Positions 1 through 64,000 of a DNA stretch of 64,000 bases are shown here, piece by piece. The translations under genes were made by a program, and so were the position numbers. The DNA comes from Leptogorgia sarmentosa (lineage: Eukaryota): positions 13,578,001 through 13,642,000 of the forward strand of contig OZ210885.1 of NCBI GenBank assembly GCA_964658305.1, written 5' to 3'. Positions within the stretch are counted from its first letter, which is position 1. Each line of letters opens with the position of its first letter. The notes beneath the pieces are model-generated. The model was not told the origin of the DNA. It was given only the letters and a program-made list of their open reading frames with translations, and made no database searches.

Positions 1-414
1 GCATAATTAGATATTTGCATTAATTACCGATGCAAATTGCAAGCTAATTCCCGAAGGTCCGTAATTACGCGAAGAAATTGCGGAAAATCCAGTTTTCGGA
101 CATCGCACGTTCGTCTCAGCGTGCACCAAATTTCTCAAAACTTGAATAGCTTGTATATCATACTCCATATTTTCATCCGATTAAATCAAATTGTGTGAAG
201 AAAACTTATTTTTTCCGCGCAAGCCGTTTTTAATTGGCCTTTCAGTAACCACATTCCCCATTCTAAAAAGGTTTGTTTTTAAAATAAACTTAGTGCTAGA
301 TATACCAGAGAATGTTAAACTACCCACGCTAACCGAAAGATTTTGGAAATTTTGAGCGCTCGTTATAGTTTAAAGAATGTTTTTCATCAGTAAACTTTTT
401 TTTGATACACCCTG
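1..414. mobile_element. Right end of a Tc1/mariner-type MITE
   Basis: Ends TTTTTTGATACACCCTG-TA, resembling the TIR of the 24381-24966 MITE. Confidence 0.55.
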
Positions 415-517
415 TATAGATCTCATTTTGCGCCGATGTACATTTCAATGGTTTCAAGTCAATAAATTTTCCTTGTATTGCAATTTATATATATGAATAT
501 TGTTTATATATATATTT

Positions 518-1105
518 AACAGTTATTCTGCGAACTCGAGTCGTATACGCGCTGATAGTCGACGAGGCGCGTAGCGCCGAGTCGACTATCAGTCATATAC
601 GACGAGAGTGAGCAGAATAACTGTTTTATTATGTACACAAGCACTGGACAAAAACAACTTCCAAATTTATTTGTATTTTAGTTAATAACTGAATATAATT
701 TCAAAGTGTTCTATCGCTTTGAAATCGACATATTTACAAATTTAAACAGTTTTACTTGATAAATACACGCCAAAAAGCACGGAAAACACAACAGTTACGG
801 AATTAAAATAGTCGACGTTTCGTTTAAACTTTAGCTAGTTTTAAATTTCAGCAGTTTTCATCTGTATTTTTCTGCATTTGAAAGTACAACACAAATTTTA
901 CCGTTGTAAAATGTCAACAAACAACAACTAGCGATCCAACTCAGTCAAGCGATGAATTTTACAGCGTCGAGTCCGGTTTTCCAGATTCAAAACTGCACAA
1001 TAAACATTTACAACTAAACCTCTTGAATTTTATTCTTTTAATCGGTCGCAAAACGGTAGAGAACCAATCAGATTGCAGAATAGCTCATATCCAGCGCTTG
1101 CGTAT
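518..1105. mobile_element. Hairpin-ended non-autonomous element
   Basis: Imperfect palindrome AACAGTTATTCTGC...GCAGAATAACTGTT (518-626) with GGCGC-GTA-GCGCC apex; CCAATCAG motif near the far end; extent approximate. Confidence 0.55.
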
Positions 1106-1135
1106 ATAATAAATATATATATATATATATATATA

Positions 1136-1181
1136 ACTACAGACGGAACCGTTTCGTCCTTTTGGGACTCATCAGTGTAGT
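1136..1181 (-). ncRNA. Type I hammerhead ribozyme
   Basis: Minus strand ACTACA-CTGATGA-GTCC-CAAAA-GGAC-GAA-ACGG-TT-CCGT-C-TGTAGT: complete core, three paired helices, GUC cleavage triplet. Confidence 0.88.
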
Positions 1182-1283
1182 GCAGATAAGTTTCAGGAAC
1201 AAACACGGCTCATTATGAGTCGTGTCCGATGCCTCACAGATTGTGGGACACCGAAACTCTGCCAGAGTGCTCAAACTGCGCAC
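1136..1283 (-). mobile_element. About 150-nt hammerhead-ended retrozyme or Penelope-terminal fragment inserted in a (TA)n tract
   Basis: (TA)n on both sides (about 1104-1135 and 1284-1295); the insert ends in the hammerhead. Confidence 0.6.
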
Positions 1284-1838
1284 ATATATATATATTTAGA
1301 TTTTTATTTTATATTTTTACGCTGAATAAAAAGAGTGTATTTTTGTCCTTGTTGGGTGCGTAAAACCAGAGATATATACGGGAGCCAATTGTAGTCATAG
1401 GACGAATTCGACCTAAATTAATATGGTGTTGGAGAGAAAGAGTACTTTTCGTAAGAAATTGAGTGGGAGTCAATCTATAAAATGTATTAACGATTGTGCT
1501 GCACGAAACTGAGGAAATGCTTCTGAATTTCACATATTAATTCGCTATACGAAGCACAAGTTGAATACATACAGTAAATAATTAACTCACTCTGATGACT
1601 GCGTCGCTATTTAGAGTTGACTCCCACTCAAATATAGAACGTTACCGTGAAACCCATGAATTGAAACGATATGCATTAATCTGCTTCATAAACGTTCTTG
1701 TATTAAAATGTGAAGCCAAATTTGTTAGTAAGCAGCGTTGTAGCTAATGTGCACAGTGGGGTAACTACAGCATTTGCATGTCATTTAGACAAAAGAGAAG
1801 CACATTAGAATGATTAGGATATCAATAACACCGAAAGA

Positions 1839-3244
1839 TAGGCCGTCAGCCACTCACGAGAATGAAGCTGGAAAGCAAGTTTCGTTTCCCCCCCACGGAG
1901 ACCATATTTTGATTTCATTATATGTTGAGTGGATCCATTTCCATGGTAAAACACCAATGTTGTACTTCGGCAAACATGCAAGTCTCGAGAAAATTGCTTT
2001 TATCTATGTATGACGTCATCCATAGATGAGAAAACTAAAAATTTTGGAAATTCAAAAATTTGACAATACTGCCAGATAGAGCATCACATATGTTCAAAAA
2101 AACTATATTACGATAATCACGTACGGTCAATTGCTGTTGAAATATTGCCGATCAAAGTTTTGGGAAAATGCTTAGTAAGCATTTTTAGTCAATGTTTGAT
2201 CTGCAAATAGTTAACTGTAGCAACTTTATTTTTCGGACAGGAAATCTCCTGTAGAGAGACTGTTTCTTCGGGAGAGACGTAAAATGTTTCTGTCGTAATA
2301 GTACCTTCAATTGAGCGTTCCAGTATGCGTATCAAAGGAAGGCAGATTTATGCCTCAACGAAATTAAGCGCAGTGTCGACGTCAAGCGATTGTTTTCATA
2401 AACATGTTAATTAACATCCATCAAAAGTTTGTCCAAAATAAAGATCAAATTAGTAAGGTTTTTATCTTCTTAGTAGTTTTTTTAGTGTTTCGAAAATTTA
2501 GTTTTAATCTTATTATATTCGCAGTTTGCTGATACCATTCTGAAAGAAATCTATGTAATTTCTTCAGGCACAAAGTTTTCAATTCAGATACAATGCTAAA
2601 TTACACGCAATATTAGCCGAACACTTGTGTATTAAAGAAAGGTAAAATTATGTAAATCATTTATATGAAAGATTGAAACACAATAATTTAACAAATTATT
2701 TCTTATCCGTGCAAACGATTTGATTATGTCTTATTGACTTAATTATGATTTATGCCTTATGATTTGATTATGTCTTATGTCAATCATTCGATGTCAATAT
2801 CGTCCTCCTAGTAAAAATCATCGTCATCTTGTCTTCTTTCTTGCAACCACATCGTTTAGTCTTACAACCGGTTTTGCATGCACTAGCAGCAAATTGCTGT
2901 AATCTTAGGATTTATCAGAAATAACGTATTATCCCTCTTATTCCCTTCTTGACAACAAAATTCATTGCCATTTCCTTGCAAATTTCCTTAATTCCAATAG
3001 AAGCACTGCTTCGTGGTATGCGCGAGGGCACACGCAGCTCGGAAATGCGTGAAAAAATGGCGACGATACAATGTGAAAATGATCAAATTTCAAAGCAAAT
3101 TTTTGGCAAAACTGCAGGTGTTATCGATTACAACATTTTGTTATTCGACCTTATAAGCTTTTAGGCAAAATTTGCACTCGTCAAATTGTTGTCTCTGCAT
3201 GGGGTAAACGAAAAGTCAAAATCTGGTGAGTGGCTGACAGCCTA
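1839..3244. mobile_element. Non-autonomous TIR element with TAG...CTA ends and AGA flanks (Academ-like, tentative)
   Basis: TAGGCCGTCAGCCACTCAC / GTGAGTGGCTGACAGCCTA; it interrupts the outer left arm, whose mirror arm has no TA at this site. Confidence 0.7.
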
Positions 3245-3714
3245 AGAAGAACAATAGCGCGATATGAACATCACCTGTGCACATCATTATATATTCCGTA
3301 AAGTGAAAATCAATTAGACGAAACACAGAACAATTGCATGAACTAAGTAATCATTAACATTTTCACAACAGCAATAGCAAAAAATCAAAACACATTAGAC
3401 CACAACAAATAGTCATTAATATAGAGGCAAAAAATGTGGGCCCGTTGGACTCTTCTGTGTTATGATATGCATACATAATTAACCATGAACATATAAAAGG
3501 ACAGTTGAAACAACGTTAATTACATTCGAACTGAAGACAACAGCAGCAAGTGGAATGGCAGAGTGAGTGAGAAATCGAACTGGACAAGAAAACAAGGAAA
3601 GATCGGTACGTGCTTTCGAAGCAGCGGAAGAAGACTATATACTTAGCGATAGGGCTACAGCGATAAAGCATATTAAATAGCATTTTCGCTGTTGTGTGAA
3701 CTGGCAAACATTAA

Positions 3715-4093
3715 TGCCCCTATTACACTATACCGGATCGCATCGGATCGGAGCGATTTTTATACTGGATTGCACTGTTGTTTACACTACGCCACTGTAA
3801 TCCGGTACGTGCCGCAGAGCAAAAATCACTCCGCTTCGTTCGTGATACGAAAAGTAATCCGGTATGTGCCGTACCAAAATGATTGCCTTACAAAATATTT
3901 TGTATGTATGTATTGACTGCTGCAAGCGTGCTGCAAATAATGTGGTGTTTGTATGCCCTAAATATCCAACATTATACGATACGAAGACGTCTTCGACAGC
4001 GGAGCGGCGTATAGTGTAATCGCTGCCTTTTCTTTCATCCGTGTCAAAATTGATCCGGAACGAAAAGTAATCCGGTATAGTGTAATAGGGGCC
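3715..4093. mobile_element. PIF/Harbinger-type MITE
   Basis: TIR GCCCCTATTACACTATACCGGAT with TAA on both sides. Confidence 0.85.
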
Positions 4094-6339
4094 TAAATCT
4101 ATATTTGTTAGAACGCGACCTCTGACTTTATACGCCTTTATATTAAGGATTGATTGTTGTGGTCTAATGTCTTTTGATTTTTTGCTGTTGCTGTTGTGAA
4201 AATGTTAATGATTACTTAATGATTACTTAACTTTAACCCTAACCCTAACCATGCAATTGTTCTTTGTTTCGTCTAATTGATTTTCACTTTACGGAATATA
4301 TAATAATGCGTTGTCATAGAACTTACTTACTAGCACAAATGATGTTCATCACGCGCTATTGTCCTTTCGGTGTTATTGATATCCCAATCATTCTAATGTG
4401 CTTCTCTTTTGTCTAAATGACATGCAAATGCTGTACTAGGGGCCCAACCTGGCCGGGGCCCTGGGAAGAGGTTTCTTAAGGGCTGTGGCTAATGTGAAAT
4501 TCAAATAATTTTTATTGAAACTGAAGATGCAAAAACGTTCGAATTTAACAAAACGTTTGATATAATTCAGTAGCTGAAACAATTTTGTTGCCTTTAAAAT
4601 TGTGCTTGGACGTTGACAGCAGTTGTACTGGGGTAATCTACTGACAGTATATTAATTGGTGTATTATTACAGTCGAACTTTTACTGTTGTCATTGTTTCT
4701 GCTTTTTTTACGGAACGTTTTTGCCTTTTGGTATAATTGATGCAGTAGAGATGTTAAATAGCTATAATATGTTCTATAAGAAATAACAGAAATCAAATGC
4801 AAATAATATGCAGAATTCAGGAGAATATGTAAGAAACATTCATATTAATGGCTGGGAACTTCCGGTCACGAGACTGAGTGACGTGACCTAATTCGTTTTT
4901 GGGATAAAAATAGGAATGAACGGTTTGGGAGTGGTTGTAACTAGTGGTCCGTGTGTGTGTAAAATAAATATAGTTGAGTTGTTCAAATTAGTGTGGTTTA
5001 ATGCGAGAGAATACGACGAATTATTACAGAATATTTCATAGTAAAAATGTGAAGCTAAGAGGTATAATAAAGAGGCCATCCACAACAGTTCAACCGAGGA
5101 CCGACACTGAAGATTTACGCCAGTGAATTTGTAACGTAAAACAAACATTTTGGGATCGTTCTTTCAAGTATTTTTATTTGAAGAAAAAATATTTTAATTT
5201 AATGGAAGATATTCCAATATTGAATTTGGTACCGGCGGGGTAACATATTTCCGAAAGTATGATCATTTGCGGAGTTATTTGACAAACATAATACATATGA
5301 AAAAGATTTAATTTTTTCTCCAATGGCATCGTTGCTGGCGTTCCTTCAGAACCGTTAAATCCATACACGTAAGCAAAATCGTATTTCGAAACTCGCGCAT
5401 TTTAATCCCCGAGCCACGGCGCGAAGCGCCGTTCGGGCGTTAGCCCGGGGCGAGGGTAACAATTCCGCATAGCGAGTCCAAAGTTGCTCGATTTGGCGGC
5501 CATTTTGGGTTATGGGTGTAAGGGTGGGCATCACTGATCTCAAAATTACGGTGGACTATCATGAAGAGCCGAAGCTTTTTAAAGCTTTTGGGCCATTGGA
5601 AAGGCGAAAACAAAGACAAGACCTACGCTGTAAGACTTGGAAACCCTTCTCAAAGATATAAAACGCTGAGAAAGGGGAACAAACGACTACGGATTGAAAC
5701 ACAAGATAAGTTCGTCAATATGTTGCCGGCAGTGAACTTTTGTTTTGCGTATTTACTATCTACAGTCTACTATTTGTATGAAAGGTCGCCGTAGCCGCAT
5801 TTAATCTATTCACGGCTCAACTCCAGAGTATAACTTTATCATTTTAAAGGCAGGACTTCACAAAATATTTACAAACTTTACCCCAAAAGAACACGAGCGA
5901 ACATTGGCTGGAAATTGTTTCATATCAAAGACTGACTTAATTAAACCGTTTTATGCAAATAAATGTAGTATTTCGCACCAAATTCAAGTTTATATTAGTC
6001 CTAATAACGTACGGATAACAAATGGTTCCGAAATTTAAAAAAAATGCCAATAAAACAAAGATAAAAGCTGATATTTTGACTGTTTTCAAAAAATTACAGA
6101 AATATGAATTACCGATCGTGTTGCCATGACAACAACCTCAGGCAGCTTTTGAAGTACTTCATGTTCCAAAAATATAGTTGCATAAATTGGTTAGTAAGGC
6201 GAGGGGTTGCTGCATGTATGTATTTCTAGTCTAACTTTTAAGCAGAGCGGAAGTCGAGAAAACGTTTATGCAGATTTTCGTTTACCTATTCTGAGCAACA
6301 TTTTGATATCTTTGTTTGACTTGTGTTTAAGATGCTTAC

Positions 6340-6558
6340 CATCGTCTGTTCCAACAAACACTCGCTGATCATCTGCACTGAAATCCAGAGCATTAACGTC
6401 ACACTTCCCTTGGAACACAAAAAGCTGTTCATAACTGTCCATTCTCCAAAGGATTGTACTTCCGTCCCACGACCCTGACGCTAGTATTGTTCCACTTTGT
6501 GACACAGCCAAACAGCAAACGTTGCTAGAATGTCCCAGTAGTTGTTGAACTTCCCTAC
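6340..6558 (-). CDS. Gene A exon 8: WD40 repeats
   Basis: LLGHSSNVCCLAVSQSGTILASGSWDGSTILW...VNALDFSADDQRVFVGTDD; aacag acceptor, GATG|gtaagc donor. Confidence 0.9.
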
Positions 6559-9500
6559 CTGTTTATAAAATAAGATAGCACGTATATAAAAGGGTGTAAT
6601 AGATCATTTTCACTCATATCACTTCTACACTGGGAGTATTGTTCAAAACATTGCGGCGATAAAATAAATGATTGAGACAAGTAACTACAATAACTAACCT
6701 ATCAGCTACATTCTGCTTACACCGCTAACTTTCATTTTTACTATTACGTCCCTATAGCAACTTAAACAGCGATGTAAGCGATAGACAAACACCGAAACGA
6801 TTTTTAATACTAAAAACAAAATAACTGTAATTTTGCGGAATTTACTGCATGTGGCGTGTTTCACAGCCGTGTGTTTTCATTCGTTACTTCTTGGGATTTC
6901 TTAAACGTAGCTATGCCCTCGTGCATCTTTGTTGTGAAAGTCCATAGATATAGGTATCGAGCCAACTTGAACGCTTGGGTAAGACTCGCTACCGGTCCCT
7001 GTTGGCTCGATAACTAAAGTGCTAGAGAGCGGTCAAGTAACCTATACACGTAGTCTGTTGCTGTTCAAATGTAACAAATTAGATATTCGTTTATTAAATC
7101 GTAAATTTCACTAACCACATACTATTAATATGGGTTTAATTGTAAAACAGCCACATGCACATATGGCTGTTTTCCAATACCGAACAGTTTACTGAAATTT
7201 ATAATATATTTACTACTATTTAGATAAAATTTAGTGGCTGATGTTGGTGGTAGAACAGAAAGTAGATAATTGGAAAGCATGCATGAGGCCATAAACAGGA
7301 AATGTTCTATATACAGTGAATACCAATGATTGCGCAGGAATGTTGTCCTACTTGTATTTTTAATTACTGAACTTTCACATTTTAAAATTGGCAGATATCA
7401 TTTATGCACACGATTTCTTAATAATTGTATGTTTTATTGTTTAGAAGAAATATATGTCACTCTGTCCAAATTCGTTTTTATAGTTTGAATAATATGTTGC
7501 AGACAAAAGCATTCCGTCCAGCCATTTGTGAGATTTTTTTATTTTTTACCCAGTACACATTGATCCTGTTCAAGAAATGACTGAATTAATTTTTATCCCA
7601 GCGTAAATCTGGATGAACATGTCTCTTCAAGTATCTAATCCAAATTTCAAATATCATATGACGACGACTACCGTACATGATTGGCTAATTTTTTAATGAA
7701 TTATCAATTACTTTGAGTGTAAACCTTGTTCCCTCACCCATATCAACTGCATATTAGCTTTATTCTCATTTCAATGAATAACTAAGATCAAAGCTTTTGT
7801 TTAGCTAAAAAGGCATGTATGAATATGTTTTAAATAGAGTCACAGTATATACGCTACAAATATTCAATTTGTCTGCTTCCAAAACTGAAACTTTTCTCAA
7901 AAACAGGGGCAGTGGGCTATACAGGTCTAAAAAATTTGGATAATTATCCGTGTAACGAAATGAGATTTGGATGGCGTAATATTATTAATAATTACTTATT
8001 TGCGCGAAATATGACGTGTGTATACAGTGGTTTATTTTACACTGCACCATTGTTTCAGCTGAACCTGTGTAGCTGTTTCTTGAAAAAATTCCAACATCTA
8101 TTTCAAGCATAAAAAGGTCAGCACTCATTTTCAAGCTGAAATTTAGACCCCGTCGTCGAGTTTGTGGCGTTGTAGATCTTGAGGTCCCTACTATCAATTG
8201 TTGGACGACGTCGCACGAAATATCGCGAGTTATCGTTGGCGAGCGGATCAATTATTTGCCGATTCCGAAAAGAGAAGCAGGCAAGTAATCTGAGAACAAC
8301 CGATATATAACTGAAGCAAAGCATAGCCACATTACCTAGAGTGATGCGAAGCATAATGGGACGAGCCCTGAGGCCAGTGGCCAGTGAGCTCCATGAGATC
8401 ATAGCGCCGTAAATTTCCGATGTAATCAACTACTGTACATGTGACAGCAGGTAAGTCAAACATGTTCTTTATTAAACTTTTTATTTATATTTTGTTCATT
8501 ATCAGCGCTAACAAAAAGAATTGAAGCTGAAGGCTAGTACAACGTTTCTTGACAAGGAGTGATTTTGCACTGCAAAGTTTTGTTAATTAATAACGTCACC
8601 CGAGTGGCATTGCGAAATTGAGAGCGATTTCAAATTTGCTCAGTTTTTTATTCACGTATATCGCGCAGCCGCTCGACTTGCATAACTCAGAACTGATGAT
8701 TCTTACAAATGTGAGTGAGGATATGGTTCCACATATAATTACAATTACAAGCAGAGGCGGCATTGAATCTGTGTTTTATCCCTTTTCCGGACTGACGATC
8801 GGTCAAAAGAAAAAAAACTATTGAAAAACCCAAACCTTGCCATTAGTTTTATCCACAGTACGTTACCACACGGTTACCTACCTGTATCAAGATCAAAGAT
8901 TGTGATTGAACCATTCAATAAACCACAAATTACAAGAGTAGCAGATGAAGTACTAGACGTCGCTAATGACCATACCCTTGAATCAAACGTTTTTCCAAAG
9001 ATCTCAGGGCCGCCAAGATCTAAACATGAGAATTCCGGTATAAGACGGCAAGTCTCCGTGCATGTTGCACGGAGTTGCTCTAATAGCGTCTTTATCCCCG
9101 GATACTCTTCATAAGATAGCAGTCTGCCTGGCATGGAAAACAAAAATACACAACAGTATTAGCGCACGTAACATATTCAGAAAATTTAAAATAGCATTTA
9201 AAGATGAAGACAATTTTTGACCGGGAAAAAAATAAAACTGGACAACTATCTGATTATACTATATATATCTGTTTCTTGATTATTAACATAATAGGTTCTT
9301 AAAATTCATCATATGAGTTCTTTTCTAATTTCTAAAGGAAGTTTTTCATTGTTTTAACAAAATTTTCGTTTCCCTTCAGTGACTTTCATATAAAGGGGGA
9401 TAAGTAATATCAAAGTTTAAAACTGAGACACTGAAAAAAACGATTTTGAAAGCTTTGCAATTGTTGAAAATGATGTTGTATTCTGTTTTATATTGTGACA

Positions 9501-12500
9501 GTAAAAAGATATTAAGTAATTTATTTTATGATAATGGAACGAGTTTTTATGAAATGATTTATTTCCGCATAATGTTACACTGACAAGGGTTAATTCTGCT
9601 ATATACCAGGCCAGTAGTTGTCATGCTTAGTTGCTAGTTACAATTATTGACATCAGAACCAACGATTAACAGAGTATAGTATGCATGTGTTCTTGATTGA
9701 GTAACAATGTTCTTTACGACGGGAAGGATATGCAACATGTGCGGTTATGCATAAAGGCCATAAATATCGACTTCAGCTCTGCATGGGAAGAATAATCTTT
9801 ATTTCTTTGGTCGTGTCTTCAAAAATCCAGAATAAGCCGTGGATATGTGGAGAAACTCCAACTGGATGACTTGGGCTTTTAATAAAGTTGTGAATGAATA
9901 AAAATCGTACCATGCAATATGTCAAAAATTTCTTGCATATGTGACTGGATCTTTCTGTATCAGTTCAGATGTCTTCTGCCATGTCATTTGTTTTAATTTC
10001 GTCGTTAGTAGAATCTTTATTGTCTGTAAGACGACCAAGAATTTTGGTCAAACGAATCCATTGTGTTTCAGCTGCTGGAATTGAACAGAACCACGTATAG
10101 GATTACCAAGCTGACGAATCATGGCAAATAGATCTTTTTTACACCTTTCAAAGTATGGAGGTGATCCGCGTAAATTTCTTAAAACTCCAAATCCTTCATC
10201 CAAATTTATTAACTTGTTGACACAACTTTCTGATTTTAAAATTTTAACTTTGGTTTAACAGTTACGCAATGATAACTTGCACTTCCTTAAATTTACCCGA
10301 TCTGTAATTTCTTTAGCTCGTTAAAAATGTTTGGGACAGACTGCGCGAGTCTTCTATCTTTGCTTCGCAATTCCCATTTAAAAAAAAGTGCTATAACGAA
10401 CAGGCATTCCTTCTCCTGGTGCAAAACTTATTATTCTGTCGCCATCTTGGATAATGTCGGTTTCTTGTAATAAATGTATCCATAAGATCTGATGACCGTT
10501 CAGTCGCTGCACACCACTCATCATCTGTACCATTATCAATCAAGTCATTACTTTCATTTCCTCAACTACTTCTTGACTGTGAGCGTTCAGATTTTCTCAA
10601 GTCTCTATTCCATCCTTGGAAATAATTTCTGACCACTCCTCTTCATTATTATCCACTTGATTTGATACATAACTGTCCATTACTTGTATTCCTTCGTTTT
10701 TAAATAATTCACTGGTACGAACGAAGAATTGACTGAGCTGCTTCTGAAATTTTACTAATAGCATTCTGAAATTGGTAATGGTGCAAATACTAATACCTTT
10801 TAAGACGTGAGGTTGGGCGTGGTTAAAACGTGAGACGTACTCAATACTTCATATAAGCTTTCATGACTATGGCGCATTCCGGAATCCGCGCGATCGTATC
10901 AAATTGCATAAGGAGTTGAAACTTGACGACATATGATATCGCATGTCATTGGGTCTTTAAAATAGAGACAGCGCTTTGCGATTGTTTGAGAAAAATGTGG
11001 CTCTCTAAAAACCAAATTTACTCTTTTCAAAACCATATTATAATAATATATTTATATACACTATGTTCTGTCCATTCATGCAGCATTTGCCTGGACGCTG
11101 AAGTGTATGATCGGTATGTGTGTAGGTTCAAAACAGAATATTTTAAACTATATACGATTTCGTTTGTTTTGTCTCGCGCTTAATAAACGCACAAATCCAT
11201 TTTATTACATGCTACAAAATCTATTTTCCTGGGATTGAGAGTTTCAACCATTCTGGGCGGCAAATTGATACAATTGTCGTGAAAAGGATATCAATTTTGT
11301 GTGCGTAATACAAAAATAGGTTCGCAAAGCGCACATGTATCTGCGAATGGTGAAGCAGAACTGACGGATGAGTTGTCGGAAAGCGCAATCGGATATGCTA
11401 AAAAGTCCAGGTTGCGCTTAAATCTATCACTAAAGTATTGGTTTGCAAGCAATAATGAACCTAAACTAAAGCTAACCCTAAATATGAAACTAATCCAACA
11501 TCAAAGCCTAACGCACAAAACATTTAAACCTAGAACTATACTCAGACAGATTTCCTAAATCAGCATGCTGTCTTATTAAATATGCGATGTTTAGTTAGTG
11601 TTGACTGTTCTCATATACAGCATTTCTCACCTTCCTCCTTCGACTCTTTCGTGAAAAATACGAGGAAATTCCTTGGGAAAAAACTTTCTTTGTGCCTCCA
11701 ATATGCATAAAACTATGGCTTTATACTGAATATCGTGGGATTACCTAATATTACATGTAAATGTAATTAAATTATTTAATTACATCGTTTTGGCCTTATT
11801 TCAATTTTGACCGCCATCTTGAATATGATTAGATTTAACCTGCGAACAGGCTACTTCAACAGAATGTATCCAGTTTTTATATAGCGTGCTGTGACAAAAC
11901 CGTTCATTGGTCGGCCATCTGGACAGTGTGCTCTGTACGCATTTTCAATTTACAAATCGAAAGGCCGATAAAACAGCACGCTGCCGTTTCAAATCCTTTG
12001 TTAAATTACAACTGCACATTGACACGGACCTGCAAAGTCAAGATTGTTTGCTTAAACCGTCGTACTTAAACACTGCACTTCACATTTTCGCAAAAATCCG
12101 ATCGAACATCGCCTTCACTCCTCGAACGCCGCCATCTTGCATTACGTAATTATAAGCAAAAGCTCGTCGCTGATTGGCTAGAAGCTAACAGCTAACAGCT
12201 AACAGGGTCATAGCATAGTATCTGCGTTCGCAGATACAAAAATATACAAATTTTGAAAACTTCACAGGGGTATATTCCTCGCATTTTATACCATTTCGCA
12301 ACCAAACTCTGCAATCTTACTAACTTTGAAATGCTCTTTAACGCTGTTATTTTGAATTGTATATTATTTCGAGGTTTTTGAAAATTTTCTCTATTATGTA
12401 AGCGGTCCATTGACGGCCTTTTTACAATGCCAGGAAGCATAAAACATCGCTTCGCAAAACAAAAGTAGAAAGACTGTTAAAGTTCTGTGAATTCGTAAAG

Positions 12501-15500
12501 CACCGATCTCATGCTTAACACCAAAAAATACTTTACTCCAATACAACAGAACGTTACTTCCTACAGTTTTGTAAATTCTTAATATTATTGATTATTTAAT
12601 GTCTAACTGAATTTGATTCCAATCTCCAATAATATATGGTGTGGGTGAATGACAGTGACTGTGAAAATTGACGGATCGCATGCATACTTTGTGTGAATCA
12701 TGGGCGTGTATTACCCATGGAGACGCATCATATTATGTAAGAACCGCGTATACATACGAACTAGCTGGTTAACAACAGAGAATCTTTGTTTTCGGATAGC
12801 ATGCCTAATGGAGTATTTATAAAGATAGGCATAACATTCATGAAGTAATACTTCGCGTTATATAGTGTGGTACCAATCCAAAACAATTGCCATTCATCTA
12901 CATGCAAGCGTACTTGGGCAGTGGTGGTAGAGCAAAGACCCTTAGAGCAAAGACCCTTAGTCGTTAATTAGTAGTTGGGTCGGGGGAAAACACAAGGGTT
13001 TTTATATTAGTGAATATATGGAAACCAAGTAAAAACCAATCGGATGGATTTGAAACACCAGTTTTCGAAAGCCTTCGCCAGAAATGTGGAATCTTATCGT
13101 ATCGTGTAGGCAGTGAAACAAAATTTAGCAAAAAAAGAAAGTAATTACCTAACAGCTGTGGACCAATAGAAAGCAAATTCTTCTCGATAACCTCGAAAGA
13201 CTTCATCAACGACGACTTGAGCAGTTCGATTTCTTTCGAGGGAGGGGTCAGAAAACGAAAATCTGATATTAAGGAGGGGAGATCGAATTGATTCACCTTT
13301 TCATAAAGCCAGTTAAAATTGAAGAACAGTTTATGTAGTTCATCAAATTGTTCGGAGGAGTAGAGGTGATAGGTCAGGTACTTGAAATAATAATCCTTGT
13401 TGCCTTCAAATTTTCCCCAATCTCCGTTCTCGGAATGACCACGAAGTGCCTCCACGAACAAACACTGGACAGAACTTAGTTTGCCTCCCAGTTTTGCACG
13501 TGCAAAACCCAAAAGGAGATCGTGGAGACGGTAGGTCTTCTTTCCATGTAAATCAGATCCTGAAAATTAGCGTCATAAGGCGAATTTCAATTATTAAGTG
13601 TAAAATTTTGGTTCGTGATCGCTTTCTTTTGAAATGCTTGCAATTTAATGTTAATGAGAATCGTTGACTGTTTGTATTTCAAAATAAAGCGTTCGCTAAA
13701 AGTCGATCGCGCGCCATTTCGCACTGAATTAAATTCTGCCGTTATAATCACATATGGTGATTCGAAACGTTTTTGTACAGGACACTAGAGCAGTCTGGGA
13801 CTGCAGTCAGGCTATAGTACAGTAATTTTTCAGATTTAGTATACTCCAGGGCGATGGAAGTATTTTCCATTCAATTCCATTTGTTACTCATCTAGCAATG
13901 CCAGAGGAAAACACGGAAAATATTGGGCAAATGAACGGGCAAATTTGGCTTGCCCACATATGAGTCAACATATGATTATAGCTGAAAATTAATTTCCTTA
14001 GGCTTGTTTGCAATTGACGTTGGTTTGATTAAATGTTCAGCCTAACAACGTGTTGACAGTTAATATACAGCTTTCGCAAAAGGAGCTGTAGTAAAAAAAT
14101 ATTTCAGAAACTTCTCGTCGTAAGCGTGAATTTCATTTCATTATGGTGCATGAAGCAACAGACAAATTTAGCGATCGCAAAAGTTTGAAAATAAGACAAC
14201 AAGCACAAAACTAACATCATAGTTGGAAACAGCGTGCTGAAATTAGTATGAAAGCAAAGTTTGAAGAATAGAAATGATAAAATGGGGAAATTGTGCCCAT
14301 GCAAATTTAGCACAATGTACATACTATTTATGACGCAGAAGTAAGTTAATACACATTATCGTCTGAAATGGATATAATTTACTTTGTGCTGATAAAATAG
14401 TACACAAAATGAATGTGTCTGGCAATGATATTCCCATTTTATGACATTTCTTCTTTAAACTTTGCAATTATGGTAATTTTTGCACGCTGTTTCCAACTGT
14501 GGCGATAGATTTTTGTCTATTATCATGCAACCTGTCTTCATTTACCTTGTTGAATCATCGACTTCTTTTCGAGCTCATCAAGTATACGTCTTCCTTCACG
14601 ACGGCTGCACGAAGTTCTTCCGGCTACTTTGGAAGACCAAAACAGCTCAAGAATGTCTAATGGTACATCCGTATCTTCTGGAAATAAAGCGAAATCTAGA
14701 AACTTTTCTCGTATTTCTTCGTCCAAATGTTGAAAGCTGGCGTTAATGGCTGTTAAGACGTTATCGTAAGGATAAGCTTCGGCGGGATATATTGAACGTA
14801 ATTTTACCAAGTCTGCTTTTTTGAGGTCATTTAAAACGTCTTCCCAGTCTTGTTCGTCGCGAGTGTCGGCTAAACTTGAACCCACAAGGGACAGAGCTAG
14901 CGGTAGATCGCCACAATGGTTTAACATTTCTTCTATAATTCGCCGCATGTTTGAGCTAAACTCGGACTGCTCGTCCTCGGTGACTTGGGCGCTTTGATAC
15001 AAGAGCTTGTAAGATCCAGTCCGTTTTAAAAAATTGAGTTTATACAAAGCAGAACCTCGTAAACCGCGAACAACTTCAGAATTCCTTGTAGTTATTAATA
15101 ATTGGCATTTTCCAGAGAGATGATCAAATACAGAAGCGTGGTTTACACTCCAAACATCATCAAGAATCACCAAGCAATCTTTGTCACTCTGCAATACATA
15201 GAAAACTGCTTTATATACTGTCGTTGTGCTGATGCTTTTCGAGTTTCTTGGGTAAAATTAACTGGGTCGAAGCAGAAGCAACGTTGCCACTGCTTCAGAA
15301 TTATCAATAGATGGGTAGCCAAATCGATAATGTGAGAAGGCACATTCATATATCCGCGTTTACAAAGTTCAAAGACACTAGATTTCGAAAAAGTCATTAA
15401 GAATACGAATATACATGAATATGATCCCCACGCATTATCGGGCTATGTATGGCACTGATTGAAAGGGCGACCCTCACCTAGTGTATCCTCGCCTTTGTCA

Positions 15501-18500
15501 TTGGCATACTGTAAGTGGTAAAAAGCTTACATGTGTGTTCGTTACTTTGAAACGAAAAAACCTGATATCCATCTCATCACGCTAATCACTTTCTCTGTTT
15601 TCCTCTTATGGCGGAATCAGTGGAAGTTTACACAACGCGCTATTTGCATCACCAGTAACTTTTGACAACGATTTTGTGTAATAGCGCATCAATGCGTATT
15701 ACAAAAAGTTCAAATAATTTACACATACCGTGTTTGCTGTGACCCAGGATTGCGCTGCCCGGATGTCAGTGAACGAGGCTTCGCCACCAAGAAGTTTTAT
15801 GAGCAGGTTAATGAGTGATAAGCAGTCAGGAGTTTCTCCAACATCAAGCCATATTACCTGACGAGATTCTTTGGCAGACCAAGCGACAGCCAGAGCTAAG
15901 ATGGTCTTACCCAGACCCCCCATACCACGGATACCAACGACGTCGCCGCTACGATTCCCGACCACACCAACTCGATTATTTCCTTCTGTAAGTAGTTTCA
16001 ATATGTCGTTCACTTCTGATGGTCTTTTCACCATGTCACGAGGTAGATTGCGTAATCCATACGCAACTACAATATAAAATAAAGGGAATATGCTGGATGA
16101 ATACAACTAAACAGGGTTGGATCTACAATTCCCGTGCAAAATGAGACTTTACAGTACCGTCCTCGAGTAACATACACTCGACTCGCGCGTAGCGAGTGCG
16201 CGCGAGTCACTCGCGAGCCGTTCGAGTACTCGCTTGACTCGCTACTCGCGAGTACGCGCAAATCATGTTGGCAAGAAATACTCTTTTCACTCGCAAAATA
16301 GATCACTCGCTGCACTCGCCAGTATTTCGAGTCTGCGAGTATAAAACCGGTAAAAACACTAAAAACACTAAAAATCAATTTGTTAATGTAAATCTTCATG
16401 TAGACATAGGTACTCACCGCGTCATCAGGTATAAACGCACATGTAATAATCACAAATAACCAACGCAGGCGGTTTTCCCGTATTCGGCGGTCAAAACTCC
16501 GTTGTCCTTGTATTCGATGAAAAGTCCCTTCCCTAAGTTTTGTCAGGTTTGATGGCCGTTTAGAGCAGAATGAATCACCGAATTTTGTATAGGTTATTTT
16601 TATCCAAAGGCAGAGCAACGCGTTTATTATTGTTATGAATGCAAGGTTGACATGTTATGAATGCAAGTTGACATGTCATGATATGCGAAGTTGACATGTT
16701 ATGAATGCGAAGTTGACATGTTATGAATGCGAAGTTGACATGTTATGAATGCGAGGTTGACATGTTATGAATGCGAAGTTGACATGTTATGAATGCGAAG
16801 TTGACATGTTATGAATGCGAAGTTGACATGTTATGAATGCGAAGTTGACATGTTATGAATGCGAGGTTGACATGTTATGAATGCGAAGTTGACATGTTAT
16901 GAATGCGAAGTTGACATGTTATGAATGCGAAGTTGACATGTTATGAATTCGAAGTTGACATGTTATGAATGCGAAGTTGACATGTTATGAATGCGAAGTT
17001 GACATGTTATGAATGCGAAGTTGACATGTTATGAATGCGAAGTTGACATGTTATGAATGCGAAGTTGACATGTTATGAATGCGAAGTTGACATGTTATTA
17101 GCATAACAGTGATACAATGAGCGATGAATTTGCATTTGTTATTTGCGCTCAATTGAGACATCTTCATTGTCGCGTTGCTCCGCCTTTGGATAAAAATAAC
17201 CGATACAAAATTCGGTGATTCATTCTGCTCTAAACGGCCATCAAACATGACAAAACTTATGGAAGGGACTTTTGATCGAATACAAGGACAACGGAGTTTT
17301 GACCGACTACGAGAAAACCGCCTGCGTTGGTTATTTGTGATTATTATATGTGTTTATACCTGGTGACGCGTTGAGTACCTATGTCTACATAAACATTTAC
17401 ATTAACAAATTGATTTTTAGTGTTTTTAGTGTTTTTACCGGTTTTATACTCGCAGGCTCGAAATACTCGCGAGTGCAGAGAATGATCTATTTTGCGAGTG
17501 AAGCGAGTATTTTTTGCCAACATTATTTGCGTTTACTCGCGAGTAGCGAGTCAAGCGAGTACTCGAACGACTCGCGAGTGACTCGCGCGCACTCGCTACG
17601 CGCGAGTCGAGTGTATGTTACTCGAGGACGGTACTGTTGCTATTTCAAACATTTTTCTCATATTCACACATGAATTTATCCAGATCTACTTCAATTTGTT
17701 TTAATATTTCCCTGCCCCGTTAACAATTCTGCCTGGATCTTTTTGAGCAAACCAGACGGCGTGATATCGTTGTTCCAAGATTGTTTCAGGGGGGGATGGG
17801 GACAAGTAGTTAGTCTGAACAATTTTTGCACGCGATTGATCCCGTGCAAAAATAAGGAGACATTACCTACTTCAAACATTTTTTCTCATTTGAACACATT
17901 TATACAAATGTACTTCATTTTTTTTAATAATACCCCCTTACCCCGTTAACAATGTTGCCTGGGTCTTTTTGAGCAAGCCAGGTGGTGTGATATCGTTGTT
18001 ACGATATCGTTGTTACCATCTTTTTCAACGTATCGCAAAAATGGCGGAAGGTCGTGTTTTGACTGAGTCTGCCGGGTTGTCTTGAAGGGTTCAAGACAAT
18101 CTTTATAACTGTGCTTTATAACTGTGCTTTATAGGTTTACTTATGTTGGCAATCGAATTAGATGGATTGTTACTTTCGAGACGTTGAAAATATTTTCGAA
18201 AAATGCCATTGGTCAGGAGGGTAAATGCATTTCATCAGGTGGCAAATATAAGAAGTTTCTGAACTCCAAATCTGACCCATAATCACATGGAATCATGCTG
18301 ACCTTCGAAGGTAATGTGGGAGATAACTTAAAAGAACTGTTTGTTGATATTTACTCAGTGAACGAGGTGAATCCGACGAATAACATAAGCTTTGAACCTG
18401 GCTCTTTGAGAAAAGACAAATTGTTGCATGGCGAACAAATCATGTCCGGAGCTGATGGAAGAGTCATAGAGCGTGATAGTGCTAAATCTGAATGCGAGGT

Positions 18501-21500
18501 AGTAACACATACTTCGGACATTTCAAATCTTCAAGAACTGCAGGAAATTGTTGACCGATCTCATGAAGTGTGTTGCCCCGAAGTGGCAACATTAAGGTGT
18601 CCGTTGAAAGAATTGATTTTTATAAAAAGTAATTCTAGTCTGTTGGAAAAGACCCCCTTGGATTTTCCAAATTCTAATTTAATTTGTTTTTGTTTTTTTA
18701 CATTATAAGTACCCAAGCAATATGTAAGTAACCAAAAACTTTTTACCTTAATTAAGCCGCTTAACGAAGTTGAGAGCGATTTAAAAATTGTCTTTTGATA
18801 CATCCTGTATTAACGTATCATTTTAGTTACGCTATCTCGTGCCATTGTGCATATATAAAAGTATTGTATGTTAATTGCTCAGGTGATTAGAAATATATTT
18901 TGATTTGCTGACTTTATAAAATGCCGTGAATCTCATTATTTTGCGCCGTGTTGAAATTAAAAACCACTGCATTGTGGTGCATACGCATCTATGCAAGTGT
19001 TTGTTGGAAATATGAAATCTGTGCGTTATTTTTTTAGAGTGAGCAGAGCTTTTGCTGTTTATTGATGTTGTTATCCGTTATACCTAAACTGTAGCTACAT
19101 GTTGAAGCATGTTATCATGAATTTATTAAACTTGTTGTCACAAGCTATTCCAGAGGGGGAGAAGAAATATGAACTGCACCGGTCGGCAGGGCTTGTCCAT
19201 AGAAAGTAACCATTGAATATAGAATAAAATGCTTGCATGCTACAAAGATATAGATGGAAATTAACATAAGAGTGCAATAGAATAAAACGTATGATACAAT
19301 TACGCTCTTCCTGTTCTATTAACCTTTCGCAGGGTGGAACTTGTACAAAAAAATCTTGTACAACACTTATCCGGAACTTTTCACAACAACATTCGATCCC
19401 GATTTACCCTGTACTTATTAATATATTCTTTAGATAGGACGTCTACTTGTCATTCCTAATTTTATCTATTTAAATGCTTGTATAAAAATATTATAATAGT
19501 TACCCTAGTAGTTTGTATATTTTTAGTCAGGCTGACACCGTGCATTGGATCCAGTCCCGTTCTCGTGTATTTAGTATGTTTGTTACTGAATTAAAGTCAA
19601 TATCATAAATGAAAATGATAATGAGGCACTTTAGGTCATAAATCAAGAGAAGAAGCATTTAACTACAATAAGCAACATTTAAGCATTCTTGTCGCAATTG
19701 AGCTGCGTCAACTTTTCACGAGCGTTTTTTATTTGGTTGCGACCTACGCAGTTAACCCGCCCAGCATTAAAATTCAATTTTTTAGTAATGATGAGTGCGA
19801 CAGCGCGTACTGCACTGCCAATGCTTTCGGATTCCCAGTAAATCTGGGAAGTGTTAGAAGACATGTTGTATTCCTGTTGCCGTTTACTCTAACGAGATAT
19901 TTTCCTACAGGAAATTTTTAGAAACAGAACGTTGAAGACCGGGAGGATCCGTGGGGGAAAATTTTTGAAAATTGAATGGCTGCCTGATACTAGAGTACTC
20001 TGTAAATTTTCCTGCATAATATATTCTGCATAAATAGTTTCCCATCTTTCCTAGTTAATTGAAACACTACCTTTTTTCTCTGCAAAATCTGAATGCTCCG
20101 TCCACGGCTTTTTCTGACGATATTCGATTTCATCTGTTTTCTCCGCCAGACGTTTAAGCTCCATTGAATGATGTTCAAGTTTCTCAGCTGCAGAACTTTC
20201 AACCTCTGTAATTTTGCGAAGCAGTGTGGATTGTATGTTATCGACTTTCTCCTTCACTGGATTTATCTGAATAGATAAATTTGATTTAGTAATATTCAAT
20301 TTACGGGCTGAAACAAATTTGAAATCACTCTCAACTTCACAAAGCGGCTTAAGGTGTGTGATGTAATAATAGTTATAATCTAACGTTGTTCGTATAGGCA
20401 ATTGTATGGTTTCGAGTGCAATCTGGAAAAAACATGCACGTGTGAGTTTTTCAAAGACATTGAAAATTGCACGAGTCCAAAGGACGAGTGCAATTTGAAG
20501 TCTTTGAAAATTTCTAAAATTATGTCTTCCTTTAGTGGTCGTCATGTTATCAGTCGCACTAAACGGCCTAAGCACTTACGCATTTCAGGCGTACTCGATC
20601 AAAGGTAAAGGCTGTGTAGTTTCTAGGCGTACTCATTCAAAACCAAAAGGCTTTCTGTACGCGTTATGGGCGTTATTGATCAAAACTGAAGGGCGGCGGG
20701 GGGCTTTCTAAGCGAAATTCTATCTACTAGGTATAGGCAAAACAAAACGACTGTTTTGATATGCATTGATGGAGGTCGACATGGGCTTTCTCGGGCGTTG
20801 TTTACCAATTACCAATGGTGCGAACGTACGTAACCATAATCCATTCTCTTCGGAAAAAGCGCCAGCACAGTAGAGTTTGCGGAAACCGCTTTTTCTGCCC
20901 GAGTAAACGCTTGGCAAGCGTCTTGTTTCTGTTTAAAGTATACATGCAGCTATTTGGGATTCTGCGTATTTGAGCTGTTCAGTATATTTCAAGACGAAAT
21001 ACAATATATTTTTAAGAGTAAGCCTTCGTAGTTGTCTGCGGTGTTTAATGGTGCCTGAGTTAAGGATCACTTGAAAACACGCAAAAGTATTGTGTTATCA
21101 CTAAATATTGTCACGTAGTTATGTACGTTTTAAATCGGCTCAAAAACATTCCATTTTTTATCACGCAATAACGAGCACCGTGCATATACAATCCCAATTA
21201 CAACTCCTTTACGAGGCAACCTGCGGAAATAGATTCATGATTTTACATGTCCCGGAGGGATACAAATTTCCGAAAAGGGGCCAACTTTCCTGTGACACCC
21301 GAGTAAAGCAAAATATGGTCTGCTTGTTGAACGGGTCCATATAATACTAATTTAGCGATTGCTAGGGGGAATATTAGATTTTTCTCAAACCTTTTTGTCT
21401 GTTTCAAACTGCCAAGTTTCACCACTTCGGCGAAGTTCGTCAAGTAATTTTAAGTAACGACCATCAACAAAAACGTCCTTGACTAAGAACGAAAAAGTAT

Positions 21501-23430
21501 ATTATTAAATCAAGCAAATAATACAATAACACAGGTACCGTATTTGCAGTAATAAGGAAGTCCCAGAGTTAGTACTGTTTGGTATGAGAAATTTCCAGTA
21601 TGGGTATTCGGGAAAATTATACTGATATTATCGGTATACCGATTTTTGAACGAGTGACATCAGCTAAGGGCTTAAAAACCTCTAAGTCTAACGCTGTAAT
21701 CGCATGATGAGAATATTTACCAATTCGAAGCATGTAAAATGTTGTGTTCAAGCATAGCCTTAAAAACCGTACTTAATTACAACAACCAATTAACTGATAC
21801 ATTTCAGGCTGACTACACTCGCACATAGTAGCAACATTACAGAACTATCACAGCTTATTGAAGAATTTCGTTCGGTATACATAAAACTTCGATATATGGT
21901 ATAACGAAAAAACCTATACAGATATACGGATATATTAGTTTTCGTACCGATATTTTGGTATATCGGTATACCGAACAGTCCTTCCCAGAGTACAACAGTC
22001 CCTCGAATAAGAGATTCAAGGTGTAGTATTTAAGCACTTCTGACGACTGAAAAAAGTGGTTCAGTAAGTTTTCAAGTATCTTTCATGCAGTTCAAATGGA
22101 GTATATATCACGTTGTTAAACATTGAACACCAGGAAAACAGAAGAATATATACCTAGTGTTTTGTAGTTTGTAATAAAACTAGTTGTGCAATTTAAATGA
22201 GCGTTAAACAAAACAAACGAAATCTTATATAGTCTAAAGTATATATCCTGTTTTGAATCTACGCGCATACGGATCATATATATTAGCGTCTTGAACAGAA
22301 TGAACAGAATGAACAGAATATTATGGTTGCGCGAATTCCAGAAAGCGATCGAGGTAGTCGCGAAAGCTTGTATCATGTATCATGAATCAAAGCACGGCTC
22401 TACAAATATCAATTGATACATGCACTATACCATGCATGGACTGTGTATAGCTACTGATATTACTACAGTCATATTGAAACTGTTGTCATGTAAGTCTATT
22501 CATGCACAGATCGTAGCTAATACTTCACGCAGTATGCAGTAAGTATTCGCATTTAATCACCAATTTTTGTCAAAAAATTCACCTTGAGCAAGATATCTTT
22601 GGCAGTGGATAGCTGAAGCCTATCTTACGGCCAGTGAAATATTATACATGAATGCAATATATCTTTCGATGGATTAATCTTAATCAGCTATAAGAGCAGG
22701 AAGGATAATCTCACTACCTAAACGATAAAACAGATTCGACGTTTCGTTTAGGTAGTGAGATTATCCTTCCTGCTCTTGTTCGTTATCCTGAAGTGCTACC
22801 TACACTGGTCACGTGTGTGTAATTTAAACTGATACCTTTATTCTTCCATTCCAGTAGATCATCACACGCCTGTTTTTCAACATCAGCTGATAAATTAATG
22901 TTTTTCATTAAGAATTCCATGTCTTGAATTGCATCATTGAACATCACATTGGTCCAATTGGAAAAATCACAATGAGCCCACTCATTTCTCACTTTTAACT
23001 TTACATTCTTTGCGTACACTGAGGCACCAGATGTTATGAATGGATCTGCTTCACACATGAGAGTCAGTAAAGCAGAAAGATCCATTGTATCGTCAAAACC
23101 TGTAAACTTTGCCATGAAGGGTTGAACCAACAACTTTGCCAAAGACAGAGCATCTTTCACCGCGTAGTCATATGCGGGAGATTTGTGTACATCATTACCG
23201 TTGATGTTTTTATATTGTAAAGACAACGTTGATGGTGGCAGCGTTTTAATTTGCTTTCCGAAAACTTGTTTATCAATTTCAACAGGTGGTTTACATAAGT
23301 CTTGATACCAGCTCTTCAATTCTGCATCGACAACTTTCCTCAAGGTGGGAGTGACAACTTTGGTAAGGCAAATACCTGTTACAACCCATCTGGATTCTTC
23401 ATCTGTTGTGTAACTGGCACCGCTTGCCAT
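6340..23430 (-). CDS. Gene A: HEPN - coiled coil - NB-ARC (APAF-1-like STAND ATPase) - helical domain - WD40 protein; coding exons 23430-22836, 21482-21391, 20266-20071, 16066-15729, 15188-14546, 13559-13149, 9127-8882, 6558-6340; 3' end not found in window
   Basis: All eight exons have GT..AG boundaries and compatible phases, giving one open frame. Motifs in order: RNEWAH, GMGGLGKT, CLVILDDVW, LLITTRN, CGDLPLAL, FALFPED, LHDLL, GH..W-type WD40. Confidence 0.88.
8882..9127 (-). CDS. Gene A exon 7: end of helical domain and first WD40-like repeat
   Basis: gccag|GCAGACTG gives GRLLSY...VWSLA...ICGLLNGSITIFDLDT; ACAG|gtaggt donor. Confidence 0.82.
13149..13559 (-). CDS. Gene A exon 6: MHD-equivalent (LHD) motif and APAF-1-like helical domain
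   Basis: ttcag|GATCT... gives YRLHDLLLGF then YYFKYLTYHL...FNWLYEKV...SLISDF...QLL; TTAG|gtaat donor; 411 nt as in gene B. Confidence 0.88.
14546..15188 (-). CDS. Gene A exon 5: NB-ARC Walker B, RNBS-B, GLPL, RNBS-D
   Basis: CLVILDDVW, LLITTRN, CGDLPLAL, FALFPED; 643 nt as in gene B; CAAG|gtaaat donor. Confidence 0.92.
15729..16066 (-). CDS. Gene A exon 4: NB-ARC Walker A
   Basis: VVGIRGMGGLGKTILA; tgtag acceptor, ACG|gtatgt donor; 338 nt as in gene B. Confidence 0.92.
16152..17636. mobile_element. Foldback element with about 470-bp TIRs (CAGTACCGTCCTCGAG...) and a minisatellite core; probable TA target (Tc1/mariner-like)
   Basis: The arms are reverse complements; gene B has the empty site (GTTGC-TA-AAGTCTC, about 52130); flanks read TA on one side and a one-mismatch copy on the other. 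Confidence 0.9.
16630..17097. repeat. 22-bp minisatellite (AGTTGACATGTTATGAATGCGA)n, about 21 copies
   Basis: Contiguous near-perfect tandem units with no spacers. Confidence 0.97.
20071..20266 (-). CDS. Gene A exon 3 (predicted coiled coil)
   Basis: ttcag|ATAAATCCA ... AAAAAAG|gtagt; heptad-like E/K/L-rich sequence; conserved in gene B. Confidence 0.8.
21391..21482 (-). CDS. Gene A exon 2 (linker, VKDVFVDGRYLKLLDELRRSGETWQFETDKK)
   Basis: cttag acceptor, AAG|gtttga donor, phase 1 to 0; shares D..VDGR..KL with gene B exon 2; absent from the ORF track. Confidence 0.75.
22692..22777. repeat. Perfect 34-bp inverted repeat with 18-nt loop in gene A intron 1
   Basis: AAGAGCAGGAAGGATAATCTCACTACCTAAACGA / TCGTTTAGGTAGTGAGATTATCCTTCCTGCTCTT. 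Confidence 0.9.
22836..23430 (-). CDS. Gene A first coding exon: DZIP3/hRUL138-like HEPN domain
   Basis: ATG at 23430 with an in-frame TGA just upstream; acceptor ttgcag opens the exon at 23454; RWVVTGICLTKVVTPTLRKVV...DLSALLTL...VRNEWAH (R-x4-H); donor AAAG|gtatc. Confidence 0.8.
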
Positions 23431-23517
23431 TATTCAGGGATCTAAGACGTTCAGCTGCAATCAATGAACTTCATAAAATTTTTATGTACTTCATATTTTA
23501 AATATACATGGCACTAA

Positions 23518-23806
23518 AGGCCCATTTACACTACACAAGAATTGGTGCGGCGCGGTTAAAATGTGGAACGTGTGCCGGTTTTTATTGGCACAGCACCAAG
23601 AAATTTCTGTGCGTAAATTTTTGTTTCTACCCGTGCCGAGACCCAGAATATAGTTGGACAAATGCCGTGCCATACAAAATAATACCAGTTTGCTTCGATA
23701 TACGGGCAAGTGTAAGTGGCTATTGCCGTGCCAATAAAGGCCGCCACAGTTCCACATTTTAGCCGTGCTGCGCCAAATTGAATTCTTGGGTAGTGTAAAT
23801 GGTCTT
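23518..23806. mobile_element. PIF/Harbinger-type MITE just upstream of the gene A first coding exon
   Basis: TIR AGGCCCATTTACACTACACAAGAATT versus AAGACCATTTACACTACCCAAGAATT; TAA TSD. Confidence 0.82.
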
Positions 23807-24380
23807 TAAACGTGAGCCTAATATTTTTATGAAAATTGGGACCCCTCGAATTATTATGTTGGCAATTTTGTAAAACACCTTTAGGCCCGGCACATCTTTA
23901 CAACATTTGATTGAAGAATGTGCCACACTCAAGAGAAAAGTCCAGAATACATTCTTTCAACAACGCTTCGCACAGTTGTTAACAGTGAAAACATCCTAAT
24001 ATTTCACTGATTTCTGTAGTTTCTGTAGTTCAAATGAGACAGGGAGCTTTCACGTTTTCAACTGGGCAGTTTTTAGGAGGCGAAGAATCAGACCGAAGCC
24101 AGTTGAATACAATAACAACGCCTTATATTTGTAAGGCGATCGCGAGTGAAAAATATTGCCCACTCGACACATAGCTAAGTAATATTTTATTTAATAGCTA
24201 TTGTATTTCTTTCCTTGTGTGTGTCATTCATGCCGAGTCATTCTAATGCAATAATCGTTCAAAACTACGCTTAACTTTCGGTAAAACATTGTTTGGCACA
24301 ATACATAATTTCCCTCCGGAAATACGCATATAGTGCACTGAAGGGCATAATAAACAATCACAAAAACTTCCGCTATAATA

Positions 24381-24966
24381 CAGGGTGTCTCAAAAAAAAG
24401 GTAATCGAACTTTGGCATGCCATTGTGCGTTGATTACTGGGTGTATGAACGTGATTTTTGCATGGTCATAAAGATCAGGGTCTTAGCAGTTGAATGACAT
24501 ATTTGTTGTACGATATGGAAGAAAATCAGGCAAATGCGAGCGTGTTGAAAAATCTCGGTGAAAAACGCATTCTTTCACCTCTGTGCCTAATTAAAGCAAT
24601 GCATAACAAAAGAATAATGCAATTCATCGCGAATGTGTCATGGTAACAAAGATTTTATCAGGATTATTAATAATTATGCATAATCAGGTCGATTGTTGAA
24701 GGGAAGGTCGTCATCTTCGAGTCCCAGAGGGAGTTAATTTTGAATAAGTTTAACTGCAATTCTCAGAGGTGAAAGAATGCGTTTTTCACCGAGATTTTTC
24801 AACACGCTCGCATTTGCCTGATTTTCTTCCATATCGTACAACAAATATGTCATTCAACTGCTAAGACCTTGATCTTTATGACCATGCAAAAATCACGTTC
24901 GTACACCCAGTAATTAACGCACAATGGCATGCCAAAGTTGGATTACCTTTTTTTTGAGACACCCTG
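24381..24966. mobile_element. Tc1/mariner-type MITE with about 200-bp TIRs
   Basis: TA-CAGGGTGTCTCAAAAAAAAGG...GAGACACCCTG-TA; the empty site CGCTATAATACAATT is present in the duplicated units near 27000 and 29090. Confidence 0.93.
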
Positions 24967-27900
24967 TACAATTCAATTGCATGCTATCAGATTTAATCTC
25001 AGTCTTGTATTAAGTAACAGTGAATGTTTTATATGCTACAAAGAATGTATCAACCTTTACAGACTGAAATGTGGCAATCATATACTATAGTTTTTAATGA
25101 AACTTGTAACAACCTAATTAGTCAAGAACAGCAAACTTGCTGACAGCGCTACAGACTGAGCGTTGCTAAGTTGCAGTTACATCGCTGAAAACCTGAAAGC
25201 AATAAAGGTCCACCTCTTGTTTGGTCCCTGGTTATTGCATGTTCAAGTCTGTATTGAATAAGCCCGAAGTGAGGATGGAGGCTGCTTTGTTTGGCAATGC
25301 TCAATTCAATTTAGGATTTTCAACAAATCGTGCCAAGTAGCGCTGTATGCATGACATGTCAGCGATTGAACACGCACCAGTCACATGTATGTTCACCATG
25401 ATATAACCACCCAAGAATCAGTTACAGGTAGTAATGAAAAGCTTCAAGCATTTAATAAATATAATGATTTATGACCTCAGCTTTTATAAAGGGATCCAAA
25501 TCTTGTCTAGTTTTATCAGTATCTTGTCTGAATAAATTAGGTTTAATTTACAAACATGTACAAGCGCTCTTGCATGGCAAATATATTAGATAAAGTAAGT
25601 GGTGATATGAGGAGTTTATGTGCAATACAAGGCTCACGAAATCACAGATAATTAAAAGTAAGATCGACATAGAACACCCTCACATAACCTGAGACGATAT
25701 TACACGAATGGTAGAAGCGTAAAGGCTTGTTTGTTTGTCATTGTGTTGCAACGTCATCAGATGGATATTGTGCCTTGAAACGAAATTTGTAATATGGCAT
25801 TTTGATACGTTATTGTGCAAACTGGAAAAAGTTTCAAAACTTTTATTAGTACTCACCGAATTTTGAATTCGCAATGATGTTAAAAGGGCAAACGCTTCTG
25901 TATTCAACTTGTTCGATAAATGTCGTCACATCTCGAGAACGTTCCAGCAATTGTGTTCGCAGTTTTCACTTGAATAATGCTGGGTCGAAGAACAATATAA
26001 CAGGAAGACACTCATGTCACAAGTTGCGTGGGAGAAAAGAGTAGCAATGATTAGTTCAGGTTGAACAGAATTAGATTAGAGATTATTCAATTGCATATTC
26101 ACTGGATTTAATATTTAGCTATTATTTAAAAGCGATGTCTGAACGACCAATAGAAACTTGCCGTATGATGTAAAATACCAAAATATGGTTCGTTTTTGAT
26201 ACGAGTGCGTAGCTGTAAAGAAACGCACAATACAACACAACTTGTGTTGTCAGTAAATGAAATTGTTTTTAACCCTTCATGAATTTAATGTCATCTGGTT
26301 GCATTGTCCCTATTCTTGCGAAAAATAATTATCATATGAATGTAAAATTAATTAAAGGCAGTTCGCATATGAAATTTCGCAAAGATTTTGGCAGTTAAAT
26401 ACACATCACTGAGAGGTAGATGTTACCGTGATTTTCAACCATAAGTAATGTGTTAGAGAGGGAAAGAGTTTTCTAGATATACACGTGAGAATTTTAAAAC
26501 GAAAGAACCCCACAGTTCAAAAAACTGTTTTAAAGAACCCCACAGTTCGGAAAAGTGTTTTGAAATAATTATTTTTATATCTCCTCTGCACGACAAATTG
26601 CTTTGGGTTCATTTCAATGTATTGAATTTTGTCATCCCGTGGTATTGAGATTCTGCCAAGGCCATTCACACGATAAGATTTGTATTATAGCGTATGGAAT
26701 GCAAGCAGTAAACATGCGTGAATACAATGAAATGCCGTCGTAACGTAATCAACAGGTAATGAGAGATCACCACTCTTTTCCATAAGTCAGAACACTAATC
26801 GTATAAGATATTCGCATCTTGTGGATGGGCCTTTATAAATTTATTTCAGTGCAGCTACAATTTTTATAGCATGATATTGAGATTGCATGTGTTATCTGTC
26901 TTGGGACATTCGGTCCATATTGCACTATATTAGACAAAAAATATGCATGTAGTACACTGGAGGGCCGAGGGCATAATAAACAATCGCAAAAACGTCCGCT
27001 ATAATACAATTTACATGCATGCTATCAGTCGATTTAATCTCAGTCTTGTATTAATTAATTAACAGTGAATGTTTTATGCTGGAAAGAATGTATCAACTTT
27101 TACGGACTGACATGTTGCCAATCATATCCTATAATTTTTAATGAAACTTGTAAATAAACTTGAGTGAGGTATACACTGCTAGTATTGAAGTTTGCTTTCG
27201 TATGAATTTGAAGACTTCGTCGCAACCTAATTAGTCAAGAACAGCAAATTTGCTAACAGCGCTACAGACTGAGCGTTGCTAAGTTGCAGTTATATCGCTG
27301 AAAACCTGAAAGCAATAAAGGTCCACCTGTTGTTTGGTCCCTGGTTATTGCATGCTCAAGTCTGTATTGAATAAGCCCGAAGTGAGGATGGAGGCTGCTT
27401 TTTTTGGCAATGCTCAATTCAATTTAGGATTTTCAACAAATCGTGCCAAGTAGCGCTGTATGCATGACATGTCAGCGATTGAACACGCACCAGTCATATG
27501 TATGTTCACCATGATATAACCACCCAAGAATCAGTACAGATAGTAATGAAAAGCTTTAAAGCATTTAATAAATAATGATTCAAGACCTCAGCTTTTATTA
27601 AAAGATCAAAATCTTGTCTAGTTTTATCAGTATCTTGTCTGAATAAATTAAGTTTAATTTACAAACAAGCGCTCTTGCATGACAAATATCTTAGATAAAC
27701 TAAGTGGTGATATGAGGAGTTTATGTGTAATACAAGGCTCACGAGATCACAGATAATTAAAAGTAAGAGCGAAATAGAACACCCTCACATAACCTGAGAC
27801 GATTTTACACGAATGGTAGAAGCGTAAAGGCATGTTTGTTTGTCATTGTGTTGCAACGTCATCAGATGGATATTGTGCTTTGAAAGGAAATTTGTAATAT

Positions 27901-29158
27901 GGGATTCTGTAACGTTATTGTGCAAACTGGAAATAGTCTCAAAACTTTTATTATTACTCACCAAATGTTGAATTCGCAATAATGTTAAAAAGGGCAAACG
28001 CTTCTGTATTCAACTTGTCGTCACATATCGAGAACGTTCCAGCAATTTTGTTTGCGGGTTTCACTCGAATAATGCTGGGTCGAAGAACAATATAACAGGA
28101 AGACACTCATGTCACAAGTTGCGTGGGAGCAAAGAGCAGCAATGATTACTTCAGGTTGAACAGAATTAGATTTAGAGATTATTGAATTGTATAATATTAG
28201 CTGGATTTAATATTTAGCTCTTATTCAAAAGCGATGTCTGAACGACCAATAGAAACTTGCCGTATGAAGTAAAATACCAAAATATGGTTCGTTTTTGATG
28301 AGTTCGTAGCTTTACAGAAACGCACAATACGACACAACTTGTGTTGTCACTAAGTGAAATTGTTTTTAATCCGTCATGAATTTAAAATCATCGGGTGGCA
28401 TTGTCCCTGTTCTTGGGAAATATAATTATCATATGAATGTAAAATTAAAGCCAGTTCGCATATGAAATTTCGCAAAGATTTTGACAGTTAAATACCATGG
28501 ATCACAGTGAAGTAGATGTTACCGTGGTTTTCAAGCATAAGTCGTGTGTTACAGAGGGAAAGAGTTTTGTAGATATACACGTGAGAATATTAAAACGAAA
28601 GCACATATCCTACATTCCTTTGAAGAACCCCACAGTTTGTTTTTTTAAATATTTTTAATATCTCCACTGCACGACAAGACTTAGTTGCTTTGGGTTCATT
28701 TCAATGTATTGAATTTTGTCATCCCGTGGTATTGAGATTCTTCCAAGGCCATTTACACGATAACATTTGTATTATAGCGTCTGGAATGCATGCAGTAAAC
28801 ATGCGTGAATACAATGAAATGCCGTCGTAACGTAATCAACAGGGAATGAGACATCACCACTCATTTCCATAAGTCAGAATACGAATCGTATAAGATATTC
28901 GCATCGTGTGGATGGGCCTTTATATAGGTTTACTTTAGTGTACTAACTAAAATTTTATAGCATGATATTGAGATTGCATATGTGTTATCTGTCTTGGGAC
29001 ATTCGGTCCATATTGCACTATATTAGACAAACAATACGCATATATAGTACACTGAAAGGCATAATAGACAGTCACAAAAACGTCCGCTATAATACAATTT
29101 ACTTGCACGCTGTCAGTCAATTTAATCTCAGCGGTCGGACAATGAATGTTTTATGTTA

Positions 29159-29476
29159 GAGGCTGTTTATATGATCCCGCTTACCTAGGATTCAATGAGG
29201 CGTTAAATGATTTTGAGGTATTGGAAAGTGTCCTACTTAATGATTTGAAGAAAATGTTGAATTCTTGATTGCTTAAGATTTTGTTCTGCTGAAATGTCGT
29301 ACATATAAAATGTTGTTGGGCATTGATACTTTGGTAAAATATATCTTTTCTATTGATCAGTACTAGAAGTGACCTAACTTTGGTTGTTTCGTTTTACAAA
29401 ATGACTCATTTCAATACCTCAAAATCATTTTACGCTTCGTTAAATCTCGGGTAAGCGGGATCATATAAACAGGCCC
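29159..29476. mobile_element. PIF/Harbinger-type MITE
   Basis: TIR ..CTGTTTATATGATCCCGCTTACC with TTA TSD. Confidence 0.85.
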
Positions 29477-30182
29477 TTAGAGGCAATCTATCAATCTATC
29501 GCTGAAAACCTGAAAGCGATAAAGGTCCACCTGTTGTTTGGTCCCTGGTTATTGCATGCTCAAGTCTGTATTGAATGAGCCCGAAGTGAGGATGGAGGCT
29601 GCTTTGTTTGGCAATGCTCAATTCAATTTAGGTTTCAACAAATCGTGCCAAGTAGCGCTGTATGCATGACATGTCAGCGATTGAACACGCATCAGTCACA
29701 TGTATGTTCACCATGATATAACCACCAAAGAATCAGTACAGATAGTAATGAAAAGCTTTAAAGCATTTAATAAATAATGATTCATGACCTCAGCTTTTAT
29801 AAAAAGATCAAAATCTTGTCTAGTTTTATCAGTATCTTGTCTGAATAAATTAAGTTTAATTTACAAACAAGCGCTCTTGCATGACAAATACCTTAGATAA
29901 AGTAAGTGGTGATATGAGGAGTTTATGTGTAATACAAGGCTCACGAAATCACAGATAATTAAAAGTAAGAGCGACATAGAACACCCTCACATAACCTGAA
30001 ACGATATTACACGAATGGTAGAAGCGTAAATGCATGTTTGTTTGTCATTGTGTTGCAACGTCATCAGATGGATATTGTGCTTTGAAAGGAAATTTGTAAT
30101 ATTGCATTTATTGTGCAAACTGAAAATAGTTTCAAAAACTTTTATTAGTACTCACCGAATGTTGAATTCGCAATGATGTTAA

Positions 30183-30428
30183 TCTGCCGACAGTCGAGCA
30201 CCTCAATAATAGTCGAACACCTCATTCACTCGTATTCAGCAACTCAACAGCGCTTAACACTAACCCAAACCCCATTACTAACCCTAACTTTAAACATTGA
30301 CAAAATAAAATGCGTATTTTGAAAAAAATAGTTGAAAAATTATTATTATGCTTATTTCTAATGCCACTGCTGTTCATGTAATACAGTGAGGTGTCCGACC
30401 ATCTTGGAGGTGTCCGACCGTCGACGGA
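30183..30428. mobile_element. Small element with imperfect TIRs and internal TAACCC-like repeats
   Basis: TCTGCCGACAGTCGAGCACCTC versus reverse complement TCCGTCGACGGTCGGACACCTC; it lies exactly where the third tandem unit stops. Confidence 0.55.
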
Positions 30429-31669
30429 ATCGAAATAAGCATCGCGGACTATTATAAGTATGTCATAAACGTTTATGTTAATTTGTATGCACTTTAGCTT
30501 TAATTTTCTCAGTTTAGATGAAGTTATAATTTTGAAAATTTAACTCATAAACATGGCTCGCTTTTTAAGAATGTAGTCGAGTTTTATCAGATCCCCTCCT
30601 ACGTTTGCTTTATATAAAATAACTGATACTTGAATATTTGTGATGTCCTCGTAGAGTGCGACAAATATATGTAAATGATAACAAATAAGAATAAAACATG
30701 ATATTGTCAGTTTGAAAAACAAACTAAAGCAATAACATGATAAATAATCACCTTTGTCGACGCTCACTTCAATTTGGTGAATCTTGACGATATTTTAAAA
30801 TACAACCATCAATTCACACAACAATATTGCGCTTCGAGTTCCCTCATCTGCAAGACAGGAAAATTAATCATCTTTATTTTTCTATACATAATATACCTTG
30901 AATAACAACTGAAGATTGTTCTAGACTTAAGTGATTTAAAATGACCAACAGTGTTTCAATACACCATGCAGGGAAGGCTTTTGTTGTGTTTCCGCCACTT
31001 TTATAACATATTATAATTACATCAAGTTCATTAATAATCCCCTACCGTTAAAAGGTTGACACAAATATGATTAAGTCTAACATTGTTCATGTACTTTTGT
31101 ATAGAACATGCATATACCCATTATATTGGCATAGAGCGAACGAATAGCAATAGAATTATGTTGTCGCACATCCATAGGACAATGTGCTGAATGTTGGATC
31201 TTATTTAGTACTCTTCGGATGCAGTTTAGCTTGAGTTATGGAAGGAATACAGTAATAAACCACAGAACAATTAATTCAATAAAATCACCAAAATGGTATT
31301 TCCCTGAATGAACTTTCACATTCGAGTTAAATAACTCTTCAATCCGCAGTATACCTATAGCTATATTTTTTTATTTTCGTAAATTATTTGTTGATAATGA
31401 TTTCACCAGATTTAGTAATCACACCATTCAAATAATAATACCCAGACACAAAGCGACGTTTGATTATGCTTTCGCCTTTCACAATTTTCATTTTTATTGC
31501 ATCCGACAGAACAGGATAGGGTTAGAGCTTGGGTTAGCTAGGGTTAGGACTAGGGAGAGGTTCTGATTAGGTTGAAACGACAACCACGACTATGCTGAAA
31601 TATGATCACAAAGATGACGCACCATGCATTGCTTGGATAATTATATCACACAATTCAAAGAATGCTCTT

Positions 31670-34600
31670 GAAAAAACTCTGTGAGTAAGAAACCTTGTGG
31701 CCTCAATAAATACTCTTTCGAAACCAGAGCAAGATATATTGCGGGTACGGCCATATGCATGATGTTTTAATTTGCAATACCAAATCTGATATGCATGAAT
31801 TGATTTGGCGCTGTAGAACAACACACATTTAATTGATTAAATTTAGGTTCAATAATTGACATTTGACAACATTAACATGGGAATGTCTTGAAAATTTGCT
31901 TATTTGAGTTATTTCAATTTATGTGTAATTTGGGAGAAATGGCTTTGTAATTAGCTACTTCTGATCACAATTAGTAGCATTCATACTATCTACACGTAAT
32001 GAATACTGTAGATATATTATTGTAATGACAACTTATATTGCCTTTTATATTTCACTATTTGATTGTATCTTTTCACTACTTCACGTAAATAGTTCTAATA
32101 TATTTGTTTTAGCAATTACGATACTTATTATATCCCATATCATATAGCTATAAATGATTCTCGTGATACCTAGGCACCTTACCTAAAAGTCCAATAGGAA
32201 TTCCAAAGGTCCCTAGCCCGTTATTACTTTGTTTATTTTTATCGTTTTGTGGGCAAATAAAACTTCAAACTTCAAATACACTAAAATTGTATTACGCTTC
32301 TACATTGAATTAATCAAATAATCACATTTTTAAAATACTTCCATGATAGCAAAACACAAGGGGAGTTGTCATTTTTTCCCGCCTCTTCAAACTCCATTTT
32401 TGTGGCATCAGTTATATCGGAATTAGGAACATGTTCTGATCAAATTTAAACCAGAACATTCACCATTGAACATTTACCATATATTGAAATGTGATTGAGA
32501 TAATATATAATTTGCTTTGCAACAACAATATTGTTCCGGTATGATTGAGTGAATAATAGCATACCATGTATCATGCAGAGAGTTTTTTACCCCGCAATTT
32601 CTTTAGATACCGCGTACAGATATACGTAGGTCGGCACAAGCCATGGAGTGCGATTGTGGCTTCATATACTGGAATTTTCCGAGCAATTCTGAACTGGATA
32701 TTTATCTTGTCTTACTATTCGCTTAACACCAGAATTTTTAGCCATGCGGCCTGAAATGATCAAATCCCCCCTCTGGGCCCTCAATTCAAAGTCATGTAAC
32801 ATTTATCATTGATTGGAAGTTTTGGAAGTATCCCATTTGATCAGTTTTTTTCAGTATTTTTACACCAAAAATTGATCAATGTAAACCTTGTTTATAAGCA
32901 TATATTAGAAAAAACTCTGTGTGCACGCGCGCTGTAACAAAAAATCTTGTTGCCTCAATAAATACTCTTTTGTAACCAGAGCAAGATATATTGCGGGTAT
33001 TGCCAGATCCATGATGTTTTAACTTGCAATAACAATTGATATACATGAATTGATTTACCTTTCAAATGGCTTGCAAACAACAAAATACAGTCAAATGTAA
33101 TAGGGAGATGTTATACTATCGTCTGCAAGACACAACAATTTCATTGAAACCCAAAATTCACATGCAGCATTGATTTTGTATACCAAACCCAACACACAAG
33201 TTGTATGCTAATTTTGAATAGGCCAATAAATTCATAATTTGTAGCTACGTTTTGGTTTAAGCAATTAATAATGAATTCAACATTGCGTTACTGCCGTGCC
33301 AAACTAAATTTGTGACTTGTTGAATTCGACTATGAAGGGACCATTAGTAATTAAAACAACATTTCCATATGAAACATGGATATGGCCATACAGCCTTAGA
33401 GCGAAAAAGAGCTTATACACATAGCTAACACACTGTGCTGCATGAATCTTAGTTCTTGTTATTCTGGATCAATGGCGCTGTAGAACAACACACATTTAAT
33501 TGATTAAATTTAGGTTCAATTATTGACAACATTAATATGCGAATGTCTTGAAACATTTGCTGATTTAAATTTAAATGTAATTTGGGATAAACGTCTTTGT
33601 TAACTAGCTACTTCTGATCACAATTGTGTAGCATTCATAGTTCAGATTGAATTATTAATACATGCATGAAACTACAATACTTACTATCTAAACGTAATTA
33701 ATACTGTAAATATATTATTGTAATGACAACTTACATCGCCTTTTATTGTATCTTTTCACTACTTCATGTAAATAGTTCTAATATATTATACGTACGCTGT
33801 TATATATTTGTTTTAGCAATTACGATAGCTACTTATTATATCCCATGTCATATGGCCTTACCTAAAAGTCCAATAGGATTTCCAAAGGCCCTATCCCATT
33901 ATTACTTTGTAAATAGTGTAAATAATTTTGCATTTTTATCACTTTGTGGGCAAATAAAACTTCAAAATACACTAAAATTGTGTTACGCCTCAACATTCAA
34001 CTTATATAATGATCACATTTTTGAAATACTTCCATGATTGCAAAACACAAAGGGAGTTGTCATTTTTCTCCCGCATCCTCAAATTCCATTTTTATTGCAT
34101 CAGTTAGATCGGAATTATGAACAGGTTCTAATCAGATTTAAACCGGAACATTTACCACAGTTATATTGAAATGTGAATTCGAATATGATTGAGAAAAATT
34201 ATGGAGTATTTCTTTAGTACAGCATTTTCCAAGCATGCCTACGTATTTGTAAAATGTTCACAGTGTGCGGTATAGCTGAAGCTAAATCACTGTGAATCAA
34301 AGGATATGAAAACTTTGAATTGGGCAACTAATTTATAAATATATATACTCTTTAAAAAGTGAAGATCTTACAAACTCGGATCACAAATTGTATATATACA
34401 AATAAGACTGCATGTACATCGATATTTAATAACATACAGACATTATCATATTATGATATTGTCATATTCCAATTACGATTATTTTACCTTTTAAATCGCT
34501 TGCTTCAATTCCGTTAATATAAACCAAAAGAGCTTTAATATCAAGGAACAATCCGTGTTAATACTTCGATTTTATACTCGATCAACATAGAGACAAAAAT

Positions 34601-35065
34601 ATATCTCACTGGCATCAAACTGTCTGAAGTTCACAGGGTTCTGTGATAATTTAAATATATAATTTACTTTACAATAACACAATATATTGGTCCGGTGTGA
34701 TTGAGTGATCGTGAATAATAGCAAACCATGTATCATGCAGTGAGTTTTTTACCCCGCAATTTCTTTAGTTACCTCTTACAGATATACGTAGGTCGGCACA
34801 AGCCATGGAGCGCGATTGTGGCTTCATATACTGGAATCTTCCGAGCAATTCTGAACTGAACATTTATCTTGTCTTACTATTCGCTCAACACCAGAATTCT
34901 TAACAATGCGGCCTGAAATGATCAATCCCCCCTCTGGGCCCTCAATTCAAAGTATGTAACATTTATCATTGATTGGAAGGTTTGGAAGTATACTATTTGA
35001 TCTTTTTTTCAGTATTTTTACACCAAAGATTGATCAAGGTAAACCTTGGTTATAAGCATATTAGA
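31670..35065. repeat. Tandem duplication (about 31670-32908 and 32909-35065, with indels)
   Basis: Shared blocks such as CCTCAATAAATACTCTTT, GGCGCTGTAGAACAACACAC and CAGATATACGTAGGTCGGCACAAGCC. Confidence 0.9.
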
Positions 35066-35177
35066 CATGGGAGCAAAAAAATTAGCTCAGAATAAATAAA
35101 ATTGATATGTATCACATCTGACGCTCTTTACATTTGATATTTTGTAATACTTACAAAATGCGCTGCGTTCTAAATTA

Positions 35178-35330
35178 TCTGTAAAACCCGGAACGGGGAA
35201 TCGGGGAACGGAACGAGGAACGAGAAAACCCGGAACATGAAAAGCGGGAATCTGTAAAACCCGGAACATGAAATGCCGGAATCTGTAAAACCCGCAACAT
35301 GAAAAGCCGGAATCTGTAAAACCCGGAACG
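35178..35330. repeat. 31-bp tandem repeats (AATCTGTAAAACCCGGAACATGAAANGCCGG), probably transposon subterminal repeats
   Basis: Units start at 35249, 35280 and 35311, with partial copies upstream. Confidence 0.75.
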
Positions 35331-37060
35331 AGGTTTTACGGCAAAATGAGCATGTTTATGTTACACAGTCTCTCATGTAAAAATAATGTAAAATGCACTT
35401 TTGACTGAACTTGTTATGCAATCTAACAAATAGATAAAAAAAATTGAAACATTTTCGCAACATTCGCAACGAAACCAGGGCAAGCACTTAGGAATAATTT
35501 TCTTTCATTTATGTACGAATGCACTTTAGCAAAAACTTCTAATTTATCCGGTTTTCGTGCTCTATGATATTTTACACACTGCAATAAAAATCTGTCGGAC
35601 TTGCCGGACGACCCGTAGACCTTCGATTTAGGTACAAACGATAATACTATGAATCATATATGACCCTAACATATACTCACATAGTCAGAGAGATAGAAGA
35701 GAAAGGAAAACGCAGCCTAATTAGTACTGTCGAAAGGTCTTAATCCTGATTTATAAATTCATAGATTTAGTATACACAGGGTTATAGTAAATGTACATAA
35801 TGTTTCTGCCAGACCAGGTCACTGAACTTGAGCAGCATGCTATATTTCTACGGTTTCGAAGTTACCATCTCAAGAAGGATCGAAGTGGGCTGTGTGCTAA
35901 GACAGCCGAGTGTATCAAATTTTAGAAAATTGGATTATATTTTATAGTGACGTTGGACGTTGGTTCGAATGATGAATTAAATTACCGAGAAATGACAGTA
36001 AATTTTATAAATTAATATATGCACAACGCAGACGTATATCAGTGTTTGAAAAGCTGCGATACATAAACGCGGAACTTTATGGACTTATGGAGGTCGAGGT
36101 AGGCTTAGGAAATGAGCCAGACTAGAAGATTTAGCAGTTCCACTTATAAATGAATAACGTGATTGATAGAGACGACATTGAATGAGTGGTTATTTTCCAT
36201 CCCTAAGTGCAGCTATTGGAGTGAGCATTCATGTTGCCTTAAAGACGTTTTATGCGCTTCATGTAATTCAAAACATTTCGGTTGCTAGCTCGCTGTGTCA
36301 ATCTAGCACATTATAAACACAATTCGTATCAAATATCATTATTTCATTTCATATGTGTCGCGGCTTCAAAGAAATGTTCCCAATGCGATTTTTTCATAAC
36401 AACTACGGCCTCATTCTTTTGGACACCACTACATTTATTACAATCACCAAAACATTTATTACATCGTTTTTCTGTTTTGCTTTATCTCACATCACTGAAA
36501 AGATCGTAGCTACAATAATATCCAACATACTTGACCTTCAAAATCCAAACTATTTTCTACAAACGCATCTGAGCCCATGACCTAGAGTGGGCTGTAGCTT
36601 CCTCAATTTTTTGCTGGGTTATAATATGCTATTTATACTGGAGAGATTCTTGCTAATCAAGTGCTTGCATTAAGGTTAGCTCAGGAGTTAAGATTGCGCA
36701 ATTAGTTATTGGTTGATTGAGAAGGCTGTATCAGGCCATATTGCAGTTGAATGGTCTAACTGAGCATTCTGGATGGGGTGTGAAACTTTTCCCCACACAT
36801 TTGATGCGGCACAAAATATTTTGACAACCAATTGATGGGGTACAAAATCTTCAACAAGAACTAATATAGTAATATTAAAAATACTTCGACTGCATCAACT
36901 ACGGTGTGGTCCTCAAGATCTGTCACTCATTTGTTGTCACTATTTTGTAAATTTAAATAAATATAAATTTACATTTCTACAATATATAAAATGTGCTATA
37001 GCTACAAAAGAGTATAACCTTCAGTACACAGGTGTTAAATTTAATGACAACAGACTTATA

Positions 37061-37443
37061 CAGACCTGCCAAGGTGGGCTAACGAAAATGAGTGAAACTT
37101 GTCAATGACATTTGTATGGTTTGTGAATTTGGGGCTATTAATTACTTTTTCGAGATTACACTTGCTGGCGAAGGAATAGAGCGGTAACAACAACTCAAAT
37201 AACAACTGTATGTATCCTAGTATAGGCAAAATGCCTACTGATCTATAGTGTCAAAGAGTTATTTTTCTCACTTCTGTACGTCTATTACTCTAGTACATCT
37301 GATGAAAAGTGGGTTAGCGTCATAAACTGGTAAAAATGCGTCATGCGTGACTTTAAGAGTATTTTCGCAATGCGTGTGGGACAGCGTGACCAAAAGCAGA
37401 ATGCGTGACTTTCACGCGAAATGCGTGAAACTTGGCAGGTCCG
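37061..37443. mobile_element. MITE with 13-bp TIRs and an apparent 6-bp TSD
   Basis: CTTATA-CAGACCTGCCAAG...CTTGGCAGGTCCG-CTTATA; subterminal ATGCGTGA repeats. Confidence 0.7.
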
Positions 37444-40400
37444 CTTATATCAATACTTTGATATATTAAACAACACTTGACTGTGCTTCAAACATTATCC
37501 ATAAATCTGAATTTTAAAAATAGAAATGGATAGTACTAGGCTGTCGGAAGTAAATCAATTTGGGGGGGGGGGGCTCAAGAATTTTGCTTTACATACAAAT
37601 GGAATACAATGGCGGGCTCTGAATTTTATGTGAGACATGGATCTGTAGTAACGAAAATGTTGCCAAGTACTGTAAGTACACTATGACTGTTGTATTTATA
37701 CATATTTCGATATTTAAAATTTTAGTGCATGGCCTATCGGGTACGAAATATTTTAGTCATATTTGAATGGGGCTCGAAATTTTTCCCTTACGTTTGTGAG
37801 GGTTGTCAAATTTGTTTAAAAAATCAGGGGCTACCCTCCAGCCCGGGGTTGTAGATACTTTATGACCGGTCCCTTTCCGATCAAGAATGCCACACAAAAT
37901 TGTTTATGCTGAGCAGGTTTCGCGTTATATTTTGCACGATACTATCTATACTGATCCACAGTGAATGTGCAGAAATTAAAAATCATATTCTGGTATATCA
38001 GATGAAGTTTAAGTTGTATGCAGCTGTAGACAGGTGTAGTTAGGATAAAAATTTAGAGATTCTAATGAGGGTAGTATCGCATAGCTCTTGGCTACTAGAC
38101 TGTGATTAATCTCCAATTTGATTTTGAACCTCCAAGATTATATTTTAGAGCAGAGGTCTTAGTGAAATGTGGGCAACTGTGATGTATTTAGTGAAATAAA
38201 GGCAGCAAAAGTCATAACTCTACCTGAATTTCACAAACGACATTTTAACATTTTAAGCCTTAGATAGATGTGTTACCGTCATTTTCTCTTTGTATACAAT
38301 ATGGTTATAAAATATGTTTGACTTTCACGTCTGATGGTAGCACGATAGAGAAATCGAAGTGACATATTGATAGAAACTAAAGGAAAATTCAAGGAATTTT
38401 AAAACTTTTTTCCAAGGCATTCTCAAGTTCTCGCAGGCTGAATTTTAATCTGCCGGAAATTGAAAGGGATTTCCCCTTTTCTCAAGCCATGTTCTGATTA
38501 CACTCAGAGTTTTAATATTTTAGCCAGTCTGTGCTTTATTGTAGCAGTGAGTTTCATGTATTTCGTTCTCTGTCAATATAATCGCAATCATACTACATTG
38601 ACGAGTAATTGAAAGCGGGACAGGGATAACAAACGAGGTGAGTTTGATTTAAATGTCTAGTAAACCAAAGAAATTCCCGTAGTATTTCCCGTCACAGAGC
38701 TGCGAAGATGCCGTGTGTTAGGAAAGCAATATACCCGTTGAAAAGAAAATACGTTAAACATGAACGACACAAATGACGGAACAAATATATTCAACCGTAA
38801 TAAGTTTACAAATAGGTATAATATGCTCGAAATAATGAACGAACTGCGAAGGACCAAAGCCGGAAGCTAAATCCTCATGCTGTACGTTTATATTTTGCCA
38901 TACATGATTGTATTGATTGCCATTTCAAGCGAGTTTATATCCCTATCAGAATTTATTTGCTGAAAACTCCACCAAAACCTAAAAGTTTTCGCTCTGTTAA
39001 CACGGAATTGTTCAATACTGATATTACTAATGCTAATAGAAATTGCTCATGAGGGGAATATGGCTTACTAAGGAAGATTTGCTTACAAATATTTATAGCT
39101 GCATTTCATATGATAAGGTTACAATCATGATTTAATGTTAGTGAAATAATATCAGTAACTACGTAGGCTAAAATTCACCTTCTCATGAAACAGGGTGTTC
39201 ATAACAGTATATACTGTGTCACTTTGGTGAATTCAGTGGCTAATTTTGTCCCCTTCATTAATTATTTTTCCTACAGCTTCTCTAAGGCATTCAGCCCATT
39301 CCATACACATTTCTTGGCAGTGACTGCGGAGCATACATTAATAAATGATATAGAAACTCTAACCCTATCATCATTGACTTTATACTGTAGTACAGCATGC
39401 ATCAAGTTGTATATTGCATCAGTAGTTTGTGACCTAGCTGGTGATTCCTAGCATGGCACATAAGTCCAGAGCATTCCCTGTTACACAGGGCCTTCACTTG
39501 CTCTAAAAACACCACCAAAACCTCTAGCTTTTGCTCTGCTAACCCACATTCTTTCAGTTCAATTATACTATGCTTAATATAAATTTTGTTAACTTGTGAA
39601 GACAATTCTATTATTTGCCCAGCAAACAAGTTTTGTGTTACATATATTTATAGCTGTTTTATATTACAAGAATTCAATCATGTTTTGATGTTACAAGGAT
39701 GTCAATCTCCATCAAAAAGTAAAAACTACACAACCAGAAATTTGACAAAAAAGACATTTTGGAGCATTTTAATACATTGCAGCAACTGTCCCAGCATGTG
39801 TATAATTTTTACTCAATATTAAGACACATTAACTCCCATAAAAAATTTTCACATTGAGTGAAGTTCTATAAAACCATATTGATTTACATACTGATGTTAT
39901 ATTTCTGCAAATTTCAAGTGTCACAATTGAATTTAGAGTGTTTTTACCTCAGATTTAGATCAGATCTACATATTTCATTTGTGTTTCGAAATCATAAGGC
40001 TAATAAGGGATTGGATTAGATTTGACTACATCAATCTGAATTGAGTTACAACTCATTCTGGATTCAATTTTGATTTTGATTTCAATCTGGATGGATTGAA
40101 TTGCTGATTGAAAATAATGCATTGAATGTGAAATCCTAATTTTATTGCAGAAAGAATATGACTGGGCCTGAAACTGCAAAACAAATCATGCATGTTTTTT
40201 GCCCACATGTTTTCATTCCTTAAATTCCATTTTGCATGTACATAAACTGTCAAACTAGACATGAGTTTCTTTCTGCCACTTACTGGAAAAATCCCCCTGC
40301 CTCGAACTCGCACATTTTACTTTAATTTTCATTGTCAGATTTGTTAGCTTATGATAAGTTTATAAACTGTTTTAATCTATAAAACCTGACTGTCAGGAAT

Positions 40401-43192
40401 TGTAACCATGAGATTCCAGACCAGCATTCTGACCGACCGAGCTATAGAAGTCACTTGTTGAGTAATGACTTTAAGTTCATGTAGATTTATCTTGTATTTG
40501 TGCAGATGGTTGGTTGTTATTGCTCAGTTGTTATATAATACTGTCCAAACAAAATCAAACTGCCACAGATACTGCCAAAGAACATTAAGTGTTTTACTTC
40601 CCATCCCTGGTCATGATCAGGTCTTAAACATGGTAGCTACAGTATATATAATCCTCACATTGATTACCTCATTTATTATATATTCCTGTACTTTGCCGAT
40701 AGCTTAGAGTATAGATGGGGGGTGGGGGAGAATTAACAAGGGGAGGGGGCACTGATTTTTTAGTTTGGGTCATATGTTACAATAAAGTAGACCACAACAT
40801 TTAGTTGGTCTATGAAACATCAATGAAATTGTTGATTTCTTGTCAAAATTAACACTGGCTCTGCCCCATTTTCTTATCTCCTTATAGAAATGTGATTGGT
40901 TCAGCTGTTGACATCATCCAACAACAATACATAGTGTGAAAAACTTGATTTTCAACCTGAATCAAGGCTGCCAAATTAGAACATTTAGTTTCCTAAGATT
41001 ATAAAATAAATTAAGGTAAGTTAATTGTCCAGTAACAAACTTCAGAATGTGGTCAGTATTACCAGCGGATAACAGAATTGACAAGCATGAGGTGCTCCTT
41101 GATCGAGAATCAGTGTTGATAGTTAAGGAAAAGTGCACATATTATTTTTATGAGGGTGAACATATTAACATCTTTGTTGTCAATGGTTTTCCAATATGGT
41201 TTTTATTTTAGTCACCTACATATATATAGATTACCTACTTAATGCAATTGTATATAACCCCATGTGTCTCTCATCTCCCACAATATTTCCTGACAGTGAG
41301 CCCAGTATTTCAAAATGTCAAACCTTGTGGTATCATTTAATATGTAGATAGTGGAAAAAAAATTTGCTGGTTGTCGATAATCAGTCATCGCACTCAGACA
41401 TTAACCCAATTTCAACATAATGTTAAAATTAGGATTTCATTTTTTGTGGGTAGTTTCTCTCCTTTTGTATCTTTGATCCTTTTGTATCTGTATTTCTAAA
41501 TCTTCATGATTTTGCTGGATCTTCCCATTCTGTTGCCACAATTACCCATGATCCAAGATCTTGCCATGCTCTTGCCAAGATTGTATTATCATTCAATCAT
41601 GATCTTGTAACTTCCTGGCATAACACATGTTAAAGGCCTCGACAAAATTTTCCCGGAATGTTGCAAGATTCATCGAAGATTTATCTTCATAACGTCTGGC
41701 CATGTGTGATCAGCAGAAGATTGGACGTTTTGAGCGAAGGCCCTTCGTTGGGAGTTACTTAATTACAAATTGCCGCCGGAAGGGGGGCCTTTACTCTAAA
41801 TGTCAAATGTGTCGTTTAAGTAGAACCTTTCTTTGCTGTCTGTTGATGTTGTTATCAGCTTTTCTTTGACGTTCGAGATCTTGTCAAAATCTTTCTGGAT
41901 CATCACATGTTGTTGTTGGCAAAAACAAGCATGGGAAAAGTGGTCTGATGCTTAAAATGTATATACAGATGTATACGGATGTATATATGGTAAATGTATT
42001 TCTATCGTATGCCTTTTGGTGATGAATAGTGGCAGTGCTTGTATTTACTAATAAATTTTGAAATCTTCTTTAATTCTGAATGTGTGTAGTTGCTGTCCAC
42101 CACGAAACGAAAGGCAAAAACCATATTTATTTGCGTTTGTAGGGAGTTCAATTCAAATTTGTCATTTGAGTTCAACGTTAAATTCAACTTTTCTGATGGT
42201 AGGATCGTATTAACGTAGAAAGGTATGTAAGAAACAACATTGACAGATAGATTATAGAATCCTTTATTTTAAGCGTTTGAATAAGGCCCTTAATCGAGCA
42301 AAACGAGCATCACTATGGATTACACCGATATTCTTCTGTCTCGCGTATCCCGGGAGTGTGCAAGTATTCTACTGTGCACTTGAGGCCATCCTTATTGTAC
42401 ACTAAATCTTGTTTCACTGCTACAATATTTAAATAATTGCTACTATCACAGTTGTGCGAAGACTCTTGATTGACAAATTTTTACCATATCCAACAAAAAT
42501 TTTTTTGCCAAAAATACACATCGTAAAAATCGAAGTAATAAAACCTTTTTTTTTGACTTCATAATATTTTCTGATTTCTCTAGGAACAATCTTTACTCCG
42601 GTCGCCTCATGTGGAAATCAACCTAAGTTTTTGGTAAGTGTGTTAGTATATAATTTTTCAACGACTTATCTATCTATCTAGTACCTCTGCAAAACGGACA
42701 TTGTTGGTATTTTAGTTTTTTGATGTGTTGGCGTAACCTATAGCAAAAATATGTAGTGTTGGTTGACCTCATTCATCGTCCGTAATTCATCAACTATTTT
42801 AAATCCTCGCTTCGACATCCCCAGACACGGTTGATCCTACGAGATCATGTCGAGATTCCTTCATGATTCAGTCGTGATTTGTAAGCGGACAACTTTAGTG
42901 TAAAAAAGAGTAACTTAAGTGTAAAAAAGAGTAAGTGGACAACTTTATTCGAACGCTTGAACTGCTGTAGTTGGAGAAAACAGCCCCAATTATTGGCCAA
43001 AATCCACCTGTGTGCAAGCGTTGCTTAACTCATTCACGAGATCCGAAGCAATTCACATCACTGTACAAATTTCACAATATTAAATTTCTAATATTTTTTC
43101 ATTTTCGGACCATTTATATCATTTTTCGCCGCTTCTCTTCAAATTATTTACCATGCGATGCTTACGTGCCTTAGATTTACTGTAAGTGTGTA

Positions 43193-45276
43193 ATTATTAC
43201 GCGAACCACTGAGTATTTTCATAAAATACACTACAACGGTAACTCCGAATAACGTATAAGCATTTTGATTCAACGTTTCGACTTCATTTAGTCATCTTCA
43301 GGATTAGGATTAGGATGTGATTTTTATCTAAGTTTGTTGGCCAATGTTGTAGGGAATCCGTTGTGACGCGAAATTCCTGACTTGCTAAATACATGATTAT
43401 CGCAGTTCTGCACATGCGCAAATGATGTGCGTCATCCACGCTGGCTCATGAATTTCGCAACTGCTGAAGCTACAACAACACGTTTTACTTTGAAATAGAT
43501 TTTTAAGTGATTTTCCTACAAAAATTCTTTACGAATGGCTCCAAATTCAAGTACGGCATCTGTTGCTGACTGTGCTAGTGTTGAAGTAGCGAAGCATCAA
43601 TCGAAAGTCTGTTTCGCGAACAGCCCACGGCCTATATTAAACTCATTGAGTCGTTTCTATCTAATTTAACTAGTTGGTGGTGCGTATATTGTGCGTATGT
43701 TGAAATATCTTCATATTATAGTTGTATGAATGATTCAATGTCATTGACATTGTGCATTTGTAGTTCAAATAATTTACTGAACAGTCAAAACTGATTTAAA
43801 AATATTTAAACTTTTCCTTATAAAACCGCAGCTTAAAACTAGGGCATAGCGATCTACCTTACAATGGTATCCGAAGATACCTACATAGGTAGGCCTAAAA
43901 CGCGTTATACTAGTATAATAATCAACTTTTTTTTGCAAAGATATTCTATATGCAAAATATATTTCTATTTATTTATTATTCATTTCCCGTAAAGTCGCAG
44001 ATTGTTTACTGACTATACTCTATATAAAGTATAATCGATAAAAAACACATATATTCCCGATTGTTTTGTAATATTAGAAATATCAAATATTTTTGATTCT
44101 AGCTTCGGTGTTCGATACAATACATTATTATAGCATTAAACACGATATAAACCGAGATGTGAGCCAAGAAAAGTGGTTTTGATTGAGGTTTTCATCGGGT
44201 CAGGTATTTCGCAAGCGTCATGTATTTCCCGCCTACATACGCGAAATACATGAGCCGTCACGCTTGGTCAAGAATTTCGCTTGACACCGTTCCAAGACAT
44301 AAATTTGCGAATTTTCGTTATCTACCAACATACCACTTCACAGCGAAAACACCATACGACCACACTTTACGGCGAAAACACCATAAAACTGATCCTTGAT
44401 GATTGTACCAAAACTCAATTTTCCGTCAACGGTGATCTTTATAAACAATTTCGAGTTTCGATGGGTTCGCCTTTAAGTCCAACTTTAGCTAACACTCATC
44501 ATGATGGCATTAGAAGACGAAATAATAAAAGACCTTTTCCAAAACGATACTATAAAATTCTATATAAGATAATGTTGATGACATACAGTTCACGCATGAA
44601 GAGTTCGTCGATAACGAGGTAATTTTTTTGGATATCGAATTAACATCTAACGGCACTTCGATTTTTCGTAAGAGCACACACACAGGCCAGTATATCCATT
44701 AATCTAGTTTTACTCCGTGTTCGTACAAAATTGCACGGATTAGGTCACTTGTGCATAGTACTTGCACTGTTTGGTGCAAAGATAAAACACCTAAGGAGTT
44801 TCAAAGTTCCGTGGTTTATAAATTTTCATGTCCTGGGTGCGGCAAAACATACATAGGAAAGACAGACAGATGCCTCTATACAAGACTGAACGAACATGCA
44901 ATCACAGACAAAAACTCAGAGATTGATAAAAACATTAACACTTGCGAACAATTTAACTATCTGAACCTACTGAACAACTGCAACATCATAGACAGGGCTA
45001 AGCATTGGTCAAATCTGCTGTTCAAAGAAAAAAATCATTCATCGACAAAAACCGGAACTGAATCATGGGACTAAAGCATCTAGAGAACTATCGGTTGTCT
45101 TCTGATTAGATATCAAATTACGTCGAGTATATATAACGCATGCACATGAAATAGAACCATTCCTGAATCCTGATGATGACTAAATAAAGTCGAAACGTTG
45201 AATCAAAATGTTTACGTTATTCGGAGGTACCGCTGTTGTGTATTTCATGAAAATACTCAGTGTTTCCCGTAATTAT
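43193..45276 (+). mobile_element. Decayed Penelope-like retroelement with inverted terminal repeats
   Basis: RT fragment FSVNGDLYKQ..VSMGSPLSPTLAN (44281-44622); GIY-YIG fragment VVYKFSCPGCGKTYIGKTDRCLYTRLNEH (44751-45074); about 110-bp inverted repeats at 43193-43305 and 45165-45276 with CTGA[T/A]GA..GAC..GTC-GAAAC hammerhead-like cores. Confidence 0.85.
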
Positions 45277-46630
45277 AAGTAGGCTATGTATATGCATATT
45301 TCAGGATGGACAGGATATGTAAAAAGAACAATGTTTTACTTACGTCTGATCATAGACGATTGTCTATGATCTAAGTGACTTTTAAGCGCTTATTACATTA
45401 ATATGGCACGGCTTGAATGACATAATTAACGAAAGAAATATATTTAATCGTTGTCAGTTTGCAACTATCCATAATATGCTCGAAATACGGAACACACTGC
45501 GAGGCAACGAATATTCGGAGACAGCGTTGAGTGGTCAATACTTTCCACTCGCCTTTCCAATTGAATAAATCTGGCTTGTCTGATTGTTCAAAACTGGGTT
45601 ACTCATATAGATAAATTGCGATAGCAAAGTAGGAAGTAAGATAATATAATATGTTACGGCTTTAAAAGGAGAGATGCGCATGACAAAAATTTTGGTTGAG
45701 TGAAATAATAATGTTGGATACTGCCTTGTAGCTTTACCAGTGGTGGCGCCAAAGGGCGGTGGGGGGAGGTATATGGAAGACAGCGGAGATGCCATTTCCG
45801 ACCATCAAGAGATTCCAAAGTTCTAAAATTTTCTCGTTCAGGCTCAGCGCCAATCCTAGTGGCGGTGTATGACGTCTCGTGAGCTGCGGTTCCCACCCAA
45901 ATAAAACCATTTTCTAACGCCCTGTTAACGTATCATTTCGCCCGGCGAGAGAGGGGGCCAGTGGCCTGTTGATCCCCCCAATTTTTGCAGTGCAACGGGA
46001 AAGAAAATTGTTGGCCTCTCTCTGAAACGTTAAAGCCGCCCCCTAATATTCCATAAGAAAGGGGCCAGAATACCTTTTGCTGCCGAATAATTATTTGATT
46101 TATCGTTATTGCAGCAAAATGTTTCAATTTATATGAGACCTCGATGCACTCGAGTCTCATATACTCACCCCACGTCTTATCTACAAATTACTGAATAATT
46201 ACATATAATTGTCAAAGGCAGTGGATACTAGATTATGTCAACAAACAGCAAAAGTTCTACTAATTACCTAAAGGATAAACTAGGATTCGATGTTTTGTGC
46301 AACGGCCCTCGGGCATTTTAACACACACTAATTTTTGACTATTGGACTTTGCTTGAAGCATTAATTCTTATTGCATTTGTTCAGCTAGTGGGCAGAACTT
46401 TAGTTGATGTTGTTATTCGGTAGCGGTACCTATATAGCTACTGGCCACATGTTGAAGTTTGTTACCAGATGATTCCATACAATTATTTTCAAAGAAACTT
46501 CTACTTTCACATTTTTGTAAAACACTCAAAATGTCAGAAAGTAATTATGTCTGTACTGTTTACAAAAGCTTTGTGCTTTGGTAGCTAAAATTGTAACACC
46601 ATTATTTTATGTTTACTTCATAGAACGGTA

Positions 46631-47216
46631 ATGATATCAGAGGAAGAACAACATTGGGTTTTAGTTGGCATTGCCTTTACCAAAGTTCTTGCACCTGCAT
46701 TGAGGAAAGTTGTCGCCACTGAACTTGGGAAGTGGTATAATTCTTTATGCCAACCACCTGATGAAATTCACAAGCAAGATTTCGCAGCATACAGAAGGAA
46801 GAAATTACCCCCTTCCACCCATAACCTACAATATGAAAACATTAACAACAACATTATTCACAAGCCTACTAAATCAGCTTATGATTATGCTGTTAAAGAT
46901 CCTGTCTCGTTGGCGAAACTATTCGTCACGGACTTTATGGCACATTTCACTGGATTTGATGAAACCATGGATATGTCAGCACTTTTGACTATTATCGGCA
47001 AGGCAGCCCCTTTTGTGTCTTCTGGTGCTGCAGCTGAAGCAAACAAAGTTCGGTCGGACATCAGAAACCCATGGGCTCATTGTAACATCTCTGAATGGAC
47101 AGTAGACATGTTCAATGACTCGTTTCAAGGAATGGAATCTTTGGTCAAAATATTAAATTTACCAATAGCTGACGAAAAAATAATTTGTGATGAACTAGAT
47201 TTCTGGAATAAAACAG
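46631..47216 (+). CDS. Gene B first coding exon: DZIP3-like HEPN domain
   Basis: Acceptor tag at 46621-46623; HWVLVGIAFTKVLAPALRKVV...DMSALLTI...IRNPWAH; ACAG|gtact donor. Confidence 0.8.
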
Positions 47217-48245
47217 GTACTGTATTATTAGCATTATTGCCGGAATTTCATCATGCCTTTAAATATGTTTCGCGCAGATCATTTTTTATCTCCGGTAAGA
47301 AAACCCCCATGTGTTGAAAGAATTTCTCTTATTATTCATTTATTATTATTATTATCATCCAATTTTATTCATATATTACCATATATACAATTCAATGCGA
47401 TTCTCAATATGATCAATCGTTGAAATTATATGGCGTCGAACAGGTAAAAAAAATTAAATTCTCCAATTGTGTAGCTATACTTTGAAACTTTACATAGAAA
47501 TCTAGTGTTGAATTGGTGACAGTGATTTATTTTTAGACCTTCATATAAGTGCAGAAGTTAAATGCCTTTAATACTGTATACAACGTGATATACAGTATAG
47601 TACAACTAATATATGCTGACATATGCATAAAATCAAAATATTGACATGAATTAGACTTCGTAAATCGTACTAATTCCAGTTGGACATTTGTGTTCAAAAC
47701 TTCAATCATTCAAAAGTCGGGAATGTTTAACGCAATTTTGCCAATTTTTTCATTTTAGTATTAGGCTCGCAAAATTGATAGACTTTTCTCGATAAGGATA
47801 TAAATGCATGGGTAATACTAAAATATACAAAATTTGAAAACTTTACAGGGTCATATTTTTCGCATTTTAAAACATTTCTCAACCAGACTTTACAGTTTTA
47901 CTAACTTTGTGATACTCTTTAACGCTGTTGCTCTGGATTGTACTATTTCGAAATTTTTGCATGTCTATATCATGCAAAAAATCTACTTTACTCAAAACGT
48001 CCAACCTATTTGCATTGTTTAGGTAGTGGGTATGACATGTGCTGCTTGCTGATGTTGTTATCCCCTACCTACTACACTGGCCGCATATTGAAGTTTGCTA
48101 ATAACGACAGCAGACCATGCTTATCAAATAGTTTGTATGGACAGCGGGGCATGCTTTTTCATGTATCCTTCGTGCTACGCGCATTAGCAGCGGTATACTT
48201 ATAGTGTTTGCGATACTCAAGATAAATTTTCTTCATTATTTCCAG

Positions 48246-48340
48246 ACATTCTTGTTGATGGTCGTCACGCAAAACTAATTGCAGAAAGTGTAGCTGAACT
48301 TTGCCGTTGTATCAAAAACTACGATTTGGACGCCACAAAG
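48246..48340 (+). CDS. Gene B exon 2 (linker, DILVDGRHAKLIAESVAELCRCIKNYDLDATK)
   Basis: tccag acceptor, AAG|gtttga donor, phase 1 to 0. Confidence 0.75.
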
Positions 48341-49346
48341 GTTTGAGGAACTTTTGATGTTTCATTTAACAGTCGTTGAATAAGTAGGAAGACGCTGTTC
48401 AAATTAAAATAAGACATGTTTCAAATGCGAGCCAATGCAAATTTTCAGCGTGGGAACGCAATACTTAGAACGAAGCGTGTACCGATGAATAAAACACACT
48501 ACATATCAATTACTGATAAATAAAATACTCTTTTAGGGGGAAAAAAACTAGCCCAAGGGGCTGGGACATCCCATTAAGCAAAACAATTTAGCCATTCTCA
48601 TAGGCAAGAGATAAACCTAAATTTTGATAGATAACAATTATTTTTCCTTGAAAAATTGCTATTTCAACGTTGAACTACAAATTTCTGAAAAGTTTAGAAA
48701 CTAGGAAACTTGCATATCAAATTTCAATAGACCTTATGTGTAATGTCGTCACAAGAATTTTAGCTCGTATTCGACTTTACATCTGTGTCGACCAAGCATT
48801 GAAATATTTCGTCCTCACAGTGACGTAAAAATTAATCGATGGCAATTCGAAAATTTTGAGAAAAAAGGGCCAATTTATAAGAGAGGAAAAAATAGGTACG
48901 CATGTGGGTAGCCCGTCAAAGATCGGCGAAGCAATTTTCCCTTTCTCTAAAATCCTAACCATTAAAGTCAGGAAAATATTGATAATGCTCAGACGGTTGA
49001 GCACACGGGCGTGCGTCGCAGTTCAAACAAACCAAGTCCACAGAGTTTCCGTCATCTCTCTTCAGCTAGCCACAATGCGTAGTTTCTGTCGCGAGGATTC
49101 TTGACTTGTTCAGTAATTGCCTTCAAGTTGTCCTTTAGTAATTCTATTTAATTTGGGAATTAACTGTTTAAGCGACTGGCTTCTGTTTCTCATCTTTGCT
49201 GGGCGAGAGGTGCATATAACTCCATCTTTTATCGACTAGAGCACTCCTTTTTTAATGTCTTTGAAAAACTCACTCGTGCATGTTTTTTTCCAAATTGCAC
49301 TCGAAACCATACAATTACCTATACTAATAACGTTAGATTATAACTA

Positions 49347-49802
49347 ATATTATACCTCAAATTCAAATTGTCCAATGAAAAAACAGCATTTGTACCACGT
49401 GATAGTGTGATTTTTTTAAGGTATTTCACTCAAATTCATGATTTCGCAATCCAGCGTGGGATACTATAATATCCCACGGCAGATCCACCGTGGGATATTA
49501 TAGTATTCCACGCTCACGCGTGACGCGTGGGCAACACGCGCTTGGCATAGCTAATTAGCTATGCAAAATGGCGGGCGAGCAAGACTCGGACGAAGAAATA
49601 AATAGACTTCTTGAAAACAATGATGCAAAAATATTTTATTTTATTCGGTATAATATATCATTTATAGACCCTCCACTCGGGGGATTCGGCGTAATATTTC
49701 CCGAAGTGATGATATTTTCCTCGGGGCAAAGCCCCTCGGAAAATATCATCACTTCGGGAAATATTACGCCGAATCCCCCTCGCTCCGGGTCTATAAATGA
49801 TA
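49347..49802. mobile_element. Hairpin-ended non-autonomous element in gene B intron 2
   Basis: Absent at the matching gene A site (about 20370); long palindrome 49657-49801 with GGGGC-AAA-GCCCC apex. Confidence 0.75.
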
Positions 49803-49906
49803 ATTATTACATCACACACCTTAAGCCGCTTTGTGAAGTTGAGAGTGATTTCAGATTTGTTTCAGCCCGTAAATTGAATATTACTAAATCAATTTTATCT
49901 ATTCAG

Positions 49907-50111
49907 ATAAATCCAGTGATGGAGAAACTCGATAACATACAATCCACACTGCTTAGCAAAATTAAAGAGGTTGAAAGGTCTGCAGCTGAGAACTCAGAAA
50001 AACTTGGACATCATTCAATGGAACTTAAACGTCTGGCGGAGAAAACAGATGAAATCGAATGTCGTCAGAAAAAGCCGTGGACGGAGCATTCAGATTTTGC
50101 AGAGAAAAAAG
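49907..50111 (+). CDS. Gene B exon 3 (coiled coil)
   Basis: Near-identical to gene A exon 3 apart from an in-frame 9-nt indel (NSE). Confidence 0.8.
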
Positions 50112-50672
50112 GTAGTGTTTCAATTAACAAGGAAAGATGGGAAACTATTTATATTTATGCAAAATATATTATGCAGGAAAATTTACAAAGTACTCTAGTA
50201 TTAGGCAGCCATTCAATTTTCAAAATTTTTTCCCCACGAACCTTCCCGGACTTCAACGTTCTGTTTCTAAGAATTTCTTGCAGGAAAATATCTCGTTAGA
50301 GTAAACGGCAACAGGAATGCAATATGTCTTCTAACACTTCCCAGATTTAGTGGGAATCCGAAAGCATTGGCAGTGCAGTACGCGCTGTCGCACTCATCAT
50401 AACTAAAAATGAATTTTAATGTTGGGCGGGTTAACTGCGTAGGTTACAGCAAAATAAAAAACGCTCGTGAAAAGTTGACGCAGCTCAATTGCGACAAGAA
50501 TGCTTAAATGTTGCTGATTGTAGTTAAATGCTTCATCTTTTGATTTATGTCCTAAAGTGCCTCATTATCATTTTGATTTATGATATTGACTTTAATTCTT
50601 TAACAAACATAATAAATACACGAGAACGAGACTGGATCCAGTGCACGGTGTCAGCCTGACTAAAAATATACA

Positions 50673-50821
50673 AACTACTAGGGTAACTATTATAATAATT
50701 TTATACAAGCATTTAAATAGGTAAAATTAGGAATGACAAGTAGACGTCCTATCCAAAGAATTCCTAATTTTATCTATTTAAATGCTTGTATAAAATTATT
50801 ATAATAGTTACCCTAGTAGTT
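50673..50821. repeat. About 62-bp local inverted duplication specific to gene B
   Basis: Arms 50673-50734 and 50760-50821; gene A (about 19400-19515) has only one arm. Confidence 0.88.
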
Positions 50822-52217
50822 GCTGTAAATCGGGATCAAACGTTGTTGTGAAAATTCCGGATAAGTTTTGTACAAGATTTTTTTGTACAAGTTCCAACCT
50901 GCGAATGGTTAATAGAACAGGAAGAGCGTAATTGTATCATACGTTTCATTCTATTGCACTCTTATAGTATACAAATAATGAATGTTTATGAGTGCAATGG
51001 TAAGAATATTTTCATGAGGTGAAAGATGGAATGTTCAATTCGTACTATTGCACTCTTGGGAAATGGAACTTTCTATTCAATATCACGTGACCATAATTAA
51101 CCAATCAAACGACCTGAATGTAATGCGGTATTATATGTATAAATGCGTATGCACCACAATGCAATTTTTTTTTATTCAACACGGCGCAAAATAATGAATT
51201 CACGGCATTTCAGCAAATCAAAATATATTTCAAATCACCTGAGCAATTAACATACAATGCCTTTTAAAATATGCACAATGACACGAGACAGCGTAACTAA
51301 AATGATACGTTAGCTAATACAGGATGTATCAAAAGACAATTTTTAAATCGCTCTCAACTACGTTAAGCGGCTTGAGGTAAAAAGTTCTTGGTGACTACAC
51401 ATTGCTTGGGTACTTATAATGTAGAAAAAAGAAAAAAAAATTAAATTCGAAATTGGAAAATCCAAGGGGGTCTTTTCCAACAGACAAGAATTGCTTTTTA
51501 TAAAAATTAATTCTTTCAAGGGACACCTTAATGTTGCAACTTCGGGGCAACACACCTTCATGAGATCGGTCAACAATTTCCTGTAGTTCTTCAAGATTTG
51601 AAATGTCCGAAGTATGTGTTACTACCTCGCATTCAGATTTAGCACTATCACGCTCTATGACTCTTCCATCATAGATGCAACGCAACATCGCCATGCAACA
51701 ATTTGTCTTTTCTCAAAGAGCCAGGTTCAAAGCTTATATTATTCGTCGGATTGACCTCGTTCATTGAGTAATTATCAACAAAGAGTTCTTTTAAGTTATC
51801 TCCCACATTATTTTCGAAGGTCAGCATGATTCCATGTGATAATAGGTTAGATTTGGGTTTCAGAAATTTCTTATATTTGCCACCTGATGAAATGAGAAAA
51901 AGTCTCATTATTTTTGCACGGGATCAATCGCGTGCAAAAATTGTTCAGCCTGACTATTTGTCCCCCATCACCCCCCCCCCCCTGAAACAATCTTGGAACA
52001 ACGATATCACGCCATCTGGTTTGCTCAAAAAGATCCAGGCAGAATCCTTAACGGGGGAAGGGGGTATTAAAACAAATTGAAATAGATCTGGATAAATTCA
52101 TGTGTGAATATGAGAAAAATGTTTGAAGTTGCTAAAGTCTCATTTTGGCACGGGATTGTAGATCCATCCCTGTTTAGTTGTATTCATCCAGCACATTCCG
52201 TTCATTTTATATTGTAG

Positions 52218-52555
52218 TTGCGTATGGATTACGCAATCTACCTCGTGACATGGTGGAAAGACCGTCAGAAGTGAACGACATATTGAAACTACTTACAGAA
52301 GGAAATAATAGAGTTGGTGTGGTCGGGAATCGTAGCGGCGACGTCGTTGGTATCCGTGGTATGGGGGGTCTGGGTAAGACCATCTTAGCTCTGGCTGTCG
52401 CTTGGGCTGCCAAAGAATCTCGTCAGGTAATATGGCTTGATGTTGGAGAAACTCCTGACTGCTTATCACTCATTAACCTGCTCATAAAAGTTCTTGGTGG
52501 CGAAGCCTCGTTCACTGATATCCGGGCAGCGCAATCCTGGGTCTCAGCAAACACG
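52218..52555 (+). CDS. Gene B exon 4: NB-ARC Walker A
   Basis: GMGGLGKT; four amino-acid differences from gene A. Confidence 0.9.
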
Positions 52556-53107
52556 GTATGTGTGAATTATTTGAACTTTTTGTAATACTCATTGATGCGT
52601 TATTACACAAAATTGTTGTCAAAGTTACTGGTGATGCAAATAGTGCGTTATTTAAACTTCCACTGACTCCGCCATAAGAGGAAAACAGAGAAAGTGATTA
52701 ACGTGATGAGATGGATATCAGGTTTTTTCGTTTCAAAGTAACGAACACACATGTAAGTTTTTTACCACTAACAGTATGCCTATGACAAAGACGAGGATAC
52801 ACTAGGTGAGGGTCGCCCCCTTTTAATCAGTGCCATACATAGCCCGATAATGCGCGGGGATCATATTCATGTATATTCGTATTCTTAATGACTTTTTCGA
52901 AATCTATATATTGTCTTTGAACTTTGTAAACGCGGATATATGAATGCGCCTTCTCCAATTACCGATTTGGCTACCCATCTATTGATAATTCTGAAGCAGT
53001 GGCAACGTTGCTTCAGCTTCGATCCAGTTAATTTTACCCATGCGACAAGAAACTCGAAAAGCATCAACACAACGACAGTATGTAAAGCAGTTCTCGATGT
53101 ATTGCAG

Positions 53108-53750
53108 AGTGACAAAGATTGCTTGGTGATTCTTGATGATGTTTGGAGTGTAAACCACGCGTCTGTATTTGATCATCTCTCTGGAAAATGCCAATTATTA
53201 ATAACTACAAGGAATTCTGAAGTTGTCCGCGGTTTACAAGGTTCTGCTTTGTATACACTCAAATTTTTAGAACGGACTGGATCTTGCAAGCTCTTGTATC
53301 AAAGCGCCCAAGTCACCGAGGACGAGCAGTCTAAGTTTAGTTCAAACATGCGGCGAATTATGGAGGAACTGTTAAACCACTGCGGCGATCTACCGCTAGC
53401 TCTGTCCCTAGTGGGTTCAAGTTTAGCCGACACTCGCGACGAAAAAGACTGGGAAGACCTTTTAAATGACCTCAAAACAGCGGACTTGGTAAAATTACGT
53501 TCAATATATCCCGCCAATGCTTATCCTTACGACAACGTTTTAACAGCCATTAACGCCAGCTTTCAACATTTCAACGAAGAAATACGAGAAAAGTTTCTAG
53601 ATTTCGCTTTATTTCCAGAAGATACGGATGTACCATCAGACATCCTTGAGATGTTTTGGTCTTCCAAAGTAGCCGGAAGAACTTCGTGCAGCCGTCGTGA
53701 AGCAAGACGTATACTTGATGAGCTCGAAAAGAAGTCGATGATTCAAAAAG
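53108..53750 (+). CDS. Gene B exon 5: NB-ARC core
   Basis: CLVILDDVW, CGDLPLAL, FALFPED; ttgcag acceptor, AAAG|gtaaat donor. Confidence 0.9.
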
Positions 53751-54181
53751 GTAAATGAAGGCAGGGTGCATGATAATAGAAAAAATCTTGCCACAGTTGG
53801 AAATAGCGTGCAAAAATTACCGAGTTGTCTATTAGCGACTATTTGTTAAATAGACGACGGCTGAGTAGCCAATCAGGATGTAGCATTTTTATTAGACGAT
53901 GGTTGGGTGTATACTAAAACTGCAAAGTTTAAAGAAGAAATATCATAAAATGGGAATATCATTACCAGACACAGTTCATTTTGTGTACTATTGTATCAGC
54001 ACAAACTAAATTATATCCATTTCAGACGATAATGGGTATTATTATACATTTAATACTTATTCTCGTTCCTGATTGGTCAGAAAGCACCGGCAAATTCTTA
54101 GTATTCGGTATTTATTACGTATTTTCCGCTGGTGACGTCATCAGCGTCCAATAAGATTTTTTTTGGATCGAACTTGCATCC

Positions 54182-54563
54182 TGTAACTCCCGCACACTTC
54201 GCACCAGGGACTCTTGGAGTTTTTCGTTCTAACTGACACCCAGCACAACACAAATTCACCGCAGGAAACGCAAGTTCAACTTTATGAATATGTATTATGA
54301 CTGATCGATGTGACGTAAACTAAAAGTGATACAATCTCAATATAATAACAACAACAAATAGGACTCAAAGTCAAATGTTAGCCTACCGATTTTTCCCAAT
54401 ATAGTCCCCAGACGCACTAGTACAAATACAAGTACAAATAACAGTATAGTTCAGATTAATGTTCGCTACCGACGCTACGCACAACTCGTGTCAACTCCTG
54501 TCCGCTCGTGTCCGCCAGAAAACTGGCACTAATTTTATAGCCGCTGTGCCAAGGGCACTTACA
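54182..54563 (-). repeat. 3' LTR
   Basis: Base-for-base match to 60962-61343. Confidence 0.97.
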
Positions 54564-54592
54564 TGGCTCCCCTAAATTGGTACAATTTACAT

Positions 54593-57500
54593 TTAGCTCT
54601 TTGGCGGGGAATCGTCAATTTCTCTCTCTGACTTCAGTAGTAATATGAGTTTCTGGACGGGTCGTACTAGTAAGGATTGTTGGCGCACTCTTCGACCGTT
54701 CTTGTCCAACTCTGGATCACCCACGGTAACCTTCACGTTACGTACCAAGCCGTCGTCGTCCTGATGCGCTTCCTCAACGCGTCCTGTCTTACAACGATTA
54801 CACACCGTTCCTTCGTCTTTCAACAACACGATATCTCCCTGTGCCATGTTCCGACGTGGCACGTTCCACTTTTGTCTAGTCTGTAGCGCCAACAAATAAC
54901 TCTTTCTCCACCGTTCCCAGAAATAATTTGCGAGGTATTGAACTCGCCTCCATCGCTTTACAAGGTACAAGTCAGTCCTTTGAAACTCTCCAGGTGGCGG
55001 CATTAGAACACGCGTCTTCATTGTTAGTAACTGGTTTGGGGTCAATGGTCCTTCTTCGCAATTATGCAATCCAGCCATCGGACGGCTATTTACGATGCTC
55101 TCGACTTCACAGAGCAATGTACGCAAAGACTCGTCATCTAGTTGGGTTCCATGTCCTTCGAGGAGTCCGTCAAGCACGTTTCGTACGGTCCTGATCATTC
55201 TTTCCCAAACGCCTCCGGCATGGCTTGCGGTGGGTGTGTTCAATTTAAATTCGAACCAATCGCACTCTCGCTTGAGCAGAAACTGTCGCACTTCGTTCTG
55301 ATTCATTTGTTTCAACATGTCTCGTAGTTCGTTTCGCGCTCCGACCAGGTTTGTTCCTTGATCACAACGCAGCTGTCTAATCGGACCTCGTCGCGCAAGA
55401 AAGCATCGCAGAACGTTGATGAAGGAATCAGTTTCCAACGTTTTTGCCACCTCAAGGTGAATGGCACGCGATGACAAGCAGGTAAAGACGACGCCATACC
55501 GCTTCAATTCCTTTCTTCCTTCCTTAATATGCCATGGGCCAAAGTAGTCGACCCCGCAGTATGTGAATGGAGCTTCTTCTTCCATTCTGTCGGTCGGCAG
55601 GTTCGCCATTTTTTGTTGTTGGACCACACCTCGACACTTCTGACATATTACGCAGTTGGAGATTTGATAGCCTATAGAGGAGCTACCGCCAATCACCCAG
55701 TATCCGTTCGCTCGTAATTCGTTTAGTGTCATGCCTCGTCCTTGATGGCCAATTCGCTCGTGATGGTAACGCAAGACAAGGTTCGTCACATGTCCTCGTC
55801 TGGGCAGGATGATGGGATGTTTCACGTGTTCGGGTAGACCAGACTTCGTTAATCGACCTCCGACACGCAAGATACCGCTAGGATCAAGGAACGGGTCCAG
55901 CCGGTAGAGACAACTGGCTTTCTTCAACTTGGTCTTGATTGTGGCCTTTTTCTTTCGATCGGCATTTTCTCCTTGCAACGAGCGGAGTATTTTCATTTCT
56001 TCGCAGAATTCCTGCTCTTGCACCATACGTATGATTTCCAACTCAGCACTTTGAAGATCTTCTACGTCGATTCTTTGCTTACTGGTCGTCGTTTCTTCAG
56101 GGTTATCACGGTTGCGAACACGTTGCTTCAAGCGATTCTTCAGATTCGTGCAATTAGCGATAGCACGTTTCGCTCGATGCCAAGAGGAGAAGTACTTTAG
56201 ACGTTCAGTTATCGACGAATGTTCACTCTCGGTTACTTTAGTCGCAAGCGCCTTTATCCCCTTTACTTCGGGGTCATTATCTGCGGGAATCCACTCTTGT
56301 TTGACCGGTGGTTGAATTTCGCGTTGCCAGAGAAAGGACGGGCCGTTCAGCCATCGACTGTCTCCAGTGAGCTGTTCGGAGGTTAAGCCTCTAGAGGCAT
56401 CATCCGCTGGGTTGTCTTCGCTCTCTACATAGTGCCACTGTTCGGGTGACGTGGCGTTTCGGATTTGCTGAACGCGGTTGGCCACGAACACTTGGAATCG
56501 TCGTGAATCGTTGTTGATGTAACCCAGCACAACTCTGCTGTCTGACCAGAAAACATTGACTACATTGTCGTACGTCAATTCGTTGTTAAGCATGGTGCTC
56601 ACCTTGACTGCGACAAGGGCGGCAGATAACTCAAGTCGTGGAATCGTGACGTGCTTCAAAGGTGACACTCGAGATTTTCCCATAAGGAAGGCACAATGAA
56701 CTTCCTTCTTCGCGTTAACGAGACGGATGTAAGAGCATTGTCCGTAACCAGTGGTGCTCGCGTCCGCGAAATGATGCAACTCTACTGTAGTCGCTTCTTC
56801 GAACCCGGCAGGCGTTAGACATCGTGGAATTCGTATCCTATCGAGCATGAGCAACTCGCCTCTGAATTTCTCCCATCTGGTACGTATCGCATCTGGAACA
56901 GGATCGTCCCATTCGGCTTGATCTCGGCAGAGATCCTGGAGAATTTGTCTTCCGGTCAGTAGAAGAGGGGCGGCAAAACCCAAGGGATCGTATATTGAAC
57001 TAATGGTTGACAATATTCCGCGGCGGGTGAAAGGCTTGTCGGAAAGTGTAATTCGCAGCATGAAGGAATCCGACTCGATGCACCATTGTGTTCCCAGCGT
57101 CCGTTCTATGGGCAGAGTACCGTTAGTGAAATCAACATTCTTCAGGGTTGCCGCTCGATCGTTGGGAGGAATAGTGGATAGCACCTCTTGCGAGCTTGAC
57201 ACAAACTTATGCAACCGCAGTCCCTTACGGGAAAGCATGTTCTTTGTGTTCTGAATCATCGATACAGCATCTGGAACAGATTTTAACGACTTCAATCCGT
57301 CGTCGACGTAGAAATCTTGTTTCACAAAGTTCGCAACTTCGTCGCCGAATTCTTCCTTATATTCCTCGGCTATGGCCTTCAGCCCGTAATTTGCGCAACC
57401 GGGTGACGATGTCGCGCCGAATAGGTGAACGGTCATTCGGTATTCGTTGGGTTCCTTGGAAAGGTCACCGTCCTTCCACCATAGAAACCTCAGGTAATTC

Positions 57501-60500
57501 CTGTGTTCGACGTTCACATGAAATTGGTGAAACATGGCTTCGACATCACAGGAAAACGCAATCGGGAACTGCCGAAACCTCAATAGGACGCCAAGTAGAC
57601 AATTTATCTGGTCGGGGCCTTGCAGCAGGTGTTGATTCAATGATTCGCCGCGATAACTGGCGCTGCAGTCGAATACGACGCGAAGCTTCTCGGGCTTCTG
57701 AGGGTGATAAACCCCGTGATGTGGGATGTACCATGTGTGGTTGACTTCGTTCTTCGACCCAACATCGGGAACTGGTTCCGCATAACCCTTTTCTAGGAGC
57801 TCGTTCATGAATGAGGTGTATTGTTCATGATAACGTTTGTCTTTCTGCAATCGGCTTCTAAGTCTGTTCAGGCGACTCAGTGCGGATAATCTGTTGTTTG
57901 GCAGTTCTGGTGTACCATTTCGAAAGGGTAATGGCATTTCGTAGTGACCATTAGGAGCCTCGTGTATCCCGTTTTGTAGCTGTTCCATGAACTTCATATC
58001 ATCCTGGGAGACTGGGTTATCGCCTTCGCTTCGTTCTGAGAAATCTAATTCCATCATGCGTCTCACTTCCTGAGGGTTAATGACTTCCTTGGCAGTCGTG
58101 GTCGTGCGGAAGGTGCACGTCCTGGCGGGATCTCGAGCAGCGGTTACTGGTAGAGTTACGATTCTATGCACAACGGATCTCTTGTCATCGGTGTCAGGCT
58201 CGTTGGTGTTTACGGATCCAATTATTCCCCATCCCAACTCAGTTTGCTGGGCGTAGGGTTCGTTGCCTTGACCTGGTACAACTCTTCGAGGTACTATCGC
58301 ACGTGGACAGTTCGCACCAATTAATAGTCCGACCTCGATATCGTCGTCGTACGGTGCTAATTCGGCCGCGATCGTTGTCAGATGATTCCATTCCATTGCC
58401 ATCTCGGGACGTGGGATCTGAGATCTTCGCACTGGAATATCCGGGCACGAAAATGCTTGCGGCAGAGGTATCTGAGTGCTGCGATTGAAGTCGCTAACCA
58501 CGAGGCCATTGATCTTGGTAGTTTGGACAACTTCATTTGCGGCGTGCATGGTCGAAAGAGAAATTTGTGTCACATGCCCCTTGATCCCCAGTTTTTCGAG
58601 AATGCCCTGTGAAACAAACGTGGTGTCAGATTGTTCGTCGAGTACAGCGTAGACAGGTATGGCTTCGGATCCCTCACTACCGCGGTACAGCCAAACGGGA
58701 ACAATCATCGAGCTAACGGCACCGTCGCATTTAGTGCTGGTAGATTTGCAAACGACCTCCTTCGGTTCCTCCGAAGATTTTGTTTCAGAGGGTTCGTTAT
58801 TCTTGCGCACGTTCTTCGTGTCTCCATGCAGTGATGTAGGGTGGGCCTTGTTGCAGCTAGCACATCTTTTCCGATTCTTGCATTCTCTGGATACATGTCC
58901 CTTTCCCAGGCATCCAAAGCACAAAGAGTTCAGTTTCGCAAACTCTTTCCTTGCCGGGACGTCCATGCTCATGTAAGTTTTGCACGACTCTAGTTCGTGA
59001 ACCTCTTCGCACATAGCGCACACGGGGATCGCAGATTTGCTTGATCCGGTACTCTTGTCGACATTCGTTGCCATCGATCTAACAAATTCCTTGCCACTAG
59101 ATCGTTGAAACGCATTTCGGGGTTTTCCAAAGTCTCTTGACTTTCGATACGCTTTCGGGTCGTCGTCCACAGGTGCCTTGCGCTGGGCAAGGTTGGTTGG
59201 ATCGCACGCGATGTCTGCCTCCACAACGACGTATCGGACGAACTCGGAAAATGGAGGATATTGTTTCTTCTCATTCTTCCATTTGTACACTGTCCTCGCC
59301 CATCTGGTGACAGCCCATTTCGGTAGCTTGAAAGACATCTTGTAGATCTCTTGATCATCGTTGAGAGCCTTTAAGCTGTCGACGGTGCTCATGGCCTTTT
59401 CGCATTGCACCAGGAAATCCGCATATCTTCGCAATCCCAGGCTATCCTGCGCGGGAATCGGAGGCCACGTTTCTAACTTCTTCCGAAACGCTGAGGCAAC
59501 TGCAAACGGGTCGCCGAAACGTTTACGTAGCATTTCCTTTGCCTTCGAGTAGGCGTCATCACCGTCCATCAGCAGAAATCCATCTATTATGTGCTTAGCT
59601 TCACCACCTACGTATCGTCCCAAAAAGTGTAACTTTTCGGTCGCACTAATCACGCGTGTCTCAATTAATGTCTCGAAGGCCTTGAGCCAAATCGGAAACT
59701 TTAAGGGGTCGCCGCTAAATACTTCGGGTTGTGGAAGTGGCAATCGATTTTGGGTTTGACTTTCTACGAGCTTATTCAACGCATCAACGTGAGCCTGTAT
59801 TATGTTTGGGTCCTCTCGGTTGTGTGTGGCGCTACTTGTTCGGGTGTCTGTCGCAGTGCTATCGTTTGCAGCCGGTGGTGCATATTGGCAAGCGTTGGCG
59901 TTTAGCGTGGAGACATGCGGTGTATTGGCTGGCGTCTCTACGACTGATGCGGATGTTGTACGTTGATTGCATCCACTGTGGTCAAGCGTTTCCGGTTCTC
60001 TTGGTTCCTGCAGGTCTCGCGCTGACTGGGACTGGAAGTAGCGTTCGATGCGATCGGTTCCAGTATCATCGCAGGGGATCTCATCGATCGTCTTGAAAGC
60101 TTCCTCATCTTCCTCATATCTGGCGCATACTTCTATTCGAGCTTCGGTTTCGGCGAGTTCCTCTCTAATCTTAAACCTTTCGTTCGAAGTGAGTATCTGC
60201 TCCTTGACCTTCTGCTCTTCCCTTCGAGTTTCTTGTATTTTGTGCTCAATTTGTTCTAGGAGCAGCTGATTTTCCTTATCGACGTTTTCTCTCTCACAGG
60301 CAATGCGTATCTTGGCCTTCAGAACAGCAGCGTCCTCTTCCAATTGTTGTCTTCTTTGTCTGCTCGATGACGTAGTGCTGGCTCTTGAAGCACCAGACAG
60401 GCGGCTTTGACCGGATTTAGAAGACGAGTGACTTCGGTTGGATCTTCGAGATTTGACTGACTGATTGTCTCCTGCATCCGATTTTAAGTCTCTGATTGCC

Positions 60501-60814
60501 TGGTGAGCGTGTTGTAAAATGTTGCTGTTTTCTTTACTAATGTCCTCAAATTTCCCGAACAGAGTAAATTTCTCAACAGAAGACTCGAGTGAGTTTTCAA
60601 ACTCTTCGTATGCTGTTGTTAGCTCTTTCATGCAATTTTCAAGATCGCAGCATTCGTTTTGCAGAGATGCGATATCCGTACAATTTACCAATTTACCTTG
60701 CGCGTGATTTGCTTGTTTTCTCCATGTCTTGATTTTATTATGAAAAATGTCTTGAAGATCAATTTTCCCAGAATGCTCGCTCGTTTCGAGAAATTCGGCG
60801 GTATTTTCTGCCAT
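54593..60814 (-). CDS. BEL/Pao Gag-Pol polyprotein (2073 aa)
   Basis: Three Cys/His knuckles (CAMC..H..C, CFGC..H..C, CASC..H..H), protease LDEQSD, RT FYVDD, RNase H HHFADAS, integrase VDYFGP / CDQGTN / GGVWERMIR, in PR-RT-RH-IN order. Confidence 0.96.
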   Translation of the reverse strand: MAENTAEFLETSEHSGKIDLQDIFHNKIKTWRKQANHAQGKLVNCTDIASLQNECCDLENCMKELTTAYEEFENSLESSVEKFTLFGKFEDISKENSNILQHAHQAIRDLKSDAGDNQSVKSRRSNRSHSSSKSGQSRLSGASRASTTSSSRQRRQQLEEDAAVLKAKIRIACERENVDKENQLLLEQIEHKIQETRREEQKVKEQILTSNERFKIREELAETEARIEVCARYEEDEEAFKTIDEIPCDDTGTDRIERYFQSQSARDLQEPREPETLDHSGCNQRTTSASVVETPANTPHVSTLNANACQYAPPAANDSTATDTRTSSATHNREDPNIIQAHVDALNKLVESQTQNRLPLPQPEVFSGDPLKFPIWLKAFETLIETRVISATEKLHFLGRYVGGEAKHIIDGFLLMDGDDAYSKAKEMLRKRFGDPFAVASAFRKKLETWPPIPAQDSLGLRRYADFLVQCEKAMSTVDSLKALNDDQEIYKMSFKLPKWAVTRWARTVYKWKNEKKQYPPFSEFVRYVVVEADIACDPTNLAQRKAPVDDDPKAYRKSRDFGKPRNAFQRSSGKEFVRSMATNVDKSTGSSKSAIPVCAMCEEVHELESCKTYMSMDVPARKEFAKLNSLCFGCLGKGHVSRECKNRKRCASCNKAHPTSLHGDTKNVRKNNEPSETKSSEEPKEVVCKSTSTKCDGAVSSMIVPVWLYRGSEGSEAIPVYAVLDEQSDTTFVSQGILEKLGIKGHVTQISLSTMHAANEVVQTTKINGLVVSDFNRSTQIPLPQAFSCPDIPVRRSQIPRPEMAMEWNHLTTIAAELAPYDDDIEVGLLIGANCPRAIVPRRVVPGQGNEPYAQQTELGWGIIGSVNTNEPDTDDKRSVVHRIVTLPVTAARDPARTCTFRTTTTAKEVINPQEVRRMMELDFSERSEGDNPVSQDDMKFMEQLQNGIHEAPNGHYEMPLPFRNGTPELPNNRLSALSRLNRLRSRLQKDKRYHEQYTSFMNELLEKGYAEPVPDVGSKNEVNHTWYIPHHGVYHPQKPEKLRVVFDCSASYRGESLNQHLLQGPDQINCLLGVLLRFRQFPIAFSCDVEAMFHQFHVNVEHRNYLRFLWWKDGDLSKEPNEYRMTVHLFGATSSPGCANYGLKAIAEEYKEEFGDEVANFVKQDFYVDDGLKSLKSVPDAVSMIQNTKNMLSRKGLRLHKFVSSSQEVLSTIPPNDRAATLKNVDFTNGTLPIERTLGTQWCIESDSFMLRITLSDKPFTRRGILSTISSIYDPLGFAAPLLLTGRQILQDLCRDQAEWDDPVPDAIRTRWEKFRGELLMLDRIRIPRCLTPAGFEEATTVELHHFADASTTGYGQCSYIRLVNAKKEVHCAFLMGKSRVSPLKHVTIPRLELSAALVAVKVSTMLNNELTYDNVVNVFWSDSRVVLGYINNDSRRFQVFVANRVQQIRNATSPEQWHYVESEDNPADDASRGLTSEQLTGDSRWLNGPSFLWQREIQPPVKQEWIPADNDPEVKGIKALATKVTESEHSSITERLKYFSSWHRAKRAIANCTNLKNRLKQRVRNRDNPEETTTSKQRIDVEDLQSAELEIIRMVQEQEFCEEMKILRSLQGENADRKKKATIKTKLKKASCLYRLDPFLDPSGILRVGGRLTKSGLPEHVKHPIILPRRGHVTNLVLRYHHERIGHQGRGMTLNELRANGYWVIGGSSSIGYQISNCVICQKCRGVVQQQKMANLPTDRMEEEAPFTYCGVDYFGPWHIKEGRKELKRYGVVFTCLSSRAIHLEVAKTLETDSFINVLRCFLARRGPIRQLRCDQGTNLVGARNELRDMLKQMNQNEVRQFLLKRECDWFEFKLNTPTASHAGGVWERMIRTVRNVLDGLLEGHGTQLDDESLRTLLCEVESIVNSRPMAGLHNCEEGPLTPNQLLTMKTRVLMPPPGEFQRTDLYLVKRWRRVQYLANYFWERWRKSYLLALQTRQKWNVPRRNMAQGDIVLLKDEGTVCNRCKTGRVEEAHQDDDGLVRNVKVTVGDPELDKNGRRVRQQSLLVRPVQKLILLLKSEREIDDSPPKS

Positions 60815-60961
60815 TTTCCGACGTATTTCCGAAGTGCCGCCGACGTCGTTCCGGTCGTGATTCGATTACGTGCTCATTCAAGATGGCGACCGCAAATACA
60901 CGACGTTCAGCGTACGTTTTTAACTTTGCCCGACTCGTCAATCGCAGTGGAAATCGTTTAC

Positions 60962-61343
60962 TGTAACTCCCGCACACTTCGCACCAGGGACTCTTGGAGT
61001 TTTTCGTTCTAACTGACACCCAGCACAACACAAATTCACCGCAGGAAACGCAAGTTCAACTTTATGAATATGTATTATGACTGATCGATGTGACGTAAAC
61101 TAAAAGTGATACAATCTCAATATAATAACAACAACAAATAGGACTCAAAGTCAAATGTTAGCCTACCGATTTTTCCCAATATAGTCCCCAGACGCACTAG
61201 TACAAATACAAGTACAAATAACAGTATAGTTCAGATTAATGTTCGCTACCGACGCTACGCACAACTCGTGTCAACTCCTGTCCGCTCGTGTCCGCCAGAA
61301 AACTGGCACTAATTTTATAGCCGCTGTGCCAAGGGCACTTACA
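60962..61343 (-). repeat. 5' LTR
   Basis: Base-for-base match to 54182-54563. Confidence 0.97.
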
Positions 61344-62204
61344 CATCCAAAAAAAAATTATTGGACTCTCTCGTGCCCAAGCCCCAGCGCTGTGAAAAGC
61401 TTCAAGCTAAAAGCGCGCGAAAAAACAAACAAACAAACAAACAATGGCCTGTAGCAGATTTGCTTCGCTGAATGAAAGTGAACTCTCCAAATTACCGTAT
61501 CTTTTAAATGTATAATAAAACAATTATTGGATTCGGCTTTCGCATGATATCAAGAATTATTCAGACCTCGGTCAATGTTATCCGCCTCAGCTTCGCTTCG
61601 GCAGGTTACATTGACCTCGGTCTGAATAATTCTTGATATCATGCTCAGCCTCATCCAATAATTGTTTATTAAATTACTTCTGCGTTATAAATAGTTTGTA
61701 AATTGTGCGAAATTTGCATGGGCACAATTTCCCCATTTTATGAATTTTATTCTTCAAACTTTGCATTCAGACTATTTTCAGCATGTTGTTTCCAACTGTG
61801 ATGATGTCTTATTTTCAAACTTTTGCGATCGCTAAATTTTCTGTTGCTTCCTGCACCATAATCAAATGAAATTCACAAAAACGACGTGAGGTTTTTGAAA
61901 CATTTTTTTTACTGCAGCTCCTTTGCCAAATATATCATTCAGCTATAATCGTAATTACGTTCGCAATTTAATTCCGTATTGTCGGTAATCCAAATTTGCC
62001 CGTTCATTTTCCCAATGTTTTCAGTGTTTTCCACTGACATTCCTAGATGAGCAACTAATCGACTTGAAGGGAAAATACTTCCATCTCCCTGGGGTATGCT
62101 AAATCCGAAAAATTATTGTACTATAGCCAGCCTGCGGCCCCAGTCTGCTGTACTGTCCTGTAACAAAGAATACTCGCAGTGAATGGTCTAACGAAAATTT
62201 TCAG

Positions 62205-62615
62205 GATCTGGTATCCATGGAAAGAAGAGCTACCGTCTCCACGATCTCCTTTTGGGTTTTGCACGTGCAAAACTTGGAGCAAAACTAGGTTCTGTTCACT
62301 GTTTATTCGTGGAGGCACTTCTTGGTAATTGCGAGAACGGTGATTGGGGGAAATTTAAAGGCAACAAGGATTATTATTTCAAGTACCTGACCTATCACCT
62401 CCACTCCTCTGAACAATTTGATGAACTACATAAATTATTCTTCAATTTTAACTGGCTTTATGAAAAGGTGAATCGATTCGATCTCCCCTCCTTAATATCA
62501 GATTTTCGTTTTCTGGACCCTCCCTCGAAAGAAATCGAACTGCTCAAGACGTCGTTGATGCTGTCTTCGACGGTTATCGAGGAGAATTTGCATTCTATTG
62601 GTCCACAGCTGTTAG
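62205..62615 (+). CDS. Gene B exon 6: LHD motif and helical domain
   Basis: ttcag|GATCTGGT gives SGIHGKKSYRLHDLLLGF...; TTAG|gtaat donor. Confidence 0.88.
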
Positions 62616-63629
62616 GTAATTACTTTATTTTTTTGCTAAATTTTGTTTCACTTCCCAAACGATACGATAAGATTCCACATTTCTTTCGAAAACTGGTGGG
62701 TCAAATCCATCCGATTGGTTTTTACTTGCATGGTTTCCATATATTCCCTAATATAAAACCCTTGTGTTTTCATTAATACTTCGAGAACAAGTGTAAATTC
62801 GTAATAATATTATTGCAGTACACGTTCACTAAACTTTTTTGTCCAAAGTTGACAATAAATGACAAAAAAAACAAGAATTTTAGCGTTGATAAGCGTTTAT
62901 TTATTTGTTTTTATAATGTATCGCGGGCTGGAAAACGTGGTATTTGAAAAATTAATTACACACCTGTGTAATTAATGTTTAATTCGCACAGTTGTTGAAG
63001 CTTTTTAACCAATCAGCGTCCAAGAAATTGACTACAATGATATTAAAGTTAAAATTTAAAATCAGAAAGTTGATAAATTTTGATGAAGGACTTGGAGTTT
63101 TAAGAAATTTACTACCTGTTATGCAGTATTTCATCTGTACTTCAACTATGAACTGTCAGCCACCGATGATCAGATAAGAGAACTATAGCACGATTGTAAA
63201 TATGTCTGTGATTTCAACTTCCCGAAAATGACTATATACAATGAAGACACGACAAAAGAAAGATTATTCTTCCCAGAGCGGAAGTCGATATTTATGGACT
63301 TTATGCATAACCGCACATGTTGCATATCCTTTCCGTCGTAAAGAACATTGCTAACTTAATCAAGAACACATGCATACTATACTCTGTTAATCGTTGGTTC
63401 TGATGTCAATAATTGTAACTAGCAACTAAGCATGACAACTGCTGGTATATTGCAGAATTAACCCTTGTCAGTGTAACATATGCGGAAATGAATCATTTCA
63501 TAAATACTCGTTCCGTTATATCATAAAATAAATTACTCATCTTTTTACTGTCACAATATAAAACAGAATACAACATCATTTCAACAATTGCAAAGCATTC
63601 AAAACTCTTTTTAGATCAATATTAGTAGT

Positions 63630-63674
63630 ATCGCCTGATGATCGCTTTAAAAGCGTGAAACACTGTGTAGCGAT
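63630..63674 (+). ncRNA. Type I hammerhead-like ribozyme (U-U at the base of helix II)
   Basis: ATCGC-CTGATGA-T-CGCTTT-A-AAAGCG-T-GAA-ACAC-T-GTGT-A-GCGAT; helix I ATCGC/GCGAT; GUA triplet; followed by AATAAA and an AT tract. Confidence 0.7.
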
Positions 63675-63864
63675 TAATTTTAAGATTAAATAAAATATTA
63701 TATTATATTATATATAATTATATATAGTATAATCAGATAGGCCCGTTAGTTGTTCAATTTTAATTTTTGCCCGGTCAAAAAATTGTCTTAATCTTTATAT
63801 ATGCTATTTTAAATGTTATGATTTTGTTACGTACGTTAATAATGTTGTGTAATTTTTTTTCCAG

Positions 63865-64000
63865 GCAGACTGCTATCTTATAAAGAGTATAAAGACGCTA
63901 TTAGAGCAACTCCGTGCAACATGCACGGAGACTTGCCGTCTTATCCCGGAATTCTCATGTTTAGATCTTGGAGGCCCAGAGATCTTTCGAAAAACGTTTG
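63865..64000 (+). pseudogene. Gene B exon 7 (partial) with 8-bp frameshifting deletion
   Basis: B reads GAGTAT-AAAGACGCTA where A reads GAGTAT-CCGGGGAT-AAAGACGCTA. Confidence 0.8.

Follow-up and report, generated by a model that had tools for sequence, protein, structure and literature searches.

The window, by which we mean the whole 64-kb stretch of DNA that was analysed, is intron-rich animal DNA (32-50% GC) and carries two inverted, head-to-head paralogs of the layout HEPN-like/NB-ARC/APAF1_C/WD40, gene A on the minus strand and gene B on the plus strand (Table 1), with its best named relatives in Dendronephthya and Paramuricea, so that it is likely octocoral. Both genes begin with a one-exon helical head; next come a linker in a short exon of its own, an exon predicted to encode a coiled coil, and exons for NB-ARC, APAF1_C and WD40. 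The bodies point outward as inverted repeats, and the 29-kb spacer between them holds both HEPN heads. Gene A runs from 23430 to 6340 through eight GT-AG exons in a single open frame of 913 aa and likely continues to the left of the window, although tblastn found no further exon in 1-6340. Gene B starts at 46631 and extends beyond the window end. Because an acceptor-like AG directly precedes its first exon, the true start of B may be upstream; a search of 36000-46600 with the N-terminus of the homolog P0012 yielded no upstream coding exon (best score 11). An antisense frame in A intron 3 (18283-18705) had no Pfam match, and an opposite-strand joint (18800/20313) was dismissed as arising from the end of the stretch and from a 40-nt inverted repeat.

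Table 1. Positions of the exons of genes A and B and of associated repeats in the window
Feature	Position	Strand	Content and evidence
Gene A exon 1	22836..23430	-	CXorf38/Swt1-like HEPN head (predicted), A type; D-x3-R at 10-14, RNEWAH at 148-153
Gene A exon 2	21391..21482	-	A-type linker; AG/GT ends, open frame
Palindromic MITE-like repeat	20364..20511	.	Holds A/B homology edge (20466); hairpin centre 20465-20495
Gene A exon 3	20071..20266	-	Predicted coiled-coil linker; first homogenised exon
Gene A exon 4	15729..16066	-	NB-ARC P-loop; Pfam NB-ARC match
Gene A exon 5	14546..15188	-	NB-ARC and winged helix
Gene A exon 6	13149..13559	-	APAF1_C helical domain
Gene A exon 7	8882..9127	-	Start of WD40 region
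Gene A exon 8	6340..6558	-	WD40
Gene B exon 1	46631..47216	+	HEPN head (predicted), B type; His replaces conserved N-terminal Arg; RNPWAH at 145-150
Gene B exon 2	48246..48340	+	B-type linker; joined by GT..AG to both neighbouring exons (1 and 3) in X8, X9 and X10
B copy of shared repeat	49249..49352	.	Cut before its hairpin; homology edge
B-only 457-nt foldback insertion	49346..49802	.	Skipped by contigs in 3/4 runs (X4, X8, X10)
Gene B exon 3	49907..50111	+	Alignment to A; contig joints
Gene B exon 4	52218..52555	+	P-loop; alignment to A; contig joints
Gene B exon 5	53108..53750	+	Alignment to A; contig joints
BEL/Pao LTR retrotransposon in B intron 5	54182..61343	-	383-nt LTRs identical to each other; target duplication of 5 nt; not present in A
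Gene B exon 6	62205..62615	+	Alignment to A
Gene B exon 7	63865..64000	+	Cut by window end; 8-nt deletion vs A, frame shifts before WD40 repeats

The bodies are readily classified: PF00931 (NB-ARC) scored above the cut-off in exons 4 and 5, the motifs GMGGLGKT and ILDDVW are present in both genes, and PF17908 and PF00400 were also matched in gene A, whereas the frame of B is shifted before the WD40 repeats. As exon 7 of B lies outside the read cover examined, the loss of 8 nt may be an error or peculiar to this copy. Derived amino-acid changes were not in excess in B (18 vs 13, with 10 unpolarised), giving no sign of long decay, and the LTR element in its intron 5 is young. Neither head matched CARD, so that the pair, which from its domains would work like Apaf-1, is not a canonical Apaf-1.

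The heads are less easily named. No Pfam model matched either of them above its cut-off; the HEPN_Swt1 profile matched A below the cut-off (E 0.054-0.068) and did not match B, and weak matches to HEPN-family profiles occurred in 12 of 27 members. One of 18 scanned proteins, the homolog P0088 (36% to B), scored above the DUF4559 cut-off. The top Atlas match reached 0.97 and pointed in the same direction, with DUF4559 on 11% of its cluster and a recognition score under the 2300 mark. The head was modelled as all helical (pLDDT 92.9), with structural matches to the Swt1 C-terminal domain (Z 6.8, rmsd 3.2, 113 aligned), Csm6 (Z 6.0) and the AF0298 HEPN (Z 5.6) lying among those to unrelated bundles, which reach Z 8.2; Foldseek returned no match against the PDB at E<=0.001. 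By the link through P0088, the heads are predicted to be CXorf38/Swt1-like HEPN domains acting as RNases. CXorf38 has been placed, in the portion of the HEPN survey used here, among the Swt1-like HEPNs that are predicted to be active, and in cnidarians it occurs in fusions with STAND NTPases (PMC3710099); the window heads share the R-N-x3-H motif and the STAND fusion with this family, but differ in having no direct Pfam DUF4559 match.

Both heads keep R-x4-H, as had been noted by eye. The R and H of the R-[DNH]-x3-H motif are both retained in 152 of the 162 heads covering it. At the N-terminal acidic-x3-R/K motif A has D-x3-R, while B and P0012 carry His at a position that is Arg in 116 of 128 aligned heads. 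According to the sections of a recent account drawn on here, the former motif is conserved across the HEPN family and a HEPN RNase requires a dimer (10.64898/2026.05.28.728550). The latter motif occurs in some families.

The original prediction held that the paralogs align from intron 2 onward even in their introns, with four amino-acid changes in the P-loop exon, while the HEPN exons are about half identical, exon 2 is barely alignable, and intron 1 and the start of intron 2 do not align. Measurement bore this out, parts of introns 3, 5 and 6 excepted. In self-BLAST, A and B are collinear, in introns as well as exons, between A 20466 / B 49249 and A 8984 / B 64000, with 353 mismatches in 5,832 aligned body columns (6.1%) and back ends 94% identical; the tract has its 3' end outside the window. 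Upstream, only the last ~200 nt of intron 2 are alignable, and intron 1 yielded 0 of 1,353 nt. Exon 1 is identical at 109 of 191 aa (57%) and at 63.5% of nucleotides, its synonymous sites being near saturation (pS 0.70, bootstrap 0.60-0.79; dS 2.0; dN/dS ~0.17), and exon 2 at 10 of 27 aa (pS 0.41, 0.19-0.62). From exon 3 the values drop: 58/65 aa and dS 0.052 in exon 3, 108/112 and 0.035 in exon 4, 196/214 and 0.088 in exon 5, 117/136 and 0.116 in exon 6, and 36/37 and 0.12 in the available part of exon 7, or dS 0.081 and dN/dS 0.53 over exons 3-7. Synonymous divergence is therefore not uniform across exons.

The homology edge falls, close to the predicted 20470/49250, inside a palindromic hairpin repeat that sits at the same place in both genes, with ~45 nt more retained in A than in B. 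This edge marks the last detectable homology, not the exact switch point: large stretches of introns 3, 5 and 6 have likewise become unalignable through later insertions, so the switch between head and body is only bracketed within intron 2 (A 21390 to 20466). The longest run of identity between A and B is 95 nt (p=0.62); no long run remains that would directly betray very recent conversion. Divergence along the body is uneven (variance p=0.0005), which we dismissed as proof of several tracts because exons and introns differ in constraint.

Relatives that carry the same three parts allow head and body to be traced separately. Among 190 fetched proteins, two combine the head, the linker and an APAF1-type body, one of A type (P0001) and one of B type (P0012); both records may be assembled transcripts. 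In exon 1, P0001 matches A at 134/198 residues and B at 112/195, and P0012 matches B at 136/195 and A at 115/198. Exon 2 follows suit, with 18/30 identities between A and P0001, 19/31 between B and P0012, and no match of A to P0012. From exon 3 on, both A and B are nearer to P0012 (in exon 4, 87-89 of 112 residues, vs 67 for P0001).

The trees of the two parts are incongruent, so that, with dS also uneven, neither outcome named as refuting the prediction was obtained. The head tree joins A with P0001 (support 98-99/97) and B with P0012 (100/99) (30 rows; 12-row subset), and a single A+B clade was rejected on 12 of the 30 head rows (p-AU 0.0003). In the NB-ARC tree, built on 13 of 19 rows after exclusion of six distant or partial ones, A and B are sisters (100/100) and then group with P0012/P0033 (97/93); AU tests rejected A+P0001 (p 5e-7) and A+B+P0001 (p 0.017), but not the HEPN-type genes as one clade (p=0.127), and these genes form a single group in exons 7-8 (100/100). 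Informative sites change allegiance at the exon 2/3 border (Fisher p=5e-16), pairing A with P0001 and B with P0012 by 23 vs 2 in exons 1-2 and A with B and P0001 with P0012 by 56 vs 2 in exons 3-6. The step in dS and the conflict between the head and body trees together make gene A a chimera, in agreement with the recent body duplication or gene conversion originally proposed.

As to which part moved, exon 4 alone places the common body with P0012/P0033 (95/92), 44 sites in exons 3-4 group A+B with P0012 as against 12 with P0001, and exon 5 alone supports the same direction at a low 66/62. We infer from these comparisons that the B lineage gave its body to A. P0001 itself has the full A-type layout of head, NB-ARC and WD40, with an NB-ARC on a long branch (0.58), which weakens the case for this direction, as does the single protein available per type.

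A similar event can be discerned outside the window. P0001 and P0012 are ~50% identical in NB-ARC, yet in exon 6 they agree at 67 of 70 residues, where the 34 other pairs, that of A with B set aside, share 39-58 of ~72; their value was reached in none of 5,000 shuffles. They are sisters in exon 6 (100/99) and in exons 7-8 (99/96), but not in exons 1-5. Provided that the records are not assembly chimeras, A- and B-type genes were homogenised at the 3' end a second time, from another 5' edge, which makes it likely that conversion recurs and spares the heads.

Other individuals were represented by Logan contigs from 6 of 17 listed runs. None of the listed runs is recorded as RNA; X8, X9 and X10 are termed RNA-like solely from their exon-centred cover and GT..AG joints. 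All three contain the B joints between exons 1-2, 2-3, 3-4 and 4-5 as GT..AG. Among the 15 of 16 joints listed, none is the exact one between exons 2 and 3 of A, and no listed contig spans the junction in DNA. One X8 contig (depth 19.8) has an A-type exon 2 joined to a B-like exon 3; from its matching depth it appears to belong to a third variant, C, rather than to A. The exon 3 of variant C differs from that of B at 21 of 162 nt (~87% like B), and its exon 4 starts with A-P-Y, as in P0001. Variant C thus suggests an A-type exon 2 on a B-like exon 3 at ~13% divergence, and the original switch may be older than the 6% that now separates A from B. In single contigs of shared introns the depth was roughly double that of contigs from A-only introns (2376 vs ~1200 in X1; 98-112 vs ~45 in X4), a hint, depth being no copy number, that the A and B bodies are even more alike in these individuals; B-only intron contigs in X4 (depth 74-98) do not fit a simple model of one copy each. 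Other copies of the palindromic repeat of A intron 2 appear as loose contig ends.

We consider it probable (roughly 70%) that gene A combines an A-lineage head with a B-lineage body acquired, from intron 2 onward, by long-tract ectopic conversion, or template-switch repair, between old inverted paralogs. Partial duplication replacing the body of A leaves the identical outcome. The homogenisation could be real and have run the other way, the A head having long stood on a B-like body, with A perhaps the donor and P0001 the recombinant that took up a divergent NB-ARC. That the long-branched NB-ARC of P0001 stays unplaced would suit this reading, as would the older combination suggested by variant C; the exon 4 placement of the common body and the site counts in exons 3-4 oppose it, as does the P0001-like start of exon 4 in variant C, and we regard it as unlikely. 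The original prediction spoke of a graft, taken here to mean that a recent partial duplicate of the B body came to lie behind an unrelated, body-less HEPN cassette with the help of matching intron phases. The head is indeed a mobile one-exon module on several body types, and exon 2 of A resembles the linker of a HEPN-STAND-TPR protein (14/30 to P0002). Both of the first two exons of A are nevertheless nearest to P0001, and the HEPN-type genes share ancestry in exons 7-8; as P0001 already carries the A-type head on an NB-ARC-WD40 body of its own, conversion between paralogs is the likelier course and a graft quite improbable. The predicted phases after exons 1 and 2 (1 and 0) are correct, but the two paralogs have this intron 2 in common. 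An exchange of any kind that is in register would preserve the frame, so the phase match is trivial; it need not have made the shuffling possible.

Two further explanations dispense with an exchange between genes. Divergence of ~6% together with insertion polymorphisms is not beyond what alleles of marine invertebrates might show, and two haplotypes of one locus might have been misjoined in inverted orientation, a suspicion to which the want of a listed contig across the junction lends some colour. A-only and B-only introns are both covered in the DNA-like run X4, however, each head type has separate relatives, and in X1 the A-only intron 2 falls into two allele-like depth classes with shared contigs at ~2x their summed depth (a hint), which leaves such an artefact very unlikely. 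Immune effector domains can evolve fast, and the whole gene might have been duplicated recently, with a very rapid adaptive change of one head; near-saturated synonymous sites, an unalignable intron 1 and a head dN/dS of ~0.17 all speak against this, as does the closer relative that each head has elsewhere, and we give it almost no credence.

The prediction had also spoken of modular effector shuffling. At this locus it was the body and not the effector that moved; a genuine, phase-dependent effector swap likely did take place, only earlier and elsewhere in the gene. Bodies of the A/B type carry a DED head in P0029 and a Death head in P0041, and because similarity to the DED type begins at exon 4, the junction of this older swap (DED, Death or HEPN heads on one body) would be the phase-1 intron 3. 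The head, for its part, precedes NB-ARC-TPR, nSTAND3-ankyrin and NACHT-LRR bodies and is also found behind Roc-COR and next to HEPN_DZIP3 (18 of 149 new representatives scanned; 387 proteins at E<=0.001).

Under long-tract conversion, the history may be pictured as follows. An APAF1-like NB-ARC-WD40 gene, elsewhere furnished with DED or Death heads, would have gained HEPN, linker and coiled coil at intron 3, and the HEPN-headed gene would have been duplicated into the A and B lineages before the split from the source species of P0001 and P0012. The outward bodies, as inverted repeats, would keep exchanging sequence in tracts that end before reaching the heads, with 5' edges in intron 2 for A/B and in exon 6 for P0001/P0012. 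By analogy with Apaf-1 and with HEPN dimers, both well established, the proteins would work as STAND receptors in which ligand sensing by WD40 might release NB-ARC oligomerisation and bring the HEPN heads together as an RNase, switching on RNA cleavage. Conversion would then equip the two heads, which are unlike each other at a predicted catalytic position, with compatible oligomerisation bodies. As the two versions differ at that position, the function of head versus body is directly testable. A bolder and distinctly doubtful idea sees in the pair a germline device for swapping heads, in which bodies kept alike by conversion let the 29-kb spacer flip, so that either head could be met on either sensor within populations, and the catalytically complete A head and altered B head co-assemble on an apoptosome-like RNase ring.

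The gene pair or gene conversion in octocoral STAND genes was not reported in the literature searched, which mostly excluded subscription journals. The nearest parallel is the zebrafish NLR-B30.2 family, for which the text available to us describes one gene part of low dS across groups and another with dS >1.5, differing trees for the domains, and partial gene conversion (PMC4852459), all paralleled in the reading favoured for A and B. In zebrafish the C-terminal B30.2 is the common part, the N-terminal domain keeping its NACHT (PMC4852459), whereas here NB-ARC was probably overwritten as well, so that head and switch were re-paired, and this in one inverted pair instead of hundreds of genes. 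Exchange of an N-terminal domain on an NB-ARC-WD40 body is likewise familiar from Apaf-1/CED-4 paralogs of Nematostella, amphioxus and sea urchin, where CARD was swapped for DED, Death or TIR (PMC2246300); the A/B head is a predicted enzyme (HEPN-like) and not an adaptor, and the portion of that paper used here names no HEPN head. The locus would thus represent an apoptosome-type scaffold on which a predicted RNase replaces the caspase-recruiting domain. In Podospora, the NWD (HET-NACHT-WD40) genes, also STAND-WD40 receptors, are described as undergoing intergenic exchange, possibly ectopic conversion; in the part of the account considered, this concerns the WD repeats, while the A/B tract spans linker, NB-ARC and introns (PMC13449251). 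Plant sensor/helper NLR pairs are head-to-head around a short common promoter, with an integrated decoy in one partner (PMC12258605, as excerpted); we rejected this arrangement for A and B, whose coding starts lie 23 kb apart and which have the same layout.

Closest in composition are the coral HEPN-STAND proteins, listed as DZIP3-HEPN/NACHT/WD40, DZIP3-HEPN/NB-ARC/TPR and DUF4559/NACHT with ankyrin, LRR or TPR, which share with A and B a HEPN effector, a STAND NTPase and a repeat sensor and are expanded in anthozoans (PMC10236652, PMC8260672, in the parts used). A CXorf38-like head on NB-ARC-APAF1_C-WD40 is not among 15 of the 27 DUF4559 rows, one of which reads DUF4559,NB-ARC alone (PMC10236652). 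The pair documents the re-pairing of an effector head with a switch and sensor in cnidarian STAND receptors, complete with donor lineage, recipient and bracketed breakpoint, and does so as a polarised, likely recurrent and head-sparing exchange in a group for which the coral genome paper, in the portion consulted, calls gene conversion rare (PMC10236652). The observation has held up and has good support; it shows in a new form processes that are already known, namely partial conversion, N-terminal exchange and the HEPN-STAND-WD40 architecture.

The related protein P0033 (Paramuricea) combines B-like exon 3 and NB-ARC sequences with a third type of linker ahead of them, resembling that of HEPN-TPR genes; its annotation lacks a head exon, and it may represent another exchange in intron 2. 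A third variant was observed in contigs aligned to the window from the sequencing runs X4, X8, X9 and X10. Its exon 3 is ~87% like that of B, its exon 4 begins A-P-Y, its intron 3 alignment stops after 9 nt, and its exon 2, encoding the linker, is likely of the A type.

Exon 3 is bracketed by a 40-nt inverted repeat in both genes. Adjoining this repeat is an antisense frame of 141 codons, for which a Pfam search returned no match, possibly an inverted piece of another gene.

Coordinates of features in the window
Feature	Position
40-nt inverted repeat, gene A	18752-18791 / 20313-20352
40-nt inverted repeat, gene B	49818-49860 / 51336-51378
Antisense frame	18283-18705
A intron 3 insertion	16151-17637
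22-nt tandem array	16631-17098
A intron 6 stretch	9940-10900
Third-variant alignment	49950-52290
First spacer duplication	25110-30182
Second spacer duplication	31687-35061
Foldback element	24379-24968
Reverse transcriptase/GIY-YIG fragments	43193-45276
BEL/Pao element, B intron 5	54182-61343

Introns 3 and 6 contain sequence present in A only: an insertion with inverted arms (472 nt, 94%) enclosing a 22-nt tandem array, and a stretch resembling decayed coding sequence, which may be Helitron-like. In the spacer, upstream of A, lie two local duplications, one comprising two copies of a 1.9-kb unit and a 0.7-kb third part (90-95%), the other a more diverged pair; neither showed similarity to the family proteins. 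The spacer also holds a foldback element (arms of 205 nt at 98%) and, flanked by short inverted repeats, fragments of one reverse transcriptase/GIY-YIG frame with weak Pfam matches, presumably Penelope-like. Gene B carries a young BEL/Pao LTR retrotransposon, with identical LTRs of 383 nt each, a 5-nt target duplication and a single stop-to-stop frame of 2,090 codons on the minus strand.
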